Shown here: positions 1 to 64,000 of the stretch, in pieces
Layout of the letters: each line of letters begins with the position of its first letter
How positions within the stretch are numbered: position 1 is the first letter of the stretch
NCBI GenBank assembly: GCA_013153965.1
Contig: JAADDJ010000016.1
Span: forward strand, 23,530-87,529
Reading direction: 5' to 3'
DNA length: 64,000 bases
Source: Thermotogota bacterium
GTDB taxonomy: Bacteria > Hydrothermota > Hydrothermia > LBFQ01
Made by a program: the position numbers and the translations under genes
The notes under the pieces: generated by a model
Databases searched by the model: none
Seen by the model: the letters and a program-made list of their open reading frames with translations, nothing else
What the model was told of the DNA's origin: nothing

Positions 1-1
1 G

Positions 2-784
2 GCCCATGGAGTAGCCGTACTCCCCTCGGGTGAGGTTATCGTCGTCGGGAACACTTGGAATTCCGGCAACTTCGCCCCGGAGCGTAGGCTCTTCGGCACT
101 CCCGGCTACAACGATGCTTTCGTCAGCAAACTCTCGGCAAATCTCTCCGAGCATATAGCCACATCAATTCTGGCGAGCAACGCCTCCGACTACGCTCAGG
201 GCATAGCCCTATCCCCCGATGGCGTGATCGCGGTGGGGGAGGTGGGAGATGCGAGCAGCTTCGTTCCCGATAGGGTAATATTGGGCTCTCTGGGATTCTC
301 CGAGGGTTTCGCCAGTCTCCTAACACCCGACTCCCTGATGCCCGTGCGCACCGTTATCCTCGCGGGTGAGGATGTAGATGCGGCGACGGCTGTCGTGCTG
401 GGGCGCGATGGGGATCCCGTAGTGGTCGGCGCCACGGAGGATCCCTCCACCTTCCTTTCGGATAGGCTCATATTGGGAACTCCGGGTGAGAGCGATGGGT
501 TTCTGGTCAAACTGCCCCCCTACCTCTCCCTCTCGGAGGACGCCGAAGATGGAGATTTCGCCGTCCATACCGACGGCCGGCGGATCACGGTGATCCTGAG
601 GCGGCCCTCGTACGTGGGGTACGACGTCTATTCGCCCGACGGCAGACTCCTGCGCAGGGTTAGTTTGGGCTACCTGCCCCCGGGACGCCACGAGCGCGTT
701 ATGGACCTGCCCACCGGAGCGTACGTCCTGCTCTTGCGTATCGGAGAGAGCGTGGTCGTAAGACGATTTATCCATCTGCCTTAA
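2..784 (+). CDS. Secreted beta-propeller-repeat protein, C-terminal part (5' end upstream of window), with T9SS-type C-terminal sorting domain
   Basis: Frame 2 is open from the window edge to TAA 782-784. Repeated strand-end motifs (GYNDAFVSKL, GESDGFLVKL) resemble SBBP-type beta-propeller repeats. The last ~70 aa (YDVYSPDGRLLRRV...GAYVLLLRIGESVVVRRF) share a pattern with the C-termini of 2016-3440, 14463-16226 and 47683-49503. Confidence 0.6.
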   Translation, partial: AHGVAVLPSGEVIVVGNTWNSGNFAPERRLFGTPGYNDAFVSKLSANLSEHIATSILASNASDYAQGIALSPDGVIAVGEVGDASSFVPDRVILGSLGFSEGFASLLTPDSLMPVRTVILAGEDVDAATAVVLGRDGDPVVVGATEDPSTFLSDRLILGTPGESDGFLVKLPPYLSLSEDAEDGDFAVHTDGRRITVILRRPSYVGYDVYSPDGRLLRRVSLGYLPPGRHERVMDLPTGAYVLLLRIGESVVVRRFIHLP

Positions 785-787
785 AAT
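782..787 (+). promoter_or_regulatory. -10 box TAAAAT, 7 nt upstream of GTG 795 (leaderless-type)
   Basis: Sequence CCTTAAAATACCACCG-GTG. The TAA stop of the upstream CDS is the first 3 nt of the box. No SD is present. Confidence 0.5.
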
Positions 788-794
788 ACCACCG

Positions 795-1937
795 GTGGAT
801 GTTATAGACAGGTACGTCTTCTCCGGCGACGTCCATGGGGCGCTGAGAATCGCTGCAAGGAGGTTCCGACAAGACGGGGATGTTCGGGCCTTTGAGACCC
901 TCATAAACGTCCTGACCACGATGCGCAGGATAAGGAGCATCCGGAGGCTCCTCAGACGTTTCGCCGGAAACTACCCGAACTCGGAGGTCTTAGGCGTACC
1001 GGTCCATCTTCGGATGCTTCGCATTGACCGCCTTTTAAAGATTTTTCCCCGCCTTACACCCACCCAGAGGGTGTGGGTGCATGCCATATTGGGTGAGGTT
1101 CATAAAGCCAAGGAAACCGTAGAGACCTACAACGTTGAGGGCTTCGCCCGTGAGTATGTGAGGATACTGATGGGCGAGCGGCCGAGTCTGCCGCCTAAAC
1201 TCCCATACAGGATGAGTCTCCTCTACAGGGATCATCTCAAGGCCCTGTACTACGCCGTATCCGGTCTCACCGACGAGAGCGTGAGGCTATTGGAGAGCAT
1301 AACGGAGGAGTCCCTCCGCAGGGGATTCTTGGGATGGGGGATAGACGCTTCGCTCCTCAGGGGCCTTCTGGAGGGGGATCCATCCCGAATAGCCCTCGCC
1401 GGAGGGTTAGCCCGGGAGCTGGGGGACCTCCTCTCGCTCAAACTTTCGGAGATATACCTTTTACCCTTCACGGGGGTGGAGCCCACCCTCCCATCCGTTC
1501 CGAGATTTTCAATCCAGATGCGCCACGCGAGGGCGGTACGAAACGGGGAGAGGATAACCCGCCTCCCCGGAGAGCCCTTCGGATACTACGCCCTATGGTG
1601 GTACGTCTCCAAGCGGGTAAATCGGGAGACCTACCTATCGTTCGCGGGAAGGTTGAGGTTGATGGGTGGGGATAGGGAGGTGCGGGTCCAGAGGTGGAGG
1701 AGAAGCAACATAGTCCTCGCCTTCCATAAGATCTTCGGCCGGGGCGGCATCCGCTACGCCCGGATCATATTCCCCGAGAGCCCTTCGCCGGAGAGGCGGT
1801 ACAAGGAGTATCTGAGCCGACTTGGGGAGATTCAAAATGTCCCGACCGACGCCTTCATCACCCTCCGCTACGGCACCTTCCTCTCGGATGAGGAGGGCAC
1901 TTGGGCCCAGTTTCTCAAGGATAACGTGAAGGCGTAG
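795..1937 (+). CDS. Hypothetical protein with C-terminal OmpR/SARP-like winged-helix region; paralog of 63160-64000
   Basis: The C-terminal ~110 aa (YLSFAGRLRLMGGDREVRV..RRSNIVLAFHKIF..YKEYLSRL) fit the SARP/OmpR wHTH layout. They align closely with YLSFSGRLRLMRGVEEIEL..RKALVMLAFYRTV..IAEYMRYI in the minus-strand ORF at the other window edge. The helical N-terminal part has no motif I recognise. Confidence 0.55.
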   Translation: MDVIDRYVFSGDVHGALRIAARRFRQDGDVRAFETLINVLTTMRRIRSIRRLLRRFAGNYPNSEVLGVPVHLRMLRIDRLLKIFPRLTPTQRVWVHAILGEVHKAKETVETYNVEGFAREYVRILMGERPSLPPKLPYRMSLLYRDHLKALYYAVSGLTDESVRLLESITEESLRRGFLGWGIDASLLRGLLEGDPSRIALAGGLARELGDLLSLKLSEIYLLPFTGVEPTLPSVPRFSIQMRHARAVRNGERITRLPGEPFGYYALWWYVSKRVNRETYLSFAGRLRLMGGDREVRVQRWRRSNIVLAFHKIFGRGGIRYARIIFPESPSPERRYKEYLSRLGEIQNVPTDAFITLRYGTFLSDEEGTWAQFLKDNVKA

Positions 1938-2015
1938 GCCTCCGAGCGGTCCGTTGCCAGAGCATGGCAACGAGGGTTATGGGGCGGCGGTCTTCGTGAA
2001 TATCATCGTCGCAGT

Positions 2016-3440
2016 ATGAGAAAGCTGATAGCGGCGATTGCCATGGTCTTCCTCGGATTCGGGGTTGTGGAGGGGCAAACGTGCCCCTCCAGCTGCGATA
2101 CCATAACCAGCGGCTCCCAAACATTCTGCAGGTGTCTAATACATAGGTCCTCCGACACACTGGATAGGATGCAGCTGGTGACGGACGAGCCGCTCACCAT
2201 AGTTGATGTCAATGGCGACGGTCTTAGGGACATACCTTTCGGCATATGGGCCTCGGGTAGGATAGGCGCCTACGTACTGCTTCAGAGCGACAGCGGGATT
2301 CCGGGCAACTTTACCGAGGTCAAGATATCGGACACCAGCACCTACGGGATAACCGCCATAGGGGACATAAACGGGGACGGTATCCTTGACTTCGCGACGA
2401 CCACCCACTGGTCCGGCCACAAGGCCCTCATCCTCACGTCGCCGGGCTACGTGGGACCGTACAACGAGAGTCTCCTCTTCTACGATTACGACGCCATCCC
2501 CAACTCCATAACCTCAACGAGGGACCTCGTATTTTTCACCGACTATGCGGGTGCCCTAACCTACTACAATCTGCGGGATTCCTCCCTCACCCGTCTGCTT
2601 GACAGCACGAATAGGTACTGCGGGGACGGCATAGCCATAGGGGACTTCAACGGAGACGGCTACACGGATGCGGCGTGCTCCAACTATAGCGGCTCCCCCT
2701 CAAGCAGCTTCAACGGTCTGGTCGTCCATTACATAAGGCCCTTCCTTGGGACACCCCCCGAGGTCATAAGCACCGAGCCCTTCCAAGGCATCGTGGCCTA
2801 CGACTTTGACGATGACGGGGCGCCGGATATAGCCGCGGCGGGTGAGAAGGTGAGCATCTTCTACAACGAGAGAGGCAGCTGGACGGAGGTAGTTCTGGAC
2901 AGCAACTTCGCCTACAGCTCCTTCGGGATCCCCTTCAGCCGGGTCAATATAATGGACATAGACTGCGATGGGGATGTGGATATAGTGGCGGCCACCTCAT
3001 GTCCCACGGGTGATGGGGCTACCCTCGTCTGGTACGAGAATGTGGATATGAGGGCGAGGACTTGGGAGCGCCACCCGATTGAGTTCGGTGGCAACAACTG
3101 CTCCGGGGGGAGGCCCTATCCTTACGGCTTGAGGGTGGGCCTGCTGGACGAGAGAGACACCTTGGGACGGGGAGATATAGTGATCGTATGGAACGCCTCC
3201 AACGAGCTTTGGGCGTATTACAACGTATCTACGGATGCGCCCGAGTGTAAGATTCTGGGCGAGGATGATGAGCTCGCCGTAAGCGAGAGGAGAAGTTTCT
3301 CACGGGACGAGACGGTCAGCGTATTCTCCGCCGATGGCCGTAGGATCTTCCACGGCAGGTTCTCGGATGTACCCTCCCTTGGGCCGGGAGTCTATTTCGT
3401 AGTCGGCAGGGGTCATGTGGAGAAAGTGGTGGTGAAGTGA
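2016..3440 (+). CDS. FG-GAP/VCBS-repeat secreted protein with T9SS-type C-terminal sorting domain
   Basis: Signal peptide MRKLIAAIAMVFLGFGVVEG. Repeats DVNGDGLRD, GDINGDGILDF, GDFNGDGYTD, YDFDDDGAPD, MDIDCDGDVD. C-terminus VSVFSADGRRI..GVYFVVGRGHVEKVVVK. Confidence 0.75.
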   Translation: MRKLIAAIAMVFLGFGVVEGQTCPSSCDTITSGSQTFCRCLIHRSSDTLDRMQLVTDEPLTIVDVNGDGLRDIPFGIWASGRIGAYVLLQSDSGIPGNFTEVKISDTSTYGITAIGDINGDGILDFATTTHWSGHKALILTSPGYVGPYNESLLFYDYDAIPNSITSTRDLVFFTDYAGALTYYNLRDSSLTRLLDSTNRYCGDGIAIGDFNGDGYTDAACSNYSGSPSSSFNGLVVHYIRPFLGTPPEVISTEPFQGIVAYDFDDDGAPDIAAAGEKVSIFYNERGSWTEVVLDSNFAYSSFGIPFSRVNIMDIDCDGDVDIVAATSCPTGDGATLVWYENVDMRARTWERHPIEFGGNNCSGGRPYPYGLRVGLLDERDTLGRGDIVIVWNASNELWAYYNVSTDAPECKILGEDDELAVSERRSFSRDETVSVFSADGRRIFHGRFSDVPSLGPGVYFVVGRGHVEKVVVK

Positions 3441-3446
3441 GATGAG

Positions 3447-3472
3447 GGGGGTGGGAGAAAACTCCCACCCCC
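3447..3472 (+). terminator. Perfect 11-bp stem / 4-nt loop hairpin after the FG-GAP gene
   Basis: GGGGGTGGGAG-AAAA-CTCCCACCCCC begins 7 nt after stop 3438-3440. No U-tract follows, so terminator function is inferred only. Confidence 0.45.
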
Positions 3473-3486
3473 GCGACCCTCAAGTC

Positions 3487-3492
3487 TATAAT
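3487..3492 (+). promoter_or_regulatory. -10 box TATAAT, 6 nt upstream of GTG 3499 (leaderless-type)
   Basis: Sequence GTCTATAATTTCGGC-GTG, in frame with the RsfS ORF. Confidence 0.5.
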
Positions 3493-3498
3493 TTCGGC

Positions 3499-3837
3499 GT
3501 GCTTTCGGAGAATCTTCAGCGTATTCTGAATCTGATACGTGAGGCGGCGGGCGAGGATGTGGTCATATTGGACATACGCAAGATCAATCCGGCCATAGCA
3601 GAGTACTTCGTCATAGCCACGGGCTACACCTCGGACCACCTTCTGGATATGGCCGAGAGGCTCGTATCCGCCTTCGGCGGCAGGGTTGAGGGGGGCGAGC
3701 TCTCCTCTTGGGTTCTGGTGGATATGGGGGACGTGGTGGCCCATCTCTTCCTGCCCGATGCGAGGGCATTCTACTCCCTTGAGGAGCTCTACGGCGATGC
3801 CGACGTCGTATTCTCCGAGAAGGAGGAGATGGTGTGA
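3499..3837 (+). CDS. rsfS: Ribosomal silencing factor RsfS (iojap family)
   Basis: Motifs VVILDIRK..EYFVIATGYTSDHL..WVLVDMGDVVAHLFLPDARAFYSLEELYG. The ORF-track start 3442 would translate through the hairpin and the TATAAT box, so GTG 3499 is preferred. Confidence 0.85.
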   Translation: MLSENLQRILNLIREAAGEDVVILDIRKINPAIAEYFVIATGYTSDHLLDMAERLVSAFGGRVEGGELSSWVLVDMGDVVAHLFLPDARAFYSLEELYGDADVVFSEKEEMV

Positions 3838-5807
3838 GGCGGATAATAACCTACGTTGAGGAGCAGGACCCGCTCTTAGCCTTGGCCGTCATACCCGTGG
3901 CCATAACCTTCCGGGGGATACTTGAGGGGACTTTTGAGTTCATGCGAAACCTCCACTTCCAGATGACCCTCTTCAAATCCTTCCTCTTCTTCTTCCTCCA
4001 TCAGGGGGCCTTCTACTTCGCCGCCTTCGTTTGGCTGGCCCTCATCCTGACCCTCTTCGGCCGCAGGCCGCCCCTAAAGGCCTTCAACTTCGTGGCCACC
4101 TTCTCGCCGATAATCGTCCTCCCACCCCTGATTGATGCGCTGATGGGGGGAGGGTACAGGCTGCACTACATCTTCACCTGGTCGGATGCCGCCAACGTCC
4201 TGATGAACTTTTTCAACCCCTTCGTTGAACTTCGCGGCATAACCTATGGCATGAGGCTGGAGATAACTTTGGCCATGCTGGGTATGGCCGCCTACGTCCT
4301 CTTCCACACCCGGAAACTCTCGGCCGCCGTACTCACGGCCGCCGGAACGTTCTTCATCCTCATGTTCATAGGCTCGCTTCCCGGAGTTATGGCCGGAATT
4401 ACCGGTCGCAAGGACATATTCACCTACGGTGCCACATCCCTGATACCCGACGACACCATGCGGTACGCCATCTTGGAGATATTCGCCCTGACCTTGGGAC
4501 TCGTCCTCTTCCTCTTCGCCTACAGGCGGGACCTGGCCGTGAAGGTCCTGAGCCTGAGGCTGCAGAAGCTCCCCTTCTATCTGGCCATGGGCGTCGTGGG
4601 ATTCGCCCTCGGGTGGAAGCTGGGGGGGCATCTGTGGCCCCATCCCTTCTCCAACCCCTTTGACTACGTGGCCCTCGCGGGACTGCTTCTGGGCCTCACC
4701 TTCGCCCACCACTTCGGAGTCCTCATAAACGACTATTACGACCTGAAGATTGACAGGGTGAATCGCAAGCCCACCCCCCTGTCGGAGGGGGTTATGAGCT
4801 TCAAGGAGGCGAAGGTGATAGCAGCCATCCTCTTCGTTATGGCGGTGGCTACCCTCCTGTCGTTGGGATGGGACGCGTTCATCTTGGGGCTGGCCCTGCT
4901 GGGGCTGGCGTGGATATACTCCGCCCCTCCCCTAAGGACCAAGCGGTTCCACATCCTCGGCACCCTCACCTTGGGCCTGATAGCCCTATTCTGTCAGTAC
5001 GTGGGAGCCTCCCTCTGGCTGATGGGTCAGACCCTCCTCGCCTACCCCACGGATGTGGCTCTGGCTACCGTCGTGGGCGTGGCATTCGGCTTCGGCGTCA
5101 AGGACGTTGAAGATTACGAGGGGGACCGGAGGTTCGGTGTCCGCACAAACTACACCCTCTTCGGCTTCAGGATAGGCAGGATCCTCTCGGGATTATTCAC
5201 CGGTGGAGTCTTCATCCTCATACCGATCATATTGGGACTGAAGGAGGCCCTCATATACGCCGTGCCTTTGGGTCTCATAGCCGGATTCGTCGCCAGTCGG
5301 GAGAGATTCCACGAGAAGCTCCTCTGGGGACTGTTCTTCCTCCTGCTGGTACCCACCGCCTACCTATACCTGAAGAGGCCGGTGAGAGGAGCCCTTGAGA
5401 TATCCCGCACGTATAACCACTACAACTACGTCGCCACCATCTTCCGCAGGGACGCGCGGGAGGGGGCGAGGGCTCTGGACAGCCTTCTGGGGATCCTTCC
5501 CTGCGACCACAGGCTGGTTGAACTGAAGTTGAGATTCTTGAGCGACCGCCATCCCGAGCGGGCTATAGATTACTTTGAGGATGTGAGGGGCAGATGCCGC
5601 ATGGACGGTAGAATGCTCCTAAGCGCAGCCCGAGCCCACCTGAAGTTGGGCGATACGGATGAGGCCGAGAGGCTCGCCAAGTTGGCCCTGAAGGTCGGTG
5701 AGGTCAGGGCGTTGGGATTCTTGGCCCACCTCTACCAGATGGAGGGGATGACCTACGAGGCGGCCCTCTACGAGGCCCGGTACAGGCGGCTGGTGAAAGG
5801 TCGGTAG
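3834..5807 (+). CDS. UbiA-family prenyltransferase fused to an N-terminal polytopic membrane extension and a C-terminal TPR-like tail
   Basis: The start overlaps the rsfS stop (GTGA). Both UbiA Asp-rich motifs are present (NDYYDLKIDRVNRKPTPL; KDVEDYEGDRRFG). About 240 aa of extra TM helices lie upstream. About 110 aa of helical repeats (LKLGDTDEAERLAKLALKVGE) lie downstream. Confidence 0.7.
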   Translation: MRRIITYVEEQDPLLALAVIPVAITFRGILEGTFEFMRNLHFQMTLFKSFLFFFLHQGAFYFAAFVWLALILTLFGRRPPLKAFNFVATFSPIIVLPPLIDALMGGGYRLHYIFTWSDAANVLMNFFNPFVELRGITYGMRLEITLAMLGMAAYVLFHTRKLSAAVLTAAGTFFILMFIGSLPGVMAGITGRKDIFTYGATSLIPDDTMRYAILEIFALTLGLVLFLFAYRRDLAVKVLSLRLQKLPFYLAMGVVGFALGWKLGGHLWPHPFSNPFDYVALAGLLLGLTFAHHFGVLINDYYDLKIDRVNRKPTPLSEGVMSFKEAKVIAAILFVMAVATLLSLGWDAFILGLALLGLAWIYSAPPLRTKRFHILGTLTLGLIALFCQYVGASLWLMGQTLLAYPTDVALATVVGVAFGFGVKDVEDYEGDRRFGVRTNYTLFGFRIGRILSGLFTGGVFILIPIILGLKEALIYAVPLGLIAGFVASRERFHEKLLWGLFFLLLVPTAYLYLKRPVRGALEISRTYNHYNYVATIFRRDAREGARALDSLLGILPCDHRLVELKLRFLSDRHPERAIDYFEDVRGRCRMDGRMLLSAARAHLKLGDTDEAERLAKLALKVGEVRALGFLAHLYQMEGMTYEAALYEARYRRLVKGR

Positions 5808-5825
5808 GAGCGCATTCCGCCCCCG

Positions 5826-5831
5826 TACAAT
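5826..5831 (+). promoter_or_regulatory. -10 box TACAAT, 6 nt upstream of TTG 5838 (leaderless-type)
   Basis: Sequence CCGTACAATTCCCCC-TTG. No SD is present. Confidence 0.4.
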
Positions 5832-5837
5832 TCCCCC

Positions 5838-6590
5838 TTGAAACTCCTCGGATTCTTCCGCGTGGGACCTATAGACCTGTTGGACATCGCCCTGATGACC
5901 CTCATCGTCTTTGTGGTTCTGAGGGTCCTGCGTGGCACCAAGGCCATCATCCTCCTGATGGGTGTGGGAGTCCTCCTCCTTCTGGGTTTCATAGCCGAGA
6001 GCTTGGGGTTGGTGGCTCTCGGACTCCTCATATCCGCCATAAAGGCCTTCGGTATAGTGGCTCTGATAATCCTCTTCCAGCCGGAGATAAGGCGACTCTT
6101 GATAGAGATAGGCTCCAACCCCCTCCTGCGATTCTTCCTGCCCCCGGAGAAGGTCCCCCTGAACGAGCTTCTGACGGCCATAGAGGAGATAAGGCGTCGC
6201 AAGTTGGGGGCGCTGATAATCATACAGAGGAGGGTCTCCCTTATGGAGTACGCCGAGGAGACGGGTACCATAATGGACGCGTACCTATCCGCACCCCTGT
6301 TGGTGGCCATATTCACCAAGGAGTCCCCCCTCCACGATGGGGCGGTGATAATCAAGGAGAACCGTATAGTGGCATCAACCGTTATGTTGCCCATGAGCGT
6401 GCGGATAAAGGGGGTAGGTGCCCGCCACAGGGCGGGGGCCGGTATAACCGAGGTCTCGGATGCCATCGCCATAGTCGTCTCGGAGGAGAAGGGCAGCATC
6501 ACCCTATTCCATCGCGGCGAGCCATACACCAACCTCTCCATCCCGCAGCTGAAGGGACTTTTGGAGGACCTGCTCAACTATGAAGGGTGA
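5838..6590 (+). CDS. cdaA: Diadenylate cyclase CdaA (c-di-AMP synthase)
   Basis: N-terminal TM helices are followed by DAC-domain motifs: GALIIIQR, SPLHDGAVII, GARHRAGAGITE, VVSEEKGSITL. Confidence 0.9.
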   Translation: MKLLGFFRVGPIDLLDIALMTLIVFVVLRVLRGTKAIILLMGVGVLLLLGFIAESLGLVALGLLISAIKAFGIVALIILFQPEIRRLLIEIGSNPLLRFFLPPEKVPLNELLTAIEEIRRRKLGALIIIQRRVSLMEYAEETGTIMDAYLSAPLLVAIFTKESPLHDGAVIIKENRIVASTVMLPMSVRIKGVGARHRAGAGITEVSDAIAIVVSEEKGSITLFHRGEPYTNLSIPQLKGLLEDLLNYEG

Positions 6591-7410
6591 GAATCTGAAG
6601 GAGCTGTTCGTGGCCTTCCTCATAGCGTTGGCCGTATGGTTCTACGCCAAGATGAGCCGGGAGTACGAGCTGATCGTCAAGGTTCCCGTGGTCTTCATAA
6701 ACGTGCCCGAGGGAAAGGCCTTCGTTGAGCGCACGGACACGGTGATACTCAAGGTGAAGGGGACGGGATTCAATCTCCTGCGATTCCGGATGTTCTCGCC
6801 GAAGCTCGTCTATGATCTGGGGGAGGGTAAGGACGAGGGGATACTACCCATAGACACCGCCCATCTGATGCCCAAGGCCAGAGTCTCCATATCTCCCCTT
6901 CTCACCGACGGCGTCAGATACAAGCTGGATGAGGAGATAACGAAGACCGTGGCGGTCTCCCCGACCATAAAGGGAAGACCGAAGAGGGGATTCGTTCTCT
7001 ACGGTTGGGAGGTTGAGGGCAACGTGAAGGTTAAAGGACCGAGGGTGATAGTGGAGAGCTTGGATTCACTTCCCACCTATCCCATTGACATAACCGGGAG
7101 GAAGCGGGACTTCAAGACGACCGTGAAGGTCTTCACCGAGGGTCTCGGGCTCTCCGACGTGTCCCCCGAGAGCGTCGTCGTCCATATCATGATAGACAGC
7201 ATCATAACCCGTGAAGTTCCAGTGATACTGCAGGATACTACCCTCCGAGCCGAAGTTAGAGGGCCGAGGCGCATCGTTGAGGAGATAAAGAAGCTTCGGG
7301 CATTCCCCTTGGGGGATTCCCTCGTGATACCGCGTCCCGAGGGGACCGACGTTATCCTACTCAAGGATGAAGGCGGCCGTACTGAGGAGCGCCAGGGACA
7401 TTCGCGTTGA
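6580..7410 (+). CDS. cdaR: CdaA regulatory protein CdaR (YbbR-domain protein)
   Basis: It overlaps the cdaA 3' end. An N-terminal TM anchor (LFVAFLIALAVWFYA) is followed by repeated YbbR-like beta modules. Synteny with cdaA supports the call. Confidence 0.7.
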   Translation: MKGENLKELFVAFLIALAVWFYAKMSREYELIVKVPVVFINVPEGKAFVERTDTVILKVKGTGFNLLRFRMFSPKLVYDLGEGKDEGILPIDTAHLMPKARVSISPLLTDGVRYKLDEEITKTVAVSPTIKGRPKRGFVLYGWEVEGNVKVKGPRVIVESLDSLPTYPIDITGRKRDFKTTVKVFTEGLGLSDVSPESVVVHIMIDSIITREVPVILQDTTLRAEVRGPRRIVEEIKKLRAFPLGDSLVIPRPEGTDVILLKDEGGRTEERQGHSR

Positions 7411-8368
7411 GGAGGTACCCCTCCCCTCCGTGGGACCGGAGGACCTCCTGGTCAAGGTGCGAATCTGCGGAATATGTACGGGGGAGCTCATGGACTGGTA
7501 CGTGGAGCGCAAGGCCCCCTACACGCCCGGACACGAGTTTGTCGGCACCGTCGCGAAGGTCGGGGAGAGGGTTGAGGGATTCTCCGTAGGCGAGAGGGTG
7601 GTCGTCCATCACCACGCCCCCTGTATGGAGTGCGACCACTGCCGATTCGGCGACTACGTGCATTGTCCCGTATGGAGGAGGGGAGGCGTTGAGCCGGGAG
7701 GATTCGCCGAGTACGTGAGGGTTCCGAAGCATATCTGGAAGGTGGATGTCCTGAAGGTTCCCTCCCACGTGTCGGACGAGGATGCGGCTCTGGTTGAGCC
7801 CCTGGCCACGTCGGTGAAGGCGGTAAGACGGGCCCAGATAGTGAAGGGGGAGCCGGTTCTGATGGTGGGGTTGGGTTTCATGGGCCTGCTCAACTACGAG
7901 GTGGCAACCCTGTTCGGAGGCGATGTCTGGGGTGTGGATATAAATCCCCGCAGGGTGGAGATGGCGCGAGAGAGATGGGGAATCCGGGCCCATCTGCCGG
8001 AGGAGTTGGAGGGCAGGAGATTCCGCAAGGTATTCGTAAATCCCGGAACCCCCTCCGCAGTCCTATCGGGATTGGATTTCGTCAAACCGGGGGGAAGTGT
8101 GATTCTCTTCGCCCCCCTACCCCCCGGCCGGAACGTCCCGTTGGACTTCAACCGTCTCTACTTTGACGAGATAACCCTGATCCCCTCCTACTCGGCCGGA
8201 CCCGACGATACCCGCCTCGCCCTGAGGATCATATCCGAGGGGAGCGTTAGACCCTCCAAATTCGTCAGCGCCCGCGTACCCTTGAGTGAGATATCTCGGG
8301 GATTTGATCTGGCCCGCCATCCGGACGTGATCAAGGTGATGGTACGGATATCCGAAGATGGAGATTGA
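7367..8368 (+). CDS. Zn-dependent medium-chain alcohol/threonine dehydrogenase family protein
   Basis: Motifs VRICGICTGE..PGHEFVG..CMECDHCRFGDYVHC and Rossmann GLGFMG. It overlaps cdaR by 44 nt. Confidence 0.8.
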   Translation: MKAAVLRSARDIRVEEVPLPSVGPEDLLVKVRICGICTGELMDWYVERKAPYTPGHEFVGTVAKVGERVEGFSVGERVVVHHHAPCMECDHCRFGDYVHCPVWRRGGVEPGGFAEYVRVPKHIWKVDVLKVPSHVSDEDAALVEPLATSVKAVRRAQIVKGEPVLMVGLGFMGLLNYEVATLFGGDVWGVDINPRRVEMARERWGIRAHLPEELEGRRFRKVFVNPGTPSAVLSGLDFVKPGGSVILFAPLPPGRNVPLDFNRLYFDEITLIPSYSAGPDDTRLALRIISEGSVRPSKFVSARVPLSEISRGFDLARHPDVIKVMVRISEDGD

Positions 8369-9389
8369 GAGGCTCTCATTCCACAATCCGAAGGGGGAGA
8401 CGGCTCGCAGACTTGGGGTCTTGGCGGCCAAGGTCCTCGGAGTTCGCAGCCTGTTTGAGGCCTTCGCCGGAGGGGGGAGCCGGACCCTCCTCTACGCCCG
8501 CCATCTTTCCCTAAGGCGACACCACGTCAATGAGGGGAACCGCCGTTTCCTGTGCGAGCTTCTCTACCGCTACCTTCGGGAAGAGCTTCCCGCTGACACC
8601 CTGACCCTGAGCGTTGAGGACTTTCTGACGGGCTGGCGTAGATTCGCATGCTCCGGCGAGAGGTACGACTGGGTGGACCTGGACCCCTTCGGGAGTCCAT
8701 CCCCCTATCTGGTGGGGGCCTTGAGTCTCGTCCGTCCCGGCGGTTTCATATACATCACATCAACCGACACGGCCACGCTGGCGGGGAGGAGGAGGGGGGA
8801 TGACGTGAGACTCTACGGGATACCTCTCCGAGGGTGGGAGAGCCACGCGGAGTTAGGGGCGCGCACCCTCATATACACGGTGTGGAGTGCGGCGAACCAT
8901 CTCAACATGTACGCAAGGCCCCTCTTTACGTACTACGAGGGCTACGCCCATCGGCTCCTGGTGCAGGTGGAGGATAGGAGGAGAGCTGAGGGTATAGGAT
9001 ACGTGCATAGGTGCTCCGGCTGCGGCACGTACTTCACGGCGGAGAGGCCCGAGAGCGCCTGCCCGGTGTGCGGGGAGGAGGCGAAGGCCGTAGGCCCCCT
9101 GTGGATAGGCCCCCTCTACGACAGGGCTCTCCTCCGCGAGATGGAATCCGTAGCCCGGAATCTCAAATGGAAGAAGGCTCTCAAAAGCCTGCGGCTCATC
9201 GGCGGAGAGGTAGATGCCCCCATGTACTACATCCTGAGCGACCTGCGCCTTCCCTCAACCCCGTCGGTGCGCTCGGTCGTGCGTCGCCTCCGCGAGGGGG
9301 GATACGAGGCGAGTAGGACCCAGTTTCATCCGGGGGCGGTCAAGACCAACGCGCCCGCTCCGGAGGTCGCCCTGGCGGCTTTAGGTTAA
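8358..9389 (+). CDS. trm1: tRNA (guanine-N2)-dimethyltransferase, Trm1 family
   Basis: Motifs FAGGGSRTL, VDLDPFGSPSPYL, ITSTDTATLAG, and the Cys4 cluster CSGCG..CPVCG typical of Trm1. Confidence 0.75.
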   Translation: MEIERLSFHNPKGETARRLGVLAAKVLGVRSLFEAFAGGGSRTLLYARHLSLRRHHVNEGNRRFLCELLYRYLREELPADTLTLSVEDFLTGWRRFACSGERYDWVDLDPFGSPSPYLVGALSLVRPGGFIYITSTDTATLAGRRRGDDVRLYGIPLRGWESHAELGARTLIYTVWSAANHLNMYARPLFTYYEGYAHRLLVQVEDRRRAEGIGYVHRCSGCGTYFTAERPESACPVCGEEAKAVGPLWIGPLYDRALLREMESVARNLKWKKALKSLRLIGGEVDAPMYYILSDLRLPSTPSVRSVVRRLREGGYEASRTQFHPGAVKTNAPAPEVALAALG

Positions 9390-9400
9390 TCGCTCTACCT

Positions 9401-9406
9401 TAAAAT
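9401..9406 (+). promoter_or_regulatory. -10 box TAAAAT, 8 nt upstream of TTG 9415 (leaderless-type)
   Basis: Sequence ACCTTAAAATTGGAAGTT-TTG. The ORF-track start 9406 overlaps the box itself. Confidence 0.45.
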
Positions 9407-9414
9407 TGGAAGTT

Positions 9415-10620
9415 TTGGGGAGGAAGGTCTTCTTTAAGACATTCGGATGTAGGACCAACCAGTACGATACGGAATTTTTGAAGAGTCAGATGAGGAGGTC
9501 GGGATTCTCCATCGTGGAGAGTCCGGAGGAGGCGGATACGGTAATCGTAAATTCGTGCGCCGTCACGCACAAGGCCGAGAGGGAGAGTCGGCGGGAGGTG
9601 CGCAGGCACTTGAGGAGGGGGAAAGAGGTCATATACACCGGATGTGCCGCCAAGGTCAATCCCTACGAGGAGGCCCACCTCTCCGGCTCCATGGAGGACG
9701 TCCTACGGCACTTCGGCATAGAGACGCTCTCTCCCATAGACACATTTACGAGGGCGAGGGGAATATTGAAGGTTCAGGAGGGTTGCAACTTCGTCTGCTC
9801 CTACTGCATCATACGTTTCGCCAGAGGTTCCTCAAGGTCCATACCTCTTGAGAGGATCCTACAGGACGCCGACAATCTCTCCCGAATCACCCGGGAGATA
9901 ACCCTCACCGGGACCCAGATAGGAGACTGGGGACGAGAGTGGGGCAAGGATTTGGCCTACCTCTTGGACGTCCTCACCGAGAGGTACCCGGACGTGCGAT
10001 TTCGGATATCCTCAATAAGTCCTCTGGACGTGTCCGAGAGACTTCTAAAGGTGATGGTGGAGAGGCCGAACGTCTGCCCCCACCTTCACGTCTCCGTTCA
10101 GAGTGGGAGCGACCGCGTACTGCGGGCCATGAGGAGGCCCTACACCCGCCGCCTCTACGAGGAGAAACTTCGGATGATATACTCCCACATTCCCGACATC
10201 GCCGTCGGTACGGACATCATAGTGGGGTTTCCCGGCGAGACGGAGGAGGATTTCTCCCAGACCTTAGGCCTGGTGGAGGCGTACCCCTTCGCGTACATCC
10301 ACGCCTTTGAGTACTCACCCCGTCCCGGAACTCCCGCCTACACCTTGAGGGAGGTACCGGCCCCGGTCCGCAAGCGTCGTATCCGTCGCCTTCAGGAAGT
10401 CATAGCATCCAAGCGCCGGGCCTATCGGAGGAGATTCATCGGGAAAGTTCTGAGGGCGCACGTGGAGAAGAGCGAGGATGGCCTCCTCTACGGAACGACG
10501 GAGAATTACCTGAAGGTAGCCTTTGAGGGAAATCCCGCTCTCGTCGGGAGCATCGTTCCCGTCAGGATAGTGGAGGACAGGGACACGGGAGTTTTGAACG
10601 CGCGCTTACTGCGGCTTTAA
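9415..10620 (+). CDS. mtaB: Radical-SAM methylthiotransferase, MtaB-like (MiaB/RimO family)
   Basis: Motifs KVFFKTFGCRTNQYDTE, NSCAVT, radical-SAM CNFVCSYC, and a C-terminal TRAM-like segment. An alternative start lies at 9406. Confidence 0.75.
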   Translation: MGRKVFFKTFGCRTNQYDTEFLKSQMRRSGFSIVESPEEADTVIVNSCAVTHKAERESRREVRRHLRRGKEVIYTGCAAKVNPYEEAHLSGSMEDVLRHFGIETLSPIDTFTRARGILKVQEGCNFVCSYCIIRFARGSSRSIPLERILQDADNLSRITREITLTGTQIGDWGREWGKDLAYLLDVLTERYPDVRFRISSISPLDVSERLLKVMVERPNVCPHLHVSVQSGSDRVLRAMRRPYTRRLYEEKLRMIYSHIPDIAVGTDIIVGFPGETEEDFSQTLGLVEAYPFAYIHAFEYSPRPGTPAYTLREVPAPVRKRRIRRLQEVIASKRRAYRRRFIGKVLRAHVEKSEDGLLYGTTENYLKVAFEGNPALVGSIVPVRIVEDRDTGVLNARLLRL

Positions 10621-10623
10621 AAT
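10618..10623 (+). promoter_or_regulatory. -10 box TAAAAT, 6 nt upstream of GTG 10630 (leaderless-type)
   Basis: Sequence GCTTTAAAATTCCACC-GTG. The mtaB TAA stop is the first 3 nt of the box. Confidence 0.5.
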
Positions 10624-10629
10624 TCCACC

Positions 10630-10989
10630 GTGGGGAAGATGCTGCTCAAGATGGTTCTGCCCCGCATACGGGGCATGGGGGATGTCGTTGAGGTTATTCG
10701 GGCGGTTGATAGGCTCCTGAAGGAGAGGGGGAAGGATGGCATCCTTGAGGACGTGAGTCTGATTCTGAACATGCTCAAGATGACCCTAAGGGGTGAGTAC
10801 GCCTTGGAGCGCAGGACCACATTCGCGCTCGCCGCTGCCCTCCTCTATTTCCTGATACCCACCGATGCCCTTCTGGACTACGTTCCGTTGGTGGGGTACG
10901 TTGATGATGCGGCGGTCCTCACCTACGTCCTCAACGCCTTCTCCCGGGAGTTGGAGAGATTCCGTAAGGTCAGCGGCGTTCCCGGCTGA
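10630..10989 (+). CDS. DUF1232 (YkvA-like) membrane protein
   Basis: LLYFLIPTDALLDYVPLVGYVDDAAVLTYVLN matches the DUF1232 signature as I remember it. Confidence 0.6.
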   Translation: MGKMLLKMVLPRIRGMGDVVEVIRAVDRLLKERGKDGILEDVSLILNMLKMTLRGEYALERRTTFALAAALLYFLIPTDALLDYVPLVGYVDDAAVLTYVLNAFSRELERFRKVSGVPG

Positions 10990-11285
10990 TGGGTATCCCC
11001 TACTCTTGCCCGTACAGGAGCATAACCGGAATACCCGACGGCGGGTGCGGCACGTACAGGTCGCTCATGGCGCTGCTGAAGGGGGATATAGCCGGCAGTC
11101 TCTATCTGAATCCTCTGACGCTCCCGACTCTCCTGCTCCTCGGTCTGATGCCTTTTTTGCCGCTCCGGCGCAGGCTCCTACTCCTCAAGGGCATAATCTT
11201 GGCGTACGCCCTCCTCACGATAGTGAGGCTCCTTTTACATCTCGCGGGGCTTAGGGTGCCCTTTATCTATCCGCCCGAGCTCTGA
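10989..11285 (+). CDS. DUF2752-like membrane protein
   Basis: N-terminal CPYRSITGIPDGGCGTYRS motif followed by hydrophobic helices. ATG overlaps the upstream stop (TGATG). Confidence 0.55.
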   Translation: MGIPYSCPYRSITGIPDGGCGTYRSLMALLKGDIAGSLYLNPLTLPTLLLLGLMPFLPLRRRLLLLKGIILAYALLTIVRLLLHLAGLRVPFIYPPEL

Positions 11286-11581
11286 TCCTCCTCCGGGACG
11301 GATGTCATAGCCCCGTAGTAGTTCATCAGGGTGTCAATTATGAAGGCCCAGATCCAAGCCACTATGGACGTGAGACCGCAGGTGATGAAGCCGGCCAGAT
11401 AGAGGACCAGCTGGATGATGCCGTTGCGCTTTATGGCCTCGGGGTCCGCGTTCGGATTCTTGCCCGTGCGCTTGAGGGCCTCCGCTATCTCACGGTATGC
11501 TATGATGTGGCCGAGACCCGGAATCAGCAGGTCAAGTATCAAAACCAGTATCGCCTTATCCTTTATCTCTTTTGCCGTCAT
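11267..11581 (-). CDS. Small two-TM membrane protein (possibly TM2-like)
   Basis: Two hydrophobic segments (AILVLILDLLIPGLGHII; IIQLVLYLAGFITCGLTSIVAWIWAFII). The 3' end overlaps the convergent 10989-11285 CDS by 19 nt. Confidence 0.5.
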   Translation of the reverse strand: MTAKEIKDKAILVLILDLLIPGLGHIIAYREIAEALKRTGKNPNADPEAIKRNGIIQLVLYLAGFITCGLTSIVAWIWAFIIDTLMNYYGAMTSVPEEDQSSGG

Positions 11582-11590
11582 GATACCGGC

Positions 11591-11596
11591 ATTTTA
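11591..11596 (-). promoter_or_regulatory. -10 box TAAAAT, 9 nt upstream of ATG 11581 (leaderless-type)
   Basis: The minus strand reads AGTTAAAATGCCGGTATC-ATG. Confidence 0.45.
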
Positions 11597-11648
11597 ACTG
11601 CGATGAGGGTGAGGCCGGGGGAATTTTGCCGACAATTCTGCAAACGGG

Positions 11649-12710
11649 CTAAGTTTGTACCTTTATCGGCACAAGGGTGAAGGACAGGAGCAGGAGCAAC
11701 AGGGAGATGACGCCCACGACCTTCTCGGCGGTGGTTATCTCCCTCTCGTTGAAGATGGGCGGGGGATGCCACGGCCCCATGAGGATACCTATGAAGGCCC
11801 AGACCCACCAACCGTTCCACAGGAGTCCAGCCGGAAGCATGGCCAGTATGACCGCCCATCCAACCTTCCGATGGATTCTCGGGAGGAGGGCGTAGAGGAT
11901 ATGACCCCCATCAAGCTGGCCCAGAGGTATGAGGTTGAGGGCCGTGACGAATATGCCCACCCAACCGGCGAAGGCCACCGGATGTATGAGCAACTCCTTG
12001 CCCTCGGGGACTCCTCCGAGGACGAGCTTCACCATCAGCTTGAATATGAGGGGCTCGCCGAATACCAGCTTTATGCCTCCAAGTTGGGGGGAGACTATCT
12101 GGCTCATGGATAGGCCTACGGCCAGAATGGGTAGAGCCACTATGAAGCCCGCTATGGGACCGGCGAAGGCCATGTAGAGCAGGGCCCTCCGGCTCGGCAG
12201 TATCCCCCTCAGGCGTATGACGGCCCCCATTGTCCCTATGAGCGAGGGGAATGGGATGAAGTACGGCAAGGATGCGGGTATCCCGTACCTTCTGGCCACC
12301 AGATAGTGTCCGAACTCGTGGGCTCCGAGTATGGCGAGGAGGGGAAGGGCGAAGACCCAACCCTCCAGTATGCCCCATCCGAAGGGATCCGCCCCCACGT
12401 TCAGGGCCCCGGCGAAGAAGGTGGATATGAGGGTGAGGACGAACATCACGACGTTTAACCATGGGAACTCCCGTCTCTCGTACGCTATCAGATGGACGGC
12501 CAGCCTCCCCCTGTCGCGATAGACTATGGTCCTCGGAAAGAGCCGGTTTCTCTCTATCACCTTCACGTCCTCATCCGTGTAATCGCCTATTAGGATCAGT
12601 ATGTACCCTCCCTCCTTGCCGGTGTCGTACGCTTTGAAATCGGCCAAGATGAACTTGCCATATACGTAGGACCGCAGGAAGAGTGCGAGATTAGAGAGCT
12701 CTTGATGCAT
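11649..12710 (-). CDS. Site-2 protease family (peptidase M50) membrane metalloprotease
   Basis: HEFGHYLVARRYG (HExxH) and LDGGHILYALL motifs within multiple TM helices. It overlaps the gatA 3' end by 20 nt. Confidence 0.8.
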   Translation of the reverse strand: MHQELSNLALFLRSYVYGKFILADFKAYDTGKEGGYILILIGDYTDEDVKVIERNRLFPRTIVYRDRGRLAVHLIAYERREFPWLNVVMFVLTLISTFFAGALNVGADPFGWGILEGWVFALPLLAILGAHEFGHYLVARRYGIPASLPYFIPFPSLIGTMGAVIRLRGILPSRRALLYMAFAGPIAGFIVALPILAVGLSMSQIVSPQLGGIKLVFGEPLIFKLMVKLVLGGVPEGKELLIHPVAFAGWVGIFVTALNLIPLGQLDGGHILYALLPRIHRKVGWAVILAMLPAGLLWNGWWVWAFIGILMGPWHPPPIFNEREITTAEKVVGVISLLLLLLSFTLVPIKVQT

Positions 12711-13980
12711 AGAGCCCGAACCCCACGCTCCTCTCGTCCTCCCCGAAGGGCGCCACTATCTGAACGCCTACGAAATCTCCGAGGGGCATGTTCAAAGCGG
12801 GAACGCCTGCCAGACTGAAAGGTACGGTGAGGGTGTCAAGCCTGTAGTACTCAACCGGCGAGAAACCCGCCCCTATGGGCGGAGGAAGTACGGGATTGGT
12901 CGGAGTTATCACCACATCAACCCTCTTGAACCATCCGTCAATCTCATCTCTAACGAGACGACGCGCCTTGAGGGCCTTGAGGTAGTAAGCCTCATAGTAT
13001 CCGTGCGAGAGGACGAAGGTGCCGACCATTATTCGCCTCCTCACTTCCCTACCGAACAGGGAGCGGGTGCGCACGTACGTATCCAAGAGATCCCTACCGG
13101 GAATCCGTATCCCGTATCGCACGCCGTCGTATCTGGCGAGATTGGAGGAAGCCTCCGCCGTGGCTATCACGTAGTAGGCGGCCAGGGCGAACTCTCCGCT
13201 CTCCAGATGCAGGTCCACCACCTCGTTTCCCCTCTCCCGAAGCCTCTCAACGAACGCGAGGAACCTCTCCCTTATGGGTGGCGCCACGCCGTCCAGATGC
13301 TCCCTTACGACCCCCACGCGAAACTTTTCCTTTGAGGCGAACCTCTCGGCCTCATCGTAGGAGAAGGGGGGCAAATCCAAGGACGTGGCATCGTTGGGGT
13401 CGTACCCGGATATCACCTCCATCACCCTCGCCAGATTCACCACATCGGACGATATGGGACCGATAACGTCCAACGATGAGGCGAAGGCTATGAGCCCGAA
13501 TCTGGAGACCCGGCCGTAGGTGGGTTTCAGCCCCCAAACGTTGCAGAAGGCGGCCGGGAGCCTTATGGAGCCTCCCGTATCGCTTCCCAAGGCCACCGGT
13601 ACCGTACCGGAGCCCACCAGAGCGGCGGAGCCGGAGGAGGAGCCTCCGGGAACCAGCTCGGGAGCGTGGGGATTCTTCGTCGGACCGAAGGCGGAATTCT
13701 CACCCGTTGAGCCCATGGCGAACTCGTCCAGATTGCTCTTGGCCACGATCACAGCCCCCGCCTCCTTGAGTTTCCGCACGACGGTGGCGTCGTAGGGGGG
13801 GATGTAATTCTCCAGAATCTTTGATGCGGCGGTCGTCCGAATGCCGGCCGTTAAGATGTTGTCCTTCACGGCTATCGGCATCCCCGCGAGGGGGCCGTCC
13901 TTCGGCTCCTCATCCACGTCAGGTACGGTTATGACGGCGTTGAGGGGATCCTCCCTCAAGGCGGCGAGAAGGTCTCTCAT
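12691..13980 (-). CDS. gatA: Glutamyl-tRNA(Gln) amidotransferase subunit A
   Basis: Motifs GPLAGMPIAVKDN, NLDEFAMGSTGENSAFG, GGSSSGSAALV, GSDTGGSIRLPAAFC. The start is set at MRDLLAALRED. The longer track ORF (to 14682) runs antisense through mscL. Confidence 0.9.
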   Translation of the reverse strand: MRDLLAALREDPLNAVITVPDVDEEPKDGPLAGMPIAVKDNILTAGIRTTAASKILENYIPPYDATVVRKLKEAGAVIVAKSNLDEFAMGSTGENSAFGPTKNPHAPELVPGGSSSGSAALVGSGTVPVALGSDTGGSIRLPAAFCNVWGLKPTYGRVSRFGLIAFASSLDVIGPISSDVVNLARVMEVISGYDPNDATSLDLPPFSYDEAERFASKEKFRVGVVREHLDGVAPPIRERFLAFVERLRERGNEVVDLHLESGEFALAAYYVIATAEASSNLARYDGVRYGIRIPGRDLLDTYVRTRSLFGREVRRRIMVGTFVLSHGYYEAYYLKALKARRLVRDEIDGWFKRVDVVITPTNPVLPPPIGAGFSPVEYYRLDTLTVPFSLAGVPALNMPLGDFVGVQIVAPFGEDERSVGFGLYASRAL

Positions 13981-13989
13981 CCACCGGCT

Positions 13990-13995
13990 ATTATA
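13990..13995 (-). promoter_or_regulatory. -10 box TATAAT, 9 nt upstream of gatA ATG 13980 (leaderless-type)
   Basis: The minus strand reads GGCTATAATAGCCGGTGG-ATG. Confidence 0.5.
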
Positions 13996-14023
13996 GCCTT
14001 GAAACCCTGCCGGCGACATCCCG

Positions 14024-14029
14024 TAAAAT
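14024..14029 (+). promoter_or_regulatory. -10 box TAAAAT, 8 nt upstream of mscL ATG 14038 (leaderless-type)
   Basis: Sequence CCGTAAAATACCCGGCT-ATG. Confidence 0.5.
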
Positions 14030-14037
14030 ACCCGGCT

Positions 14038-14466
14038 ATGTTGAAGGAATTCATAAACTTCATAAAGCGCGGCAACGTTCTGGATATGGCCATCGGTATC
14101 GTAATTGGGATGGCCTTCGGAGCCGTGGTGAAGTCCTTCGTGGATAACATTCTCATGCCCCCCATAGGTCTCCTTCTCGGCGGTACCGACTTCACCAACC
14201 TCTTCATAGTCCTCAAGCCCGGAGATCCCCCCGGACCCTATCCCACGCTTGAGGCCGCCCGTGAGGCTGGGGCCGTGGTATGGTCCATAGGTCTCTTCAT
14301 AAATGCGGTGGTCAATTTCCTGATAATAGCCCTCGCCGTCTTCCTCGTCGTGAAGGCCGTCTCCCCTCTCTTTAAGAAGAAGGAGGAGAAACCTGCCGCT
14401 CCGCCCGAGCCTCCGGAGGAGATCAAGCTCCTGCGTGAGATTCGCGACGCCCTGAAGAACCGCTAA
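14038..14466 (+). CDS. mscL: Large-conductance mechanosensitive channel
   Basis: MLKEFINFIKRGNVLDMAIGIVIGMAFGAVVKSFVDNILMPPIG is a near-canonical MscL N-terminus. A second TM helix and a charged tail follow. Confidence 0.9.
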   Translation: MLKEFINFIKRGNVLDMAIGIVIGMAFGAVVKSFVDNILMPPIGLLLGGTDFTNLFIVLKPGDPPGPYPTLEAAREAGAVVWSIGLFINAVVNFLIIALAVFLVVKAVSPLFKKKEEKPAAPPEPPEEIKLLREIRDALKNR

Positions 14467-16226
14467 CGTACGACCACCCTGTACGTGCGACTTCCACGCT
14501 TCACGAAGAATATTCCTCGGCGGGGGAACCGAACGGTTCCCTCGCCCTCTCCTATCTTCCTTCCATCGGGCGTGTATATCTCGTAGCGCCCATCCACGAA
14601 GAGGTTTCCCCTCCTTAGTATGATCTCCCTGTCCTCCCGTGTGGAGACGGCGGAGCATACCTCCAAGGCCTCCGGAATCCACAGGGAGTACATGTAGAAG
14701 TCGCCGGAGTTTATCTGGGAGTTCTCATCCACGTCAAACCACAGGGCCACCAGCACGTCGTACGTCCCGGGCGAGACGCCGGAGGGAACGACGAAGTGTC
14801 GGTATGTGGCCGTAGTTCCGGGCGGTATGACCACCAAGGTATCCCTCTGGGGATCGCTGAAGAACGTACCGTTGTAGATTGACGCTCCGAGCATTATGTG
14901 GGTGTGCTCGTACTCGGCGAAGGACGCGACGCTGAGGTCTATGCGGAAGGTATCTCCCTCGCACACGGCCGTGGGAGAGACGGAGGCGGCCGTAATGTGC
15001 ATGGGTGTGGATAGATAGTATCCCCCCGGATTGTAGTAGTGGTCGTTTATCCACTTCCACGTGTAGCCGGAGTCCGCCCATCGGGACGATCCCCACTGGC
15101 ACATACCCCTGCCGTGGCCGTTGCAAACCTCTCCGGAGCATACGGGGTCGTATATGCAGGGCCAATAGACGCCATCCCCGGAGTATCCGTCGCCGCATCC
15201 ACAGTCGTTATTCTCCGCCGAATACTCGGAGCGAGCCACCTCTCCCGAATCGTCAAGCATTATTCCAGACGTATATACCGCCGCCGCCTCGGTGGATGCG
15301 TAGCTGTCCGAGGGGTCCCACACCTGGCAGCAGGTGGAGTTGCATATGTCGTAAGATGACGTGAGGGGATGGGCCACGTACCAAGCCCCGTAGCTGCGGT
15401 ACGGTACGGCCCCCGCCCGCAGAGAGTGGTCGGGCCAGCTGGCTATCCACTCGTCGTCAAGCCCAAATCGGACGTACGTCTCCAGCGATACCACGGACAC
15501 GGATGTGCAGGTGGTGCAATCGCAGTCGGTACCGACCCTTATCGTGGTCGGGGGAATCAGAAGGGTAGCCAACAGCCTCTCATCGGAGGCTCTGGGGGGT
15601 CGTGCTTTTTTTTTGACGTCGGGGGGCTCCTTCGGGGAGAGGAGACCGTGCTCCTTCCGGACCACCCGCCTACCGCTCCCCTCAACGAGGGTGGCGTTCA
15701 GACGCCTTACCCCCTCAACTACGAGGTCCTCCCTGACGAGTTGCGTGTAGCCCTCCTTGAGGAATCGCACCTTGGCGTGGTGAGGCTCCTCGCCATCCGC
15801 CGGCCGAACGGGAAATGTTAGCCGATAGTATCCCTCATCGTCGGTGCGCGCCCTGAAGGTCCCCCACGGCGTCTCCACCTCTACGACGACCCCCTTAATG
15901 GGTCGGAGAGACCCGCCATCCACCACCCATCCGTACCACACCGCCATTCCCCTCTCCCCCTTCGGAGGACGCGGCGGATCCTTCGGGTACAGGAGAAAGC
16001 GGTAGCGTTTGGGGGAATTTTCCCCCACGTTTATGACGGTGGTAATCGGGGAATGGGAGGGAGCCGAAACTTGAACGCGATGCTCCCCCTCGGGGAGGTC
16101 CAAAGTCAGCACGCCGCCCCGCACCTCGTAAGGCTTGCCATCTACGGACATCTCCGCATCCAATCCGTACCACCTTACCGCATCAACTATCTCAAATTCC
16201 ACGGAAACGGCGAGGAGGATTATCAT
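14463..16226 (-). CDS. SpoIID/LytB-like domain protein with carboxypeptidase-regulatory-like N-terminal domains and T9SS-type C-terminal sorting domain
   Basis: GVVVEVETPWGTFRARTDDEGYYRL is a CarboxypepD_reg-like segment. LETYVRFGLDDEW..SLRAGAVPYRSYGAWY..CNSTCCQVW..AVYTSGIML fits the SpoIID layout. A Cys-rich insert is present. C-terminus YEIYTPDGRKI..GIFFVKRGSRTYRVVVR. Confidence 0.6.
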   Translation of the reverse strand: MIILLAVSVEFEIVDAVRWYGLDAEMSVDGKPYEVRGGVLTLDLPEGEHRVQVSAPSHSPITTVINVGENSPKRYRFLLYPKDPPRPPKGERGMAVWYGWVVDGGSLRPIKGVVVEVETPWGTFRARTDDEGYYRLTFPVRPADGEEPHHAKVRFLKEGYTQLVREDLVVEGVRRLNATLVEGSGRRVVRKEHGLLSPKEPPDVKKKARPPRASDERLLATLLIPPTTIRVGTDCDCTTCTSVSVVSLETYVRFGLDDEWIASWPDHSLRAGAVPYRSYGAWYVAHPLTSSYDICNSTCCQVWDPSDSYASTEAAAVYTSGIMLDDSGEVARSEYSAENNDCGCGDGYSGDGVYWPCIYDPVCSGEVCNGHGRGMCQWGSSRWADSGYTWKWINDHYYNPGGYYLSTPMHITAASVSPTAVCEGDTFRIDLSVASFAEYEHTHIMLGASIYNGTFFSDPQRDTLVVIPPGTTATYRHFVVPSGVSPGTYDVLVALWFDVDENSQINSGDFYMYSLWIPEALEVCSAVSTREDREIILRRGNLFVDGRYEIYTPDGRKIGEGEGTVRFPRRGIFFVKRGSRTYRVVVR

Positions 16227-16232
16227 ACGGTA

Positions 16233-16238
16233 ATTTTA
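16233..16238 (-). promoter_or_regulatory. -10 box TAAAAT, 6 nt upstream of ATG 16226 (leaderless-type)
   Basis: The minus strand reads CCACCTTAAAATTACCGT-ATG. An in-frame TAA inside the box rules out a longer N-terminus. Confidence 0.5.
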
Positions 16239-16311
16239 AGGTGGCATCTACAGAGTGCCGGATGTAAAGTCTTGAACGGTTTTGCAGGCTGTCGGTTTCC
16301 CCTGTCCGTCG

Positions 16312-16317
16312 TATAAT
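16312..16317 (+). promoter_or_regulatory. -10 box TATAAT, 11 nt upstream of thiE ATG 16329
   Basis: Sequence GTCGTATAATCCCTTACTTGA-ATG. No SD and no TPP-riboswitch-like sequence appear in the 102-nt spacer. Confidence 0.45.
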
Positions 16318-16328
16318 CCCTTACTTGA

Positions 16329-16946
16329 ATGCTCGGGAGACTGTACGTTATTTTGGATGATGCCTACCTTTCCCCCGAGAGGACGCCCGAGGTCGCGAGG
16401 CAGGTGATAGAGGGTGGGGCGGACCTGATTCAGCTCAGGGCGAAGAGGTGGGATATTCCGACTCTCAAGGCGGTGGCCGATGAGGTGTTCGCCCTCACCC
16501 GTAGGGCTGGAATTCCGCTGATAATAAACGACCACGTTGAGGTGGCATCCAACTACGACGGCGTGCATATAGGGGAGGAGGATACCCCCTACGCCGTAGC
16601 CCGAGAGATTCTGGGAGAGAAGAGGATAGTGGGAGTGTCGTGCTACGACTCCCTTGAGAGGGCCCTAAGGTTGCAGGAGGAGGGGGCCCAATACGTGGCC
16701 TTTTCCTCACCCTACCCTTCACCCACCAAACCCGACAAGCGATTCGCCCCTCTGGACCTCATCGCGGAAGCCGCCCGCAGGTTGAGGATACCCTTCTACG
16801 TCATAGGGGGGATAGACGTGGAGCGAGCGGCCGAGCTCCGGCGAGCCGGGGCCTACGGTATAGCCGTGGTCAGTGCGGTTCTGCTCGCCTCCGATCCCCG
16901 GGAGGCCACAAGGAGGTTGCGAAATGCGATATACGGCTCTCCTTAG
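16329..16946 (+). CDS. thiE: Thiamine-phosphate synthase
   Basis: Motifs LYVILDD..GADLIQLRAK..IPLIINDHVEVA..DGVHIGEED..VGVSC..YVAF..IPFYVIGGI. Confidence 0.85.
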   Translation: MLGRLYVILDDAYLSPERTPEVARQVIEGGADLIQLRAKRWDIPTLKAVADEVFALTRRAGIPLIINDHVEVASNYDGVHIGEEDTPYAVAREILGEKRIVGVSCYDSLERALRLQEEGAQYVAFSSPYPSPTKPDKRFAPLDLIAEAARRLRIPFYVIGGIDVERAAELRRAGAYGIAVVSAVLLASDPREATRRLRNAIYGSP

Positions 16947-17658
16947 CCTCCTTCTCCTCTCCTGCTCCGTGCCTTTCCTGCGGAGATCCCCCCCGCCCTA
17001 CGAGAAAATAGTGGTCGTCATATCGGCCGACGGCAAGGGTCTGTCGGCCGTAATTCCGGATACGGTGGTGCCCCTGGTGAAGGTGTCAATACTCACCGAT
17101 TACGGTCGTAGGGATTTCGCCTTCAGCAAGAGCGTGCATTTCGGATACGTAGATTACAACACCAACTCCTACATGATGGACCCGCGGGCGGTGGCGATAC
17201 TGGAGGCGGACGTTGAGGGACCCCTGTACGAGGCGAGGCTCCGGATAAACCGGAGCTTGAAGAAACTGCGCGTTCCCGACAGTACCGAGATCCTCAAGCC
17301 CGACTCCAACCTCCAAGATTGGGACAGTCTGCGGGTGGTCTGGAGGGGGAGCGCCAAACGGTACATCCTGCGGATGTACGCCTTCACCGCCATGTACCAG
17401 AAGGATGAGCTCGTCCTCGTGGATAGCACATCCTACACGTTTGACCTCGGATACATGTACGGTAATGGGTTCGTGAGCGTTGAGATATGTCCGGTGGATG
17501 GAAGTCCTCCGGATTCCAACGAGAAGGTGAAGGTCTTCGTCTTGGGGGAGTGCAGAAGACGGACGATTCTGGTGGGGGACCCGAGCGTTTGGGAGGGGGA
17601 AACCCCCGAGCCCCCATGGAACGACGATGACCTCCTCTGGTACCTCCTGACGCTCTAA
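16924..17658 (+). CDS. Hypothetical lipoprotein
   Basis: The internal ATG gives MRYTALLSLLLLSCS with an LLSC lipobox. It overlaps thiE by 23 nt. I recognise no other motif. Confidence 0.55.
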   Translation: MRYTALLSLLLLSCSVPFLRRSPPPYEKIVVVISADGKGLSAVIPDTVVPLVKVSILTDYGRRDFAFSKSVHFGYVDYNTNSYMMDPRAVAILEADVEGPLYEARLRINRSLKKLRVPDSTEILKPDSNLQDWDSLRVVWRGSAKRYILRMYAFTAMYQKDELVLVDSTSYTFDLGYMYGNGFVSVEICPVDGSPPDSNEKVKVFVLGECRRRTILVGDPSVWEGETPEPPWNDDDLLWYLLTL

Positions 17659-17671
17659 GTCCCTTCGGCGA

Positions 17672-17677
17672 TAGAAT
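17672..17677 (+). promoter_or_regulatory. -10 box TAGAAT, 7 nt upstream of ATG 17685 (leaderless-type)
   Basis: Sequence GCGATAGAATACATGCT-ATG. Confidence 0.45.
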
Positions 17678-17684
17678 ACATGCT

Positions 17685-18659
17685 ATGCAGGTTCTCATAC
17701 CGGCGGCAGGCTTTGCCACGAGGATGCGCCCCCTATCGCTGACCAAACCGAAGTCCCTGATACCCGTAGCGGGTAAGCCGATAATAGGCCACATCCTTGA
17801 CCAGATAGGCGATTTAACGGAGCGGATAGTCCTCGTCGTGGGGGAGAATGGGGAAGGTATAGTGCGGTACGTGCGCTCCCGAGGGTACGACGTGGATTTC
17901 GTGATCCAACGCAGGGATGAGATGTTCGGTCTCGCCTACGCCGTGGGTTTGGCGAAGGAGAAGGTGAGGGAGGATGAGCCTTTGCTGATAATCTTGGGGG
18001 ATACGCCCTTTCGGATGGATCTGAGGGAGGCCACCGATGACGGAGACTTCATAGCCGTTAAGGCGGTTGAGGATCCGAGGAGATTCGGTGTGGTGAAGTT
18101 GAAGGACGGATACGTGGTTGATATGGTTGAGAAGCCGGAGATACCTCCGAGCAATTTGGCCATAGTGGGCATATATTACTTCAGGAACGTGCCTCTCCTC
18201 TACGAGGCCATAGACTACGTGATACGCAACGACATACGCACGAAGGGGGAGTACCAGCTGACCGACGCCATGAGGGAGATGATAAGACGGGGCTGGAAGG
18301 CGAGGGCCGTTGAGGTTGATGAGTGGCTGGACTGCGGGACCTTGGACCAGACCATAGTCTCCCAGAGGAGGCTGCTGGAGTGGAACTCCCACTACAGGGA
18401 GAGGGAAGGGGTCGTCGTCATACCTCCCGTGTATATAGACGACTCCGCCACCGTTGAGAGGAGCGTTATAGGTCCGAACGTGCATATAGGTGAGGGAGCC
18501 ATCGTAAGGAACGCCATCATCCGAGACAGCATAGTAGATGCCGGCACCCTCCTGGAGGACGTCATACTGGAGAACTCGCTCGTGGGTGAGCGGGCCAAGG
18601 TGAGGGGCAAGGCCAAGGTGCTACGTATAAGCGACTACTCCCATGTTTCAGAGATTTGA
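17685..18659 (+). CDS. Sugar-phosphate nucleotidyltransferase with C-terminal left-handed beta-helix
   Basis: MQVLIPAAGFATRMRPLSLTKPKSLIPVAGKPII is an NTP-transferase N-terminus. Hexapeptide-like repeats (VIGPNVHIGEGAIVRNAII) appear near the C-terminus. Confidence 0.75.
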   Translation: MQVLIPAAGFATRMRPLSLTKPKSLIPVAGKPIIGHILDQIGDLTERIVLVVGENGEGIVRYVRSRGYDVDFVIQRRDEMFGLAYAVGLAKEKVREDEPLLIILGDTPFRMDLREATDDGDFIAVKAVEDPRRFGVVKLKDGYVVDMVEKPEIPPSNLAIVGIYYFRNVPLLYEAIDYVIRNDIRTKGEYQLTDAMREMIRRGWKARAVEVDEWLDCGTLDQTIVSQRRLLEWNSHYREREGVVVIPPVYIDDSATVERSVIGPNVHIGEGAIVRNAIIRDSIVDAGTLLEDVILENSLVGERAKVRGKAKVLRISDYSHVSEI

Positions 18660-19083
18660 CTTCGCCGTTCTCGGATACGCCCTGCTCGGAATGTGGATGG
18701 GTGTCCTGCTCTTCCACGTTCTGGTCGTGGTGCCCGTATCGTCGCGACTGCTGGGCAGGGAGCAGCTCGGGGAATTCGCCCTCGCCGTCCAGCGGAAGTT
18801 CCACCTGTGGGGTATAGTTCTCAGCGCATTGGCCACCCTCTCCCTCCTGTTGGGCGGGGAGACGTCGGCCACCGTCCTCGCTACGGTCGTACTCGCATCG
18901 GTCCTGTTCTCCGAATATTTGAGGCGACGCGTCAGGTCCATCCTCAAGGAGCTCCGCCGCTCCCCCAACGATTCCAAACTCAAAGGAAGTCTCTTTGAGA
19001 CCTATCGCTTCATCGCCTACGCCACATACACCCAGGCGATAGCCGGCCTCGGTGCCATAGTTATCGGCTGGCTACGTCTATGA
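18643..19083 (+). CDS. Hypothetical 4-TM membrane protein (possibly DUF4149-like)
   Basis: Four hydrophobic segments. It overlaps the upstream gene by 17 nt and the convergent nnr 3' end by 23 nt. Confidence 0.45.
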   Translation: MFQRFDFAVLGYALLGMWMGVLLFHVLVVVPVSSRLLGREQLGEFALAVQRKFHLWGIVLSALATLSLLLGGETSATVLATVVLASVLFSEYLRRRVRSILKELRRSPNDSKLKGSLFETYRFIAYATYTQAIAGLGAIVIGWLRL

Positions 19084-20599
19084 ACGGCACCTCCCCCTTC
19101 TCTATCAGGGTGAAGGCCGCCGACAGGGCGCTCCCTATCTCTATGACCCTATAGGAGCGCTCGTTGGGCATCAGCTCGGCGGCTTTGCCATGCACGTAGG
19201 TTCCCACTATGGCGGCCTTGAACGGCTCCATCCCCTGCGCCAACAGGCCCCCTATGAGGCCGGCCAGCAGGTCCCCGCTACCCCCTCGGGCCAGAGCCGT
19301 GTTGCCCGTGGGATTTATCACCACCTCACCCCTGTGGGCTATCACCGTCGGGGCCCCCTTGAGGACCAGAACTCCGGGGAACGTCGTTGATATCCTCCGG
19401 GCCATGGTTATCCGCTCCTTGTCTATGGTCTTGGGGGACTTTCCGGTTATGGCTCCCAACTCCCCCGGATGGGGTGTGAATACCATGTGGGGGTTGTCGG
19501 GGAAGGGACGATTCTTGAAGGCCATTATCGCGTCCGCATCAACGACGGCCGGCAGGTGAGGGAAGGTCTTCAGGAGGACGCTCGCGAACTCCAAGGCTCC
19601 CGGAAAGCGGGTGATACCCGGTCCGACGACGTACGCGTCAAACTTGAGTTTGGTCTGCTGGACGTACTCCACGTTCTCCCTTATGAAATGCCCTCTTCTG
19701 TCGGGAACGTCTATCATTATCACGTCCGGAAGGGGGGGAGGAGAATTGACCACGTGCTTCAGACTCTTGGGAACTATCGTATAGACGAGACCCACACCGC
19801 TCCGGAGGGCACCGACGGACGTCATATAGACCGTTCCGGGGTACTGGTAAGAGCCGGCGAATATGGCCACCCTCCCGAAGGAGCCCTTATTCTCGTGGCC
19901 CAACCTCTCGGGTAGCATCCTCCTTATGTCGTCGTCCTCGTACATGGCGAGGGGGCCCATCTCCCTATCCACGGGGAATCCGAAATCCACCACCACCGTC
20001 TCACCGGCTAAGTTCCTGCCCGGGAATAGGAGAACGGAAGTTTTCAACGCCCCGAGGCACACGGTCAGGTCCGCCTTGACCGCGGGACCGGATACCTCGC
20101 CATTCTCATCCACACCGGAGGGTACATCAACGCTGACGACGAAACGGGCGTGGGAGTTTATGGCCTCCACGATCTCGGCGTAGGGGGAATCCATCTTCCC
20201 GGAGAATCCCACGCCGAATATGGCATCCACGACGATGTCGGCATCCGCTATATCGGCCACGAGCGACGGGTCGGAGTAGCCCTTGATCTCGCCCAGGTTG
20301 AACCTTTTGAAGAGTTCCAGCTGCTCCTGCAGGAGTGGGGAGTGTCCCTCATCGGGGACGTATATGACCGTACGGGCTCCGGCTAAGGCGCACCTTCGGG
20401 CACAGGCGACCCCATCCCCCCCGTTGTTGCCCTTCCCCGCGATCACTACGACTTTGGAATCCCTCAAGTACGCTCTCTCATTTATCGCTCTGAATATGCC
20501 ATCCGCCGCAATTTCCATAAGCGTTTTGGAGGACACTCCGAGGGATTCAATCCACTCATCGTACCTTTTACTGTGCGAAAATGAAAATACCCACTTCAT
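19061..20599 (-). CDS. nnr: Bifunctional NAD(P)H-hydrate repair enzyme (epimerase/ADP-dependent dehydratase)
   Basis: YjeF_N motif VVIAGKGNNGGDGVACARR. C-terminal kinase-like domain with GSFGRVAIFAGS and GGSGDLLAGLIGGLLAQG. Confidence 0.85.
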   Translation of the reverse strand: MKWVFSFSHSKRYDEWIESLGVSSKTLMEIAADGIFRAINERAYLRDSKVVVIAGKGNNGGDGVACARRCALAGARTVIYVPDEGHSPLLQEQLELFKRFNLGEIKGYSDPSLVADIADADIVVDAIFGVGFSGKMDSPYAEIVEAINSHARFVVSVDVPSGVDENGEVSGPAVKADLTVCLGALKTSVLLFPGRNLAGETVVVDFGFPVDREMGPLAMYEDDDIRRMLPERLGHENKGSFGRVAIFAGSYQYPGTVYMTSVGALRSGVGLVYTIVPKSLKHVVNSPPPLPDVIMIDVPDRRGHFIRENVEYVQQTKLKFDAYVVGPGITRFPGALEFASVLLKTFPHLPAVVDADAIMAFKNRPFPDNPHMVFTPHPGELGAITGKSPKTIDKERITMARRISTTFPGVLVLKGAPTVIAHRGEVVINPTGNTALARGGSGDLLAGLIGGLLAQGMEPFKAAIVGTYVHGKAAELMPNERSYRVIEIGSALSAAFTLIEKGEVPFIDVASR

Positions 20600-20608
20600 G
20601 GCATTAAT

Positions 20609-20614
20609 ATTCTA
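20609..20614 (-). promoter_or_regulatory. -10 box TAGAAT, 9 nt upstream of nnr ATG 20599 (leaderless-type)
   Basis: The minus strand reads CCGTAGAATATTAATGCC-ATG. Confidence 0.45.
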
Positions 20615-20624
20615 CGGGCGTAAG

Positions 20625-21368
20625 TCAAACTATGATTTTTGACAGATTTCCATAGCCCTCCTTCTCCAATTTCAGCGAAAGTTCGTACCCTCCGCTCATA
20701 ACTATGCGTCCATCCATCATCACATGAACCCGGTCCGGCCTTACGTGGTTGAGGATCCGCTGGTAGTGGGTTATGAGGAGGATGGCCATGTCCGGATTCC
20801 TCCTCCTGGCCTCGTTGAGGGCCTCTCCGACGATTCTAACCGCATCAATATCCAGACCGGAATCTATCTCGTCCAAAATTGCCAACTTGGGCTTTAAGGT
20901 GAGGAGTTGGGCCACCTCGGAGCGTTTCTTCTCACCCCCGGAGAATCCCAAGTTTATCTCGCGGTCTATAAACTCTCCCATACCCAGAGCGGAGTAATTC
21001 TCCCTAAGGAGCTTTCGGAACTCCACGGGGGAGACCTCCCCACCCAAGGCCCTAAAGGCCCTCCACATCATCTGCGACACCCTAACCCCCTCTATCTCGT
21101 ACGGATATTGGAAGGCCAGAAATATGCCGAGCTTCGCCCTCTCATCGGGAGACAGCCCCAGTATGCTCTTTCCTTCAAACAGCACGTCCCCGTCCAGAAC
21201 TTCGTAGGCCGGATGCCCCATCAGAACTGCGGCCAGAGTGCTCTTGCCGGAGCCGTTGGGACCCATTATCGCGTGAGTCTCACCCCTATTCACCGTGAGG
21301 TTGATTCCCTTGAGGATGAGCTTTCCATCCACCGCGACCTTGAGATTCTCTATCCGGAGCAGCTCCAT
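20625..21368 (-). CDS. sufC: Fe-S cluster assembly ATPase SufC
   Basis: Motifs LRIENLKV..GETHAIMGPNGSGKSTLA..HPAYEV..LFLAFQYP and LSGGEKKR-like GFSGGEKKRSEV..LAILDEIDSGLD. Confidence 0.85.
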   Translation of the reverse strand: MELLRIENLKVAVDGKLILKGINLTVNRGETHAIMGPNGSGKSTLAAVLMGHPAYEVLDGDVLFEGKSILGLSPDERAKLGIFLAFQYPYEIEGVRVSQMMWRAFRALGGEVSPVEFRKLLRENYSALGMGEFIDREINLGFSGGEKKRSEVAQLLTLKPKLAILDEIDSGLDIDAVRIVGEALNEARRRNPDMAILLITHYQRILNHVRPDRVHVMMDGRIVMSGGYELSLKLEKEGYGNLSKIIV

Positions 21369-21376
21369 AGACGGCT

Positions 21377-21382
21377 ATTATA
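21377..21382 (-). promoter_or_regulatory. -10 box TATAAT, 8 nt upstream of sufC ATG 21368 (leaderless-type)
   Basis: The minus strand reads ACCCTATAATAGCCGTCT-ATG. Confidence 0.5.
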
Positions 21383-21453
21383 GGGTTGAATCTTGACCTT
21401 GTCGGTCAGGATTTTTATTCCTCCGTACGCAGGGACGCGCACGGTCTCACCTT

Positions 21454-21459
21454 TAAAAT
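21454..21459 (+). promoter_or_regulatory. -10 box TAAAAT, 9 nt upstream of icd ATG 21469 (leaderless-type)
   Basis: Sequence ACCTTTAAAATGAAGACTTT-ATG. Confidence 0.45.
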
Positions 21460-21468
21460 GAAGACTTT

Positions 21469-22662
21469 ATGAACGGAGAGAAGATTCGCATAGAGAACGG
21501 CAAGCTGGTCGTACCGGATACACCCATAATCCCCTACATAGAAGGAGACGGAACCGGCCCCGAGATAATGGCCGCCGTCAGGAAGGTTCTGGATGCGGCC
21601 GTTGAGAAGGCCTACGGAGGGAAACGCCGGATAGTTTGGAAGGAGCTCCTCGCCGGCGAAAAGGCCATAAAGGAGCTCGGGGAGCCCCTCCCGAAGGAGA
21701 CGGTTGAAGCCATAAGGGAGCACTACGTGGCCATAAAGGGGCCCCTCACGACCCCCGTAGGCGGAGGCTATAGGAGTCTGAACGTGGCCCTACGCCAACT
21801 TCTGGACCTGTACGCGAACGTGAGGCCCGCCAAGTACTATCCCGGAGTTCCCAGTCCCCTGAAGCATCCGGAGAGGGTGAATATGGTCGTATTCCGGGAG
21901 AATACGGAGGACGTATATGCGGGCATAGAGTGGAAGATGGGGACTCCCGAGTGCGAGAAGGTCCGCAGATTCTTGAACGAGGAGATGGGAACGAACATAC
22001 CCGAGGACGCCGGTATAGGCGTAAAGCCCATATCCAAATTCCGCAGCCAGCGGCTCGTGCGCAAGGCCATAGAGTACGCTCTGGAGCACGGATATCCCGT
22101 CCTGACCCTCATGCACAAGGGCAACATAATGAAATACACCGAGGGCGCCTTTAGGGATTGGGGATACGAGCTCCTGCGCAACGAGTACGCGCAGCACGTG
22201 GTCTTTGAGGGGGAGGGTGAGAGGCAGCCGGGCAAGGTCCTCGTGAATGACCGCATAGCCGACAACATGTTCCAGCAGATACTGACCCGCCCCAACGAGT
22301 ACGGCGTCATAGCCACGACTAACCTGAACGGAGACTACATATCCGACGCCTTGGCGGCCCTCGTAGGAGGCCTCGGGATGGCTCCCGGCGCCAACGTGGG
22401 CGACCACCACGCCCTCTTTGAGCCCGTCCATGGATCCGCCCCCAAGTACGCCGGGAAGAACATGATAAACCCCACGGCCGGGATACTCGCCGGCATGCTG
22501 ATGCTGGAGCATATAGGTTGGAAGGAGGCCGCCAAGCTCATAGATTCGGCCGTGGCCAAGACCATCTCCGAGAGGAAGGTCACCTACGACCTCGCCCGCC
22601 ACATAGGCGTTGAACCTCTCTCCACGACGGAATACACCGAGGCCCTGATAGACAACCTGTAG
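21469..22662 (+). CDS. icd: NADP-dependent isocitrate dehydrogenase
   Basis: Motifs [56 protein letters not shown]. Confidence 0.9.
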
Positions 22663-23087
22663 TGTTCAAAAAGATACTCGCATACTTTGACGGTTCTCCG
22701 GCGGGACGGAGGGCCGTTAAGCTGGCCATTTACCTCGCCGGCATAACCGGGACGAAGCTTTTGATAATCTCGTCCATAAACCCGATAGACGAGCTGGATA
22801 CGGGCTTTCTGGACTACGAGGAGGACATTGAGAAGAATCTCAAGTATCTGATGGAGGACGCCCAAGAGTCGGGCATAGAGGTGGAGAGTCGCATCCTCTT
22901 CGGCTCCCCGGAGGACGCCCTGGTCAAGACGATAGACTCGGAGGATCCGGACTTGGTCGTCCTTCCCCTCATGTACTCTTCGCCACGTACCTTCTTCGGC
23001 AGGGGAGAGCCGCTCCACTCCAAGCTCACGAACATATACCCCGACAGAGGTATATCATTTCTGGTAACTACCATGGAGGAGCGGTGA
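22662..23087 (+). CDS. Universal stress protein (UspA family)
   Basis: GTG overlaps the icd stop (TAGTG). MFKKILAYFDGSPAGRRAVKLAIYLA is a Usp-like N-terminus. The usual C-terminal G-x2-G-x9-G-S/T ATP motif is not evident. Confidence 0.55.
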   Translation: MFKKILAYFDGSPAGRRAVKLAIYLAGITGTKLLIISSINPIDELDTGFLDYEEDIEKNLKYLMEDAQESGIEVESRILFGSPEDALVKTIDSEDPDLVVLPLMYSSPRTFFGRGEPLHSKLTNIYPDRGISFLVTTMEER

Positions 23088-25081
23088 GATTCCGGGATTA
23101 CGAGGACTACTACCGACACTTCAAACGTCTCGTTCTCCTTGAGAGGGAGGCGGAGATGGAATTCCATCGCCGGGAGATAAGGCGACTCCCCGGCCCCAAG
23201 AGAGAGAAGTTGGGCCGAGCCATCCTCAACCTGAGGGGCAAGCTGGTGGGTAGAGGTTTGGGGGGCACGTATCTGGTGAAGTACGTACGTCAGGGAGGAC
23301 TTCCCGACACGGAGATAAAGGTGGGGGATCTGGTCATAGCCAGTCGGGGCAAGCCGAGGGGAAACGAGATACAGGGGACCGTGGTTGAGAAGACCCGCTT
23401 CTCCCTAACCGTGGCCTACCCCAAGCATCCCCCGGCCTACGCCCTCGGCAGAGGCGTGCGTATAGACCTCTTCGCGAACGACATCACCTTCCAGAGGATG
23501 TTGGACGCCCTCAAGGCGCTCAAGGACCACCCGCGGCTCCTCGGCCTACTTCTGGGGAGGGCCAAGATGGATGTGAGACGGAGGGAGGTGATTCCCTTCA
23601 ACCGAAGCTTAAACGAGAGCCAGATGGAGGCGGTGGGAAAGGCTCTGGCATCGGAGCCCACCTTTCTGATACATGGGCCCCCGGGTACGGGGAAGACGAC
23701 AACCGTGGTTGAGGCCATATATCAGCACGTTAAGGATGGGAGGAAGGTTCTGGCTACCGCCGACTCCAACGTGGCCACGGACAACATGGTTGAGAGGCTG
23801 GCGGCGTACGGTATAGATGTGGTGCGCGTTGGGAATCCCTCCCGCATAACCCCGGCGGTGGTGCGCCACTCCTTGGACTACCTTCTCCAGCAGGATGAGG
23901 ATTACAGGAGGGCTCTGAAGCTCTACGAGGAGGTTGATAGGCTGCGGGAGGAGCAGAGGAACTTCTTAGCCCCCACCCCCCGATGGAGGAGGGGTCTCTC
24001 CGACGAGCAGATAATGCGCTACGCCGAGACGGGTACGCCGGTCCGGGGAGTCCATCCCAACGCCATACGCAAGATGGCCGCGTGGCTTCGCCTTCAGAAG
24101 CGCATAGGGGCTCTGATTGAGCGGGCCAAATCCTACGAGGCCGTGGCCGTGGAGCGTATCCTCCGCCGGGCCGACGTGGTGTGCGCCACCAACTCATCCG
24201 CCGGTAGCGAGATGCTGCGGAACTTCTCGTTTGACGTGGTCTTCATAGACGAGGCCACCCAATCCACCGAGCCCTCGTGTCTGATACCCATGGTAAAGGG
24301 TAAGACTTGGATAATGGCCGGGGATCACAAGCAACTGCCTCCCACGGTCCTAAGCGAGGAGGCGGCGAAGAGCTTGAGCCTAACCCTCTTTGAGAGGCTT
24401 CTGGAGGTCTATGGGGAGGGGATAAAGAGTCTGCTGCGGATCCAGTACCGCATGCACGAGGATATAATGGAGTTTCCCAGCCGTGCCTTCTACGGCGGTC
24501 AGCTCGTGGCTCACGAGAGCGTGGCCCGCCATACCCTGCGGGATCTGGGGATAACGCCGGAGAGGACCGCCAACCTTACGCCTCCCTACGATATGATCCT
24601 CAACCCCGACAGGCCGGTGATATTCGTGGATACGGCGGGGAGATTTCCCGAGAGACAGAGGCACGGCTCCACATCCTACTACAACGAGGGGGAGGCCCGG
24701 ATAGTCTTCGCGATACTCAAGAGGCTGCTGCTGTTGGGTCTTCAGCCGCAGGATGTGGGGGTGATATCCCCATACGACGATCAGGTGGCACACATCAGGG
24801 AGCGTCTCGCCGACGAGGGTATCCCCGATGAGGTGGAAGTTAAGACAGTGGATGGATTTCAGGGGAGGGAGAAGGAGGTGATAGTCGTCTCATTCGTCAG
24901 GTCCAACCCTCGGCGGGAGATAGGCTTTTTGGCGGACGTGCGCCGCCTCAACGTGGCCATAACCCGCCCCAAGAGGAAGCTCATAACCGTGGGGGATTCC
25001 CGTACCCTGAGCATCCACCCCACATACCGGGATTTCATAGACTACACCCGCTCCAAGGGTGGGGCGATAACGATAGGCTAA
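23084..25081 (+). CDS. Superfamily-1 helicase, Upf1/IGHMBP2-like (AAA_11/AAA_12)
   Basis: Motifs LNESQMEAV, Walker A HGPPGTGKTTT, DEATQ, GDHKQLPPT, QYRMHEDI, VDGFQGREKEVIVVSFVRSN, RRLNVAITRPKRKL. Confidence 0.85.
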   Translation: MRFRDYEDYYRHFKRLVLLEREAEMEFHRREIRRLPGPKREKLGRAILNLRGKLVGRGLGGTYLVKYVRQGGLPDTEIKVGDLVIASRGKPRGNEIQGTVVEKTRFSLTVAYPKHPPAYALGRGVRIDLFANDITFQRMLDALKALKDHPRLLGLLLGRAKMDVRRREVIPFNRSLNESQMEAVGKALASEPTFLIHGPPGTGKTTTVVEAIYQHVKDGRKVLATADSNVATDNMVERLAAYGIDVVRVGNPSRITPAVVRHSLDYLLQQDEDYRRALKLYEEVDRLREEQRNFLAPTPRWRRGLSDEQIMRYAETGTPVRGVHPNAIRKMAAWLRLQKRIGALIERAKSYEAVAVERILRRADVVCATNSSAGSEMLRNFSFDVVFIDEATQSTEPSCLIPMVKGKTWIMAGDHKQLPPTVLSEEAAKSLSLTLFERLLEVYGEGIKSLLRIQYRMHEDIMEFPSRAFYGGQLVAHESVARHTLRDLGITPERTANLTPPYDMILNPDRPVIFVDTAGRFPERQRHGSTSYYNEGEARIVFAILKRLLLLGLQPQDVGVISPYDDQVAHIRERLADEGIPDEVEVKTVDGFQGREKEVIVVSFVRSNPRREIGFLADVRRLNVAITRPKRKLITVGDSRTLSIHPTYRDFIDYTRSKGGAITIG

Positions 25082-25111
25082 AAATAAAGAGGGGGGCCTC
25101 CGGCCCCCCTC
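25081..25111 (-). terminator. Intrinsic terminator of rpoC (10-bp GC stem, 3-nt loop, TTTATTTT tract)
   Basis: The minus strand reads GAGGGGGGCC-gga-GGCCCCCCTC followed directly by TTTATTTT. It lies between the convergent helicase and rpoC stops. Confidence 0.65.
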
Positions 25112-25123
25112 AATCAAGTCCCC

Positions 25124-28100
25124 TTAGGTTTCGGGCGTTTCCCTCTCCTCCTCCATCTCCTCAATCTCAAGGACGATCTTATCCATACGCCAGTCGGGGA
25201 ATCCGGTTCCGGCCGGTATCAGGTCTCCGATTATGACCCTCTCCTTCAGGCCCTTGAGGTTGTCCCTCTGCTTGCGGACGGCGGCCTCGGCGAGGACTCT
25301 GGGAGCTTCCTCAAAGGATGCTGCCGCGAGGAAGCTGTCGGTGGTGGCTGCCACCTTGCTTATACCCAGCAGTATAGGCTCGTACTTGGCCGGCTTGCCT
25401 CCCCGGGCTGCCACCTTCCTGTTCTCCTCAAGGACACGACTTAAGTCGACTATCTGCTCGGGCAGGAACATGGTATTGCCACCATCAACGATGCGCACCC
25501 TCCTCAGCATCTGGCGAATTATGATCTCTATGTGCTTGTCGTTTATGCGCACGCCCGAGACACGATAGACCTTCTGGATCTCCTCAAGCAGGTACTCGGC
25601 CGCGGCCTCCTTACCCTTGATGCGCAGGATGTCCTTGGGGGATATGTCGCCCTCTATCAGCTTGTCCATAGCCTCAACCCGATCACCCTTGGAGACGAGG
25701 AGGTACTCGCCGTACTTCACCTGATAGACCTGACGGGTTCCGTCATCGTGGCGGATTATTATCTTGATTATGCCTCTCCGGTCATCTATCTCTATGTCCT
25801 CCACGACGCCATCCTTCTCCACTATGACGGCGCTGTTCTTGGGGACACGAGCCTCAAACAGCTCCTCAACCTTCGGGAGTCCTCCGGTGATGTCTCTGGT
25901 CTTGTATATGAGCCTCGGCACCCTCGCTATCACCTCTCCGGGATTGACGTAGGGATTGCCCATTCCCTTGAAGATCTCGTAGGCCTTCTTGGTCAGGCGG
26001 GCGTCGTTCGCCAGAGGTATCACCTCCAGAACCTCACCGGTCTCGGGATCTATGACCTTGGCCTTCGGGTACAGGCGACGATGCCTGACGACCTCAACCA
26101 CGTACTCCAAGGTGGTACCCTGCAGATCCTCCTTCAGGGATACGCCCTCCACCAGACCCTCAAATACGAGTTTTCCGGCCTTGGTCACGAGGATGGGCAT
26201 GGCGTAGAAGTCCCACTCGGCGAGGACGTCGCCCTTCTCAACCCTCTCACCATCCCCTACGTATATCTTGTAGCCGTACTCCAAGCCGTACTCCTTCTTC
26301 CGGCCCTTGCCCTCCAGTATGAGCTTGCCCTTACGGGATACGACCACCCAGCCGCCGTCGGGTTGCTCTATGGCCTTGACGTCCTTCCAGCGGATGACGC
26401 CGGGGAAGTGGGCGATGTGCTTGGACTCCCCGACTATACGCTCGGCGGCTCCACCGGTGTGCTTGGTTCGGAGGGTGAGCTGGGTTCCGGGCTCACCTAT
26501 GGACTGCGCTGCTATTATACCCACCGCCTCACCGGTATCCACCTTCTTGCCGGTGGCCAGATTCCTTCCGTAGCACCTGGCGCACACGCCGTGGGGAGCC
26601 TGACAGTGGAGGACGGAGCGTATCTTGACAGTCTCTATGCCCAAGTTCTCTATGAGCTTGGCCTTCTCCTCGGTTATCTCCTCACCGGATGGTACGATGA
26701 CCTCGTTGGTGACGGGATGATAGACGTTGAACAGGGTGTAGCGGCCCACTATGCGGTCCGACAGAGGCTCTATCACCGTCTCACCCTCCTTGAGGGCGCC
26801 CACCTCACGTCCCTGAATGGCCCCGCAGTCATCCATGGTTATGACCACCTCTTGGGCCGCATCTACGAGACGGCGGGTCAGGTATCCGGCATCGGCCGTC
26901 TTCATGGCCACGTCGGATAGACCCTTGCGGGCTCCGTGGGAGGAGATGAAGAACTCTATGGAGGAGAGTCCCTCCTTCAGGGAGGAAAGTACGGGCGTGG
27001 GTATGAGCTCTCCGGCCTGTCCCTTCTTGGCGGGCCTCGTCATCAGTCCCCTCATGGCGCCCAGCTGACGGGTCTGGTCTATGTTCCCTCGGGCTCCGGA
27101 CATCACCATCATGTAGAGGGGGTTGAAGCCGTTCTTATCCTTGCGGAGGTACTCCAGCATCTTCTCCGTCACCTCTTGGGTCACCTTCGTCCAAATGTCA
27201 AATATCCTCTGCTGCTTCTCGGCGTGGGTTATCTTGCCTTGAGCGTGCAGGCGCTCTATCTGCTCAATCTCCTTGAAGGCCCTCTTGATTATCTTCTCCT
27301 TCTCGGGCGGGACTATCACGTCATCAACGCCGAAGGTAACGCCGGACCACGCCGCCCACTTGAAGCCGAGGGTCTTCATATCATCAAGGAAGTGGGTGGT
27401 CTTCCACGTGCCCAACTTCTTGTATATCCGGCTGACGAGTCGGGATATGTCCCTCTTTCCGTACTCCCTGTTCAGGTCGGCAAACGTGAAATCCTCACCC
27501 CACATCTCCTCGGGGATGATGGAGGCGAAGACCACCCTACCGGCGACCGTGCGCACGAGATCGTACTTGGCGTCGTTGGTGGGATTGAAGGGATTTCCCG
27601 TGGTGGGCATGAGGACGTTTATCGGATCATTAACGTGAATGCTGCCGTTCTCAAGGGCAACGAGAACCTCGTAGGCCCCGGAGAATTTGGGTAGCTCCTC
27701 ATCCTTCTTATCCGTGGGTTTCTCCTTGGTCAGGTAGTTTATACCTATCACCATGTCCTGCGAGGCGGTTGCCAGGGGCCCTCCGTGGGCCGGGGATAGG
27801 ATGTTGTGGGGTGCCAGAAGCAGGGCGTAGGTCTCGGCTATGGCCTCCGGATGGATGGGCACGAAGACGGCCATCTGGTCCCCGTCAAAGTCGGCATTGT
27901 AGGCGGCGCAGACCAGAGGATGCAGCTTTATGGCGTACCCTTCCGTCAGCACCGGCTCAAAGGCCTGTATGGACACGCGGTGGAGCGTCGGGGCACGGTT
28001 CAGCATGACGGGGTAGTGCTTGGTGATGTCCAAGAGCAGCTCTATCGTCTGACGCCGCTTCTCCTTGATGAACTCGTACTTCTCGGAGCGCGTGTAGGCG

Positions 28101-29374
28101 AGGCCGGCCCTCTCCATCTTCTCCTCAAGCCACGGCTTGAAGAGCTCAAGGGCCATATCCTTCGGGAGTCCGACCTGATGGAGTTTGAGCTCGGGGCCGA
28201 CCACTATGACCGCGCGACCGGAGTAATCCACACGCTTACCCAGAAGGTTCCTACGCAGCAGCCCCTTCTTCCCACGCAGGTAGTCGGTCAGGGACTTGCG
28301 GCGCTGGCCGCTCCGGTTGGTGGAGGGGCGGCGGAGGCGGGAGTTGTCTATCAGGGCCTCAACCGCGTGCTTTATCTGTCGCTTCTCGTTGATTATCATC
28401 AGCTCAAATCCGCCCCTCTCGTATATCTGCTTCAGGCGATGGTTCCTGCGTATTACATCCCTGTAAAGGTCCGTCAGGTCGGTGTTGGCAAACTTTCCAC
28501 CCTCCAGAGGCAGGAGGGGGCGCAGGTCGGGTGGCAGGACGGGTATCACCTCAAGAACCATCCACGCCGGATTCTGACCCGAGAGTATGAAGGCCTCTAT
28601 TATCTTCAGGCGATTTATCAGACGCGTACGCTCGGTGGGGTTGGTGGTATTCATGAACTTGAGACGGGTATCCTTGTAGAGGGCCTCCAGACGGGTCGTC
28701 TTGGTACCGTTCGCGCTCTCCTCTATCGGCTCGTTGAGCTCCTCCAGAAGTTTCTTTATGGCCTCGGCACCCCATCCCGCGGCGAAGGAATCCGGTCCGA
28801 GGGTACTGATGAGCTTACGGTACTCCTCAACGGAGAGTACCTGACCCTTGCGCATGTGTATGGTGCGCGTTGAACCGTCGTCCATCTCTATCTTGACCGT
28901 GGGAGGGGCCTTCTTGGGATCAAGGATCACGTACGCGTCGTAATTTATTATCAGCTCAAACTTGCTCTTGGGAATTCCCAAGAGGGTGGGGATGATGTAG
29001 GGGGGCATCTTGTAGAACCAAGGATGGACTACGGGGGTGTTGAGAACGATGTACCCCATGCGCTCGCGGCGTACGTCGGACCTCGTCACCTCCACGCCGC
29101 ACCTGTCGCATATGACTCCCTCGTATCTCCTGCCCTTGAACTTACCGCAGGCGCACTCGTAGTCCTTGACCGGCCCGAAGATCTTCTGACAGTACAGTCC
29201 CCCCGGTTCGGGCTTGAGGGTCTTGTAGTTTATAGTCTCGGCGCTCTTTACCTCTCCGGCGCCGTACTCCCCCCTTTCGCGACCTTTCCTCTCCGCCTCC
29301 GACCAGAGCTTTATCTCCTCCGGGGAGGCCAGAGAGGCTATCACGGCCTTGATGGTCTTCCAAGTAGTTGCCAT
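25124..29374 (-). CDS. rpoC: DNA-directed RNA polymerase subunit beta'
   Basis: Zn finger CACGKF..CDRCGVEV, catalytic NADFDGDQMAV, trigger-loop region GEPGTQLTLRTKHTGG. The product is 1416 aa. Confidence 0.98.
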   Translation of the reverse strand: MATTWKTIKAVIASLASPEEIKLWSEAERKGRERGEYGAGEVKSAETINYKTLKPEPGGLYCQKIFGPVKDYECACGKFKGRRYEGVICDRCGVEVTRSDVRRERMGYIVLNTPVVHPWFYKMPPYIIPTLLGIPKSKFELIINYDAYVILDPKKAPPTVKIEMDDGSTRTIHMRKGQVLSVEEYRKLISTLGPDSFAAGWGAEAIKKLLEELNEPIEESANGTKTTRLEALYKDTRLKFMNTTNPTERTRLINRLKIIEAFILSGQNPAWMVLEVIPVLPPDLRPLLPLEGGKFANTDLTDLYRDVIRRNHRLKQIYERGGFELMIINEKRQIKHAVEALIDNSRLRRPSTNRSGQRRKSLTDYLRGKKGLLRRNLLGKRVDYSGRAVIVVGPELKLHQVGLPKDMALELFKPWLEEKMERAGLAYTRSEKYEFIKEKRRQTIELLLDITKHYPVMLNRAPTLHRVSIQAFEPVLTEGYAIKLHPLVCAAYNADFDGDQMAVFVPIHPEAIAETYALLLAPHNILSPAHGGPLATASQDMVIGINYLTKEKPTDKKDEELPKFSGAYEVLVALENGSIHVNDPINVLMPTTGNPFNPTNDAKYDLVRTVAGRVVFASIIPEEMWGEDFTFADLNREYGKRDISRLVSRIYKKLGTWKTTHFLDDMKTLGFKWAAWSGVTFGVDDVIVPPEKEKIIKRAFKEIEQIERLHAQGKITHAEKQQRIFDIWTKVTQEVTEKMLEYLRKDKNGFNPLYMMVMSGARGNIDQTRQLGAMRGLMTRPAKKGQAGELIPTPVLSSLKEGLSSIEFFISSHGARKGLSDVAMKTADAGYLTRRLVDAAQEVVITMDDCGAIQGREVGALKEGETVIEPLSDRIVGRYTLFNVYHPVTNEVIVPSGEEITEEKAKLIENLGIETVKIRSVLHCQAPHGVCARCYGRNLATGKKVDTGEAVGIIAAQSIGEPGTQLTLRTKHTGGAAERIVGESKHIAHFPGVIRWKDVKAIEQPDGGWVVVSRKGKLILEGKGRKKEYGLEYGYKIYVGDGERVEKGDVLAEWDFYAMPILVTKAGKLVFEGLVEGVSLKEDLQGTTLEYVVEVVRHRRLYPKAKVIDPETGEVLEVIPLANDARLTKKAYEIFKGMGNPYVNPGEVIARVPRLIYKTRDITGGLPKVEELFEARVPKNSAVIVEKDGVVEDIEIDDRRGIIKIIIRHDDGTRQVYQVKYGEYLLVSKGDRVEAMDKLIEGDISPKDILRIKGKEAAAEYLLEEIQKVYRVSGVRINDKHIEIIIRQMLRRVRIVDGGNTMFLPEQIVDLSRVLEENRKVAARGGKPAKYEPILLGISKVAATTDSFLAAASFEEAPRVLAEAAVRKQRDNLKGLKERVIIGDLIPAGTGFPDWRMDKIVLEIEEMEEERETPET

Positions 29375-29384
29375 GTCTCCCCCT

Positions 29385-32300
29385 TTACTTTTCTTCGTCC
29401 TTTTCCATCTTCAAGTCAATCGCGAGCGCCTTCAGGAACTTGGTGAGGACTTGGAACGTCGCGGGGGTGGAGGGTAGGGGTGGCTCGGTTCCCTCGCGTA
29501 TGGCCTTGTAGGTTTGGACCCTACCCTTTATGTCGTCGGACTTGATGGTGAGCATCTCCCACAGGGCGTAGGCGGAGCCGTGAGCTTCCAAGGCCCACAC
29601 CTCCATCTCTCCGAACCTCTGACCACCCATGTGGGCGCGCCCACCGACGGGCTGCTGGGTTATCAGGGAGTAGGGTCCAGTTGAGCGGGCGTGTATCTTG
29701 TCCTCGGCCATGTGTATGAGCTTCATTATGTACATGGAGCCGACGGTAACCGGATAGTCCAGATACTCGCCGGTGCGTCCGTCCCTAAGGCGCATCTTAC
29801 CCTCCTCATTCAAACCCGCCAGCTTGAGCTGCTCCTTGACCTGCTCCACGGTCAAGCTCTGGAAGGCGGGAGCCGCGTACTTTATCCCCCTGCTGGCGAG
29901 CTGCTGGGCGAAGTAAAGGAGATCCTCCTTCTCCGCCTCCTTTATCCACCTCTTGAGATCCTCATCCCTGTGGGGCTCGTAGAGCTTGAGGAGGAACTGC
30001 CTTATCTCGGATATGGGAGCGCGGGTCTCCAACAGGTGCTTCAGCTTCTCCGTGTTCTTTATGGCGGCGTATCCGAGGATGGTCTCCAGAATCTGACCGA
30101 AGTTCATACGTGAGGGGACACCCAAGGGGTTGAGGACCACATCCACAGGCGTTCCATCCTCCATGAAGGGCATATCGGCGCGCGGCGCTATTATGGATAT
30201 GACACCCTTGTTCCCGTGGCGACCGGCGAGCTTGTCGCCCACCTTTATCTTGCGCTTCTGCGCTATATAGACCTTTATCACCTGCCTCACGCCGGCGGGA
30301 AGGTCATCGCCGCGGCGTATCATGGCCAGCCCCTCATCGTACTCGGTTATGAGGGCGCTGTAGGCCTCCTGACCGTCCTCTATGGTCTTTATGACCTCGC
30401 TCTCCACGTCCTTATCCTCAAACGTACCCTCATCTACGACGAGTTTGAGAGGGTCAACGTTCTGGAGGAAGTCAAGGGTTATCTCCTCCCCCTCCTTCAG
30501 GACCACCTCAAGCTCGCCACCCTTGCGGATCCTTATGGGCTTAAGGACCTTGTGGCCCAAGGCTATAGACAGGGACTCCCTCAGGGTGGCGCGCAGGTCG
30601 TTTATCTTCAGGTTTATCTCGTCAAGGAGCTTCTTCTGGCGGGGACCTATGGGTCTGTCCTCCGGTATGGGTTGGTCCGGACGCACGCTGTCATCAACGT
30701 AGAGCTCACCCGGTATGAAGTTGCCCTCCTTGTCGTTCATCCCGAAGGCTATGGGGTCATCCGGCAGAGCCCTCGTCAGTATCTCAACGCCTATAACCGT
30801 TCCATAGACGCTGGGAGGAACGCGCAGGGACGTATTCTTCCAAGGTCTGGACTTTTCACCGAATATGGACATGAGGAGTTTCTCCTCGGGCGAGAGCTCG
30901 CTGAACTTCTTCTCCTCACGAGGCGTATTCTTACCCACCAGAATATCCCGCGGGGCCACCTTGGTACCTATGCGGGCTATCCCGTACTCATCCAGATGAC
31001 GCAGACGGGACGGATTCTCCTTGTAAGGCTCGGGGGTGACCTTCTCCGGCCCGAGTCGGGTATCCAGCACCTCGGCGGTGAATTCCAAGATGTGGAAGGA
31101 TGTCAGGAGGTCGTCAATCACGAGCCTGTCGGAGACGACTATGGCGTCCTCAAAGTTGTACCCGTACCACGGCATGAAGGCCACCGTGAGATTCCTACCC
31201 AAGGAGATCTCACCCCCGACCGAGGAGAGATTCTCCGCGAGGATATCCCCCTTCTTCACCTTCTGGCCCTTCTTGACCTTGGGAACGTAGTGTATTATGG
31301 TGTTCTGACCGGAGCGCTCAAAGACGCGAAGGTTGTAGGTCTTGAGGTTGAACTTGGCCCCCTCGGGGCGTATCATTATCTTGCTGTAATCAACGTAGGC
31401 GACCTCACCATCCTCCTCGGCCACGACCACGGCGCCGCTGTCCCGGGCTATCTTCTCCTCCATGCCGGTTCCTATGAGGGGAGCCTCGGGGTTGAGGAGG
31501 GGAACGGCCTGACGCTGCATGTTGGAGCCCATCAGGGCACGGTTGGCGTCGTCGTACTCAAGGAAGGGTATCAGGGAGGTTGAGGGAGAGATTATCTGGC
31601 GCGGCGAGAGGTCTATGTAATCCACGTGATCCCTATCCACGAAGATGTAGTTCCGCCTGTGGCGCACGATTATGTTCTTCGCCTTCTTTATGAGCTTGGT
31701 GCGAGGATGTATCTCCAAATCGGCGGGGGCTATACGCAGGTCGTAATCCTCGTGGGGGGCCACGTATCTGACCTCATTCGTGACCCGTCCGTTCTTGACC
31801 TTCACGATAGGCGTCTCCAGAAAGCCGAGCTCGTTTATGCGGGCATAGACGGTGGGCGAGAGAATCAGACCGATATTCTGACCCTCGGGCGTCTCTATCG
31901 GGCATATACGGCCGTAGTGGGAGGGATGCACGTCGCGCACCTCCAGAGTGGCCGTCTCGCGCGTGAGACCGCCTTTACCGAGGGCGGATATGCGGCGCTT
32001 GTTCGTGAGCTCGGAGAGGGGATTCGTCTGATCCAAGAGCTGGGACAGGCTGTTCTGGGTGAAGAAGGATACCACAGATCGCGAGACTATCTTCGGATGC
32101 ACTATCTTACGCAGGGAGCTCTCCTCGTCTATGAGCTTCTCACGGATACCCTTGGAAGTTCTCATGAACTCGGCGCGCACCGCCTCGTAGAGCTGCTCAC
32201 CCACCCGCTTTATACGTCTGTGGGCGAGGTCATCTATGTCGTCCTCCTCGCCCTCACCCCTGTAGAGGTTTATGAGCTCCCGGAGGGCCACTATGAAGTC

Positions 32301-33827
32301 CTCATGGGTAAAGTGCTCGGTGTCCTCGCTCGGCACACCGTATCCCTCAAGATCCTGCAGGTGTTTCTCAAAGTTGAGGCGCGCGTTTATCTTGTAGCGC
32401 CCGACCCTGCCGAGGAAGGTCTTATCCGGCGAGAAGAAGTAGGCCCTCAAGAACTCCTCCGCGGTCTCCAAGGTGGAGGATGAGAAGCGGATGGTGCGGT
32501 ATATGAAGCGGATGGCCTCATCCTTGGTGCGCATCTTGTCGTCGCGGAGGGCCTTGTATATGAGGGACACGGCCGGATCCTTGGGGTCATAGACCTTTAC
32601 GGTCGTTATGCGGTGCTCCTTGAGGATCTCTATCACCTGCTCGTCTATTATCGTGGGCTCTACGTTCCTGTCCTTCTTGGACTCCTTGAACATGGGGACT
32701 ATGATCTCCCCATCCTCACTGACGACATCCTCGGCCAGTATGTAGCCTTCGGCCTCGGATATGGAAACCTCCTTCGCTATGTGGCCTATGGCGACCTTCA
32801 CTATCTGGCGTGGGGTCTCCAACCCCATAAAACGCAGGAATCTCGTCAGATAGAACTTGCGTTTCCTTAGGACGAAGTATATCCCCTTGTCGCCCTCTAT
32901 GCGCAGCTCCATCCAAGGACCCCGGTAGGGTATGAGGAGGGCCTTGAATATCTTGTTCAACCCCTCCTCGTCTATGACGAAGTATATGCCGGGGGACCTG
33001 TGTATCTGGCTTATGACCACCCTCTCAACGCCCTGAACCACGAAGGTTCCTCTCTCCGTCATGTAGGGGATGTCGGTAAAGTAAACGATGTCCTCCCGCT
33101 CCTCCTCCAGCATACCGCTCTCATCAAATACCCTCTCCACGACCCGTATGTGGATGGGTACGGAGTAGTTAAGGTCCTTCTTGAGGGCATCCTCGGCCGA
33201 CCTCACGGGCCTGCCGACCTTGTAGTCGTAGTACTCTATCTCAACCCGACCCGACGTGCTCTGTATGGGGAATATCTCACGGAATATCTGGTGGAGGCTC
33301 GTCCGGGAGCGGGGATCCGAATGGTCAAAGAACGACTCCTCAACCTCGTATCGCAGGGAGCCGAGCTTGTCGGATACCGCCTCCTTGAAGGCCTCCACGG
33401 AATCCCGGGATAGACCCACGAAACCCACCTTCGCCTTGTACGGGCGTATGTATTGGGAGACCAGCTCCAGAATGAAGGAGATGTCCTCCTTACTGTAAGT
33501 GCGTTTGGGTAGGATAATGTAGTGCTGTTGAGGTTTGGGAATGTCCTCCCTTATGACGCCCTCACCGAACCGCTCGCGGAGGATGCTCTCAATCTCCTTG
33601 GCCTTCTCGTACCTCTCGCTCGTCTTACCCTCCGCCACCTTTATGGCCAGAGCGAATCTGTCGGTGAAGTCTCGGATGAAGTTCAAAAGCGGAGTCCCCG
33701 CAACGACGGGACTCCAAAGCACGTTGAACCTCTCGGCCAGAAAGTCGTCGTACGACTTGAGCTGCAGGGCCAAGAGGTACGGTATATCCTTTTCCTCTAT
33801 CTTGCCTATCCTCACGGGTTCAACCAT
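29385..33827 (-). CDS. rpoB: DNA-directed RNA polymerase subunit beta (with large N-terminal insertion)
   Basis: Motifs RVVISQIHRSPGIYF, GRHGNKGVIS, PEDMPF-like RADMPFMEDGTPVDVVLNPLGVPSRMN, GGQRFGEMEVWALEAHGSAY. SD is CAGGAGGGGGAC-ATG. The product is 1480 aa. Confidence 0.98.
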   Translation of the reverse strand: MVEPVRIGKIEEKDIPYLLALQLKSYDDFLAERFNVLWSPVVAGTPLLNFIRDFTDRFALAIKVAEGKTSERYEKAKEIESILRERFGEGVIREDIPKPQQHYIILPKRTYSKEDISFILELVSQYIRPYKAKVGFVGLSRDSVEAFKEAVSDKLGSLRYEVEESFFDHSDPRSRTSLHQIFREIFPIQSTSGRVEIEYYDYKVGRPVRSAEDALKKDLNYSVPIHIRVVERVFDESGMLEEEREDIVYFTDIPYMTERGTFVVQGVERVVISQIHRSPGIYFVIDEEGLNKIFKALLIPYRGPWMELRIEGDKGIYFVLRKRKFYLTRFLRFMGLETPRQIVKVAIGHIAKEVSISEAEGYILAEDVVSEDGEIIVPMFKESKKDRNVEPTIIDEQVIEILKEHRITTVKVYDPKDPAVSLIYKALRDDKMRTKDEAIRFIYRTIRFSSSTLETAEEFLRAYFFSPDKTFLGRVGRYKINARLNFEKHLQDLEGYGVPSEDTEHFTHEDFIVALRELINLYRGEGEEDDIDDLAHRRIKRVGEQLYEAVRAEFMRTSKGIREKLIDEESSLRKIVHPKIVSRSVVSFFTQNSLSQLLDQTNPLSELTNKRRISALGKGGLTRETATLEVRDVHPSHYGRICPIETPEGQNIGLILSPTVYARINELGFLETPIVKVKNGRVTNEVRYVAPHEDYDLRIAPADLEIHPRTKLIKKAKNIIVRHRRNYIFVDRDHVDYIDLSPRQIISPSTSLIPFLEYDDANRALMGSNMQRQAVPLLNPEAPLIGTGMEEKIARDSGAVVVAEEDGEVAYVDYSKIMIRPEGAKFNLKTYNLRVFERSGQNTIIHYVPKVKKGQKVKKGDILAENLSSVGGEISLGRNLTVAFMPWYGYNFEDAIVVSDRLVIDDLLTSFHILEFTAEVLDTRLGPEKVTPEPYKENPSRLRHLDEYGIARIGTKVAPRDILVGKNTPREEKKFSELSPEEKLLMSIFGEKSRPWKNTSLRVPPSVYGTVIGVEILTRALPDDPIAFGMNDKEGNFIPGELYVDDSVRPDQPIPEDRPIGPRQKKLLDEINLKINDLRATLRESLSIALGHKVLKPIRIRKGGELEVVLKEGEEITLDFLQNVDPLKLVVDEGTFEDKDVESEVIKTIEDGQEAYSALITEYDEGLAMIRRGDDLPAGVRQVIKVYIAQKRKIKVGDKLAGRHGNKGVISIIAPRADMPFMEDGTPVDVVLNPLGVPSRMNFGQILETILGYAAIKNTEKLKHLLETRAPISEIRQFLLKLYEPHRDEDLKRWIKEAEKEDLLYFAQQLASRGIKYAAPAFQSLTVEQVKEQLKLAGLNEEGKMRLRDGRTGEYLDYPVTVGSMYIMKLIHMAEDKIHARSTGPYSLITQQPVGGRAHMGGQRFGEMEVWALEAHGSAYALWEMLTIKSDDIKGRVQTYKAIREGTEPPLPSTPATFQVLTKFLKALAIDLKMEKDEEK

Positions 33828-33853
33828 GTCCCCCTCCTGTTAAACGCCAAAGA

Positions 33854-33880
33854 GGGGGGACCCACCACGGGGTCGCCCCC
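33854..33880 (-). terminator. rplL-rpoB intergenic hairpin (attenuator-like)
   Basis: The minus strand reads GGGGGCGACCC-cgtggt-GGGTCCCCCCC (10 of 11 bp paired), then TCTTTGGCGTTT. The position matches the known E. coli rplL-rpoB attenuator. Confidence 0.45.
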
Positions 33881-33899
33881 TGTAGCCTCGTGCGCGGTT

Positions 33900-34289
33900 T
33901 TACTTGAGCTCAACCTTGGCTCCGGCCGCCTCAAACTTCTTCTTGATCTCCTCGGCCTCCTCCTTGGAGACGCCCTCTTTGATGACCTTGGGCAGATTCT
34001 CTATCATCTCCTTGGCCTCCTTCAGCCCGACGCCGGTGACCTCACGGATGACCTTGAGGGCCTTTATCTTGTTGTCTATGGCCGTCAGCACGACGTCAAA
34101 GGAGGTCTTCTCCTCCTCCTGCGCCTCGGCACCGGCGGCGGCACCGGGAACGGCGGCCACGGCCACGGGAGCGGCCGCGCTCACGCCGAACTTGTCCTCA
34201 AGAGCCTTGACAAGCTCGGCGAGCTCCAAAACGGTCAGCTGCTCAATTGCGGCTACTATCTCCTCCACGGAAAGCTTCTTCTCGGTCAT
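33900..34289 (-). CDS. rplL: 50S ribosomal protein L7/L12
   Basis: [31 protein letters not shown], an Ala/Glu-rich hinge, and the C-terminal domain [21 protein letters not shown]. Confidence 0.97.
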
Positions 34290-34291
34290 CT

Positions 34292-34816
34292 TTAACCCTC
34301 CTTTTCTTTCTTTTCCTTTATGGCGTTAAGCGCATACACCAAGTTCCTCATCACACCGCTCAGGACCCCCACTATGCCGTAGAGCGGAGCGGCGACGGCT
34401 CCCACAACTTGAGCCCGCAGCTCCTGCGTTGAAGGCAACTTGGAGAGACGCACGACCTCATCCTTGCTGAGGAGTTGGCCGTGCATTATGGCGGCCTTGA
34501 ACTCACCCTTCTCCGTCTCCTTGGAGAAGTCGGCGAATATCTTCACCGGCTCAACCTCGTCGGAGAAGGACACTATTATGGCCGTGGGACCAACCAGGAC
34601 ATCTACGATCTCGGGTATCCTGTCCTGAAAGGCGAGCTTCATCAGGTTGTTCTTGACGACCTTGACGACGTAGCCCTTCTCCTTAAGCTGCTTGCGAAGG
34701 TCGTTCATCTCCGCCACGGTGAGGCCCTTGAAGTCAAACAGTGCTATCATCGTAGCCTCCTCGCCCCACTGGCGGAGTTGTTCAAGCATCTTGGTCTTCC
34801 ACGCTCTCGTCTTCAT
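34292..34816 (-). CDS. rplJ: 50S ribosomal protein L10
   Basis: [30 protein letters not shown] and its position between rplA and rplL. Confidence 0.95.
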
Positions 34817-35538
34817 ACCTTAACCCCCCTCTTGCGCAGTTCGTTTATGACGTCATTGAGATCCACCTTGACGGAGGGGCCCATGGTGGTGGTCAGATAC
34901 ACGGACTTGAAGAGGGAGCCCTTCACCCCCTGAGGGCGATTCCGGGCTATCTCCTCAAGGACGGTCATGGCGTTCTCGTACAGCTGCTCCGGCGTGAAGT
35001 TGGTCTTGCCTATTATCACATGCACGTTGCCCGTCTTGTCGTTGCGTATCTCTATGCGACCCTTCTTGAGCTCGCGCACCACGTCCCCCACGTTCTGGGT
35101 GACGGTGCCCGTCTTGGGGCTGGGCATGAGTCCCCTCGGACCGAGGATGCGACCCAACTTACCCACCTCCCTCATCGCCTCCGGGGTCGCGACGACCGCG
35201 TCAAACTCCAACCAACCCTGCTTGATCTTCTCTATGTAATCCTTGAAACCCACGTAGTCGGCACCGGCCTCCTTCGCCTCCTTCTCCTTCTCCGGGTCGC
35301 TCGTGAGGACGAGAACCCTGACCTTCCTACCCGTACCGTGCGGGAGAACCACGGGGATACGGATGTTCTGCTCGGGCTTGCGGGGGTCTATGTTCAGCCG
35401 GGCGTGAAGCTCAACCGATTCGGTGAATCGGGCGCTCTGGAACTTGCGCACTATATCCACGGCCTCCTTGAGGGGATAGGCCTTGCTCGGGTCGTACATC
35501 TCCAAGAGCTTGCGGTATCTCTTACCCACCTTAGCCAT
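34813..35538 (-). CDS. rplA: 50S ribosomal protein L1
   Basis: Motifs KFTESVELHARLNIDPRK..IRIPVVLPHGTGR..LGPRGLMPSPKTGTVT. Confidence 0.97.
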   Translation of the reverse strand: MAKVGKRYRKLLEMYDPSKAYPLKEAVDIVRKFQSARFTESVELHARLNIDPRKPEQNIRIPVVLPHGTGRKVRVLVLTSDPEKEKEAKEAGADYVGFKDYIEKIKQGWLEFDAVVATPEAMREVGKLGRILGPRGLMPSPKTGTVTQNVGDVVRELKKGRIEIRNDKTGNVHVIIGKTNFTPEQLYENAMTVLEEIARNRPQGVKGSLFKSVYLTTTMGPSVKVDLNDVINELRKRGVKV

Positions 35539-35539
35539 G

Positions 35540-35980
35540 CTATCCCTCCACTATCTTTATGCCCATGCTCCGGGCCGTACCCTCTATCATGCGAACGGCG
35601 GCGTCTATGTCCGTGGTGTTCAGGTCTTTCATCTTCTGCTTGGCTATCTCCACGACCTGGGAGCGTTTGACGGTGCCAACTATCTGTTTGCCGGGCTCGC
35701 TGGCACCCTTCTCCACGCCTGCGGCCTTCTTTAGAAGTACGGAGGCCGGTGGCGTTTTGAACTCCAGGTCAAACGTCCTGTCCTTGTATATCGTGATCAC
35801 GACCGGGATTATGAGCCCCATCTTATCACGGGTGGCATCGTTGAACTGCTTCACGAACTGCATCAGGTTGATGCCGTGGGGGCTCAAGGTCGGTCCCACG
35901 GGAGGCGCCGGCGAGGCCTGCCCCGCGGGCAGCTGGAGTTTCACTACAGCCACGACCTCCTTCTTCCTCTTCTTGGCCAT
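35540..35980 (-). CDS. rplK: 50S ribosomal protein L11
   Basis: Motifs [54 protein letters not shown]. Confidence 0.97.
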
Positions 35981-35992
35981 CTTCTAACCTCC

Positions 35993-36925
35993 TTAACTTA
36001 TCCTTTCAACGAAGGAAAACTTGAACGTTATCTCCTGCGGTTTTCCGAAGGGGGTTATACGGACCGTGACGGTGCCGTTCTCCTCATCCACGCTCACGAC
36101 CTTACCCTCCCATCCCTTGAAGGCACCCTCAACGATGCGCACGCGGTCCCCTTCAACGAAGGGCACCTTCCTCTTGCTCTCCTCCTCCTGCTGGCGTATG
36201 AGCTCCTCTATACGCCGGATCTCCTCGTCGGACATCTTCATGTAGGTGGGCTCACCCGTCTCGGGATCGCGGGCCCTTATGGGGCGGGTCTTGGATATGA
36301 TCTGGGTGATCTTGTCTATCACCTTCTGGTCCTCCTCCATCTTTATGAAGAGATAGCCCCGATAGATGGGCTTCTCCACTATCCTCATCTCCTCAATCAC
36401 CTCGTACTGGCCGGGGGCAGGTTTGAGGGCGCTCTTGACAGCCCTGTAGGACATCCCCCAGTTCTTAAACTTCCGCTCCACCTCGGGAAGGTTGCGCTCG
36501 TTGATCCCCAGAATCACCGGTTTGAGACCGGCCTCCTTCAGGAGTCGGAACAGCTCCTCAAGTCTGTACCTATCCACCTTCTCAAACCTGTAGAGATTCC
36601 GCTTGACCTCCGAGTAGGGGTAGGGGAGTTCTACCCCTTCGGGCTTGCCAAGGAAACCCAAGGGATACGAGAGGGTGAATTTGATGAAATCAACGGGCAG
36701 ATTCTCGCCCCAATCCTCAATTATCACATCTACGAGACGGGGTTTGCGCTTACGCTTTATGAATCTGGTCGTACGTATGGTCGGCACGAATACGCTCTCA
36801 ACCTTATCCTCCAGTCCGAGGTCCTTTATCAACTTCTCTATGCGCCTCTTCGTCCGCAGCTCCTGTCCCGAGACGGTCCAGAATACCAGCCAGTTCTTCT
36901 CCCTAACTTCGGGCATGGGCTCCAC
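35993..36925 (-). CDS. nusG: Transcription termination/antitermination factor NusG with ~130-aa insertion in the NGN domain
   Basis: The NGN start is NWLVFWTVSGQE..VESVFVPT, resuming at IYRGYLFIKM. The KOW domain is FVEGDRVRIVEGAFKGWEGKVVSVD. The product is 310 aa, against ~180 aa for standard NusG. Confidence 0.9.
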   Translation of the reverse strand: MEPMPEVREKNWLVFWTVSGQELRTKRRIEKLIKDLGLEDKVESVFVPTIRTTRFIKRKRKPRLVDVIIEDWGENLPVDFIKFTLSYPLGFLGKPEGVELPYPYSEVKRNLYRFEKVDRYRLEELFRLLKEAGLKPVILGINERNLPEVERKFKNWGMSYRAVKSALKPAPGQYEVIEEMRIVEKPIYRGYLFIKMEEDQKVIDKITQIISKTRPIRARDPETGEPTYMKMSDEEIRRIEELIRQQEEESKRKVPFVEGDRVRIVEGAFKGWEGKVVSVDEENGTVTVRITPFGKPQEITFKFSFVERIS

Positions 36926-36928
36926 CTC

Positions 36929-37165
36929 CTATCCACCCAATATGGCCAAGAGGACCTTGGATATGAGCATATCGGAGATCCAGATGTACAGGGTGGTGAA
37001 TAGGGAGATGGCGATCACACCCACCGTTCCGGCTATGAGACTGTTCCAATCGGGCCAAGTCAGACGGCCGAGCTCCTCCTTCATGCCCTCCATGAACTCG
37101 GGGAGGTTGAGGAGAACGTCGGCCAACTTACCGAAGGTCTCCTTCAGGGAGTGAATTACGCTCAT
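36929..37165 (-). CDS. secE: Preprotein translocase subunit SecE
   Basis: LGRLTWPDWNSLIAGTVGVIAISLFTTLYIWISD is a single C-terminal TM. Its position between rpmG and nusG supports the call. Confidence 0.85.
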   Translation of the reverse strand: MSVIHSLKETFGKLADVLLNLPEFMEGMKEELGRLTWPDWNSLIAGTVGVIAISLFTTLYIWISDMLISKVLLAILGG

Positions 37166-37329
37166 ACCCTCGCCTCCTTATGGAGCGTGTGCCTGCGGCA
37201 CCACTTGCAGTATTTACGCAGCTCTATCTTCTTCCTGTTGGTGCGCTGTTTGCTTATCGCATAGTTAAATCTGCCGCACACGGTGCATTTGAGCCCCACC
37301 GTATGCCTCCCTTGGGTCTTCTTGGCCAT
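37162..37329 (-). CDS. rpmG: 50S ribosomal protein L33 (Cys4 zinc-binding form)
   Basis: MAKKTQGRHTVGLKCTVCGRFNY..KYCKWCRRHTLHKE. The track ORF start (37359) would overlap tRNA-Trp, so ATG 37329 is used. Confidence 0.9.
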   Translation of the reverse strand: MAKKTQGRHTVGLKCTVCGRFNYAISKQRTNRKKIELRKYCKWCRRHTLHKEARV

Positions 37330-37332
37330 AAA

Positions 37333-37405
<73 letters not shown>

Positions 37406-37439
37406 ACGCCTCCCTTCGGGGGGGGACTTAGCGGAAGGT

Positions 37440-37445
37440 ATTATA
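37440..37445 (-). promoter_or_regulatory. -10 box TATAAT upstream of tRNA-Trp/rpmG operon
   Basis: The minus strand reads CAGCAGTATAATACC, 34 nt before the tRNA 5' end. The leader contains a CCCCCC-GAAG-GGAGG hairpin. Confidence 0.45.
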
Positions 37446-37468
37446 CTGCTGAAAGGAAGCCGTGTGGT

Positions 37469-38284
37469 TCAATCCTCATGCACGTCAAACCGGACGAACC
37501 GGCGAACCGTGTAGTCCCCCTGCTCCTTCAGCCACTCGCCGAAGGTCTTCTTGCTGTCCTTCATGTAGGGTTGATCAAGGAGGGTCTTCTCCCTCAGGAA
37601 GGCCTTTATCTTGCCCTCAACTATGCGAGGTATTATGTGCTCGGGCTTACCCTCCTGTCGCACCTGCTCCTCGTATATCTCCCTCTCTTTCTGGAGGATC
37701 TCCTCCGGGAAGTCATCCTTGGAGACGGCTATGGGCTTCATGGCGGTTATCTGCATGGCGGTCTCCTTCGCCACCTCCTCGTTGGGAGGGTAAATCTCCA
37801 CCATCGTTCCCTGCGTGGCTCCCGGATGGATGTATATGTATATCATGCCGTCGTCGGTGGAGAAGTACGCCACCTTCTTTATCTCTATCTTCTCACCGAC
37901 CTTTCCCGAGAGGAGTTTCATCTCCTCCTCAAGGGCCTCGTCCAGAAGCTCCTCAACGCTGTTGGCCTTCTTCTGAAGCTGGACCTGAAGGGCCTTCTCG
38001 CCGAAGGCCTTGAAGTCGTCGGTCCTCGCGACGAAGTCCGTCTCGCAACCCACCTCAACCATGGCTCCCCACTTGAAATTCTCGTCCAGAGCGGAGAATA
38101 TCAACCCCTCCTTGGTGGTTCTGGCCACCTTCTTCTCCGCCTTCGCTATACCCATCTTCTTGAGGATCTCCACGGCCTTATCGGGGTCGTTGTTCGCCTC
38201 CTCCAGAGCCTTCTTCACGTCCATAAGGCCGGCCCCCGTGGCCTCACGAACCATCTTTATAAGTTCCATCGGAACCTTTGCCAT
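37469..38284 (-). CDS. tsf: Elongation factor Ts
   Basis: ELIKMVREATGAGLMDVKKALEEANNDPDKAVEILKK is the UBA-like N-terminus. EVGCETDFVARTDDF is also present. Confidence 0.95.
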   Translation of the reverse strand: MAKVPMELIKMVREATGAGLMDVKKALEEANNDPDKAVEILKKMGIAKAEKKVARTTKEGLIFSALDENFKWGAMVEVGCETDFVARTDDFKAFGEKALQVQLQKKANSVEELLDEALEEEMKLLSGKVGEKIEIKKVAYFSTDDGMIYIYIHPGATQGTMVEIYPPNEEVAKETAMQITAMKPIAVSKDDFPEEILQKEREIYEEQVRQEGKPEHIIPRIVEGKIKAFLREKTLLDQPYMKDSKKTFGEWLKEQGDYTVRRFVRFDVHED

Positions 38285-38308
38285 CTTGGAACCTCCTTGG
38301 TTTTCGTC

Positions 38309-39148
38309 TTACGAAACCTGCGTTGTCTCCGTCTCCTCCGGGAGTATTCCGCCGGCGGCCTCCCTCTCCCTCTTACCGTCAAGGTAGCCTTGGGCGACTA
38401 TATGGGTGATGAAGCGGATGCTCTTCATGGACTCGTCGTTGGCGGGTATGGGCAGGTCCACCATCTCGGGGTCGGCATTGGTATCAACTATGCCTATGGA
38501 GGGAATGCCCAGCTTCTTCACCTCGTAGGCGGCTATGTGGTTGTACTTGGGGTCCACGATATAGACGAGGTCGGGAAGGTGGTTCATGTTCTCTATACCA
38601 CCGAAGAGCTTGCGGAGCTTGGCGTACTCTCTCTGCATCTTGAGGATCTCCTTCTTGGTGTAGGGAAGGACCTCCCCGCGACGGCGACGCTCCTCAAACT
38701 CCACGAAGAGGGATTCGTACTCCTTCATCTTGAGGATGCGCTTGTGGATGGTCTCAAAGTTGGTCAGCAACCCTCCGGGCCACCTTTCCACCACGTAGAA
38801 GGCTCCCACCCTGCGCGCCTCCTCCTTTATGATGGCGCGAGCTTGGGGTTTGGTGCTCACGAAGAGGACCGTGCCCCCACGCCGGCCCTCCTCCCTCATG
38901 CGCTCGTAGGCTTTACGTAGGGCGACGACGGTGTAGCGCACGTCTATGACGTGGATACCGTTGCGGACGGCGTATATGAAGGGTTTCATCTTGGGATTCC
39001 ATCGGCTCTTGCGGTGTCCGTAGTGGGCCCCGACCTCAAAGAGCTTCTTCAGGAGCTCCTTGGGGTTGTTCAGAAGCTCCCGAACGTCCATCTCCTCCAG
39101 ATTAACGTTTGGTGTACTGCCAAGCCCTTCTTCTCTTAGTTCTTCCAT
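38309..39148 (-). CDS. rpsB: 30S ribosomal protein S2
   Basis: Motifs GAHYGHRKSRWNPKMKPFIY..GIHVIDV..DLVYIVDP..IPSIGIVDTNADP. Start 39148 has a well-spaced GGAGAGG SD but overlaps rpsI by 47 nt. The alternative ATG 39091 (MDVRELL) gives a more typical N-terminal length. Confidence 0.9.
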   Translation of the reverse strand: MEELREEGLGSTPNVNLEEMDVRELLNNPKELLKKLFEVGAHYGHRKSRWNPKMKPFIYAVRNGIHVIDVRYTVVALRKAYERMREEGRRGGTVLFVSTKPQARAIIKEEARRVGAFYVVERWPGGLLTNFETIHKRILKMKEYESLFVEFEERRRRGEVLPYTKKEILKMQREYAKLRKLFGGIENMNHLPDLVYIVDPKYNHIAAYEVKKLGIPSIGIVDTNADPEMVDLPIPANDESMKSIRFITHIVAQGYLDGKREREAAGGILPEETETTQVS

Positions 39149-39488
39149 ACTTCATCCTCTCCTTTTCTCTGGGATCGCGCGTAAGCATGCCGGCCTTGCG
39201 GAGTATCGGGCGCTTGGAGGGGTCCAGTATGACTATGGCCCTCGCCAGAGCGTGGCGAACCGCTCCGGCCTGACCGGATACACCGCCCCCCTCAACTCTC
39301 ACCTTGATATCAACCACGTCCCTAAGGCCGGTGGCCTCTAAGGGCTCCAAGGCCCACTGCACGAGGTGAGCCTTCTTGAAGTACTCTTGGGGCGATTTCC
39401 CGTTTATGAAGACCCTGCCGCTGCCCCTCTTGAGCGTTACGCGGGCCACCGCCCTCTTTCTGGATCCTGAAACATTCACTATCTCCAT
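39102..39488 (-). CDS. rpsI: 30S ribosomal protein S9
   Basis: Motifs GSRKRAVARV..GGGVSGQAGAVRHALARA..LTRDPREKERMKYGRTKRRRAWQYTKR. Confidence 0.96.
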   Translation of the reverse strand: MEIVNVSGSRKRAVARVTLKRGSGRVFINGKSPQEYFKKAHLVQWALEPLEATGLRDVVDIKVRVEGGGVSGQAGAVRHALARAIVILDPSKRPILRKAGMLTRDPREKERMKYGRTKRRRAWQYTKR

Positions 39489-39501
39489 TTTCTTCTCCGG
39501 T

Positions 39502-39939
39502 TTAAACCTTTATGTCCAAAGGCTTGGGCCTCTGAGCCACGTGCGGATGGGTGTCGGAGGCGTAAATCTTCAGACGCTTGAGTCTGCGCTTGCGCAGCTT
39601 GTTGCGGGGTAGCATCCTCTTCACGGCGAGGTGGAGAACCTTCTCGGGATGGTGCTGGAGCATCCACCAGAGGGGGCGCTCCTTGAGGCCGCTGGGGTAT
39701 CCGCTGTGCCACCGGTACATCTTCTGCTGCATCTTCTTGCCGGTTATCTTGACCTTGTGGGCGTTTATGACGATGACGAAATCGCCCATATCCACGTGGG
39801 GTGAGTACTGGGGCTTGTGCTTACCCATGAGAATCTTGGCTATCTCGGAGGCCAAACGCCCCAAGGTCTTGCCGGTGGCATCTACGACGTACCACTCTCT
39901 CTTCACATCCTCCTTCCTTAAAAATGGCGTTGCTCTCAC
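39502..39939 (-). CDS. rplM: 50S ribosomal protein L13
   Basis: Motifs [57 protein letters not shown]. The GTG start is preceded by AAGGAGGATAGGAAA. Confidence 0.96.
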
Positions 39940-39978
39940 TTTCCTATCCTCCTTTTATTATCCCAAACTAAGGCGCCT

Positions 39979-39984
39979 ATTATA
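39979..39984 (-). promoter_or_regulatory. Extended -10 promoter (TGTATAAT) of the rplM-rpsI operon, leadered
   Basis: The minus strand reads TTCAAGTGTATAATAGG. A 39-nt leader with AAGGAGG precedes GTG 39939. Confidence 0.55.
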
Positions 39985-40010
39985 CACTTGAAAGGCGGGT
40001 GGGGAGAGGG

Positions 40011-42380
40011 TCATTCGCACTTGGAGTAGCCGCAGTTCTTACACACCCAGCAGCCGTTCTCGTTTATGAGCCTCTCGCCGCACTCCGGACAGAAGACTCC
40101 CTCAACCACGTCCCCGTCCTCCCTGATGGCCTCCACCTCGTACCTTACATCCTCATCCGAGGAGGTGAGCTTTACGACGATGCCTATCTTAGGTCTCTCG
40201 TTCTCCTGAACTACGGGCAGGGCCCCGCTCTCAAGGAAGGTCTCCAGAGCGCGGGCTATGGCGTCGGGGACCGACCACACCAGACTACCGTCGGGCTGAC
40301 GTACCGGCGAAGAGGACTTTATGCCCTTGAGCTGATGGATGATGGCGTCGGGGGAGACGTCGGAGCGGAGGGCCAAGGATATGAGTCGGCCTATGGCCTC
40401 CGACATGGCCATGAGGGAGGAGCCCGACTTTCCGAGGTGTATGAAGACCTCCTTGGGTCCGTTCTCGCCGTCCGTATTCACGGTTATATACACGGTTCCC
40501 ATCTCGGTCTTGAACTTGTAGGTCTTGCCGACCATGACCATCGGGCGGGGCTTCGGGGATATCTTCTTCCTCACCCGGACCGTGGTCTTCTCCTCTTTAG
40601 GTTTGCTCTCGGTTATGAGGATACCCTCGCGGGAGCCTTCCCTATAGACGGTGACGCCCTTCAGGCCGGATTTGGCGGCCAAGGTGTATATGCGGCCTAT
40701 CTCCTCCGGCGTGGTCTCGCGGGGTAGGTTTATGGTTGAGGATATGGCTTGGTCTATGTGCTTTTGAATTACAGCCTGCATCTTGACCCGCTTCTCCGGA
40801 TCTATCCGGTGGGCCGTTATGAAGTAGTCGGGGAACTCCTCCTCGTCCATGTCCCGCTTTCCGAGCATCTCCATGTACTGGCGCGCCAGAGGGTGATAGA
40901 CGCGGAACTCGCTCGCGGATAGACTCTCCGCCCTGCGGATGTAGTAGAGGGCGAATATGGGCTCTATGCCGGAGGATGTGCCGGCCAGAAGGGAGCCCGA
41001 CCCCACGGGAGGGACGGTCAGGTAGGCGATGTTTCTCAAGCCGTGGCGCGATATCCTGTCAAGAAGCTCCCCATCAAAGTCGGCGAAGAATGGGCTCTCA
41101 AGATGCTTGGTGCCATCGTAGTCGGGGAAGGTACCCTTCTCAACGGCCAGATTCACGCCCTCATCATAGACGACGTGTTTCATCCACCTGAACAACCTAT
41201 CCACGAACTCTATGGCCTCGTCGCTGTCGTACCTTAGGCGAAGCTTGGCGAGCATATCGCCGAGTCCGGTGAATCCCACACCTATACGCCTGCGCCTGTA
41301 GGAAGCCTCCCTCTGACCCTCCAGAGGCTCCCGGTCCATGTTGTAGTCATTCACGTCGTCCAAGAATCGTACGTTGTAGCGCAACGCCCTCTCCAAACTC
41401 TCGTAATCTATGCGGGCGCTCTCGCTGAAGGGCTCCAGAACGAAGGCCGATAGATTCACGTTGGAGAGGTTGCAGGCCCCGTACGGCTCCAGAGGGATCT
41501 CCGAGCAGGGATTGGTGCTTATTACCGGTGCCACGTACCATCCGGTATCGTACTTCTTGACGTTGGACCAGAGGATGATACCCGGCTCGGCCGACTCCCA
41601 AGCATTCTTTATTATCAGGTTCCACAGGTCGCGGGCGGGCATCCTCCTCTCTATGCGTCCCACCTCGTCGCTCTCGTAGGCCATAACCCACTCCTCATCC
41701 CTCTCAACGGCCTCTATCAAATCGTTGGACACCTTAACCGAGATGTTCGCGTAGCGCACCCGGCGACGCTCCGGATCGTTCTTTATGGTGATGAACTCCG
41801 GGACGTCGGGATGGTCGTCGTTTATGGTTATCATCAGGGCTCCCCTTCGGCCCTGCTGGCCTATGGTCCCCGTGACGTGGGAGAAGAGGTCCATGAAGGA
41901 TATGGAGCCGGTGGAGAATATGGCTGCGTTATTTACGGGGGCACCGGCGGGTCGCAGGACGGAGATATCCACGCCCACCCCTCCTCCACGGCTGTAGGTC
42001 CGGGCCATCTCCTTGGCGGCCTCAAATATCCCCTCTATGGAGTCCTCCTTGATCGGGATCACGTAGCAGTTCTTCAGGGTAACCTTGCGGGGGTTTCCGG
42101 CACCGAACATGATCCTCCCGCCGGGAACCACCTTGAAGTCCTTCAGCATCCAATAGAAACGCTCCTCCCAGAGCTTGCGATTCTCCTCATCCCTCTCAAC
42201 GGAGGCTATCTCTCGCGCCACCCTCCTCCACATCTGCTCGGGGTTATCCTCAAGGACCCGTCCGTCGTAGTCTCTCAGGGCGTACTTGTCCAAGAAGACT
42301 CGGGCTCGGAGCTCGTCTCCGCCGAACCAAGCTTTGGCCTTTTCAAAGGTTTCGGGGTCGTATCCTTTGGAGATCGGCAT
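40011..42380 (-). CDS. nrdJ: Class II (adenosylcobalamin-dependent) ribonucleotide reductase
   Basis: Motifs NPCSEIPLEPYGACNLSNVNL, SGIEPIFALYY, ISSTINLP, and a C-terminal Cys cluster CPECG..CWVCKNCGYSKCE. Confidence 0.9.
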   Translation of the reverse strand: MPISKGYDPETFEKAKAWFGGDELRARVFLDKYALRDYDGRVLEDNPEQMWRRVAREIASVERDEENRKLWEERFYWMLKDFKVVPGGRIMFGAGNPRKVTLKNCYVIPIKEDSIEGIFEAAKEMARTYSRGGGVGVDISVLRPAGAPVNNAAIFSTGSISFMDLFSHVTGTIGQQGRRGALMITINDDHPDVPEFITIKNDPERRRVRYANISVKVSNDLIEAVERDEEWVMAYESDEVGRIERRMPARDLWNLIIKNAWESAEPGIILWSNVKKYDTGWYVAPVISTNPCSEIPLEPYGACNLSNVNLSAFVLEPFSESARIDYESLERALRYNVRFLDDVNDYNMDREPLEGQREASYRRRRIGVGFTGLGDMLAKLRLRYDSDEAIEFVDRLFRWMKHVVYDEGVNLAVEKGTFPDYDGTKHLESPFFADFDGELLDRISRHGLRNIAYLTVPPVGSGSLLAGTSSGIEPIFALYYIRRAESLSASEFRVYHPLARQYMEMLGKRDMDEEEFPDYFITAHRIDPEKRVKMQAVIQKHIDQAISSTINLPRETTPEEIGRIYTLAAKSGLKGVTVYREGSREGILITESKPKEEKTTVRVRKKISPKPRPMVMVGKTYKFKTEMGTVYITVNTDGENGPKEVFIHLGKSGSSLMAMSEAIGRLISLALRSDVSPDAIIHQLKGIKSSSPVRQPDGSLVWSVPDAIARALETFLESGALPVVQENERPKIGIVVKLTSSDEDVRYEVEAIREDGDVVEGVFCPECGERLINENGCWVCKNCGYSKCE

Positions 42381-42511
42381 AGGCCGATAGTCTTAGGGCG
42401 AAGAGGATGGGGGAGGCTCCGCCATGATCCCACGACGGACGGGACTTCGGGCCCTTCGGGGGATAAAAATCTCATTTAGGCTGGCTGCCTTTTATTTTTG
42501 CAGCTCCCCCT

Positions 42512-44470
42512 TTACATTTTTGAACGGCCCAGAACCTTGAGGACGAAGGCGTGGCGCAGGGCCACCTCCTCCAGATACTGGTACCGGCCCATCTTACCAG
42601 CGTGCCCGGCCGACATGTCCGTCCAGAGGAGTATGGGCGTCTTGGCCCGGTTGCTCTCCCGAAGCTTGAGAACCCACTTCGCCGGCTCCCAGTACCCCAC
42701 CCGCACGTCGTACAGACTGGTCATGGCCAGAATCGGGGGATATCTGTCCGGCTTCACGTTGTCGTATGGGGAGTAGGAGCGTATGTATCGGAAGTACAGG
42801 GAATCCTTCGGATTGCCCCACTCGTCGTACTCCTGAACGGTCAGAGGGAGACTGGGATCAAGCATGGTGTTGAGCACATCTACGAAGGGGACTATGGCAA
42901 CGGCCGCTCCGAACAGGTACGGCTTGAGGTTGAGGGCACCTCCGACGGTTATACCCCCGGCGCTCGCTCCCTGTATGGCTATCCGTCCCTTCTCCGTCCA
43001 ACCGTCAATTATCATGTACTCCGCCGCCTCAACGAAGTCGTATATGGTATTCCTCTTCTTGAGGAGTTTGCCCTCCTGATGCCACCTCTCGCCGAACTCC
43101 CCTCCCCCGCGCACGTGGGCTATAGCGAAGATGAAACCTCTGTCAAGGAGAGAGGGGATGGTGATGGAGAAGCCGGCGTCGTTGGGGGAGCCGTAGGCTC
43201 CGTAGCCCACGAGATATAGGGGATTTCTCCGGTCCCTCCTGAAGCGATCCTTCCGATAGGCCACGGTTATGGGTACCTTCGTACCGTCGTAGCTGGTCGC
43301 CCATATCCGCTCAACCTTGTAGAGTTTGGGGTCGTAGTTGGGTACGGGTTTGGTCCAACGCTTGCGCAACCTCCGCTTCTCCACATCGTACTCGTATATG
43401 GTGGGCGGGGTGCGTAGGGAAGTGTAGTATATGCGCACCCGCGATGTCTCGTACTCGTAGTTGCCCGCGAGCGTCACGTAGTACGCCGGCTCCCGGAAGT
43501 TTATCCGGTGGAGCTCTCCGCTCTTCAGGTCGTATATGCGTATGGACTTGAGTCCCTCGTATCGGCCCTCCAAGGCCAAGAAGTCCCTGAAGACCTCAAT
43601 ATCCTCCAGAGGCTCGTCGGGATTCTCGGGTATAAGCTCCTCAACCTCGCCCGTCCTCTCGTCCATGGAGAGAACGCGGTAGTTGGGGGCGTCCTCGTTG
43701 GTGAGGATGTAGAACCTATCGCCGCCGTGATAGACCCAGTACTTGACGCCGTCCTTGCGGGGGAAGAACTCTCTTCTGTGGGGCCATATGAGGGTGGTGA
43801 TGTTGCTCCCCGTGTTGCCGGATGTGGCGAAGACGTACCCGTCCTTACTGCGGTATATGCCGACGAAGAAGCGATCATCGTCGTCGCGGAAGATCTCCCT
43901 ATCCTCCTTCGGATCCGTCCCGGGGATATGGAGCATAACCCGGTAGGGACGCTTCGTTCCCTCCTTCTCAAGGACGTATATGAGGCGGTTGTCGTCGGTC
44001 CATAGGAATTCTCCCCACGACACGCCCTCTACGCGAGCGACGATGCGCCCACTGGCCATGTCCTTGACGTATAGGGTGAAGTTCTCGGCCCCGGTGGTGT
44101 CGTGCGCGTAGGCCATGTAGCGCCCGTCCTTGGTGAAATCCACCCCTCCGGGGGCGAAGAATTCGTGTCCCTCGGCCAGGGCGTTCCAGTCCAGAATGAC
44201 CTCCGGCTTTGACCTCAGGCTCCTCCTGCGCTGCACCACGGTGAAATTCTTCCCCTCCTCGTACCGCTCGTTGTAGTAGTACCTGCCCCACCGGTACGGA
44301 TAGGTCTCGTATGTCCCGGCTATGCGGCTCCTGTACTCGGCTATCAGCCTCTCCCGCAGGGGTTTGGTATCCTCAAGGAACCTCTCCGTGCGCTCGTTCT
44401 CCTTGCGAAGGAATTCCAAGACCTTAGGGTCCTTTCTCTCAACGTCCTTAAGCCATGCGTACTTGTCCAT
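42512..44470 (-). CDS. ptrB: Oligopeptidase B / prolyl oligopeptidase family serine protease (S9A)
   Basis: MDKYAWLKDVERKDPKVLEFLRKEN, catalytic GASAGGITVG, and HVRGGGEFGERWHQEG. The start is set at ATG 44470, preceded by GGAGGTCAAACG. Confidence 0.85.
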   Translation of the reverse strand: MDKYAWLKDVERKDPKVLEFLRKENERTERFLEDTKPLRERLIAEYRSRIAGTYETYPYRWGRYYYNERYEEGKNFTVVQRRRSLRSKPEVILDWNALAEGHEFFAPGGVDFTKDGRYMAYAHDTTGAENFTLYVKDMASGRIVARVEGVSWGEFLWTDDNRLIYVLEKEGTKRPYRVMLHIPGTDPKEDREIFRDDDDRFFVGIYRSKDGYVFATSGNTGSNITTLIWPHRREFFPRKDGVKYWVYHGGDRFYILTNEDAPNYRVLSMDERTGEVEELIPENPDEPLEDIEVFRDFLALEGRYEGLKSIRIYDLKSGELHRINFREPAYYVTLAGNYEYETSRVRIYYTSLRTPPTIYEYDVEKRRLRKRWTKPVPNYDPKLYKVERIWATSYDGTKVPITVAYRKDRFRRDRRNPLYLVGYGAYGSPNDAGFSITIPSLLDRGFIFAIAHVRGGGEFGERWHQEGKLLKKRNTIYDFVEAAEYMIIDGWTEKGRIAIQGASAGGITVGGALNLKPYLFGAAVAIVPFVDVLNTMLDPSLPLTVQEYDEWGNPKDSLYFRYIRSYSPYDNVKPDRYPPILAMTSLYDVRVGYWEPAKWVLKLRESNRAKTPILLWTDMSAGHAGKMGRYQYLEEVALRHAFVLKVLGRSKM

Positions 44471-44517
44471 CGTTTGACCTCCCGATGTTATGAGAATCTG
44501 CAAGAGCAAAGGCCACT

Positions 44518-44523
44518 ATTTTA
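44518..44523 (-). promoter_or_regulatory. -10 box TAAAAT for ptrB (47-nt leader with SD)
   Basis: The minus strand reads GGCGGTAAAATAGTGG. Confidence 0.4.
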
Positions 44524-44539
44524 CCGCCGGTTTCCCCGT

Positions 44540-44545
44540 TAGAAT
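44540..44545 (+). promoter_or_regulatory. -10 box TAGAAT, 6 nt upstream of ATG 44552 (leaderless-type)
   Basis: Sequence CCGTTAGAATACTCCC-ATG. The TAG inside the box is in frame, so the ORF cannot start further upstream. Confidence 0.5.
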
Positions 44546-44551
44546 ACTCCC

Positions 44552-45340
44552 ATGCTCCTTCTGGTGGGTTATGCGTACGACATCTTCAACCTCGGCTTTT
44601 CGCCTTGGGAGTTGGAGGGCAGGGCCTTCCCCGACTACACCTTCTATTCGGCCGTATTCAACTACGCCGCCGGAACGTACGGGGGCGTGGTGGGTGGAAA
44701 CTACGGGAGCTTCGGAGGGCGGATGAAGTTTTTCACGTCGGGGAACATGGACATGACCGATGAGGAGGGGAACGTGGTGGGGAGTTTCACATCCAACTTC
44801 GTCTCGTTGGGGGGGCTCTACGGAACCACGTTCAAGGGATTCTCCGTCAGGGGAGGCTTGAGCCTCCTATACGTCTCCCTCTCCCCCCAGAGTAGGGGGA
44901 TAGCACTGGGCCTTCTGGGGGATGCGAGACGTAGGTTTCCCAAGGAGTGGGGCCACTGGGATGTATGGGCCACGCTGGATGGCTTGGGATACGAAGTCGT
45001 ACCTGCTGGGCTGTACCGCACCCTCACGTCCTTCCGCGCCTACGCCGGAGCGGGTGTCAAGTTCCACCGCCTCATCTCCTACCTGCAGGCGGCGTATTAC
45101 TACGTCGGGGGACCGGCCCTGATGCTCGGAGCGGGGCTGGATTACGGGCTGCTTCGGGTTCTCGTGGGGTACGACTCCCACTACTCGGACCTCTACGGGG
45201 GCTACGGTCGGGATAGGCTCGCCGGTACCTACTTTTCCTTCTCCCTCTCCTACAACCGCTTCCACTTCTCGTACGCGTACAACCCTATGGGTCTCCTCGG
45301 GGACAGACACATTCTCGGCGTGGCCTACGACCTGCGATGA
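44552..45340 (+). CDS. Hypothetical outer-membrane beta-barrel-like protein
   Basis: Gly/Tyr-rich alternating hydrophobic strands (GLSLLYVSLS, AYAGAGVKF, FSFSLSYNRFHFSYAY). Only a 12-aa hydrophobic N-terminus. I recognise no family. Confidence 0.45.
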   Translation: MLLLVGYAYDIFNLGFSPWELEGRAFPDYTFYSAVFNYAAGTYGGVVGGNYGSFGGRMKFFTSGNMDMTDEEGNVVGSFTSNFVSLGGLYGTTFKGFSVRGGLSLLYVSLSPQSRGIALGLLGDARRRFPKEWGHWDVWATLDGLGYEVVPAGLYRTLTSFRAYAGAGVKFHRLISYLQAAYYYVGGPALMLGAGLDYGLLRVLVGYDSHYSDLYGGYGRDRLAGTYFSFSLSYNRFHFSYAYNPMGLLGDRHILGVAYDLR

Positions 45341-46266
45341 GGGTCGTGGTGGCTCTGGGGGGCAACGCCCTCCGCAAGAAGGGAGAGGGGTTTGACTACG
45401 AGACCCACTACGATAACGCGCTGCTCACCTTTCAGAGGTTGGCCGAGGCAGGCTTCTTCTCAAACGACAGAAAGGTGGTCATAACCCACGGGAACGGTCC
45501 CCAGGTGGGTATGGAGTTCGTGCGCCACTTCCTGACGAAGGAGCGGTTTCCAATGTATCCCCTCCATGCCCTGACGGCTTCCACCCAAGGGTGGATCGGA
45601 TACATATTGGAGGCGACGCTCCGCCGTACCCTCAGGGAGAGGGGGATGGAGCGGGAGGTGGCGACCCTGATGACGATGGTGGAGGTATCCCCGGATGATC
45701 CGGCCCTGCGCGACCCATCCAAGCCCATCGGGGAATTCATGACGAAGGAGCAGGCTATGGAGCTCTCAATACTCACGGGCCTCCCCGTCAAGGAGGATGC
45801 GAACAGGGGATGGAGGCTCGTCGTTGGCTCCCCCAAACCCCTCAGGGTGATAAACTCCCGCATAGTTAAAGCCCTCATGGAGGCCGGTGTGATCGTCATA
45901 GCCGCCGGAGGAGGAGGAGTCCCAGTGAAGGGGGATTTTTCGGGGGTACCGGCGGTCATTGACAAGGACAGGGCGAGCGCCCTCCTCGGCCTTGAGGTGG
46001 GGGCGGATGCCCTCTACATCCTCACGCAAGTTCCCGCCGTCTATATAAACTACGGAAAGCCCGACCAACGTCCCCTCCGGAAGGTCAGAGTGGAGGAGTT
46101 GAAGAGGTACGCCGAAGAGGGACACTTCGCACCCGGAAGCATGCTACCCAAGGTGGAGGCCGCCATATCCTTCGTGGAGGGAGGGGGTAAGCGGGTGGTC
46201 ATAACCTCCCCCGACTTCGTGGCGGAAGCCGAGAGGGGTGAGGCGGGAACCGTGGTGCTGCCGTGA
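45337..46266 (+). CDS. arcC: Carbamate kinase
   Basis: MRVVVALGGNAL..VVITHGNGPQVG..GGGGVPV..IDKDRASALL. The start overlaps the upstream stop (ATGA). Confidence 0.8.
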   Translation: MRVVVALGGNALRKKGEGFDYETHYDNALLTFQRLAEAGFFSNDRKVVITHGNGPQVGMEFVRHFLTKERFPMYPLHALTASTQGWIGYILEATLRRTLRERGMEREVATLMTMVEVSPDDPALRDPSKPIGEFMTKEQAMELSILTGLPVKEDANRGWRLVVGSPKPLRVINSRIVKALMEAGVIVIAAGGGGVPVKGDFSGVPAVIDKDRASALLGLEVGADALYILTQVPAVYINYGKPDQRPLRKVRVEELKRYAEEGHFAPGSMLPKVEAAISFVEGGGKRVVITSPDFVAEAERGEAGTVVLP

Positions 46267-47651
46267 AACCGACATCCGCGAGGATGGACATTTGGCTCAC
46301 CCTCACGGCCTTGATCTTCCTACTATCGCGGGCCATCCTGTGGATCATTTTGGGCGTCCGGTACGATGCCTCCTCCCTGATATGGGCTTGGCAGCTCTTA
46401 GACCCCCTCTGGCTCAGGAAGGACCTTCTCACATCCCTATGGAACATGCACATGCAACCTCCCCTATTCAATCTGCTGACGGCCGTAGCCCTCCGCTTTC
46501 CGAGTCCATCCCATCTCCTCGCCCCCCTCTTCTTCGCGATGGGTATGGGAACGTCCCTCCTACTCTACGGTGTGGGTGTGAGGAGCGGACTGTCCCGACC
46601 TTTGAGTTTCGCCGTCGTCAGCCTTGTATTTACCTTCAACCCCTCCTCCTTCCTGTACGAGACATGGTACTTCTACACGTATCCGTCCCTATTCTTAACG
46701 GTCCTCCTCTCCTACCTTCTACTACGCTTAAACGACGGATTGACGGTGAGGAGGCTCCTGCCCCCTTTCATCGCTCTCACCCTCCTAACCCTTCTCCGCA
46801 GCAGCTACCATCTCCTACTCTTTCCCCTCCTCGGAGGTGTCCTCCTGTGGCATCATCGGCGCAGATGGAGGATCATATTCGCCGTAGTCCTCTTAACATC
46901 GCTGCCGACGGCGGCGTGGTATCTCAAGAATTTCGCCCTCTTCGGCAACTTCTCGGCCACCAGCTGGACGGGGATGAATTTGAGCCGTCTGATATGGAAC
47001 ATGCCCGGATGGGAGAGGGAGACCTTTTTAAAGCTCCACGAGGAGGGTGTGGTGTCGGCCCTCATGACCGTCCCCCCATTCTCACCTCCCGAGACCTACG
47101 CGTCGCTCCTCAACTGGAGCGGCAGCACGGGCGTGGCCGTCTTGGACTCCATGCGGGAGCCGACGACAGGCTCCCCCAACTACAATCATGCGGTGTATCC
47201 GAAGGTTTCCCGAATCTTGCTGCGGGATAATCTGAACCTCGTACTCCGATTCCCCCTCGCGTATCTCCGGGCCATCCTATCCTCCCTCAAACATTTCACA
47301 TATCCACCCTACGCCTACCCCCTTACGGGTAGATTCCATCTACTGTTTGATAGGGAAAATCTGAAGCGCATATACGGTCTGCGACTGCTGATCCGCCTCT
47401 ACGATGCTCTCTACGGATGGTTGGGGAGGAAACTTCCCGGCATCACCACCCTACTCCTGCTTCTGGCCTTCCTTCTCCTGCTGCCGGGGATGATTCGGCG
47501 TCGCGATGTCGCGCCGGTGGCCGTCCTCCTGCTGTATCTTCTGGTGGTGCATGTGGCCCTTGAGCGGAAGGAGAATATGAGATTCAAATTTCAGTTTGAG
47601 GGCGTAATAACCACGGTCGTGCTCGCCAACTTTCTTAAGAGGCGACGGTAG
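46263..47651 (+). CDS. Polytopic membrane protein, GT-C-type glycosyltransferase-like (GT39/GT83-like)
   Basis: About 10 or more TM helices. The early loop motif NMHMQPPLFNLL resembles the D/H-x-PPL loop of PMT/ArnT-type enzymes. The assignment is weak. Confidence 0.4.
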   Translation: MKPTSARMDIWLTLTALIFLLSRAILWIILGVRYDASSLIWAWQLLDPLWLRKDLLTSLWNMHMQPPLFNLLTAVALRFPSPSHLLAPLFFAMGMGTSLLLYGVGVRSGLSRPLSFAVVSLVFTFNPSSFLYETWYFYTYPSLFLTVLLSYLLLRLNDGLTVRRLLPPFIALTLLTLLRSSYHLLLFPLLGGVLLWHHRRRWRIIFAVVLLTSLPTAAWYLKNFALFGNFSATSWTGMNLSRLIWNMPGWERETFLKLHEEGVVSALMTVPPFSPPETYASLLNWSGSTGVAVLDSMREPTTGSPNYNHAVYPKVSRILLRDNLNLVLRFPLAYLRAILSSLKHFTYPPYAYPLTGRFHLLFDRENLKRIYGLRLLIRLYDALYGWLGRKLPGITTLLLLLAFLLLLPGMIRRRDVAPVAVLLLYLLVVHVALERKENMRFKFQFEGVITTVVLANFLKRRR

Positions 47652-47668
47652 GGCCTCGGAAACTGGCG

Positions 47669-47674
47669 TAAAAT
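47669..47674 (+). promoter_or_regulatory. -10 box TAAAAT, 8 nt upstream of ATG 47683 (leaderless-type)
   Basis: Sequence GGCGTAAAATACGAACCT-ATG. No in-frame alternative start lies upstream (TAA at 47608). Confidence 0.5.
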
Positions 47675-47682
47675 ACGAACCT

Positions 47683-49503
47683 ATGCTCTCAATACTGGTA
47701 GCAGGTACGATTCTTTACGAGGGATTTGAGACCTCGGTCCCTCCCGCCGGATGGGAGGTTCTGGATCTCGGTAGCGCTACGGGAGATTCGTGGTATCAGA
47801 CTATGACCAAAGCCCACTCGGGCACCTACTCCGCCAAGGTCACCTACTATCCATCCACCAACACGAAGGACGAGTGGCTCATAACGCCGGCCGTGGACCT
47901 CTCAACCGCCACGAAGGCTTACCTGATATTCTACGAGGATCAGGATTACTGGTCGGGCTACGGGGAGCACCACCAGATCCTAATATCTACCACTTCGCAG
48001 ACGGACACATCAACCTTCACGCTGGTACTTGACATGACACCGACGGACCACACGATAAACGGCTTTGACGGGGATCCTATGATCGTGGATATCTCGGACT
48101 TCGTGGGGAATTCAACCGTCTATATCGCCTTCCGATACACCGGGCTTGATGCCGACAACTGGTACTTGGACGACGTGGAGATATACACCCCCTACAACAC
48201 CGACGCGAAGCCCATGGCTTTGGTTGAGCCTTCGGAGTACGTATCGGGCAGCTTTACCCCGGTGGTGCGGGTACAGAACTACGGTCTGGACACACTAAAT
48301 TCCATTCCCGTACGGCTTATTCTGATGGATCCCTACGGGAACGTGGCCTACGACCAAACGGCCACCGTCTCCGGAGCCTTGGGGTCTATGGACACGGCCT
48401 CGGTGTCCTTCCCGTCATTTACACCCGACAGTCGCTTCTACTACCAGTATCTGGTGATTACGGAGCTCCCCGGTGATGAGAATCCCTCCAACGACACCCT
48501 GAGCGGGTACATATACGCGTACGACAGACCGATGATGGTCCTGTTTGAGAGATTCACGCAGCACAACTGCGGTCCCTGCGCCTCCGCGGACCCCTATCAG
48601 CTGTCCATATACTCCTCCCACGTGGATGCGGAAAATTACAACATCGGCATGATAACCTACCAGACGTGGTGGCCGGGGGCCAACAACGACCCCTTCTACC
48701 ACTACGACACCATGCCGCAGCGCAACAGGGTACTCTACTACAAGGTGAATGCGGTCCCATGGGTCTATATAAACGGCGTGGTCAATGCGTCGTATTACTA
48801 CACCCAGTGGGCGAGCCTCGTGTCCTCCGAGGAGAGCTACCGGACCACACCTCTGGAGTTCTCCTTTGATACGAGCAACAGCCTCCTGTACGAGGATTCG
48901 CTGGGAATACACGGACGCCTAACCCTATCCGCCACACAGGTCGGGGCCATGCTATCCAAAGAGTACAGACTGAGGGTGGTGATAGTGCAGGACAGCGTAT
49001 ATTACAACGCCCCCAACGGCAGCACCTTCCACGTGATGAAGTTCAGGCATTGGATAGACACCTCATTCACGGCCGGAGACACGGGTAGCATCCACACCTA
49101 CACGTTTGACTTCTTCCTGCCTCACCCGGTATGGACGAGCGATCCCGGTCTGGACGTCCATCACATGGTGGCCGTCGCCTTCATCCAGAGCGACGATGAT
49201 CAGAAGGTCTGGGGCGTGGGCACCTTTAACTTCAAGAACGTGGTCTCCGTCGCCGAGAGACCCGGCGGTGGCGACGTGTGGCTGGTCAAGGTCATATCCA
49301 CGAGAGGTGGCATAGACATCTTCTCCTCCGAGGAGAGGGATGCCGAGCTGTCCGTCTTTACCGTGTCCGGTCGCCGGGTGCTAAGCGACGTCTTCAAGGT
49401 CTCCGGCGAGACCCACTACCGCCTCAACCTACCCAAGGGCGCGTACTTCTACAGGCTTAGAATAGGAAGCAGGACATGGTACGGAAAGGTGTTGGTATTC
49501 TGA
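47683..49503 (+). CDS. T9SS-sorted multidomain surface protein: choice-of-anchor-J-like, CARDB-like, thioredoxin-fold CGPC domain, C-terminal sorting domain
   Basis: Domain motifs in order: GFETSVPPAGWEV..SGTYSAKV..DEWLITP..NWYLDDVEIY, then VRVQNYGLDTLNSIPVRL..NPSNDTL, then VLFERFTQHNCGPCASA. C-terminus LSVFTVSGRRV..GAYFYRLRIGSRTWYGKVLVF. Confidence 0.65.
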   Translation: MLSILVAGTILYEGFETSVPPAGWEVLDLGSATGDSWYQTMTKAHSGTYSAKVTYYPSTNTKDEWLITPAVDLSTATKAYLIFYEDQDYWSGYGEHHQILISTTSQTDTSTFTLVLDMTPTDHTINGFDGDPMIVDISDFVGNSTVYIAFRYTGLDADNWYLDDVEIYTPYNTDAKPMALVEPSEYVSGSFTPVVRVQNYGLDTLNSIPVRLILMDPYGNVAYDQTATVSGALGSMDTASVSFPSFTPDSRFYYQYLVITELPGDENPSNDTLSGYIYAYDRPMMVLFERFTQHNCGPCASADPYQLSIYSSHVDAENYNIGMITYQTWWPGANNDPFYHYDTMPQRNRVLYYKVNAVPWVYINGVVNASYYYTQWASLVSSEESYRTTPLEFSFDTSNSLLYEDSLGIHGRLTLSATQVGAMLSKEYRLRVVIVQDSVYYNAPNGSTFHVMKFRHWIDTSFTAGDTGSIHTYTFDFFLPHPVWTSDPGLDVHHMVAVAFIQSDDDQKVWGVGTFNFKNVVSVAERPGGGDVWLVKVISTRGGIDIFSSEERDAELSVFTVSGRRVLSDVFKVSGETHYRLNLPKGAYFYRLRIGSRTWYGKVLVF

Positions 49504-50546
49504 TTCTTGGAGGTCTCATCCTCTTAGGTTGCAGAGGGGATGAGGAGGGAGGGGGGGTGGAGTCCCCCCTCCAGAATCCCGTGGTAGTTGAGCAGATTAC
49601 CAACTACCTCTGCACCCCCTGCAAGGGGGCGGCCGAGATAATAGACTCCCTTGACGAGGCCTTCCCCGACAACGTGGTGGTCGTCAGATACCACGCCGAC
49701 GAGCCCTACGCCGGGGATCCCATATACAACCCCTATACGGATACCGTCCTGAACTTCTACGGCCTGAATACGGCCGATGGCGTACCCATAACCGTCATAG
49801 GTGGGGACTGGAGCGAGCACGGATACGACGATACCAAGAGGGAGGACTATGCGGAGAGATGGTTCAACGTGATGAGGGATAAAGCCTCCCAGCCGCCCAA
49901 GTACAGACCGAGCGTATCCTCCCTGATGGGGGACTCCCTCATCGTCGCTGACGTCATAGTTGAGCCTTCAAAGGCCTCATCTGACGTGGTGCGCACGATG
50001 CTCACCGAGTACGAGGCTCCCCTACCCCCATCCGCAGTGAAGCCCTACTCCAACTACGCTGTCAGGGCCGGAACCAACTCGTCCCACGCCGAGTTCGTCG
50101 TAGATTCCTCTTGGAACGAATCCAACCTGTACATAACCGTCGTCATAAACGACCCCTCCGGGGCCGTCGTGGGTTCCTATCAGGGGAAGGTGGGTACCTA
50201 CACCCTGGAGAATCTGTCCAACGACGGCGATACCGTCGTACCCCTCAACGAGTACTCCATGGTGTATCTACGTATGGAGAATCGGACTGATCAGGACCTG
50301 ACCCTGACCTTCAGGGTCAACGGAATACCCCGCGATTGGAACAACACCATATGCTGGGGGGTGTGCCTGAGCGACACGACGATGATCACCAACACCCTTG
50401 AGGCCGGAGCCTCCACACCGGATCACGGCATGTACTTCTCCGTTTATCCGACCACGGCCGACACCGCCTACATAACCGTTGAGGTGCGATACTCCGACGA
50501 CGAGCGCATATTCAGGCGTTTGAACGTTAAGGTGGTGGCACAATGA
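49476..50546 (+). CDS. Lipoprotein with thioredoxin-fold CTPC domain (paralogous to the CGPC domain of 47683-49503)
   Basis: Signal and lipobox MVRKGVGILILGGLILLGC. VVVEQITNYLCTPCKGAAEI..VVVVRYH..DPIYNPY..VPITVIGG parallels the upstream gene's domain. It overlaps the upstream gene by 28 nt. Confidence 0.6.
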   Translation: MVRKGVGILILGGLILLGCRGDEEGGGVESPLQNPVVVEQITNYLCTPCKGAAEIIDSLDEAFPDNVVVVRYHADEPYAGDPIYNPYTDTVLNFYGLNTADGVPITVIGGDWSEHGYDDTKREDYAERWFNVMRDKASQPPKYRPSVSSLMGDSLIVADVIVEPSKASSDVVRTMLTEYEAPLPPSAVKPYSNYAVRAGTNSSHAEFVVDSSWNESNLYITVVINDPSGAVVGSYQGKVGTYTLENLSNDGDTVVPLNEYSMVYLRMENRTDQDLTLTFRVNGIPRDWNNTICWGVCLSDTTMITNTLEAGASTPDHGMYFSVYPTTADTAYITVEVRYSDDERIFRRLNVKVVAQ

Positions 50547-50956
50547 TGTGGATACTGGCATTCGTGGCCACGGACATATACGGCAACCGGATAAACGTGG
50601 ATAGCCTGATGAGGGAGAAGCACGTCATCCTTGACTTCTGGGCCACGTGGTGCGCGCACTGCGACGAGGAGCTGGATAAGGTCCATGAGGCCTTCAAGAA
50701 CAGGGACGACGTGGCCATAATAGCCATAAGCCAAGACTCCAAGCGGAATCTAAATCGCGTGAGGCAGATGGCCAAGTCCCACGGTTGGGATTTTCCCATC
50801 ATCATAGACGAGGGTAAGCGAATCTCATCCCGATACGGGGTCTTCGGCCTCCCCACGGTCGTGGTGTTTGAGAGGGGAGGCAAGATGAAGAGGAAGATAT
50901 TCGGCTTCAATCCTCGTCTGGTGGATATGATCAAGGAAGCCTTGGGCCTGAGATGA
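50543..50956 (+). CDS. TlpA/ResA-like thiol:disulfide oxidoreductase (thioredoxin family)
   Basis: Motifs HVILDFWATWCAHCDEEL..VAIIAIS..YGVFGLPTVVVFERGGK. ATGA overlap with the upstream gene. Only 9 hydrophobic residues precede the domain. Confidence 0.8.
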   Translation: MMWILAFVATDIYGNRINVDSLMREKHVILDFWATWCAHCDEELDKVHEAFKNRDDVAIIAISQDSKRNLNRVRQMAKSHGWDFPIIIDEGKRISSRYGVFGLPTVVVFERGGKMKRKIFGFNPRLVDMIKEALGLR

Positions 50957-52239
50957 CGGCTATACTGGCCTTCAGCCTGTCCTACGGCGGGATTCTCTGG
51001 TACGCCGACAGCATAAAGAGTTTGAACGACCTAAAGATGACGCTCTATCCCCACCCATCGCTTGAGATGTACCTGCACCTGCGGGACTACAGACCCTACG
51101 CCCCCGCATCCATACACGGCGACACCTACCGGTTGGGCGTCTTCCGCTTCTTCGCCCGATACACCCGGGGAGATATGAGCCTGTCGCTGGGAGACGAGCC
51201 CCTGACCTTCGGCAGGGGGCTATCCCTATTCCTCGCCGACGACGAAAAGGCCCTCCTTGAGGGTACGCTCCGGGGCCTCCACCTGAGCCGCTCGTGGATG
51301 CGACTCTACGGGGGGCTCAAACGCAGGTGGATATACTACTCATCCGACAACGATACCATGCTCCTCGCCGGAGCGACCCTCACCCCCTCATTGGGGGACG
51401 TTTCCTTGGGGCTCAACGTCGGGGCCTACAACCTGTACGGCCGGGATGGAGCGAGCGGCATGATAGCCGGCTCCTACGCCTCCGGGAAGTTCGGTCCCGT
51501 ATCCATATACGCCGAAGGTGCCCTGCGCGACGGGTACGACCTCTTCACATACGGCAGGAATTTGGGCTACGCCCTCTACGGGAACCTTGAGATCTCCCGA
51601 GGGAGCATAGTCCTTGGAACGGAGTTGAAGGATTACTACCGCATCGGGCAGGAGTTCAACCTTCCGGCCCCCGGAAACGGCTACGGCCTCCTTCCCTCCG
51701 ACGGTAGGGACGAGTGGGGAGCCAACCTCTACTTCTCCTACGGAACCCTAAATCTGGAGTTGGCCCGTGCGTACTCCCACGATATGGACCACCTGATGGA
51801 TTACTACGCCCTCTCCTACTACACGGATTGGCGACGATTTACCCCGAAGATCGGAGCACACCTGCTGGACTGGAGCGAAAACCTGAACGAGCGTAGAGCC
51901 TTCCTTGAGATCAAGTACAACGCTCCCCTCGGCATCATCGCGTACGCCGAGTACAGGACGAGATACCTCAAGGGAGTCGGAGACTGGGAGAGTCAGCCGT
52001 ACGCCTCCCTGAGTCTCATATACGGGGGCATCACCCTATCTCTCTCCTACCGCCGCTATATGATCACGGGCAAGACCGACAGGGTGGCCGAGTTCTCCTA
52101 CGACAACTTCAGATTCCTGCGGCTCTTCGTCAGCTGGGGAGAATTCTCGGGTGACATAGTTTGCTCCTCGGGTGTGTGCAGATACGAGCCCCCCTTCTCC
52201 GGCCTCAAGTTGGGCTTGAATCTCTATTTCGTTCTGTGA
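50953..52239 (+). CDS. Hypothetical beta-barrel outer-membrane protein with C-terminal CSSGVC motif
   Basis: Alternating-strand, Tyr/Gly-rich sequence. C-terminus GDIVCSSGVCRYEPPFSGLKLGLNLYFVL. ATGA overlap with the TlpA-like gene. Confidence 0.5.
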   Translation: MTAILAFSLSYGGILWYADSIKSLNDLKMTLYPHPSLEMYLHLRDYRPYAPASIHGDTYRLGVFRFFARYTRGDMSLSLGDEPLTFGRGLSLFLADDEKALLEGTLRGLHLSRSWMRLYGGLKRRWIYYSSDNDTMLLAGATLTPSLGDVSLGLNVGAYNLYGRDGASGMIAGSYASGKFGPVSIYAEGALRDGYDLFTYGRNLGYALYGNLEISRGSIVLGTELKDYYRIGQEFNLPAPGNGYGLLPSDGRDEWGANLYFSYGTLNLELARAYSHDMDHLMDYYALSYYTDWRRFTPKIGAHLLDWSENLNERRAFLEIKYNAPLGIIAYAEYRTRYLKGVGDWESQPYASLSLIYGGITLSLSYRRYMITGKTDRVAEFSYDNFRFLRLFVSWGEFSGDIVCSSGVCRYEPPFSGLKLGLNLYFVL

Positions 52240-52247
52240 GCGTGCCT

Positions 52248-52253
52248 TAGAAT
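52248..52253 (+). promoter_or_regulatory. -10 box TAGAAT, 10 nt upstream of ATG 52264
   Basis: Sequence GCCTTAGAATACCTCCCGCC-ATG. Confidence 0.45.
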
Positions 52254-52263
52254 ACCTCCCGCC

Positions 52264-53334
52264 ATGAGCAGGAAGGTTCAGTTCCCGGCTATAGGTAAGA
52301 TTTCGCCGGAGTTCTTTGACGAGTACATCTTCCCATACCTTGGGGCCAAGCGGGAGGAGGTCATCGTACCTCCCCAGCACGGCGTTGATACCGGCGTGGT
52401 GCGCATAGGCAACGGGAAGGTGCTCGTATTCACCACCGACCCCATATACATACTCCCGGCCTACGGTTGGGAGAAGGCGGCCTGGTTCGCTTGGCACATA
52501 CTCGCCTCGGACGTGGCCACGTCCGGTTTTCCCCCCACCTACATAACCGCCGACTTCAACCTACCCATGGAGATAACCGAGGAGGAGTTCGCCACCGTCT
52601 GGAAGGTGTGGGACAGGGAGAGCAAGAAGTACGGCGCCGCAGTCGTGGCCGGCCACACGGCCCGGTATCCCGGGACCGCCTATCCGATGGTGGGAGGGGC
52701 CACCTTCATCGCCCTGGCCGACGAGGACAAGTACCTGACACCCAAGATGGCCCGTCCCGGCGACGCCCTGATCATCACGAAGGGGCCCGCCGTGGAGGCT
52801 ACGGGGATATTCGCCAGCCTATTCCCCAACTACATCTCCGAGAAGTTGGGACCGGAGATAGCCGAGCAGGGTCAGAGGCTCTTCTACAAGATGAGCACCG
52901 TGGATGACGCCCTGACGGCCGTCTCCGTAGGCTACAGGGATGAGGGCGTTCGGGCCATGCACGACGCCACCGAGTGCGGGATTCTGGGAGGCATATACGA
53001 GCTGGCCGAAGCGTCCGGCGTGGGCGTGATATACCACAAGGACCGAACGCCCATCCAACCCGGCGTTCTGGAGATAACCTCCCTCTTCGGCATGGAGCCC
53101 TTCTCCTCCATCAGCGAGGGAACGCTGATAATGGCGGTGGTACCCGACAAGGCGGACGAGGTCGTTAGCCGGCTCAAGGAGAGAGGGATAGACGCCGCCG
53201 TAGTCGGCGAATTCCTCCCCAAGGAGAAGGGAATGTGGGTTGTTGAGGGAGGCAGGAGGAAGCCTCTGGAGCACCCGAGGGTGGATCCCTTCTGGTCCGC
53301 GATTGACAGGGCACTCTCCGAGGGGTTGAGTTGA
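52264..53334 (+). CDS. AIR-synthase-related (PurM/HypE/ThiL superfamily) protein
   Basis: Motifs GVDTGVVRIG..VFTTDP..HILASDVATSGFPP..VVAGHTARYPG, and a C-terminal domain with HDATECGILGGIYELA. Confidence 0.65.
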   Translation: MSRKVQFPAIGKISPEFFDEYIFPYLGAKREEVIVPPQHGVDTGVVRIGNGKVLVFTTDPIYILPAYGWEKAAWFAWHILASDVATSGFPPTYITADFNLPMEITEEEFATVWKVWDRESKKYGAAVVAGHTARYPGTAYPMVGGATFIALADEDKYLTPKMARPGDALIITKGPAVEATGIFASLFPNYISEKLGPEIAEQGQRLFYKMSTVDDALTAVSVGYRDEGVRAMHDATECGILGGIYELAEASGVGVIYHKDRTPIQPGVLEITSLFGMEPFSSISEGTLIMAVVPDKADEVVSRLKERGIDAAVVGEFLPKEKGMWVVEGGRRKPLEHPRVDPFWSAIDRALSEGLS

Positions 53335-53492
53335 GGGAGATAATCTTAGCCTTCCTGACGGGCTTCTTAACGGGGGTCGTCTTCTCGCTGGCGCGCCTAC
53401 CCATACCCGCGCCGCCCACGTTGGCGGGCATAATGGGGATAGTCGGGATATTCGTCGGATACCTCGTCGTCAGGTATCTGACGGGAAGGTAG
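53331..53492 (+). CDS. Small membrane protein, XapX/DUF1427-like (53 aa; not in the ORF track)
   Basis: TTG 53331 overlaps the upstream TGA. The translation is LREIILAFLTGFLTGVVFSLARLPIPAPPTLAGIMGIVGIFVGYLVVRYLTGR. The P-x-P-A-P-P-T-L-x-G-x-x-G-I core matches my recollection of XapX-domain proteins. Confidence 0.5.
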   Translation: MREIILAFLTGFLTGVVFSLARLPIPAPPTLAGIMGIVGIFVGYLVVRYLTGR

Positions 53493-53507
53493 GCCACCCG
53501 TCAGGCG

Positions 53508-53513
53508 TATAAT
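53508..53513 (+). promoter_or_regulatory. -10 box TATAAT, 13 nt upstream of tRNA-Lys
   Basis: GGCGTATAATACAGACTTCAGGT precedes the tRNA 5' end at 53527. Confidence 0.5.
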
Positions 53514-53526
53514 ACAGACTTCAGGT

Positions 53527-53599
53527 GGGCCGTTAGCTCAGTTGGCAGAGCACCGGATTTTTAATCCGGGGGTCGCAGGTTCGATCCCTGCACGGCCCA
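53527..53599 (+). tRNA. trnK: tRNA-Lys (anticodon UUU)
   Basis: Acceptor GGGCCGT/ACGGCCC, D arm GCTC-AGTTGGCA-GAGC, anticodon arm CCGGA-TTTTTAA-TCCGG, T arm GCAGG-TTCGATC-CCTGC, discriminator A. No CCA is encoded. Confidence 0.9.
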
Positions 53600-53601
53600 T
53601 T

Positions 53602-54876
53602 TTGTCTTTCATAGTAGTGCGCGGAGGAAAGCCCTTAGAGGGAAAGGTTCGCATAAGCGGGGCCAAGAATGCCGCCCTCGCCATACTACCCGCCACGATC
53701 GTAGTTAGGGGGGAGGTGAAGGTAGCCAACGCTCCGAGAGTGGCGGACGTTGAGACGATGGTCAATCTGTTGGCGGAGCTGGGTGCCGAGGCGCGGCGGG
53801 AGGAGGACGGTACGGTGGTGTTATCAACGGATGGACTCAACACCTACGAGGCCCCTTACGAGTACGTGAGCCGAATGAGGGCATCCATATACGTTCTTGG
53901 CCCCCTTCTGGCGAGGTTCGGAAGGGCAAAGGTGGCTCTTCCGGGCGGTTGCGCCTTCGGTCCCCGTCCCATAAACTTCCACATATACGCCCTCCAGTCC
54001 ATGGGGGCGAAGGTGTGGGTGGAGCACGGATACGTTATGGCGGAGGCTCCCCAAGGTCTCAGGGGAACCACGATAGCCTTTGAGAGGAAGTCGGTGGGAG
54101 CCACCATCCACACCATGATAACGGCCATACTGGCCGAGGGCGAGACGACGATAGAGAACGCGGCCATAGAGCCGGAGGTCGTGGATGTGGCCCACTTCCT
54201 GCGGCGATGTGGAGCCCGCATAGAGGGAGAGGGGACGGATAGGGTCGTGGTGGAGGGTAGAGGGAGGGACGGATTCCTGAAGGCCTGCTCCCACTACGCC
54301 GTCATTCCAGACAGGATAGAGACAGCCACCTTCCTGATAGCAGGCTTGATAACCCGTGGAAGGGTTGAGATAGAGGGAGCCCTCCCCGAGCATCTCACGG
54401 CCGTGTTGAACAAACTTCGGGAGGCGGGGGCGAAGATGGAGGTGAATGAGGACAGGATAGTCGTCCTACCGTCCGGCAGATTGCAGGGGAGGGACGTGGA
54501 GACGGCCCCCTACCCCGGCTTCCCCACGGACGTTCAACCCATGTACATGGCTCTGATGAGTGTGGCTAAGGGTGTGAGTGTCATAAGGGAGGGGATATAC
54601 CCCGACAGATTCAAGCACGCGTACGAGCTCATGAGGCTCGGAGCGAGCATAGATGTGGGAGATGGCTACGCCGTCGTTAAGGGGGTGAATAGGCTCACAG
54701 GGGCACCGGTGATGGGTACGGACCTGCGGGGTACGGCCGCTTTGGTCCTCGCCGGTCTGGTGGCGGAGGGAGAGACGGCCGTGGGTGGATACTCCCACCT
54801 GGCGCGGGGTTATGAGAACTTCATCGGAAAGATGAGGGGATTGGGAGCCCAGATATCCCTCAAGAACAGTCTCTGA
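53602..54876 (+). CDS. murA: UDP-N-acetylglucosamine 1-carboxyvinyltransferase
   Basis: (M)SFIVVRGGKPLEGKVRISGAKNAALAILPA and active-site LPGGCAFGPRPINFH. The start is set at TTG 53602 because the track ORF (53542) runs through tRNA-Lys. GTG 53617 is an alternative. Confidence 0.88.
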   Translation: MSFIVVRGGKPLEGKVRISGAKNAALAILPATIVVRGEVKVANAPRVADVETMVNLLAELGAEARREEDGTVVLSTDGLNTYEAPYEYVSRMRASIYVLGPLLARFGRAKVALPGGCAFGPRPINFHIYALQSMGAKVWVEHGYVMAEAPQGLRGTTIAFERKSVGATIHTMITAILAEGETTIENAAIEPEVVDVAHFLRRCGARIEGEGTDRVVVEGRGRDGFLKACSHYAVIPDRIETATFLIAGLITRGRVEIEGALPEHLTAVLNKLREAGAKMEVNEDRIVVLPSGRLQGRDVETAPYPGFPTDVQPMYMALMSVAKGVSVIREGIYPDRFKHAYELMRLGASIDVGDGYAVVKGVNRLTGAPVMGTDLRGTAALVLAGLVAEGETAVGGYSHLARGYENFIGKMRGLGAQISLKNSL

Positions 54877-54883
54877 AGGAGAG

Positions 54884-54894
54884 AATAAAAAAAA
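54884..54894 (-). terminator. T8 tract directly after tRNA-Glu (possible tRNA-stem-dependent terminator)
   Basis: The minus strand reads ..TGGGGGCG-TTTTTTTTATTC. The GC-rich acceptor/T-arm helices precede the U-run. Confidence 0.35.
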
Positions 54895-54969
54895 CGCCCC
54901 CACCGGGATTTGAACCCGGGTTTCGTGGCTGAGAACCACGCGTCCTGGACCTGGCTAGACGATGGGGGC
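54895..54969 (-). tRNA. trnE: tRNA-Glu (anticodon CUC)
   Basis: Acceptor GCCCCCA/TGGGGGC, GTCTAGCCAGGTCCAGGAC D region typical of tRNA-Glu, anticodon arm CGTGG-TTCTCAG-CCACG, T arm CCGGG-TTCAAAT-CCCGG, discriminator G. Confidence 0.88.
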
Positions 54970-54980
54970 GTTGGGTGAGT

Positions 54981-54986
54981 ATTATA
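54981..54986 (-). promoter_or_regulatory. -10 box TATAAT, 11 nt upstream of tRNA-Glu
   Basis: The minus strand reads CCCTTATAATACTCACCCAAC, then the tRNA 5' end at 54969. It lies in the 41-nt spacer after the rplX stop. Confidence 0.45.
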
Positions 54987-55010
54987 AGGGTGAAACGGCG
55001 GGAGAGGGGA

Positions 55011-55331
55011 TCAATCTATCACCTCCCCGCACTTCTTGCAGTACCGGACCTTCCTCCCATCCTCCGTGAAGCGGAAACCCACCCTCGTGGGTTGCCCGCA
55101 CTTGGGGCACACGAGCATGAGCTTGGACAGGTAGATGGGAGCCGGTACCTCCTCAACGGTACCCTCCTCCAGACCGTGGCGCCTACCCCTGTGCTTCTTG
55201 ACCAGATTCACGCCATCCACGACGGCCTTCCCCTTACGGGGGAACATGCGCAGGACCTTCCCCTGATGTCCCTTCCACTTGCCGGATATGACCATTACGG
55301 TGTCGCCCCTCTTTATCCTGAAAGCCATCAC
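55011..55331 (-). CDS. rplX: 50S ribosomal protein L24 (Cys4 zinc-ribbon variant)
   Basis: [22 protein letters not shown] is the KOW domain. C-terminal [22 protein letters not shown]. Confidence 0.93.
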
Positions 55332-55714
55332 AGTACCTCCGGTGCCAGAGAGACTATCCTCATAAAGCCCTTCTCGCGCAGCTCACGGGCCACGGGACCG
55401 AAGACGCGGGTACCCTTGGGCTCGCCTATCTGATTTATCAGGACCACGGCGTTGTCTCCGAAGCGGATGTATGAGCCGTCCCTGCGCCGTATCTCCTTCT
55501 TGGTGCGCACTATCACGGCCTTGTGGATCTCACCCTTCTTGGCCGAGGCGTTGGGTATGGCCCTCTTTATGGACACCACCACGACGTCCCCCACGTTGGC
55601 GGCCACCCTTCCGCCCTTGCGGCCGCTACCCTTGAGGACCTTAATTATCAGGGCCTCCTTCGCCCCGGTGTTGTCTGCTACCACCACGTACGACAGTTCA
55701 GGCAGATTCCTCAT
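55328..55714 (-). CDS. rplN: 50S ribosomal protein L14
   Basis: Motifs [68 protein letters not shown]. Confidence 0.96.
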
Positions 55715-56006
55715 TTTCCAAGACCTCCTTTGCTATCTCCTCAAGCACGGGGGCTTTGCGCAGTATCTTGACCAGGCGCCACCTCTTGAGCTTGGAGAGA
55801 GGTCTGGTCTCCATAACCTCAACGAGATCCCCCACATGGCTCTCGTTGTTCTCATCATGCACGTATATCTTCTTGCGGACCTTAACGTACTTGCGGTACT
55901 TGGGGTGCATCTTCATCCTGTATATCGCCACCACGCGGGTCTTGTTCATCTTGTCGCTCACGACTATACCCCTAAGCACCTTCCTGCGGCCCCTCTGCTC
56001 CTTCAT
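55698..56006 (-). CDS. rpsQ: 30S ribosomal protein S17
   Basis: Motifs [57 protein letters not shown]. Confidence 0.95.
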
Positions 56007-56206
56007 AGCTTAACCCCCTTCTCCCTTAGAACCGTTAGGACTCGCGCTATCTCGCGCCTGTAATACCTTACCAAGTTCTTGTCCTCCAACTGTCCGAGCT
56101 TCTTCTTAAAGCGGGCATCGCGCAGCTGCGCCCTCAGGACCCGGAGACGGGCCTTAAGCTCATCTACGTCCATGGCCCTAAGATCCTTGGCCTTGGTGGG
56201 TCTCAT
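56003..56206 (-). CDS. rpmC: 50S ribosomal protein L29
   Basis: [29 protein letters not shown], and its position between rplP and rpsQ. Confidence 0.93.
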
Positions 56207-56622
56207 CTTCCCACCTCCTTGGTGGATACTATCTTGGTACGGACGGGAAGTTTGGACGCGGCTATCCTTAGGGCCTCGTAGGCGTCCTCCTCCTTGGCAC
56301 CGGCTATCTCAAAGAGGATGGTTCCGGGCTTGACGACCGCGTACCACGCATGCACGTCTCCCTTACCGCCGCCCATACGGACCTCGGCCGGCTTCTTCGT
56401 GTAGGGGCGATGGGGGAAGATGCGTATCCAAAGGCGCGCCTTCTTGCCGACGGTTCGCACTATGGCCACGCGGGCGGCCTCTATCTGTCGGGCGAATATC
56501 CTCCCCCTGTCCATGCTCTTTAGGGCGTACTCGCCGAACTCTATGCGATTACCGCTCGTGGCGACACCCTTGAGCTTCGCCCTGTGCTGCTTCCTCCACT
56601 TGACTCGGCGGGGCTGCATCAT
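56203..56622 (-). CDS. rplP: 50S ribosomal protein L16
   Basis: Motifs [34 protein letters not shown]-like [22 protein letters not shown]. Confidence 0.96.
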
Positions 56623-57296
56623 AGTTTCACCTCCTTCTTACCTCTTAGGATGTCGCCCTTGTATATCCACACCTTCACGCCTATGGTACCCCATTTGGTG
56701 AAGGCGGTGTCGTATCCGTAGTCTATGTTGGCGCGGAGAGTCTGGAGCGGGACCCGACCCTTTATGTACCACTCCTTGCGGGCTATCTCCGCTCCGCCTA
56801 TACGTCCCTTCACCTGCACCCTGATACCCTGGGCCCCCATGCGCATGGCGGCATATACGGCCCTCTTCATCAACCTGCGGTGATAGACCCGCTGCTCCAG
56901 ACGGCGGGCTATGTTGTACGCGACCAGCTGGGCGTCCAGCTCGGGATGCACTATCTCCTGATGCTCAACGAATATCCTCTTCTCCGGACCGCCGAATGTG
57001 GCATTCAGGGCCTCGCGGAGGCCTTCTATGTTCTTGCCTCCCTTGCCGATTATCACGCCGGGGCGGGCGGTGTGTATGGTCACATGCACGTTCAAGCCGA
57101 CACGATTCACCTCTATGCGGGAGATCTGGGGATCGTTGGGTAGCCTGCGGTAGTAGTCGGTTATGAACTTCCTTATCTGGTAATCCTCAAGCAGGTTCTG
57201 AACGTACTCCTGCTTGGTCTCGGCGTACCACGTGGATTGCCAAGGTCGGAAATAACCCGTCCTAAGCCCTATGGGATTGGCTTTCTGGCCCATCAC
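56619..57296 (-). CDS. rpsC: 30S ribosomal protein S3
   Basis: Motifs [49 protein letters not shown]. Confidence 0.97.
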   Translation of the reverse strand: MMGQKANPIGLRTGYFRPWQSTWYAETKQEYVQNLLEDYQIRKFITDYYRRLPNDPQISRIEVNRVGLNVHVTIHTARPGVIIGKGGKNIEGLREALNATFGGPEKRIFVEHQEIVHPELDAQLVAYNIARRLEQRVYHRRLMKRAVYAAMRMGAQGIRVQVKGRIGGAEIARKEWYIKGRVPLQTLRANIDYGYDTAFTKWGTIGVKVWIYKGDILRGKKEVKL

Positions 57297-57718
57297 TTAA
57301 CCTCCTTCTTTTCGGGCAGAACCACCACGGTGATGTGGGAGGTCCTGCGTCTGAATATTCCGTTTCCACCGAAGCGGGCGGGTTTCACGGCGGGCTTGGG
57401 TATCTTCCACATCGGTCCCCTATCAACCTTCACGATGGCTATGCGGAGCTTGGGGTATAGGCTCTCAAGGTCCGTGCCGGGAGCGAACTTGTCCCTGTAG
57501 GAGGCGACGGCGGCTCGCAGGACCTTGCGCATGATCCTCGCCCCCTTCTTGGGGGTAAATCGCAGGACGTAATCGGCCTCCTGCGCGTTCATTCCCTTTA
57601 TCAGGTCGGCTATCAACTTCATCTTCTTCGGGGAGATGCGGGCCCTACGTAGGGCGGAGTATCCCCCCAACGCCTTCCACTCTCTCTTGCTAAGCTGTCC
57701 GAACGGCCTCGTCTTCAT
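57293..57718 (-). CDS. rplV: 50S ribosomal protein L22
   Basis: Motifs [52 protein letters not shown]. Confidence 0.95.
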
Positions 57719-57999
57719 CTCCTACCCGCCTTCTTTCCCTCTTTGTCCTTGTGGCCTCCGAACTTGCGCGTGGGGGCGAACTCTCCGAGGCGATGGCCCA
57801 CCATCTCCTGCGTGATATAGACGGGTATGAAGGTCTTGCCGTTATGGACCAAGAAGGTGAGCCCTATGAACTCGGGCAGGATCATGGAGGCTCTGGACCA
57901 GGTCTTTATGGGGGATTTGTCCCCCTTCTCCAAAGCCTTCCGAACCTTTTTTAGCAGTTTGGGATGTACGTACGGTCCCTTCTTTAAACTCCTCGCCAT
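57715..57999 (-). CDS. rpsS: 30S ribosomal protein S19
   Basis: Motifs [69 protein letters not shown]. Confidence 0.97.
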
Positions 58000-58003
58000 A
58001 TCT

Positions 58004-58852
58004 TTACTCCTTTGAGCCGTATCCTATCCTCCGACGCTTGACGATGAAGGTGTCGGAGGGCTTGCGCTTGCGGCGCGTCTTGACTCCTCTCGCGATCTTA
58101 CCCCAAGGCGTCTTGGGTATCTTACCCTTGGTTCGGCCCTCACCTCCTCCGTGGGGATGGTCCACGGGGTTCATGGCCACGCCGCGCACGGCGGGTCTGC
58201 GACCGAGCCACCTCTTCCTTCCGGCCTTACCCAAGGTGACGTTCTCGTGGTCCACGTTGGAGACCTGACCTACGGTGGCGTAGCAGTTGTGGTGGAACTT
58301 GCGGATCTCCTTGGAGGGGAGCTGGACGTAAATCCAGTTCTCGTCCTTGGACAGGATGGTGGCGTAGGTTCCAGCGGCCCTCACCAGCTGGCCTCCCTTT
58401 CCGGGTATCATCTCCAGATTGTGTATGGGGGTACCCTCGGGTATCCTCTCAAGGGGAAGGGCGTTTCCTACCTTTATGGGCGCATCGGGACCGGCCATCA
58501 CCTCGTCCCCGACCTTCAGGCCCTCCGGGGCCAATATGTAGCGCTTCTCCCCATCCCTGTAGGCTATCAGCGCTATGAAGGCCGTCCTGTTGGGATCGTA
58601 CTCTATGGACTTGACCACTCCGGGAACGCCCACCTTATCGTGCCGGAGGAAGTCTATTATGCGATACTTCCTCTTGTTCCCGCCGCCCCTGTGGCGGACG
58701 GTGATCCTTCCCTGATTGTTCCTCCCGGCCTTCTGCTTCTTGGGCTTGGTCAGGGACTTCTCCGGCTCCTCCTTCGTTATGTACGCGGAGTAATCCACGA
58801 CGCTCATCCATCTGCGGCCGGGAGTGTAGGGTCTATACTTCTTTATAGGCAT
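58004..58852 (-). CDS. rplB: 50S ribosomal protein L2
   Basis: Motifs [55 protein letters not shown]. Confidence 0.97.
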
Positions 58853-58853
58853 A

Positions 58854-59150
58854 TCACACCCCCAGATCTATCCTATGACCCTCCGCCAAGGTCACTATGG
58901 CCTTCTTGTAGCGGCGGGTCCTACCCATTATGCGGCGACGGCGCAGGTCCCTACGAGGCTTGGGCTTGTAGTTCATCGTATTGACCTTCAGGACCTTAAC
59001 CCCGAAGAGCCTCTCAACGGCCTCCTTTATCTGTATCTTGTTGGCGTCGGGATGGACGATGAAGGTGTATTTGTTGTACCTGTCCCTGAGGTTCAGAGCC
59101 TTCTCCGTAAGCACCGGCTCTATGATGACGTCGTTGTAGTCCAGCTTCAT
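58854..59150 (-). CDS. rplW: 50S ribosomal protein L23
   Basis: [44 protein letters not shown]. The ATG overlaps the rplD stop (ATGA). The longer track ORF is rejected. Confidence 0.93.
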
Positions 59151-59773
59151 AGCAGTCTCTCCTTCAGCTTCTCTATAGCCCCATCCTCGGCGACCACGTA
59201 GTCGGACCACAGGACGTAGTAGGTGTTGAGTTGGTCCGCGTGGAGGACCTCAACGTCGGGTATGTTCCGGGCCGATAGGTAGAAGACTCGGTCGTAGTCC
59301 TTGGGGACGAAGAGGACATTCTTACCCAAGAGTCCCACGCTCTTGAGGAAGTTATAGACGGTCTTGGTCTTGGGCTTATCCATGCGGGTACTCTCAAGGA
59401 TTATCACCCTGTCGTTCTGAGCCCTGTCGGCCAAGGCCATACGCAGGGCCAACCTCTTAGCCCGCTTGGGCATCCGTATGTAGTACTCCTTGGGGCGGGG
59501 ACCATGTGCCTTTCCACCCCCGACGAAGATGGGGGCGTACCTATCCCCATGGCGGGCCCTACCCATGTGCTTCTGGGGCCATATCTTGCGCCGGGAACCC
59601 TTAACCTCACCGCGGGTCTTGGCGTGATGGGTCCCCTGACGCTGGTTGTAAAGGTAGGTCCTGACGGCCTCCCACAGGAGATGGCCGTCGGGTTTTATTC
59701 CGAAAAAGTCCTCGGGAAGGTCCCGCTCGCCCGTCTTCTCTCCGGCCAGGTTGTATATCGGGGCCTTCATCAC
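59147..59773 (-). CDS. rplD: 50S ribosomal protein L4
   Basis: Motifs VRTYLYNQRQGTHHAKTRGEVKGSRRKIWPQKHMGRARHGDRYAPIFVGGGKAHGPRP. Confidence 0.96.
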   Translation of the reverse strand: MMKAPIYNLAGEKTGERDLPEDFFGIKPDGHLLWEAVRTYLYNQRQGTHHAKTRGEVKGSRRKIWPQKHMGRARHGDRYAPIFVGGGKAHGPRPKEYYIRMPKRAKRLALRMALADRAQNDRVIILESTRMDKPKTKTVYNFLKSVGLLGKNVLFVPKDYDRVFYLSARNIPDVEVLHADQLNTYYVLWSDYVVAEDGAIEKLKERLL

Positions 59774-60435
59774 TTATCACCTCCGTATTTATACACGGCG
59801 GGCCTCACGAACACGTACGCCCCCCGGTGTCCCGGAACGCCGCCCTTCACCAGGAGCAGGTTGTCGTCGGGGTATATGCGCACCAGCTGCAGGTTGAGGA
59901 TGGTGGCGGTTTCGTTCCCATAATGGCCGGCCATCTTCTTCCCCTTCCACACCCTACCGGGGAAGGTGTGCTGTCCGATGGAGCCGGGCCTCCTGTGGAA
60001 CTTGGATCCGTGGGCGGCTGGGCCTCCCGAGAAGTCCCACCTCTTCATCACTCCCGTGAAACCTCTTCCCTTGGTCTTCCCCTGCACATCCACCACATCA
60101 ATTCCCTCAAATAGGCTCGCTCCGAGAGAGGAGCCCACGGGGAACTTGTCCAGTTCGTCGGTTTTAAACTCGTAGAATTTGGTGGGATACCTATCCCTTT
60201 CGCCCAGCGCCCCCTTCACGAATCCGAGGACGGGCCGCTTCACCTTGTGGGCGGGTTTGAAGTCGTAGCCCACTATGACGGCGTTGTACCCATCCTTCTC
60301 GGCCGTCCTATGACCCACGACGACGTTCTCCGGGACCTGAAGGACCGTCACGGGAACGGGTATTCCGAAGGGCTCGTGTTCGGGTTTAACATACACCTGC
60401 GTCATCCCGACCTTCTTGGCTATCAGCTTAAGCAT
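59770..60435 (-). CDS. rplC: 50S ribosomal protein L3
   Basis: Motifs LIAKKVGMTQVY..VPVTVLQV..GKTKGRGFTGVMKRWDFSGGPAAHGS.FHRRPGSIG. Confidence 0.96.
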   Translation of the reverse strand: MLKLIAKKVGMTQVYVKPEHEPFGIPVPVTVLQVPENVVVGHRTAEKDGYNAVIVGYDFKPAHKVKRPVLGFVKGALGERDRYPTKFYEFKTDELDKFPVGSSLGASLFEGIDVVDVQGKTKGRGFTGVMKRWDFSGGPAAHGSKFHRRPGSIGQHTFPGRVWKGKKMAGHYGNETATILNLQLVRIYPDDNLLLVKGGVPGHRGAYVFVRPAVYKYGGDK

Positions 60436-60439
60436 GGCA

Positions 60440-60751
60440 CTACTCCGTTATTATCTTGACCTTTATATCCACGCCCGGAGGCAGGTCTATCTGCGATATC
60501 TTCTCTATGGTCTCCGGCGTGGCATCCCTTATCTCTATCAGGCGGGCGTGCTTTTTCAGCCAGAAGTGCTCCTGCCCTCGCTTGTCTATGTGGGGTCCTC
60601 GGATGACGGCGAATAGGGTCCTCTTGGTCGGAAGGGGGATGGGCCCGGCCACCTTGGCGCCGGTGGCCTTGGCCGTGAATACTATCTCCCGGGCCGTCCT
60701 GTCCAGGACGGCCGGGTCAAAGCTTTTGAGTTTCAAACGTATCTTGTCCAT
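60440..60751 (-). CDS. rpsJ: 30S ribosomal protein S10
   Basis: IRLKLKSFDPAVLDRTAREIV..GPIPLPTKR..IRGPHIDKRGQEHF..HARLIEI. The ATG overlaps the tuf stop by 1 nt (TAATG). Confidence 0.96.
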   Translation of the reverse strand: MDKIRLKLKSFDPAVLDRTAREIVFTAKATGAKVAGPIPLPTKRTLFAVIRGPHIDKRGQEHFWLKKHARLIEIRDATPETIEKISQIDLPPGVDIKVKIITE

Positions 60752-61971
60752 TACTCAAGGATCTCGGTGATCACGCCCGCGCCTACCGTACGGCCACCCT
60801 CACGGATGGCGAAGCGCAGCCCCTTCTCTATGGCTACGGGGTATATCAGCTCCACGTCCATGGTGACGTTGTCGCCGGGCATGGCCATCTCACGGTTGGG
60901 GTCGGCGAACTTGATGGTTCCGGTCACGTCGGTGGTACGGAAGTAGAACTGGGGCCTGTAGCCGTTGAAGAAAGGCGTGGAACGGCCACCCTCCTCCTTC
61001 TTCAGGATATAGACCTCGGCACGGAATTTCTTGTGGGCCTGGATGGAGCCGGGCTTGGCCAGTACCATACCCCTCTCCACCTCGTCCTTGCCTATACCAC
61101 GCAGGAGGGCACCGATGTTGTCTCCGGGGATGGCCTCGTCCAGAATACGACGGAACATCTCTATAGACGTGACCACCGTCTTGAGAGGCTTCTCACGGAA
61201 TCCCACTATCTCCACCTCGTCGCCGGGACGCAGAACGCCACGCTCCACCCTACCGGTGACGACCGTACCGCGACCGGTGATGGAGAATACGTCCTCTATG
61301 GCCATGAGGAAGGGCTTGTCTATCTCGCGCTTGGGCTCGGGCACGTACTCGTCCAAGGCCTCCACGAGCTTGAGGATGGCGCCGGCGCCTATCTCATCGT
61401 CAAAGTCGGAGGGATTCTGCAGAGCCTTGAGGGCGGAGCCCCTTATCACGGGAACCTCGTCGCCGGGATATCCGTACTCGTTGAGGAGATCCCTCACCTC
61501 CATCTCCACCAGCTCCAGCAGGTCGGGGTCATCCACCAGGTCCACCTTGTTGATGAAGACCACTATGGCGGGGACTCCCACCTGGCGGGCCAGCAGGACG
61601 TGCTCGCGGGTCTGAGGCATCACGGAATCAACGGCGGAGACCACCAGTATGGCGCCATCCATCTGGGCGGCACCGGTGATCATGTTCTTGATGTAGTCCG
61701 CGTGCCCGGGACAGTCTATGTGGGCGTAGTGATACTTGTCGGACTCGTACTCAACGTGGGCCACGTTGATCGTCAGGATCTTGGTCTCATCCTTGCGGGC
61801 GATCTTGGCGTCGGCCTTGGCGACCTCGTCGTAGGACTTGAACTCGGCCTGTCCCTTCTGAGCCAGAACGGCCGTTATGGCGGCCGTAAGCGTCGTCTTA
61901 CCATGGTCAATATGACCGATGGTTCCCACGTTCTTGTGGGGCTTCGTCCGTTCAAACTTGGGCTTGGCCAT
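60751..61971 (-). CDS. tuf: Elongation factor Tu (divergent switch I)
   Basis: Motifs [23 protein letters not shown], and domains II/III are near-identical to canonical EF-Tu. It lies in the canonical position upstream of rpsJ. Confidence 0.95.
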
Positions 61972-62019
61972 CTCTCTTTACCTCCTTTTTTGCCTCCTTT
62001 ACGAAAAAAGCGACCTGCA

Positions 62020-62025
62020 ATTATA
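62020..62025 (-). promoter_or_regulatory. -10 box TATAAT for tuf/S10 operon (48-nt leader, two AAGGAGG motifs)
   Basis: The minus strand reads CCCGTATAATTGCAGGTCGCTTTTTTCGTAAAGGAGGCAAAAAAGGAGGTAAAGAGAG-ATG. Confidence 0.5.
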
Positions 62026-62078
62026 CGGGTGCGCGCAGGCCGCATAACGCTCCAAACCCCCTCCCGGGGTTGGCGTGT

Positions 62079-62084
62079 ATTCTA
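62079..62084 (-). promoter_or_regulatory. Second candidate -10 box (TAGAAT) upstream of tuf
   Basis: The minus strand reads CCGCCTTAGAATACACG, followed by the hairpin CCAACCCC-GGGA-GGGGGTTTGG. Confidence 0.3.
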
Positions 62085-62121
62085 AGGCGGAAGGGGACGA
62101 TTTGGGAGCCTTTTTAGCGCA

Positions 62122-63027
62122 TCATCGGAGGTTGGTCTCCCCCATCACCTCCTCGTACGTCGGGGCGTAAGCGCCCAGTCGGGAGACGGTTATTGAGGCG
62201 GCCTTGGAGGCTATCTCACCAGTCCTCTTCCAATCGTACCCCCGGAGGCGGGCCCATACCACCCAAGCCAGAACCGTGTCGCCGGCTCCGGTTATATCTA
62301 TAACGTCCCTCTTGAGGGCCGGAATGTAGAACTCCCCCTCGTTGGACACGATCCACATTCCCCTATCGCCCATGGTTGAGACCACCGCTCCGACCCCCAG
62401 CCTCTCGTAGGCCCTCTCCGTCGCCTCGCGCACCTCGTCTATATCCTCCAGAGGCATGTTCATGGCCTTCCGCAGCTCGCTCAAGTTGGGTTTGACTATG
62501 TCAAACCCTCCGGACTTCCAGAAGAGGGACTTGGGGTCTATCGCCTTCAGGGAATTGGGGAAATTGTCCTTCACGAAGTCCAGAGTCTCCTCAATCACGG
62601 TCCCCTTGTCGTAGTTGGAGACTATCACCGCGTCGTAGTCCCTTACCCTCACCATATCCAGCAGAGCCAGAGCCTCCTCCCGAAGGAACTTCTCCTCGTA
62701 GTCTATACGCAGGACGTGATGATACTTGGACAGGAGGCGGGTCTTCTTTAGGGTGCGCAGTTTGCTCCTATAGAAGCGGGGGACGATATTCACGCTCTGG
62801 CACAGCAGCTCCACCTCCTCGCCGTCGCTGTCCTCCCCCACTATCCCGTAAAGATACACCTGAACGCCCAGACGGGCCAGATTCAGGGCGACGTTGGCCG
62901 CCCCCCCGGGGAGGAACTTGCTGCTGACGTAGTGGAAGACGGGAACGGGAGCCTCCGGAGATATACGCTCCACCTTTCCGAAGGCGTACTCGTCCAACAT
63001 CACGTCCCCGATAACGGCTATCCTCAT
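62122..63027 (-). CDS. hldA: D-glycero-beta-D-manno-heptose-7-phosphate kinase-like (PfkB family, RfaE domain I type)
   Basis: MRIAVIGDVMLDEYAFGKVERISPEAPVPV..GGAANVALNLARLG and C-terminal DITGAGDTV. No adenylyltransferase domain is attached. Confidence 0.65.
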   Translation of the reverse strand: MRIAVIGDVMLDEYAFGKVERISPEAPVPVFHYVSSKFLPGGAANVALNLARLGVQVYLYGIVGEDSDGEEVELLCQSVNIVPRFYRSKLRTLKKTRLLSKYHHVLRIDYEEKFLREEALALLDMVRVRDYDAVIVSNYDKGTVIEETLDFVKDNFPNSLKAIDPKSLFWKSGGFDIVKPNLSELRKAMNMPLEDIDEVREATERAYERLGVGAVVSTMGDRGMWIVSNEGEFYIPALKRDVIDITGAGDTVLAWVVWARLRGYDWKRTGEIASKAASITVSRLGAYAPTYEEVMGETNLR

Positions 63028-63036
63028 CGGAGGTCC

Positions 63037-63042
63037 ATTTTA
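63037..63042 (-). promoter_or_regulatory. -10 box TAAAAT, 9 nt upstream of ATG 63027 (leaderless-type)
   Basis: The minus strand reads GTCCTTAAAATGGACCTCCG-ATG. Confidence 0.45.
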
Positions 63043-63064
63043 AGGACGAACTCAATCGGCGAGA

Positions 63065-63084
63065 TTTGTCGTGCGGGCGACAAA
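63065..63084. other. 7-bp perfect inverted repeat (TTTGTCG-n6-CGACAAA)
   Basis: It lies in the 132-nt spacer between the wHTH paralog 3' end and the hldA-like start. It may be a hairpin or an operator. No U-tract follows on either strand. Confidence 0.3.
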
Positions 63085-63159
63085 ATCCCCTTGAAAGCCG
63101 TCGGGCTACCCTCTTAAAATACCGTGGGAGGTGAGGGGTATATTTCGGATGTGCTCCCG

Positions 63160-64000
63160 CTAAAATGCCCCTTCCCTCCCGCCCTCTATCATCATCCTCC
63201 TGAGGACCTTCGCCCACTCCTCCCTCTCCTCATCCAAGAAGGTGCGAAAGGCGCGGGAGATTGCTATATCCGAGGGAACGTGGAGATAGGGCTTTATGTA
63301 GCGCATGTACTCGGCTATCCTACGCTTCGGGGCCCTGCTGTGGGGGAATATGAGATGGGCGTTCGCCTTCAGGAATTCCAAGCCCACCGTACGATAGAAG
63401 GCCAACATCACGAGGGCCTTTCTCCGTGGGAGCTCAATCTCCTCCACCCCCCGCATCAATCTAAGTCGTCCGGAGAAGGAGAGATAGACCTCCCTCCTCG
63501 CCACCTTGGACATGTACCAAAACAGATACTCAAGACCGGCGAAGTCCCCATTCTCAACCTCCGGACGTTTCGGAGGGCGCTCGGCGAATCTCCTCGCTAT
63601 GCCGTGAAGTACGGTCATGTAGGGTACATCGCCGGGGGGAGCCGGCGATACGTCGGGAAAGTACATCCTCTCGTAGGCTTTGAACATCTCGCCGTAGCGT
63701 CTCAGTCCGAGACTTTCGGCCGCCATGCGCGCTATACGCAGGTCAAAGGGTTTTCCCGAGAGGGCGGCGCCGAGTCCCTTGAAGGCCAGAGCCACCTGGT
63801 ACATACCCCTATCAACTATCCCGTCTATGAGACCGGGAAGTCTCTCGTCTATGACGTACAGCTTCCCCGCGTACAGGTCCCGGAAGGTCGTGAGCCACCG
63901 AACTATGAATTCCTCCCAAGAGGATGAGGGGGTCGGCGGTGGGTAGAATTTGCCCATCACGGTGTGAATCTGGTAGAGTATCCTGTCGCGCACGAAATCC
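63160..64000 (-). CDS. Paralog of 795-1937: hypothetical protein with C-terminal SARP/OmpR-like winged helix (5' end probably beyond window)
   Basis: The C-terminal 130 aa align with 795-1937 (YLFWYMSKVARREVYLSFSGRLRLMRG vs YALWWYVSKRVNRETYLSFAGRLRLMGG). The alignment offset suggests ~100 more N-terminal residues outside the window. The first in-window ATG is at 63993. Confidence 0.55.
   Translation of the reverse strand, partial: DFVRDRILYQIHTVMGKFYPPPTPSSSWEEFIVRWLTTFRDLYAGKLYVIDERLPGLIDGIVDRGMYQVALAFKGLGAALSGKPFDLRIARMAAESLGLRRYGEMFKAYERMYFPDVSPAPPGDVPYMTVLHGIARRFAERPPKRPEVENGDFAGLEYLFWYMSKVARREVYLSFSGRLRLMRGVEEIELPRRKALVMLAFYRTVGLEFLKANAHLIFPHSRAPKRRIAEYMRYIKPYLHVPSDIAISRAFRTFLDEEREEWAKVLRRMMIEGGREGAF

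Follow-up and report, generated by a model that had tools for sequence, protein, structure and literature searches.

A -10 element beside the start codons of operon-leading genes suggests predominantly leaderless mRNAs in a WOR-3 bacterium

Our analysis of a 64,000-nucleotide stretch of DNA (the window) from an uncultured, hot-environment bacterium of the candidate phylum WOR-3, Caldipriscus/sy37 group, shows the hexamer TAnAAT just upstream of most operon heads. Its position points to a -10 promoter element that abuts their start codons, and most mRNAs are thus probably made without a leader.

An earlier note on this DNA had listed 18 starts with such a box 6-11 nt upstream and no Shine-Dalgarno (SD) sequence, and both observations hold. 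A perfect TAnAAT is found at every one of the 18, with hexamer-to-start spacers of 6-11 nt (Table 1), and none (0/18) matches AAGGAGGTGA by at least 4 nt at a spacing of 3-12. The leadered heads rplM, ptrB and tuf had been credited with a strong SD, which all three carry (AAGGAGG, GGAGGT and AAGGAGGT, respectively), and the TAA stops at 782-784 and 10618-10620 are, as described, the first three bases of the respective boxes. Other details need revision. The base after the hexamer, said to be usually A, is A in only 9 of 18 sites, and the reported CCTT or GCGT context is better given as a C that stands exactly 6 nt ahead of the hexamer at 16/18 sites, with a T at -1 in 9/18. That operon-internal genes carry a strong GGAGG holds in part: an SD of 4-8 nt precedes 33 genes of the window other than the box genes, and 13 genes have neither box nor SD, eight of which overlap the stop of the upstream gene.

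Table 1. TAnAAT boxes in the window. Distances run from the hexamer to the start codon or tRNA gene.
Position	Strand	Hexamer	Distance (nt)	Start	Gene or product	Basis or remark
782..797	+	TAAAAT (782-787)	7	GTG 795	hypothetical protein, 380 aa	predicted start
2001..2018	+	TATCAT (degenerate)	9	ATG 2016	FG-GAP protein (Pfam)	candidate, predicted from sequence; TC at -7/-6
3487..3501	+	TATAAT	6	GTG 3499	rsfS (ribosome silencing factor)	profile and orthologue
5826..5840	+	TACAAT	6	TTG 5838	cdaA (diadenylate cyclase)	orthologues
9401..9417	+	TAAAAT	8	TTG 9415	mtaB (methylthiotransferase)	orthologues
10618..10632	+	TAAAAT	6	GTG 10630	DUF1232 protein	predicted start; TAA is the mtaB stop
11579..11596	-	TAAAAT	9	ATG 11581	hypothetical protein, 104 aa	
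13978..13995	-	TATAAT	9	ATG 13980	gatA	predicted start; divergent from mscL
14024..14040	+	TAAAAT	8	ATG 14038	mscL	profile
16224..16238	-	TAAAAT	6	ATG 16226	SpoIID-domain protein	orthologues
16312..16331	+	TATAAT	11	ATG 16329	thiE	profile
17672..17687	+	TAGAAT	7	ATG 17685	sugar-1-phosphate nucleotidyltransferase	
20597..20614	-	TAGAAT	9	ATG 20599	NAD(P)H-hydrate epimerase/dehydratase	
21366..21382	-	TATAAT	8	ATG 21368	sufC	
21454..21471	+	TAAAAT	9	ATG 21469	isocitrate dehydrogenase	
37440..37445	-	TATAAT	33		tRNA-Trp (37406-37332)	C at -6
39979..39984	-	TATAAT	~39	GTG 39939	rplM	leadered promoter; C at -6
44518..44523	-	TAAAAT			ptrB	C at -6; two candidate starts
44540..44554	+	TAGAAT	6	ATG 44552	hypothetical protein, weak PorQ-like match	
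47669..47685	+	TAAAAT	8	ATG 47683	T9SS-sorted protein	
49458..49478	+	TAGAAT	12	ATG 49476		candidate internal promoter; C at -6
52248..52266	+	TAGAAT	10	ATG 52264	AIR-synthase-like protein	
53508..53604	+	TATAAT (53508-53513)	12	TTG 53602	tRNA-Lys(UUU) (53527-53599), then murA	distance is to the tRNA; 2 nt between tRNA and murA start
54981..54986	-	TATAAT	10		tRNA-Glu (54970-54894)	C at -6
62020..62084	-	TATAAT (62025-62020), TAGAAT (62084-62079)	48, 107	ATG 61971	tuf	leadered promoters; both C at -6
63025..63042	-	TAAAAT	9	ATG 63027	heptose-7-phosphate kinase-like protein	

TANAAT as such is not over-represented in the window (41 copies against 51.7 +/- 7.0 in shuffles). Its placement is strongly non-random: 21 of the 41 copies (51%) are followed, 5-12 nt downstream, by the first codon of an ORF of 100 codons or more, compared with 283 of 2421 (11.7%) for 59 permuted motifs, in a test independent of start-codon choice. 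At 41 boxes per 128,000 strand positions, chance would put a box in the 8-nt window before about 0.16 of the 62 gene starts; 19 have one. Of the extended motif CNNNNNTANAAT there are 28 copies where 15.0 +/- 4.1 would be expected, a count reached in none of 100 shuffles, and 25 of its 28 copies stand upstream of a gene or tRNA.

Might the start codons have been chosen to fit the box, so that the true starts lie downstream behind an SD, or upstream, and the proximity is partly an annotation artefact? The earlier note did not take the longest ORF at 3499, 9415, 13980 and 14038; gatA from 13980 is about 26 N-terminal residues shorter than solved GatA structures, with no GatA similarity in frame upstream; and the DUF1232 gene has an alternative ATG at 10639, three codons downstream of its GTG. 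We give this explanation a very slim chance, because the excess in the start-independent test persists, alignments to family profiles begin within residues 1-9 of the proteins as proposed, no downstream candidate in the box genes has an SD at a conserved position, and the gene calls of other pipelines in relatives agree. Orthologues also settle where rsfS, cdaA, mtaB and the SpoIID-like gene begin.

Profile or orthologue alignments agree with the starts of rsfS, cdaA, mtaB, mscL, thiE and others. In rsfS, profile positions 2-99 align to residues 6-98, and an orthologue (L006; 71% identical, 112 aa) likewise has TATAAT, 6 nt and GTG; in mscL, residues 1-142 align to profile positions 3-141. Orthologues of cdaA start MK[LV][LF]GF at the same codon, which is TTG, 6 nt behind TACAAT in a divergent context, in two relatives (L133 and L134) and GTG in two others (L136 and L137). 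From the upstream stop to the conserved KTFGC motif there is no ATG or GTG in mtaB, one orthologue of which (L053) has TACAAT, 8 nt and TTG, and two (L054 and L062) TATAAT, 10 nt and ATG one codon later. All SpoIID-domain orthologues in L001-L007 have the box 5-8 nt from the start. At the level of sequence, orthologues thus confirm TTG as the start of mtaB and cdaA and GTG as that of rsfS, so that the non-ATG starts of the earlier note hold where they can be tested in this way.

Pooled box-associated starts are 74% ATG, 15% GTG and 11% TTG. In mycobacterial leaderless mRNAs, GUG is about as frequent as AUG. Leaderless genes predicted across prokaryotes use 79% AUG, 10% GUG and 6% UUG (PMC8459731); given this similarity, non-ATG leaderless starts are not very unusual, and the earlier note overstated their rarity.

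The sequence evidence supports TAnAAT as a -10 promoter element and not an mRNA signal. The invariant T(-12), A(-11) and final T(-7) of the hexamer agree with sigma-70 recognition, also at stable-RNA genes: the box stands 10, 12 and 33 nt before tRNA-Glu, tRNA-Lys and tRNA-Trp. Because these untranslated genes carry the same extended motif, the box would not be a translation signal, and the motif recurs about 30-100 nt upstream of the SD-led rplM, ptrB and tuf. The C at -6 is present in 9 of 10 boxes at promoter positions other than the 18, including all three tRNA promoters, and the fuller consensus is (T/A)C-N4-T-TAnAAT-A. Boxes are confined to operon-head positions; every gene of the window that overlaps its upstream neighbour lacks one at 6-11 nt. 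Of eight divergent heads, seven carry their box 6-11 nt from the start codon; in the remaining one, a leader and an SD follow the box. The intergenic spaces of divergent pairs (57-102 nt) hold one box per strand and no other promoter-like site. A two-hexamer scan for a TTGACA-like -35 element 16-18 nt upstream found 9 sites against 7.1 +/- 2.4 expected, the box at 10618 being the sole listed one among the matches, and positions -30 to -40 of the boxes hold no information content.

These observations also bear on the alternative that the A/T-rich box is an mRNA-level translation signal, namely a non-SD ribosome-binding site or S1-binding enhancer as in the Bacteroidota 'group B', in transcripts that begin further upstream. 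In its favour, T9SS-type domains tie the organism to the FCB group, in which most members rely on non-SD signals (PMC6028130), the distances from box to start overlap with usual SD spacing, and 10 of the 18 genes lie close behind a same-strand gene. We nevertheless find this alternative extremely unlikely. It is opposed by the sigma-70 pattern, by the motif at three tRNA genes and far upstream of SD-led genes, by the conserved C at least 12 nt upstream of the spacer, and by the single box per strand in divergent spaces. Group B motifs precede all genes (PMC6028130) and would be expected to be missing from non-coding ones, whereas the box is lacking at overlapping internal genes and does stand before tRNAs. 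The window resembles Bacteroidota and other FCB members in its T9SS sorting domains and its many genes without an SD, but it differs from group B in having strong canonical SD sequences (AAGGAGGT) at internal and ribosomal-protein genes, and its A/T-rich motif is restricted to operon heads and tRNAs.

For the promoter reading, we infer the transcription start point and the translation mode of the box genes from the arrangement. The housekeeping promoter of this bacterium is most probably of sigma-70 type, consisting of TAnAAT without a conserved -35, and in about 70% of the recognisable promoters of the window the hexamer and the start codon are 6-9 nt apart (11 nt at most). Transcription would begin on the A, G or U of that codon or 1-4 nt ahead of it. 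Such an mRNA, with no room for an SD, would be translated by the leaderless route, where a 70S ribosome together with IF2 engages the 5'-terminal start codon. Downstream genes of the same units would use a strong SD or overlap-coupled reinitiation, and a minority of heads (rplM, ptrB, tuf and the secE cluster) combine the same promoter with a 30-100 nt leader and an SD.

Transcription starts usually prefer a pyrimidine at -1 and a purine at +1. A pyrimidine immediately precedes the start codon in 70 of 87 pooled box cases (80%), compared with 9 of 23 SD-led starts, which fits transcription starting on the codon. Spacers at the 87 sites peak at 6-9 nt. The canonical distance from hexamer to +1 is 6 nt; as the spacer mode of 8 nt exceeds it by 1-2 nt, many transcripts may carry leaders of 1-3 nt. 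Leader length could therefore be 0 nt or 1-4 nt, the latter especially for 10-11 nt spacers, and a 2-4 nt leader is likely for thiE, which has the longest spacer of the set. In model systems, leaders of 1-3 nt reduce translation (PMC8459731). Against the leaderless reading, box genes are no less structured in their first 36 nt than other genes are.

Further members beyond the 18 are likely at 2016, 49476 and murA (53602); the candidate box of 49476 falls within the 3' end of the upstream gene. The box at 37440..37445 is, by its sequence, the predicted leadered promoter of the tRNA-Trp, secE, nusG and rplKAJL cluster. For ptrB there are two candidate starts, an in-frame TTG at 44509 (8 nt from the box) and the SD-led ATG at 44470 (about 47 nt).

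Ten of the 18 box genes begin only 9-31 nt behind a same-strand gene from which no terminator separates them, and read-through transcripts therefore probably coexist with those from the boxes. The boxes could then be weak or secondary promoters, with most protein made from read-through transcripts by termination-reinitiation or 70S scanning and a small leaderless share. The two boxes that contain the upstream stop codon leave no terminator there, and intrinsic-terminator-like sites are not enriched (14 against 12.8 expected, positions 1-20000). Seven sites, however, are divergent heads without an upstream same-strand transcript, cdaA keeps its box and TTG in a divergent context in relatives, and the fact that box, spacing and the pyrimidine at -1 are conserved between genomes speaks for selection acting on how promoter and start are arranged. 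We consider a mainly secondary role a slim chance.

The leaderless arrangement extends to related genomes. L001-L007 together have 67 boxes located 5-12 nt ahead of a long ORF; their spacer mode is 8 nt, and 54 of the 67 have a C at -6. With the near-duplicate L004 omitted, the C is present in 46 of 57 start-adjoining boxes but in 29 of 149 other TANAAT copies. Where genes were called independently, 15 of 20 genes in L133 have a box 5-13 nt upstream, and 9/18, 8/21 and 11/20 genes in L138, L139 and L140 have one at 5-12 nt. The layout is absent from Hydrothermae-type WOR-3 loci. Box position, tRNA promoters, the pyrimidine at -1 and the relatives thus support the leaderless reading of the earlier note.

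A promoter placed at the start codon is familiar from Deinococcus and actinobacteria. In GeneMarkS-2 group C, the leading gene of an operon has a Pribnow box at a distance of about 10 nt and the other genes have an SD (PMC6028130), and Zheng et al. (2011) interpret TANNNT near gene starts ('TA-led' genes) likewise (PMC3160421). As in the group C genomes (Deinococcus deserti, D. radiodurans, Mycobacterium, Streptomyces and Corynebacterium), the -10 element lies about 6-10 nt before operon-first starts (PMC6028130, PMC3160421, PMC4007540), first genes lack an SD that internal and leadered genes have, and AUG dominates with some GUG; as in D. deserti, no -35 is detectable (PMC4007540). The window differs in its full TAnAAT with invariant A at positions 4-5, in place of the TAnnnT of high-GC groups, in the extra conserved C 6 nt and T 1 nt upstream, and in the TTG share of about 11% of box-associated starts. 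In close relatives the box is found at 40-75% of called genes; the predictions for Actinobacteria and Deinococcus-Thermus run from 'more than twenty percent' to about 30% (PMC3160421). What is new here is the lineage, the kind of layout being already known (GeneMarkS-2 group C, D. deserti-like); our literature search found no link between WOR-3 and leaderless mRNAs.

A second route may run through RNA processing. The tRNA-Lys/murA junction (murA profile positions 1-416 align to residues 1-420) has no room for a promoter or SD, and the tRNA is free of TA dinucleotides over its last 15 nt. The junction is kept in three relatives (L138, L139 and L140), with gaps of 2, 0 and 3 nt against 2 nt in the window, and its UUG is conserved in the four genomes. 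Other junctions of this kind join tRNA-Ser to a 122-aa ORF (two genomes) and tRNA-Arg to an acyl-CoA-synthetase-like gene (two genomes). As tRNA-Lys has no encoded CCA, its 3' end should be made by an endonuclease that cuts after the discriminator base, and since tRNA genes abut start codons, 3' maturation would release a leaderless mRNA. The junction resembles mitochondrial tRNA punctuation, in which a tRNA likewise adjoins the next start codon (0-3 nt); unlike mitochondria, it belongs to a free-living bacterium, involves single tRNA-gene pairs and not a whole polycistron, has a UUG start and is known here from sequence. A literature search on tRNA-punctuated leaderless mRNAs found only mitochondrial papers.

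There may thus be two routes to the same end: a promoter that lacks a -35, has a lineage-specific C some 6 nt ahead of the -10 hexamer and would fire onto AUG, GUG and, unusually often (about 10%), UUG, and maturation of tRNA 3' ends. We propose, tentatively, that through promoter placement and tRNA processing the Caldipriscus/sy37-type WOR-3 clade may possibly rank among the most leaderless-dependent bacteria, with about half of genes and most promoters involved. If true, the tRNA/start junctions would be a bacterial counterpart of mitochondrial tRNA punctuation.

At all 18 operon-head starts that the earlier note had proposed to be leaderless, a perfect TAnAAT hexamer lies 6-11 nt before the start codon, and none of the 18 has a match of at least 4 nt to the Shine-Dalgarno (SD) core at usable spacing. 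The strong SD motifs reported for the leadered heads are likewise present (AAGGAGG at rplM, GGAGGT at ptrB and AAGGAGGT at tuf), as are the two sites (782-784 and 10618-10620) where the TAA stop of the upstream gene forms the first three bases of the box. Overall the box is not enriched, with 41 copies in the window compared to 51.7 ± 7.0 in shuffled sequences. Its placement, however, is non-random: 21 of the 41 boxes are 5-12 nt before an ORF of at least 100 codons, versus 283 of 2421 (11.7%) for 59 permuted motifs scanned over the same sequence, and shifted copies of the real box account for the best-scoring of these controls. Of 62 genes in a curated table, 19 have the box 6-12 nt upstream; chance would give about 0.16. 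In that table, the assignment of box genes to head positions also holds. Where the upstream neighbour is on the opposite strand, the box adjoins the start in seven of eight genes. The remaining box genes are mostly preceded by a gap of at least 24 nt, and among overlapping genes only the ambiguous 49476 has a box, with a 12-nt spacer.

Aligning the listed sites on the hexamer reveals a C exactly 6 nt upstream (C at -6) in 16 of 18; in addition, position -7 is T or A, position -1 is T, and downstream an A is followed by C. Ten further window boxes in promoter-like positions share this extended motif, and the C is present in 25 of the 28 promoter-position boxes (for example 776-787, 37440-37451 and 54981-54992). 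There are 28 copies of CNNNNNTANAAT, where 15.0 ± 4.1 would be expected; none of 100 shuffles reaches this count, and 25 of the copies are upstream of a gene or tRNA. That one motif is common to untranslated tRNA genes, leadered genes (see table) and the 18 listed genes argues that the box is a transcription signal rather than a ribosome-binding site.

No canonical -35 element accompanies the box, since a two-hexamer promoter scan of positions 1-20000 gave 9 sites versus 7.1 expected and included only one listed box. The aligned box sites carry no information content around -35, and the window consensus lacks the TG of the classical extended -10. In two back-to-back divergent promoter pairs (13990-14029 and 44518-44545), only 28 and 16 nt separate the -10 hexamers, and the upstream region of each promoter is the spacer or coding start of the other; such tight packing is consistent with a -35 not being required. 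Among classical promoters in the window, the best is on the plus strand (63091-63166): 18 nt separate its TTGAAA from the TAAAAT at 63115, and it has the C at -6. It is directed into the 3' end of the gene 63160-63999, which is convergent with it on the minus strand. Another TAAAAT is found at 63161, and a 267-aa plus-strand ORF, 63124-63927, is antisense to the gene; neither product matches Pfam. This arrangement could mean that the strand was mis-called, or that a small or antisense RNA is made here. An Rfam search of the window returned three tRNAs only, and no known leader or riboswitch to account for the leadered heads or for the 131-nt gap (42381-42511, minus strand) before the nrdJ-type B12-dependent ribonucleotide reductase (ATG 42380), which contains neither TAnAAT nor SD.

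The window has a G+C content of 58% and encodes rpoB/rpoC, ribosomal-protein clusters, tuf and three tRNAs. T9SS sorting domains in its proteins point to the FCB neighbourhood, and the best relatives of the SpoIID-domain protein (14463-16226, minus strand), 53-59% identical, come from MAGs that bear the labels candidate division WOR-3 and Candidatus Caldipriscus. Strain sy37 (60.6% G+C), the one WOR-3 member in culture, groups with Caldipriscus (PMC12285271). An exact-protein look-up gave no match for the isocitrate dehydrogenase of the window.

We compared the 64-kb window with about 0.3 Mb of related loci. In the 16 WOR-3 genome loci, the query gene is all that is shared with the window, apart from rsfS and its neighbour at 3834 in L006; with so little synteny, intergenic regions could not be aligned to follow box conservation, and pooled statistics and targeted orthologues were used. 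The pattern is repeated in the seven closest WOR-3 loci (L001-L007; G+C 41-57%), where 67 boxes are 5-12 nt before long ORFs and 54 of these have C at -6. Leaving out the near-duplicate L004, the C is present in 46 of 57 (81%) ORF-adjacent boxes versus 29 of 149 (19%) other TANAAT copies. In seven of seven relatives, 5-8 nt separate a box from the start of the SpoIID orthologue. Using gene calls from other pipelines, the box is 5-13 nt upstream of 15 of 20 genes in L133, and 5-12 nt upstream of 9 of 18, 8 of 21 and 11 of 20 genes in L138, L139 and L140. No excess emerged from the plain-box test of Bacteroidota, Acidobacteriota and Luteimonas loci; because this test is diluted in AT-rich genomes, it was rerun with the C-extended motif. 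The share of C-extended boxes adjoining an ORF start is 40-89% in close-relative loci and 19% in L136/L137, but 0-12%, with no signal, in nine other WOR-3 loci (L008-L016, Candidatus Hydrothermus included). The trait is thus clade-specific within WOR-3, being present in the Caldipriscus-type clade and absent from the Hydrothermae-type loci.

In sigma-70 promoters, the -10 hexamer and +1 are canonically 6-8 nt apart. Over 87 extended-box sites pooled from the window and relatives, the spacer to the start codon is 6-9 nt, with a mode of 8. Transcription usually prefers to start at a purine (+1) preceded by a pyrimidine (-1). A pyrimidine immediately precedes the start codon at 70 of the 87 sites versus 9 of 23 SD-led starts, an excess that fits this preference if +1 is the codon's A or G. 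We infer that the transcripts begin on the start codon; for all box genes, both the transcription start point and the mode of translation are deduced from sequence. The 10-11-nt spacers at 16329 and 52264 would probably give leaders of 2-4 nt, and read-through transcripts probably coexist at ten listed sites, each 9-31 nt behind a same-strand gene. Folding of the first 36 nt gives no support either way on leaderless initiation, as box genes are no less folded than other genes (mean -5.4 versus -5.9 kcal/mol, p = 0.62). For ptrB (44470-44523, minus strand), TTG 44509 is a leaderless-type candidate start 8 nt after a box with the extended motif, and the SD-led ATG 44470 is 13 codons downstream, about 47 nt after the box; both starts may be in use.

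Several non-ATG starts are retained in orthologues. The rsfS start, GTG 3499, has a counterpart in L006 (71% identical, equal length) with TATAAT, 6 nt and GTG. For mtaB (TTG 9415), no ATG or GTG occurs from the upstream stop to the conserved KTFGC cluster-binding motif; the orthologue in L053 (73% identical) has TACAAT, 8 nt and TTG with a different spacer sequence, and those in L054 and L062 have TATAAT, 10 nt and an ATG one codon later. Thirteen cdaA homologues (59-86% identity) start with MK[LV][LF]GF at the codon of TTG 5838. In L133/L134 cdaA is a divergent head, yet retains TACAAT, 6 nt and TTG, and in L136/L137, where the gene is operon-internal, the equivalent codon is GTG. For the GTG starts 795 and 10630, no orthologues were found in the loci compared. 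The only plausible start of gatA (12691-13980, minus strand), ATG 13980, leaves the protein about 26 N-terminal residues short of solved GatA structures; we rejected an upstream extension, as the in-frame upstream translation has no GatA similarity, and this frame overlaps the 5' end of opposite-strand mscL. Start codons at the pooled box sites are 64 ATG, 13 GTG and 10 TTG. Predicted leaderless genes across prokaryotes use 79% AUG, 10% GUG and 6% UUG, and in mycobacteria GUG is about as frequent as AUG in such genes (PMC8459731). Leaderless GTG and TTG starts had been expected to be unusual; given the published usage, GTG is unremarkable, and TTG is somewhat frequent but has precedent.

A different arrangement is seen at murA. 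Only with TTG 53602 as the start does its alignment to the family profile begin at residue 1, and this codon is 2 nt past the discriminator base of tRNA-Lys(UUU) (53527-53599, plus strand). This tRNA does not encode CCA and has its own box promoter (region 53508-53604, plus strand). The junction is kept in three other genomes (MurA 80, 65 and 62% identical), where the gaps are 2, 0 and 3 nt and the start is TTG each time, and the alternative GTG of the window is GTC in L138; more distant murA loci have no adjoining tRNA. The database call for the window gene, GTG 53617, is 5 residues short. In relatives, two other tRNAs, each with a TAnAAT box upstream, abut ATG starts (see table), and the gene after tRNA-Arg heads the cdaA operon in L136/L137. 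These junctions are too tight for a promoter or SD. Most simply, maturation of the tRNA 3' end would free a near-leaderless mRNA, starting with UUG for murA. The likeness to mitochondrial tRNA punctuation is that a tRNA abuts the next start codon; release of the mRNA at the WOR-3 junctions is what we infer. A literature search for bacterial tRNA-punctuated leaderless mRNAs found mitochondrial work only, and no bacterial precedent.

Boxes upstream of tRNA and leadered genes in the window, and tRNA/start-codon junctions in the window's relatives (L136-L140, loci from other genomes)
Feature	Arrangement	Locus and coordinates
Box before tRNA-Glu	10 nt upstream	
Box before tRNA-Lys	12 nt upstream	
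Box before tRNA-Trp	33 nt upstream	
Box before SD-led rplM	~39 nt upstream	
Two boxes before tuf	48 and 107 nt upstream	
tRNA-Lys/murA junction		L138 9926-10003; L139 9928-10003; L140 9925-10003
tRNA-Ser(UGA)/conserved 122-aa ORF	4-5 nt, then ATG	L139 20419-20512; L140 20543-20637
tRNA-Arg(CCG)/AMP-binding acyl-CoA-synthetase-like gene	2-3 nt, then ATG	L136 8248-8327; L137 8244-8324

The architecture of the window is one that has been described previously. TA-led genes have a TANNNT signal about 12 bp before the start, measured from the first T (Zheng et al., 2011; PMC3160421), and GeneMarkS-2 group C genomes, which include 90% of Actinobacteria and 97% of Deinococcus-Thermus genomes, have a Pribnow box that is about 10 nt from an operon's first gene, and SD elsewhere (PMC6028130). 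Specific to this lineage are the full TAnAAT, the C at -6 and T at -1, a TTG share of about 10%, and the high frequency. Since the layout is known and a search combining "leaderless" and "WOR-3" found no paper, we file WOR-3 as a putative newly recognised lineage of an already known leaderless architecture.

Gene callers that assume SD will misplace starts in these WOR-3 genomes, as with GTG 53617 rather than TTG 53602 for murA, and existing annotation calls one cdaA homologue 19 residues short; recognising the clade as group C type offers a remedy. The predicted leaderless starts would extend leaderless-dominated expression to a candidate phylum that is thermophilic, deep-branching and close to the FCB group, and the variation within this phylum provides a natural contrast for the causes of gain or loss of leaderless initiation. 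The conserved upstream C and missing -35 pose a testable question about sigma/RNA polymerase contacts. Finally, the tRNA-abutted start codons make bacterial tRNA punctuation testable, and a cultured relative, sy37, exists (PMC12285271).

Follow-up and report, generated by a model that had tools for sequence, protein, structure and literature searches.

The locus summarized in Table 1 raises the question of whether four adjacent genes, three encoding proteins with different CxxC motifs and the fourth a predicted beta-barrel with a C-terminal cysteine pair, form a unit for thiol-redox chemistry in the cell envelope. They lie in the window, by which we mean the whole 64,000-nucleotide stretch of Thermotogota bacterium DNA that was analyzed.

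Gene Content and Operon Structure

A preliminary description of this DNA had proposed four overlap-coupled genes behind a leaderless-type promoter. The open reading frames are where it had placed them and overlap by 28 nt (g1/g2), 4 nt (g2/g3, ATGA), and 4 nt (g3/g4, ATGA), an operon-like coupling. Its positions for CGPC, CTPC, and CAHC are also correct; for g4 the range it gave covers CSSGVC, whereas CSSGVCRY, as it was written there, extends past that range (a minor slip).

The promoter remark fits as well. A comparison of 11 orthologous loci shows a TAnAAT-like hexamer, in one case TAAACT, always 8–9 nt ahead of the g1 start codon, and no Shine-Dalgarno sequence lies between the TAAAAT box and the g1 ATG. 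Judged from sequence, the box is a candidate promoter whose operon mRNA would have no leader or almost none. A generic sigma-70 scan did not call it, and none of the RNA runs searched for the window sequence carries that sequence.

Table 1. Features of the four-gene locus, with positions numbered from the first letter of the window.
Feature	Coordinates	Strand	Details
-10-like box TAAAAT	47669-47674	+	8 nt 5' of g1 ATG; candidate promoter
g1	47683-49503	+	606 aa; candidate T9SS cargo
Choice-of-anchor J/cleaved-adhesin-like binding domain	47713-48183	+	g1 residues 11-167
Omp28 unit (thioredoxin-fold domain + beta-sandwich)	48535-49239	+	g1 residues 285-519
CGPC (Cys296, Cys299)	48568-48579	+	candidate redox-active site; unchanged in orthologues
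T9SS type A C-terminal sorting domain	49315-49494	+	g1 residues 545-604; TIGR04183 28.1 bits, cut-off 23
g2	49476-50546	+	356 aa; lipoprotein
Cys19, lipidated Cys of lipobox LLGC	49530-49532	+	M1 and C19 unchanged in 20 homologues
CTPC (Cys46, Cys49)	49611-49622	+	N-terminus of thioredoxin-fold helix 47-62 (AF2 model)
CWGVC (Cys293, Cys297)	50352-50366	+	C293-x3-C297 across beta-hairpin of C-terminal sandwich; invariant
g3	50543-50956	+	137 aa; ResA/TlpA-like thiol:disulfide oxidoreductase
CAHC (Cys37, Cys40)	50651-50662	+	within WATWCAHC; WATWC[AN]HC unchanged in six blocks aligned
g4	50953-52239	+	428 aa; predicted outer-membrane beta-barrel
CSSGVC (Cys404, Cys409), C-x4-C	52162-52179	+	tip of last beta-hairpin

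Omp28 Units in g1 and g2

The g1 protein carries, in order, a choice-of-anchor J/cleaved-adhesin-like domain, an Ig-like (CARDB-like) domain, an Omp28 unit, and a type A C-terminal sorting domain. The first of these scores 83 bits against NCBIfam NF038128 (cut-off 30) and 37.5 bits against Pfam PF07675, and is matched by the Lys-gingipain adhesin domain (PDB 4itc, E = 7.6e-5). The same architecture is found in a Calditrichota locus (L037), with choice_anch_J, CARDB, Omp28, and Por_Secre_tail matches. With a sorting tail above the model cut-off, g1 fits its earlier description as a T9SS cargo.

In g2, a thioredoxin fold (residues 35–140) is followed by a beta-sandwich (146–238) and a second beta-sandwich containing CxxxC (242–355); the AF2 model has a pLDDT of 86.2 and a pTM of 0.78. 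The lipobox LLGC is invariant at Cys19, in agreement with the earlier call of a lipoprotein. Directly after Cys19 the sequence reads R-G-D-E-E, which bears a resemblance, and only that, to the K-(D/E)2 export signal defined for Bacteroidetes lipoproteins (PMC5080379), so that g2 may also face outward. A further invariant cysteine pair in this protein, C293-x3-C297, had been overlooked in the preliminary description; it sits within the motif [IV]P..W....C...C. The CxxxC sandwich domain also occurs in 2–3 tandem copies in separate T9SS-tailed proteins of Calditrichota, KSB1, and Ignavibacteria loci, whose genes lie just upstream of the TlpA gene.

The CxxC domains of g1 and g2, for which a common scaffold had been noted, are paralogous: residues 285–519 of g1 align with residues 35–240 of g2 over 207 columns (hhalign probability 99.7%, E = 3.3e-25). 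Both proteins fall below the curated Omp28 cut-offs of Pfam and NCBIfam (Omp28_seleno and lipoprot_Omp28 match g2 weakly), but relatives with the same architecture do exceed the Pfam threshold, and a profile of the g1 unit retrieves PF11551-annotated proteins at ~1e-34. Among solved structures, the profile matches 2axo (E = 8e-10) and the thioredoxins 1fo5 (3e-7) and 1nho (5e-6). The AF2 topology (pLDDT 86) is beta-alpha-beta-alpha-beta-beta-alpha, in which helix 1 has the CxxC at its N-terminus and strand 3 is preceded by an invariant proline. On these profile and model comparisons, the structure search of the first two domains yields thioredoxin folds, and both domains are assigned to the Omp28 family.

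Across 47 loci, all 80 copies of the Omp28-like domain keep both CxxC cysteines, although the intervening dipeptide varies freely. There are also two selenocysteine variants: in L040 and L046 an in-frame TGA falls exactly at the first CxxC cysteine, with the conserved domain and a T9SS tail continuing 3' of it, and the NCBIfam model “Omp28-related selenoprotein” (NF045500) matches these Omp28-like proteins. Exchange between selenocysteine and cysteine is well established as a mark of catalytic redox cysteines. Because selenocysteine replaces cysteine there in two loci, we mark the first CxxC position as redox-active, and the domains probably act as redox catalysts.

The TlpA-Like Protein and the Barrel

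The earlier TlpA/ResA-like assignment of g3 is borne out by Pfam scores that exceed the cut-offs for AhpC-TSA (62 bits), Redoxin (51 bits), and Thioredoxin_8 (47 bits), and by ResA (PDB 4nmu, E = 7.8e-19) as best solved relative. WATWC[AN]HC is invariant in the six aligned orthologous blocks, one closer relative (L018) has CKHC, and all distant orthologues have WA[TILV]WCxxC. Classical signal peptides in the distant orthologues point to a periplasmic protein, whereas in the window's clade only ~6–9 hydrophobic residues (MMWILAFVA) lie ahead of the thioredoxin fold, and for this reason a periplasmic location of g3 here is uncertain. The same organism has normal signal peptides elsewhere (g2 and ORF 2016-3440). 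The N-termini of g1 and g4 are about as minimal as that of g3, and export of both in this clade would rest on an unusually short N-terminal segment. The possible outward orientation of g2 and the uncertain location of g3 call for an adjustment of the three-compartment picture drawn previously.

For g4, the AF2 model folds as an all-beta barrel (pLDDT 82), as had been predicted. The protein scores 26.7 bits against PF19494 (DUF6029; cut-off 27) and its homologues carry PF19494; judged by sequence, it belongs to DUF6029 as a divergent member. In Foldseek the model comes closest to the 24-stranded usher pores PapC and FimD (TMq 0.5–0.59), and to LptD. A topology read solely from secondary structure, by the succession of strands and loops in the model, predicts for g4 24 strands, short turns on the periplasmic side, and a cysteine hairpin whose tip is extracellular. 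The turn at residues 405–408, between strands 401–405 and 408–412, has low pLDDT. The family signature around the cysteines, FSGD[IV]VCSSG[VI]CRYEPPF.G, is invariant in 15 homologues, and an exhaustive profile search for barrel relatives gave 146 representatives, every one of which has the C-x4-C.

Recurrence across Phyla

The four-gene block recurs in WOR-3 relatives with identical order and overlaps, different flanking genes, and barrel identity down to 37%. All five cysteine pairs are invariant, every cysteine motif being retained across six orthologous blocks. More widely, the triad of Omp28-like, TlpA-like, and DUF6029 genes was found in 57 loci from WOR-3, Hydrothermota, Calditrichota, KSB1, and Ignavibacteria, and these three are the only families that recur around the barrel. 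The TlpA gene lies directly upstream of the barrel in 37 of the 49 loci with enough upstream sequence (within 69 nt in 34 of those 37) and elsewhere in the locus in 7 more of the 49, mostly as the first gene of the cluster; Omp28-like genes are present in 28/31 loci having at least 6 kb upstream. The TlpA–barrel linkage with 4-nt overlaps persists across phyla, and a search begun from Omp28 proteins, not the barrel, reaches the same triad (L068, L069, L071). Because the cysteine motifs are invariant in six blocks and the genes recur in dozens of loci from other phyla, the set is far more than a chance grouping. Conserved cysteines, synteny well beyond this genome, and thioredoxin folds together support the redox-module interpretation of the preliminary description.

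Proposed Mechanism and Alternatives

We lean, with slightly better than even confidence, toward reading the region as one copy of a conserved envelope thiol-redox module of the FCB superphylum, with the barrel as platform or conduit for Omp28 proteins; a redox role of the module we infer strongly from sequence and models. The module would comprise one to three Omp28-family proteins, with a thioredoxin-fold core bearing the invariant CxxC, that reach the cell surface via a T9SS C-terminal domain (g1) or a lipid anchor (g2); a ResA/TlpA-type thiol:disulfide oxidoreductase (g3); and a large DUF6029 outer-membrane barrel (g4), best conserved in its C-x4-C hairpin near the C-terminus. These parts would associate physically, the barrel providing the place in the outer membrane where the Omp28 thioredoxin domains work. 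Those domains would act on extracellular substrates by thiol-disulfide or thiol-chalcogen chemistry, and the adhesin-like N-terminal domain of g1 would bind the substrate. From the periplasmic side, the TlpA-like enzyme would set or recycle the redox state of the module's cysteine pairs, drawing electrons from an inner-membrane CcdA/DsbD-type donor encoded elsewhere; the neighborhood survey found no CcdA/DsbD gene linked to the module in any locus. A periplasmic TlpA-like enzyme cannot directly reach an extracellular hairpin, which counts against this mechanism, and the barrel hairpin and CxxxC pairs could be plain structural disulfides.

Structural disulfides are the core of an oxidative-folding or isomerase account, which we consider unlikely, if the strongest competitor. 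Here the TlpA-like and Omp28 domains would introduce or shuffle disulfides in co-encoded partners, namely the CxxxC beta-sandwiches and the barrel C-x4-C, stabilizing thermophile surface proteins with no external substrate. The dipeptide within a CxxC tunes its redox potential, and the His-containing CAHC/CNHC of g3, like the CPHC of DsbA and CGHC of PDI, would by analogy suit an oxidase or isomerase better than a reductase; against this, distant g3 orthologues carry the reductase-typical CxPC, CxSC, or CxYC. The CxxxC and C-x4-C pairs lie across tight beta-hairpins in the models, a typical place for a structural disulfide, many source MAGs are from hydrothermal or hot-spring samples (by record titles), and HBP35, a surface protein discussed below, complements an E. 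coli dsbA mutant (PMC2907840). However, there are 1–3 thioredoxin-domain proteins per locus and a catalyst is not expected to outnumber its clients, these proteins are themselves surface-exported with an adhesin-like domain, and selenocysteine variants would be unusual for a mere folding helper.

Somewhat less probable again is the capture, uptake, or detoxification of a thiophilic substrate, such as elemental sulfur/polysulfide, selenite/tellurite, Cu(I)/Hg(II), or disulfide-linked peptides. On this account CxxC/UxxC domains at the surface would bind or reduce the compound, which would then enter through the wide DUF6029 barrel, leaving the periplasmic TlpA-like protein to finish or reset the chemistry. 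The size of the barrel, with usher and LptD pores as best matches, and its two highly conserved long loops (residues 80–108 and 230–256) suggest a gated channel, and Bacteroidota uptake systems usually pair a surface lipoprotein with a barrel (PMC5080379). The selenocysteine variants would fit too, but we detected neither a transporter nor a TonB box or plug domain, and the barrel loci have no conserved inner-membrane permease nearby. Also in favor are weak profile matches to ScsC-type copper-resistance DsbA-like proteins (6nen, 4gxz; E ~2e-3 to 9e-3), though they span the CxxC helix only, and a GltD/YgfK-like NAD(P)H Fe-S flavoprotein 3' of the barrel in seven loci, though it is confined to the L021-L026 clade. 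That the Omp28-like proteins are adhesins or structural surface proteins with purely structural cysteines, linked to TlpA and the barrel for unrelated reasons, we regard as very improbable. It would accommodate the adhesin-like domain of g1 and the Pfam Omp28 entry, which we take to describe only a putative surface adhesin or receptor, but not a CxxC placed where thioredoxin folds canonically have their catalytic site, its invariance around a variable dipeptide with UxxC replacement twice, or the conserved 4-nt TlpA–barrel coupling.

Comparison with Known Systems

The preliminary description had held the composition of this system to be undescribed. This stands for the assembled module, for which our literature search found no paper; nor did we find a report of the C-x4-C signature or the TlpA/Omp28 linkage of DUF6029 in the searchable literature. 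Novelty is limited to that assembly because the component families are already catalogued (Omp28 and DUF6029 in Pfam; Omp28 lipoprotein and Omp28-related selenoprotein in NCBIfam).

In Porphyromonas gingivalis, HBP35 (PDB 5y1a) is a T9SS cargo displayed on the surface, its thioredoxin motif N-terminal and its sorting domain C-terminal; recombinant HBP35 reduces insulin, and the C48S/C51S mutant does not (PMC2907840). A thioredoxin can thus function as T9SS cargo, but in sequence HBP35 is only marginally related to the Omp28-like domain (CxxC helix only, E = 4e-3), and it binds heme as well. We know of no linked TlpA or DUF6029 barrel for HBP35.

The Omp28 family (PF11551; NF033782, “Omp28 family outer membrane lipoprotein”; NF045500) shares the thioredoxin-plus-sandwich unit with g2 and with residues 285–519 of g1. 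Typical 260–280-aa Omp28 lipoproteins keep the CxxC and adjoin TlpA and DUF6029 genes; additional here are the adhesin-like domain, Ig-like domain, and T9SS tail of g1 and the CxxxC sandwich of g2. To our knowledge, no function has been demonstrated for the family. The best solved relative of the unit is the DUF1223 protein Atu2684 (PDB 2axo), a proteobacterial structural-genomics target with function unassigned, which has the thioredoxin-plus-sandwich layout in common with it (profile E = 8.4e-10 across the thioredoxin domain with its CxxC; Foldseek TM 0.53 over 223 columns); no barrel or TlpA partner of DUF1223 is known to us.

With the ResA/TlpA/CcmG reductases g3 has the fold and WCxxC in common. 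Unlike them, it has no linkage to cytochrome c maturation, Sco, or Msr genes, has xH as its active-site dipeptide, and in this clade comes with neither a membrane anchor nor a classical signal peptide; the NCBIfam ResA model gives 75.8 bits (cut-off 170).

The Melioribacter counterpart of g4 has a full-length PF19494 match (2.7e-58). The only paper we found mentioning DUF6029 reports HHpred similarity to the Wzi barrel (PMC9603273), whereas the structural neighbors of g4 here are PapC/FimD and LptD. For a Wzi-like or usher-like comparison, polysaccharide-export (OPX) genes are not conserved in the g4 loci. We are aware of no function for DUF6029.

Finally, the proposed module would share the logic of the DsbD/CcdA pathways, in which extracytoplasmic thioredoxin-fold enzymes receive reducing power from across a membrane through a relay of CxxC proteins. 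In DsbD the inner membrane is spanned by helices, whereas the relay proposed here would have an outer-membrane beta-barrel as its candidate membrane component.

Gene organization and flanking sequence

Four ORFs encoding a T9SS cargo (g1), a lipoprotein (g2), a TlpA/ResA-like protein (g3) and a DUF6029-like barrel (g4) were found as claimed in the preliminary description, with their cysteine motifs exactly at the positions given there, and consecutive ORFs overlap by 28, 4, and 4 nt. That description had also proposed a leaderless-type promoter, which is backed here as a phylogenetic footprint: a TAnAAT-like box lies 8–9 nt 5' of the g1 start codon and is kept in 11 orthologous loci (in one of them as TAAACT). 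A generic sigma-70 scan 5' of g1 called no promoter, and this −10-like box was recognized solely through orthologue comparison. When RNA-seq runs were sought for evidence of co-transcription, the sequence was found in DNA assemblies only. In the public annotation, the g2 call (P0001, 329 aa) begins 27 codons late, omitting window positions 49476–49556; the conserved form is the longer ORF, with an MVRK...LLGC lipoprotein signal.

Features of the four-gene block, its surroundings and related loci. Positions count within the window unless a locus handle (L, a locus from another genome) or residues are given.
Feature	Position	Strand	Remarks
g1, T9SS cargo	47683-49503	+	606 aa
g2, lipoprotein	49476-50546	+	356 aa
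g3, TlpA/ResA-like protein	50543-50956	+	137 aa
g4, DUF6029-like barrel	50953-52239	+	428 aa
CGPC (g1)	48568-48579	+	Cys296/Cys299
CTPC (g2)	49611-49622	+	Cys46/Cys49
CWGVC (g2 C-terminal domain)	50352-50366	+	C293-x3-C297
CAHC (g3)	50651-50662	+	Cys37/Cys40
CSSGVC (g4)	52162-52179	+	Cys404/Cys409
AF2 elements of g2	residues E36-42, H47-62, E67-73, H87-95, E105-108, E112-115, H119-137
Short N-termini	47683-47720, 50543-50570, 50953-50990, 44552-44590		also in L001-L034 orthologues
PorQ/PorV-like ORF	44552-45340	+	262 aa, 2.3 kb 5' of operon
Polytopic membrane protein	46263-47651	+	462 aa, directly 5' of operon
AIR-synthase-related protein	52264-53334	+	directly 3' of g4
tRNA-Lys(ttt)	53526-53600	+
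MurA-looking ORF	53542-54876
tRNA-Glu(ctc)	54894-54970	-
Ribosomal-looking ORF run	55011-60435	-
L24-like ORF	55011-55331	-
L14-like ORF	55328-55714	-
S17-like ORF	55698-56006	-	more such ORFs to ~60435
GltD/YgfK-like gene	L021 4748-6373		counterparts in L022-L026
Split DUF6029 gene	L071 5249-6891		364 + 119 aa + small ORFs
In-frame TGA	L040 2676		TNTS-TGA-GYC
In-frame TGA	L046 2754		TNTG-TGA-PGC

The polytopic membrane protein encoded directly upstream of the operon has no Pfam or NCBIfam match. Farther upstream, the PorQ/PorV-like ORF, a possible component of the T9SS machinery, shows weak similarity to both models (E 4e-9 and 1e-4), its scores of 36 and 22 bits falling below the respective cut-offs of 220 and 90; no such ORF adjoining the module is conserved in other loci. 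The AIR-synthase-related protein matches HypE, ThiL, and SelD models (E 1e-21 to 1e-15, all far below cut-offs), and its gene is probably unrelated to the module because it is not conserved 3' of the module elsewhere. Two tRNA genes flank a MurA-looking ORF, the listed N-terminus of which crosses the gene for tRNA-Lys; translation of this ORF must therefore begin 3' of the listed position. The minus-strand ORFs beyond resemble ribosomal proteins, judged by sequence alone, and are probably the S10/spc cluster.

Omp28-type thioredoxin domains in g1 and g2

Residues 285–519 of g1 are homologous to residues 35–240 of g2 (hhalign 99.7%, E 3.3e-25). A profile of 30 diverse copies of this CxxC domain (A3) has as invariant positions the Glu that ends strand 1, both Cys, a DP motif, a Pro, and a Gly. 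Searched against PDB sequences, A3 matched 2axo (DUF1223) at E 8.4e-10 and the thioredoxins 1fo5 (3.4e-7) and 1nho (4.6e-6), the latter two over the whole domain; the Pfam Thioredoxin model run on the g2 sequence alone gave an E of just 0.069. The AF2 model of g2 (pLDDT 86) consists of a thioredoxin fold followed by two beta-sandwiches. Within residues 35–140, where pLDDT exceeds 90, its topology is beta-alpha-beta-alpha-beta-beta-alpha, with the CTPC motif at the start of helix 47-62, the N-terminus of helix 1. The invariant Pro104 (Pro79 of A3) precedes strand 3 and aligns with the vPT loop of 1fo5. AF2 topology, A3 matches, and g1–g2 homology thus agree with the thioredoxin folds claimed for these two domains. 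The cysteines, too, are conserved in orthologues: 80/80 unique domain copies, drawn from 47 loci, keep both, around a dipeptide that is highly variable.

Other matches to g2 were discarded. Those of phmmer to designed ‘Pizza’ propeller proteins in the PDB were spurious, a single stretch of 30 residues being matched over and over at 8 bits. A Foldseek query with the complete g2 model returned mostly tandem Ig-like structures (transglutaminase, RbmA), 2axo being the only informative one.

Family assignment proceeds through relatives. In the window, PF11551 (Omp28) gave no match to g1 or g2 at E ≤ 0.1, and the NCBIfam models NF045500 (‘Omp28-related selenoprotein’, 22.4 bits vs. 200) and NF033782 (‘Omp28 family outer membrane lipoprotein’, 17.9 vs. 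150), both of which g2 weakly matches, stayed below cut-off. A3 retrieves PF11551-annotated proteins at ~1e-34, and three cluster relatives (L063, L021, and L037) attain the PF11551 gathering score. By way of these intermediate sequences the g1 and g2 domains can be placed in the Omp28 family, at scores short of the curated thresholds.

The C-terminal domain of g2, with the motif [IV]P..W....C...C, contains a fifth invariant cysteine pair, C293-x3-C297, which the preliminary description had overlooked. In Calditrichota, KSB1, and Ignavibacteria this CxxxC domain occurs in two to three tandem copies in a separate T9SS-tailed protein encoded just 5' of the TlpA gene, which makes the CxxxC sandwich one more part of the module that recurs and is targeted to the surface.

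Sorting signals, lipidation, and short N-termini

Sorting signals were found in both Omp28-type proteins. In g1, a choice-of-anchor J/cleaved-adhesin-like domain (residues 11–167) is accompanied by a T9SS type A sorting tail at residues 545–604 (TIGR04183, 28.1 bits vs. a cut-off of 23). A home-made CTD HMM run over the window found no further complete T9SS cargo for signal-peptide comparison. The g2 protein has a signal peptide and the lipobox [LVI][ASTVI][GAS]C (MVRKGVGILILGGLILLGC), with M1 and C19 invariant in 20 homologues. Its lipid Cys is followed by a basic-then-acidic stretch, C-R-G-D-E-E, which reads C-K-K-K-E-D in relatives; this has a resemblance, and only that, to the K-(D/E)2 signal by which Bacteroidetes lipoproteins are exported to the surface (PMC5080379).

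The g3 protein belongs to the AhpC-TSA/Redoxin/Thioredoxin_8 group (PF00578, 62.1 bits vs. a cut-off of 26; PF08534, 51.0 vs. 26.6; PF13905, 47.1 vs. 27), and its best matches are ResA models and the solved ResA 4nmu (E 7.8e-19). Scores against the NCBIfam models for ResA (75.8 bits vs. 170), TlpA (26.6 vs. 230), and DsbE (36.4 vs. 123) are below cut-off, which marks g3 as a family-level relative and the orthologue of no named enzyme. Roles in cytochrome c maturation and in copper handling (Sco/Scs) were rejected, as no such genes are linked.

In the clade of the window, g3 has just MMWILAFVA ahead of its first strand, and the g1 N-terminus comprises only 12 uncharged, hydrophobic residues (MLSILVAGTILY). 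Such short N-termini, of 8–14 uncharged hydrophobic residues (8–12 for g1, g3, and g4 of the WOR-3 clade), recur in g1, g3, g4, and the PorQ-like OMP of WOR-3 and Hydrothermota (further examples are MTAILAFSLSY and MLLLVGYAY), in contrast to the classical signal peptides of g1 orthologues in Calditrichota and, at 20–25 aa, of orthologues including those of g3 in Calditrichota, KSB1, and Ignavibacteria. Ordinary signal peptides occur in the same window, in g2 and in ORF 2016-3440. Since g1 and g4 must be exported, the short segments can, this suggests, act as export signals; they may be a distinct minimal export signal, or export may have been lost. They are the main weakness for a periplasmic placement of g3, an enzyme that appears ancestrally periplasmic, given the classical signal peptides on orthologues from other phyla.

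The DUF6029-like barrel

Against PF19494 (DUF6029), g4 scores 26.7 bits with a cut-off of 27, over the last 45 positions only. Precomputed PF19494 annotation is present in 8/14 g4 homologues, the g4 HMM matches the barrel of locus L063, itself full-length PF19494 at 198 bits, and the Melioribacter counterpart is a full-length DUF6029 protein (2.7e-58). The only paper mentioning DUF6029 that we found reports HHpred similarity to the Wzi barrel (PMC9603273). In its AF2 model (pLDDT 82) g4 is all-beta, with ~24 strands by reading; one face of it has short turns, and the opposite face has long loops, some of them (residues 80–108 and 230–256) very conserved. Foldseek comparison with outer-membrane barrels gave TMq up to 0.59, the best matches being the 24-stranded usher pores PapC and FimD, and LptD. 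In g4 relatives, the final residue is mostly F, L, I, or Y.

When 1.84 billion representative proteins were searched exhaustively with a profile, 277 g4 relatives were returned at E ≤ 1e-3. Of these, 146 were retrieved, and C-x4-C is present in 146/146 at a fixed distance from the C-terminus, as in the window, a count to be read with caution because the motif itself adds to the profile score. Its use as a family signature is a definition derived in this analysis. In barrels of this kind, both termini and the short turns are usually periplasmic; by that rule, the model would put C-x4-C at the extracellular tip of the last hairpin.

Conservation and synteny

Homologues of g4 carry the label candidate division WOR-3. 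Order and overlaps of the four genes are unchanged in relatives down to 37% barrel identity, while flanking genes vary from locus to locus. All cysteine motifs are invariant in an alignment of six orthologous blocks: [NS]CGPC in g1, C[TVFA]PC in g2, WATWC[AN]HC in g3, and, in g4, FSGD[IV]VCSSG[VI]CRYEPPF, the best-conserved stretch of the entire barrel.

Scanning one genome per species for the barrel motif yielded 57 loci from WOR-3, Hydrothermota, Calditrichota, KSB1, and Ignavibacteria, with Melioribacter among them, and the six-frame ORFs of each locus were scanned with HMMs for the four gene families of the window. One further locus, labeled Bacteroidetes (L055), had no module gene detectable by the four HMMs. 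Of the 49 loci whose upstream sequence is long enough, 37 have a TlpA-like gene directly upstream of the barrel gene; in 34 of the 37 the two are at most 69 nt apart, and in 19 the stop and start codons overlap (18 times by 4 nt). In another seven loci the TlpA-like gene occupies a different place, in most cases at the head of the cluster. Omp28-like genes are present in 28/31 loci with ≥6 kb upstream, at ~1.9 per locus.

All-against-all clustering of neighbor genes found no other family recurring across lineages, and a search of module loci for a fourth conserved partner (CcdA/DsbD, permease) found none. The sole extra recurrent gene, limited to seven loci of one WOR-3 clade, follows the barrel gene and encodes a GltD/YgfK-like NAD(P)H Fe-S flavoprotein (~540 aa; pyridine nucleotide-disulfide oxidoreductase), which matches ‘putative selenate reductase subunit YgfK’ and ‘diclust_near_Sec’ (NCBIfam), both below cut-offs.

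In the reverse query, Omp28-family proteins were fetched by domain profile and their neighborhoods inspected. Three independent contigs (L068, L069, and L071) again show the triad of Omp28-like, TlpA-like, and DUF6029 genes, and two of them also encode additional T9SS-tailed proteins. On L071, which looks like a long-read contig, TlpA and Omp28 genes flank a DUF6029 gene that is broken up, probably by assembly frameshifts rather than as a pseudogene. Because the triad emerges from barrel and Omp28 queries alike, co-occurrence is independent of the query component, and its extension beyond this genome is robust.

Probable selenocysteine variants

In two genes of uncultured bacteria, one in locus L040 and one in L046, an in-frame TGA takes the exact place of the first Cys in the Omp28-type CxxC, giving UxxC, and the conserved domain and T9SS tail are intact downstream of it. 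Both lie in clusters with TlpA-like and DUF6029 genes, and their products are likely surface-displayed selenoproteins. In the SECIS region 3' of each TGA, hairpins can be drawn, with fold energies not better than those of shuffled sequences (z −0.25 and −1.09). Sites where Sec and Cys replace each other are an established hallmark of catalytic redox cysteines. The probable replacement of the first Cys by Sec is the strongest single argument that the CxxC site of Omp28-type domains is redox-active, as we infer.

Interpretation

The best-supported reading of the block is a conserved envelope/surface thiol-redox module. The analysis shows its composition, the folds and homology of its products, their invariant cysteines, the Sec variants of relatives, and the synteny; redox activity, topology, interactions, electron direction, and substrate are what we infer. 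Omp28-type thioredoxin domains would be displayed on the cell surface, a TlpA/ResA-type partner would work from the periplasmic side, and the DUF6029 barrel might serve as platform or conduit. Among rival readings, one is a dedicated oxidative-folding or isomerase set, which the CxHC motif found in g3 of this clade favors; another is a system that takes up or detoxifies a thiophilic substrate. A non-redox role as adhesins is the least likely, the Sec variants in Omp28-type domains being set against it.

Within the thiol-redox module, a bolder and, in our estimate, improbable version would make the DUF6029 barrel a trans-outer-membrane thiol-disulfide relay, the outer-membrane counterpart of DsbD, with the invariant C-x4-C hairpin taking reducing equivalents from the periplasmic TlpA-like protein via the wide lumen to the surface Omp28 thioredoxin/Sec domains. 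If that were true, anaerobic FCB bacteria would have a powered extracellular disulfide/chalcogen reductase. A barrel that did take part in this chemistry would be the first redox relay of an outer membrane to be made of cysteines, not haems.

Comparison with known systems

The component families are already in Pfam and NCBIfam; the association itself is not described in the literature searched, where work on DUF6029, Omp28/PF11551, and Omp28 selenoproteins gave no account of the module or of a function for it. Extracytoplasmic thiol-redox chemistry is mainly understood in the periplasm, in the Dsb, Ccm/ResA, TlpA-Sco, and Scs systems. HBP35 is, to our knowledge, essentially the single case that tells how Gram-negative cells place and maintain redox-active Cys or Sec residues on the outward-facing side of the outer membrane, and the module provides a defined multi-phylum gene set for this problem. 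It also offers a testable role for two uncharacterized families, Omp28 and DUF6029, which are common in genomes related to Bacteroidota, oral and gut species among them, and cultured carriers exist among Melioribacter and Caldithrix relatives. HBP35 is the closest characterized analogue: it is likewise a T9SS cargo, with demonstrated thioredoxin activity (PMC2907840), but it matches the A3 profile weakly (E 4e-3) and is not an Omp28 family member.

Follow-up and report, generated by a model that had tools for sequence, protein, structure and literature searches.

The 64-kb stretch of hydrothermal-vent DNA analysed here (the window) carries a tuf gene for elongation factor Tu (EF-Tu) at the head of the S10 ribosomal protein operon, and the switch-I loop of the encoded protein departs from the canonical one (Table 1). 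The gene for the exchange factor EF-Ts (tsf) is encoded nearby, upstream of tRNA-Trp/rpmG/secE/nusG, which is the slot where a second tuf often sits.

Table 1. Positions of the tuf gene, its main parts and associated translation genes in the window.
Feature	Coordinates	Strand	Basis
tuf, EF-Tu with type A alternative switch I	60751..61971	-	ORF, 406 aa
Variant switch-I segment D48-I68, 21 residues	61768..61830	-	alignment, translation
Catalytic His90 (= E. coli H84) in DCPGH	61702..61704	-	residue alignment
P-loop I21 and D22 (= E. coli V20 gate partner and D21)	61906..61911	-	residue alignment
rpsJ (S10), directly downstream of tuf, starts S10 operon (rplC, rplD, rplW, rplB ... rpsC)	60440..60751	-	ORF list, annotation
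tsf (EF-Ts, exchange factor for window EF-Tu), ETDFVA motif	37469..38284	-	translation; PF00889, 199.6 bits

The protein matched the NCBIfam EF-Tu equivalog profile TIGR00485 over its full length (residues 1-406 aligned to profile positions 1-394 of 394) with a score of 672 bits against a cutoff of 522.4, and scored below the cutoffs of the SelB profile (153 bits, cutoff 242), the EF-1alpha profile and other family profiles. Matches to EF-Tu chains in the PDB had E-values down to 1e-190 and contained one 5-residue gap. All three domains of the EF-Tu fold (GTP_EFTU, D2 beta-barrel and D3) were present in the window protein, and the corresponding Pfam families (PF00009, PF03144, PF03143) are precomputed for a homologue that is 97% identical to it (P0001). 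A SelB, EF-1alpha or tuf3-like identity was rejected on profile scores, ribosomal-operon position and high similarity to EF-Tu. Known members of the EF-Tu/SelB family of translational GTPases with altered regions include Streptomyces tuf3/actEF-Tu2, nematode mitochondrial EF-Tu1/2 and SelB (PMC4342817). Tuf3, EF-Tu1/2 and SelB are additional copies of limited function and far lower identity, whereas the window gene lies in a ribosomal protein operon.

Compared with canonical EF-Tu (E. coli TufA/TufB; Thermus structures 1EFT, 1EXM and 1TTT), the window protein shares three domains at 64-70% identity (Foldseek), the tuf-rpsJ gene order and a neighbouring EF-Ts with a TDFV motif. The remaining GTPase motifs described by the first-pass annotation were located as G1 (GHIDHGKTT at residue 19), G3 (DCPGH at 86), G4 (NKVD at 141) and G5 (GSAL at 178), such that every G motif other than the switch-I signature is retained, together with the catalytic His, the Thr that contacts Mg2+ and the gamma-phosphate, and the hydrophobic gate. 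The P-loop Asp is also kept; its E. coli counterpart, D21, is a proposed monovalent-cation ligand. Based on the conserved catalytic residues and the presence of tsf in the window, the protein is predicted to carry out the usual EF-Tu functions: GTP-dependent aminoacyl-tRNA binding, ribosome-stimulated GTP hydrolysis and EF-Ts-catalysed nucleotide exchange. An AlphaFold2 (AF2) model (mean pLDDT 82.6) superimposed on 1EXM, 1EFT and 1TTT with a TM score of 0.88, and the global fold as modelled is the closed GTP form. Confidence fell below a pLDDT of 50 at residues 53-69, and was equally poor at residues 53-65 of a canonical control (P0076) modelled with the same alignment; therefore, only the global fold was used, and no conclusion was drawn on loop conformation.

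In canonical EF-Tu, the N-terminal half of switch I contacts the tRNA acceptor end and changes from a helix with GTP bound to a beta-hairpin with GDP bound. The window segment from D48 to I68 maps exactly to 61830..61768 and does lack APEE..RGITI, as first annotated. It had been described as 4-5 residues longer than usual; it is longer by 5, as a single gap of 5 residues opens here in the PDB sequences of solved EF-Tu structures when these are aligned with HMMER. The insertion is N-terminal, at the position of Pro53, and the C-terminal half aligns residue by residue (E. coli to window: E54 to K60, E55 to D61, R58 to K64, G59 to I65, I60 to L66, T61 to T67, I62 to I68). The earlier statement that Arg-Gly and the acidic PEE turn are replaced holds in that R58, G59, E54 and E55 have all changed, but R58 to K64 and E55 to D61 are conservative substitutions, and the only radical changes in the aligned half are G59 to I65 and E54 to K60. 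One Arg (R59) is retained in the window loop. A G_TR_1-like regular expression (D-x(4)-E-x-x-R-G-I-T-I), applied to individual proteins and taken by us to represent the PROSITE pattern, which is a diagnostic signature rather than a functional definition, matched two canonical proteins (P0076 and P0040) and failed in the window protein and three other variants (P0018, P0025 and P0028). The Thr expected in switch I is present as T67. Its E. coli equivalent, Thr61, is the sole direct contact of switch 1 with GTP (PMC6950810), and a part in monovalent-cation binding has been ascribed to G59 (PMC4342817), which is Ile in the window protein.

An unusual sequence of this kind, in a protein whose exact form was not found in the assembly index (close homologues were used instead), could in principle have arisen through faulty sequencing or assembly, such as a compensated frameshift or chimeric join, or belong to a decaying pseudogene. 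This has a negligible probability and was effectively ruled out by the frame, intact over 406 codons with stops in both alternative frames across 61768-61830, by the same 21 residues in sequences assembled independently (overall identity 97% for P0001, L063 and L128, 90% for L127), by contigs from three other vent metagenomes that cover 61741-61875 with no indel inside the coding sequence, and by recurrence of the motif in at least 120 species genomes. The annotation's own argument against a frameshift was thereby borne out. Compared with L127, 10 of the 21 loop codons were identical and 11 differed synonymously, with no amino-acid change; no loop amino-acid changes separated the window from its three closest relatives (L128, L063 and L127), and across six relatives there were 3-14 synonymous differences. 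Synonymous changes also greatly outnumbered amino-acid changes over the whole tuf gene. The loop is under purifying selection. No RNA-seq runs containing the stretch were found.

We assessed whether the window gene is the housekeeping tuf or a specialised paralogue with a niche role comparable to that of Streptomyces tuf3 or nematode mitochondrial EF-Tu2, in which case a canonical tuf elsewhere, for example after fusA, would perform bulk translation. The locus had been called a canonical tuf-rpsJ locus, which is half correct: tuf is directly upstream of rpsJ, but fusA, usually upstream at canonical loci, lies neither in the 64-kb window nor beside tuf elsewhere in this sub-lineage. This counts in favour of a paralogue, as does the occurrence of both canonical and variant EF-Tu within WOR-3 sensu lato. 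Against a paralogue, the window gene heads the S10 operon and so occupies a housekeeping position (after fusA and/or before rpsJ, or before secE-nusG) on its rpsJ side, while the variant fills the complete slot in relatives (rpsL-rpsG-fusA-tuf-rpsJ in L001 and L004) and a classic tuf slot in many phyla. The canonical WOR-3 form occupies the same slot in a different lineage, which argues for orthologues rather than co-resident paralogues. The profile score far above the equivalog cutoff and the excess of synonymous changes over the whole gene also speak against a niche copy. A tblastn search detected no second translational GTPase in the 64-kb window, the other usual tuf slot is taken by tsf, and all 10 contigs carrying Ca. 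Caldipriscus EF-Tu had a single genomic context. No closely related canonical EF-Tu was present in the protein database: the nearest among 5.8 billion proteins was only 77% identical and labelled Aquificae. Outside the loop, the window protein is about 80% identical to canonical EF-Tu. Within the data covered, none of the features of a specialised paralogue (a co-resident canonical tuf, reduced similarity, or location outside ribosomal operons) was found, and the paralogue concern is largely answered by the window, the relatives' loci and the 10 contigs. A niche role for this copy is accordingly improbable.

The distribution of the loop was determined by scanning GTDB species genomes with the motif RD[ADE]TK..T[IV]...H[IV]EY. 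The scan recovered at least 120 loci, and every match listed was an EF-Tu gene. Record labels among the matches listed span approximately 15 phyla or candidate phyla, including Planctomycetota, Verrucomicrobiota, Acidobacteriota, Gemmatimonadota, Nitrospirota, Myxococcota, Bipolaricaulota and WOR-3, and extend to the complete genome of a cultured myxobacterium (Sorangium cellulosum So ce26, L090). A classic tuf slot was recognisable in 73 of the 120 matches listed (35 in str/S10, 38 in tuf-secE-nusG-rplKA), with flanks too short to place the other 47. The claim that RG[IV]TI is universal in bacterial EF-Tu is therefore wrong, given at least 120 EF-Tu genes with an RD[ADE]TK-x-x-T-[IV] core, and with many of these in classic slots the window gene is no singular anomaly but one ordinary representative of a large class. 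Alignment to same-lineage orthologues, which had been proposed as a check, showed the loop to be lineage-wide: all listed homologues above 78% identity have the 5-residue-longer form, and cluster names among the close homologues include Ca. Caldipriscus sp. and candidate division WOR-3. No PDB chains with the alternative loop and no description of this loop class in the open-access literature were found. Judged by sequence, the class is already existing, widespread and little studied, and the window gene is one more member of it. Most proteins retrieved from a set of 50%-identity representatives were EF-Tu-like but fused, truncated or divergent, and the set was not usable for counting.

Three subtypes share the core R-D-[A/D/E]-T-K-h-h-T-[I/V], and all reverse the charge at Glu54 and place a hydrophobic residue at Ile60. 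Each has its own 50%-identity representatives (P0121 for type A, P0151 and P0221 for type B, P0134 for type C). Residues were compared between 131 variant sequences (59 of type A) and 82 canonical sequences. T61, which the first-pass annotation identified as kept and which corresponds to T67, was invariant in both sets. All variants have Lys for R58 and Asp for E55; they carry L, V or M at position I60 and retain H84, G83 and D21. Type A, a class defined in the present analysis, follows the pattern [VI]-A-[KR]-A-D-x-K-x-x-R-[RK]-D-[AE]-T-K-I-L-T-[VI] with a loop 5 residues longer than canonical. The window protein fits this pattern, although its Lys60 and Ile68 are minority residues within type A (4 of 59 sequences each). 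Type B ([VI]-A-K-A-S-x-x-x-G-R-R-D-[ADE]-T-K-I-[LMV]-T-I) was found in Gemmatimonadota, Nitrospirota, Phycisphaerae, Kiritimatiellia, Lentisphaerota and others, and also lies in the str/S10 slot (e.g., the Nitrospira chromosome L060). It resembles the window loop in length (+5), its V-A-K-A start and its R-R-D-x-T-K-I-L-T-I end, but differs in the middle (S-E-S-Q-G versus D-A-K-[ILM]-[AF]) and in having mostly Val at P-loop position 20. Type C, the loop of Planctomycetes EF-Tu (I-A-K-G-G-T-V-R-D-A-T-K-T-V-T-I), likewise belongs to housekeeping tuf genes in classic slots and shares the R-D-[AE]-T-K-h-h-T-I core, Lys for Arg58, Asp for Glu55 and the loss of Gly59. Unlike the window loop, it exceeds the canonical length by only 2 residues, carries G-G where the window loop has its Ala/Lys-rich segment, and has T-V rather than I-L before the Thr. 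A 2001 article by Jenkins and Fuerst (J Mol Evol 52:405; cited in PMC3444138) reportedly describes a 'unique 11-amino-acid motif' in Pirellula EF-Tu, which may correspond to the type C loop. Outside the loop, only positions 35 and 165 passed the filter for residues separating variant from canonical proteins, and did so weakly; V20I is a partial marker (Ile at P-loop position 20 in 47 of 59 type A, 35 of 40 type C and 1 of 82 canonical sequences). The sequence DSVMPQT (versus DGPMPQT) was rejected as a marker, as it is specific to the WOR-3 lineage and not to loop type.

Within WOR-3, both loop forms occur at one locus. A canonical genome (L129) and a variant genome (L004) share synteny from rpoB to secY, with tuf in the same rpoBC-rpsLG-fusA-tuf-rpsJ slot, and are 74% identical in RpoC, 93.5% in S12 and 88% in L16. 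Their EF-Tu proteins are 87-88% identical outside residues 34-72 and 36-41% identical inside. The shared locus and about 87% identity outside the loop imply that canonical and variant EF-Tu are orthologues and not paralogues. In a neighbour-joining tree with switch I masked, a canonical WOR-3 group was nested inside the type A groups, which is a hint only, as the tree covers one protein and canonical sequences were chosen for similarity to the query. Among genome labels, a near-identical type A motif recurs in WOR-3, Acidobacteriota, Aminicenantes and Bipolaricaulota, and among the matches listed Planctomycetota, Omnitrophota and Bdellovibrionota each contain types B and C intermixed.

This discordance in WOR-3 sister lineages (87% outside versus 36-41% inside), along with the recurrence of type A and the interleaving of types B and C across labels, raises the question of whether the loop, in what is still the same gene, is an adaptive and functionally distinct element moved between lineages as a cassette by recombination, rather than a neutral lineage signature. 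A selective cause might be altered sensitivity to agents directed at canonical switch I (such as proteases of abortive infection, toxins or kinases), or altered GTPase or EF-Ts kinetics. Canonical switch I is a proven target: Lit cleaves EF-Tu between Gly59 and Ile60 (PMC3014915), and a type IV Thoeris caspase, for which Arg at P1 is a strict requirement, cleaves behind R45 and R59 (bioRxiv 10.1101/2024.10.24.620036). The cleavage-site positions in the window protein are K64 and I65-L66. However, R59 remains in the window loop and the Thoeris caspase is a promiscuous protease, no defence system is linked to variant-carrying genomes, and strong constraint combined with ancient divergence could give the same pattern. 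The case is circumstantial and its neighbour-joining tree comes from biased sampling, and we consider an adaptive, mobile loop unlikely. As a tentative and rather doubtful generalisation, bacterial EF-Tu may have two deeply conserved switch-I architectures, A-P-E-E-x-x-R-G-I-T-I and R-D-x-T-K-h-h-T-I (2 or 5 residues longer, reversed at E54 and without Gly59), with distinct on-state structure and kinetics. These could form an exchangeable cassette flipped at the same locus in sister lineages (WOR-3 versus 'Hydrothermota'), possibly by recombination and possibly under protease or toxin pressure.

The window gene is very probably a genuine, and likely the only, housekeeping EF-Tu of a thermophilic hydrothermal-vent WOR-3/'Caldipriscota' bacterium, carrying a type A alternative switch-I loop common to many phyla. 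On structure and kinetics, where we infer rather than observe, the protein would be expected to work like any other EF-Tu. T67 would be the one switch-I residue in direct contact with Mg2+ and the gamma-phosphate, and L66 with P-loop I21 would form the hydrophobic gate before catalytic H90. K64 would stand in place of R58 and D61 in place of E55, with the I65 backbone taking over from that of G59. The loop's N-terminal half appears to be rebuilt as a 5-residue-longer, Ala/Lys-rich segment with reversed charge at E54, which would still become ordered on GTP binding and be released after Pi loss. Kinetics could nevertheless differ substantially from those of canonical EF-Tu, judging from the change of G59 to a beta-branched residue and the charge reversal at E54.

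For the window itself the result is deflationary: its lineage has this protein as its normal EF-Tu, and lacking the 'universal' motif characterises a class shared by many phyla. To our knowledge, what is known of the EF-Tu switch-I helix-to-strand transition, the hydrophobic gate, the proposed Gly59 monovalent-cation site and cleavage by Lit and the Thoeris caspase comes entirely from canonical proteins. With the canonical loop in one and the variant loop in the other, the two WOR-3 orthologues, otherwise about 87% identical, amount to a loop swap made by nature. Large, environmentally dominant phyla (Planctomycetota, Verrucomicrobiota, Acidobacteriota, Nitrospirota and Gemmatimonadota) would escape annotation that relies on motifs such as PROSITE-style GTP_EFTU signatures, and what is assumed about drug or toxin targets would not hold in them.

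On sequence grounds, the product of the window's tuf gene is EF-Tu: the protein scored 672 bits against TIGR00485, the NCBIfam EF-Tu equivalog (cutoff 522.4), fell far under the cutoffs of the EF-1alpha, SelB, aIF2-gamma and other family profiles, and had EF-Tu as its best matches in a PDB search (E-values 1e-190 to 1e-170). Downstream, on the same strand, lie rpsJ, rplC, rplD, rplW, rplB and, farther on, rpsC. The first-pass annotation had described a switch-I loop that is 4-5 residues longer than usual and lacks the RG[IV]TI motif while keeping its Thr, in a protein whose other GTPase motifs are present. This description was borne out as written, given the exact mapping of the segment, the canonical remaining motifs ([18 protein letters not shown] + GSAL), stop codons across the stretch in the other two frames, and a 5-residue gap placed by HMMER in the PDB sequence exactly at the variant stretch against every solved EF-Tu structure. 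Its broader interpretation held in part: the loop is lineage-wide and no artefact, but the premise of a universal RG[IV]TI fell. We consider it highly probable that the gene encodes the housekeeping EF-Tu, with a lineage-wide and widely shared alternative switch I. The protein also deviates from another near-universal EF-Tu motif, at residues 113-119 (61615-61635, minus strand), where D-S-V-M-P-Q-T replaces the conserved loop D-G-P-M-P-Q-T; it is specific to WOR-3/Hydrothermota, present in both L004 and L129 (the WOR-3 loci compared below), and thus linked to lineage and independent of switch-I type.

Coordinates of tuf and related features (window positions unless a locus is named)
Feature	Position	Strand	Remark
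tuf (EF-Tu, 406 aa)	60751-61971	-	ORF
Switch-I segment D48-I68	61830-61768	-	[21 protein letters not shown]; exact mapping
EF-Tu I21 (E. coli V20, P-loop gate residue)	61909-61911	-	
rpsJ	60440-60751	-	adjoins tuf 3' side, same strand
PfkB-family kinase	62122-63027		upstream of tuf
tsf (EF-Ts)	37469-38284	-	follows rpsB; TDFV motif
tRNA-Trp	37332-37406	-	
rpmG	37162-37359	-	
secE	36929-37165	-	
nusG	35993-36925	-	
tuf in L004	L004:10001-11209		variant
tuf in L129	L129:10001-11203		canonical

A frameshift artefact, which the first-pass annotation had discounted, is excluded by the stops in both other frames and by independent contigs from three other hydrothermal-vent metagenomes (the runs with the window sequence are themselves vent metagenomes), which cover 61741-61875, and with it 61760-61840, at depths of 70-290 and carry substitutions but 0 indels within the CDS, all listed indels lying upstream of the start codon; changes relative to close relatives are, moreover, synonymous only. 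Across the 21 loop codons there were 3 and 7 synonymous differences from L128 and L063 (97% identical) and 11 from L127 (Ca. Caldipriscus, 90% identical), with 0 amino-acid changes in each case, and 11-14 synonymous differences with 4-6 amino-acid changes from relatives of 76-80% identity. This pattern indicates that the loop codons are under strong purifying selection in the EF-Tu frame.

One genome per GTDB species was scanned for DNA encoding D-[ADE]-[TMI]-K-x-x-T-[IV]-x-x-x-H-[IV]-E-Y, a motif expected by chance about 0.5 times from its information content. The scan returned at least 120 loci, and all 120 listed were EF-Tu genes. With at least 120 variant loci across GTDB species genomes, many in classic tuf slots, RG[IV]TI is not universal in bacterial EF-Tu. 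Three loop types were distinguished, with taxa taken from the record labels of the scanned genomes. Type A, the window's ([VI]AKAD.K..R[RK]D[AE]TKILT[VI], +5 residues), occurred under the labels WOR-3, Acidobacteriota (including Thermoanaerobaculia and Aminicenantes) and Bipolaricaulota/Acetothermia; type B ([VI]AKAS...GRRD[ADE]TKI[LMV]TI, +5) under Gemmatimonadota, Nitrospirota, Phycisphaerae, Kiritimatiellia, Lentisphaerota, Omnitrophota, Fibrobacterota, Auribacterota and others; and type C (I[AT]KGG..RD[ADE]TK[TV]VTI, +2) under Planctomycetia, Verrucomicrobiota, Myxococcota and Bdellovibrionota. The slot was rpsL-rpsG-fusA-tuf-rpsJ at 35 of the 120 listed loci and tuf-(rpmG-secE-nusG-rplK)-rplA at 38, the flank being too short to assign at 47. 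The variant loop is encoded in the complete genome of cultured Sorangium cellulosum So ce26 (L090, slot after fusA) and in closed Nitrospira (L060) and Planctomycetaceae (L105) chromosomes.

Variant contigs labelled Rhodomicrobiaceae, Saccharibacteria, Anaerolineae/Chloroflexota, Chitinophagaceae or Thermotogota (L015, L073, L075, L096, L110, L032, L063) may reflect mis-binning or outdated taxonomy, and the Rhodomicrobiaceae, Chitinophagaceae, Saccharibacteria, Chloroflexota and Thermotogota labels were given no weight in the distribution; all these labels look at odds with the EF-Tu type, and the L063 protein shares 97% identity with that of the window (WOR-3/Caldipriscota). Inside a single genus or phylum, tuf with the variant loop followed fusA in some genomes and preceded secE-nusG in others (L034 vs L042 in Ca. 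Saccharicenans; L055 vs L009 and others in Planctomycetota). Since slots vary in this way and both types B and C occur in Planctomycetota, some genomes may have two copies of tuf, which could conceivably differ in loop type.

When 131 variant and 82 canonical EF-Tu (213 sequences) were aligned with MAFFT, the extra 2 or 5 residues fell at the canonical Pro53 position and the C-terminal half of the loop showed no gaps. In E. coli numbering (window residue in brackets), all variants replace E54 with R or K, a charge reversal (K60), E55 with D (D61) and R58 with K (K64), and all retain T61 (T67); G59 becomes I in types A and B and T in type C (I65), I60 becomes L, V or M (L66), and I62 is I or V (I68). 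Both groups keep D21, G83 and H84 without exception, and almost nothing outside the loop separates the two. In the Berchtold 1993 and Voorhees 2010 structures, Val20 and Ile60 reportedly form a hydrophobic gate before His84. Ile occupied P-loop position 20 in 47/59 sequences of type A and 35/40 of type C but in only 1/82 canonical ones, and this residue may co-vary with the I60 to L/V change across this gate.

The nearest protein clusters go by the names 'Candidatus Caldipriscus sp.', 'Thermotogota bacterium' (a MAG label) and 'candidate division WOR-3'. In the NCBI taxonomy Caldipriscus falls under Ca. Caldipriscota, and PMC12285271, which reports a first isolate, regards Caldipriscota, Hydrothermota, Stahliibacteriota and WOR-3 as synonyms for a single lineage. 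Among the matches listed, every homologue above 78% identity has the 5-residue-longer loop, and canonical EF-Tu (Aquificae, 'Hydrothermota') first appears at about 77-78%.

A canonical copy elsewhere would make the window gene a specialised paralogue. In the strongest comparison, two WOR-3 loci, L004 (variant, protein P0018) and L129 (canonical, P0076, 'Hydrothermota'), share an identical gene order, rpoB-rpoC-rpsL-rpsG-fusA-tuf-rpsJ...secY, with closely related flanking proteins (RpoC 74%, S12 93.5%, S10 82%, L2 82%, L16 88% identity), and their EF-Tu share 87-88% identity outside residues 34-72 and only 36-41% inside, as if just the loop had been replaced. By this shared synteny, the related flanks and the confined drop in identity, the two loop forms are judged to substitute for each other at one locus in related organisms, as orthologues and not paralogues. 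In the window's sub-lineage, tuf no longer has fusA as upstream neighbour and follows a PfkB kinase, asparaginase or PLD-like gene; upstream of the window's kinase, a 277-aa ORF (63160-63993, minus strand) had no Pfam match. A second tuf copy in this lineage is argued against by the lack of another translational GTPase within the 64-kb window, the occupation of the alternative tuf slot by rpsB-tsf, the single genomic context of Ca. Caldipriscus EF-Tu on all 10 contigs carrying it, and the lack of any canonical EF-Tu closer than 77% identity among the matches listed from 5.8 billion database proteins. Many bacteria have a tuf copy before tRNA-Trp-rpmG-secE-nusG, whereas here the exchange-factor gene tsf lies directly upstream of tRNA-Trp-rpmG-secE-nusG-rplK-rplA-rplJ-rplL-rpoB-rpoC. 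The NusG encoded there has 310 aa (vs ~180 typically), and its late Pfam NusG (residue 174) and KOW (258) starts indicate a long additional stretch, either N-terminal or inserted.

An AlphaFold2 model of the window EF-Tu (mean pLDDT 82.6) matched the closed GTP-form structures 1EXM, 1EFT and 1TTT (TM 0.88) and GDP forms at only ~0.55. Its pLDDT was below 50 over loop residues 53-69; because the canonical control P0076, modelled from the same alignment, fared just as badly at residues 53-65, the models are uninformative on the loop. Switch I adopts a helical form in EF-Tu-GTP and a beta structure in EF-Tu-GDP, makes its sole direct contact with GTP through Thr61, to the gamma-phosphate, and also touches tRNA nucleotides 1-3 and 73-75 (PMC6950810). 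With T67, L66 with I21, H90 and D22 present, and K64 for R58 and D61 for E55 as conservative swaps, we infer ordinary EF-Tu function; an EF-Ts is also encoded within the window. A passage of PMC4342817 citing Kuhle & Ficner gives monovalent-cation binding as proposed for the P-loop Asp and switch-I Gly; the I65 backbone carbonyl would take the place of the G59 carbonyl, and the A-P-E-E turn would give way to an extended N-terminal half rich in Ala and Lys.

Exchange of the loop as a cassette maintained by selection seems rather unlikely. Canonical switch I is an abortive-infection protease target, cleaved by Lit between Gly59 and Ile60 (PMC3014915), and the type IV Thoeris caspase, with its strict need for Arg at P1, cleaves C-terminal to R45 and R59 (initiator Met counted) (bioRxiv 10.1101/2024.10.24.620036). 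The variant loop has I65-L66 and K64 at these cut positions, in WOR-3 the loop and the remainder of EF-Tu are discordant, and loops of types B and C are intermixed in Planctomycetota, Omnitrophota and Bdellovibrionota; however, this support is circumstantial and the sole tree built is weak.

No PDB chain carries the alternative loop, and searches of the open-access literature found no description of such an EF-Tu class. For cultured Planctomycetes, Verrucomicrobia, Acidobacteria and Gemmatimonas, EF-Tu entries have for many years borne the plain EF-Tu annotation. Jenkins & Fuerst (2001) are said to have noted a 'unique 11-amino-acid motif' in planctomycete EF-Tu, which may be AKGGTVRDATK. The window's tuf thus belongs to a kind already in databases and scarcely discussed. 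What had seemed a one-off loss of a universal motif no longer stands as such, the gene being an ordinary class member; it is the alternative-loop class as a whole that poses a structural and mechanistic question.
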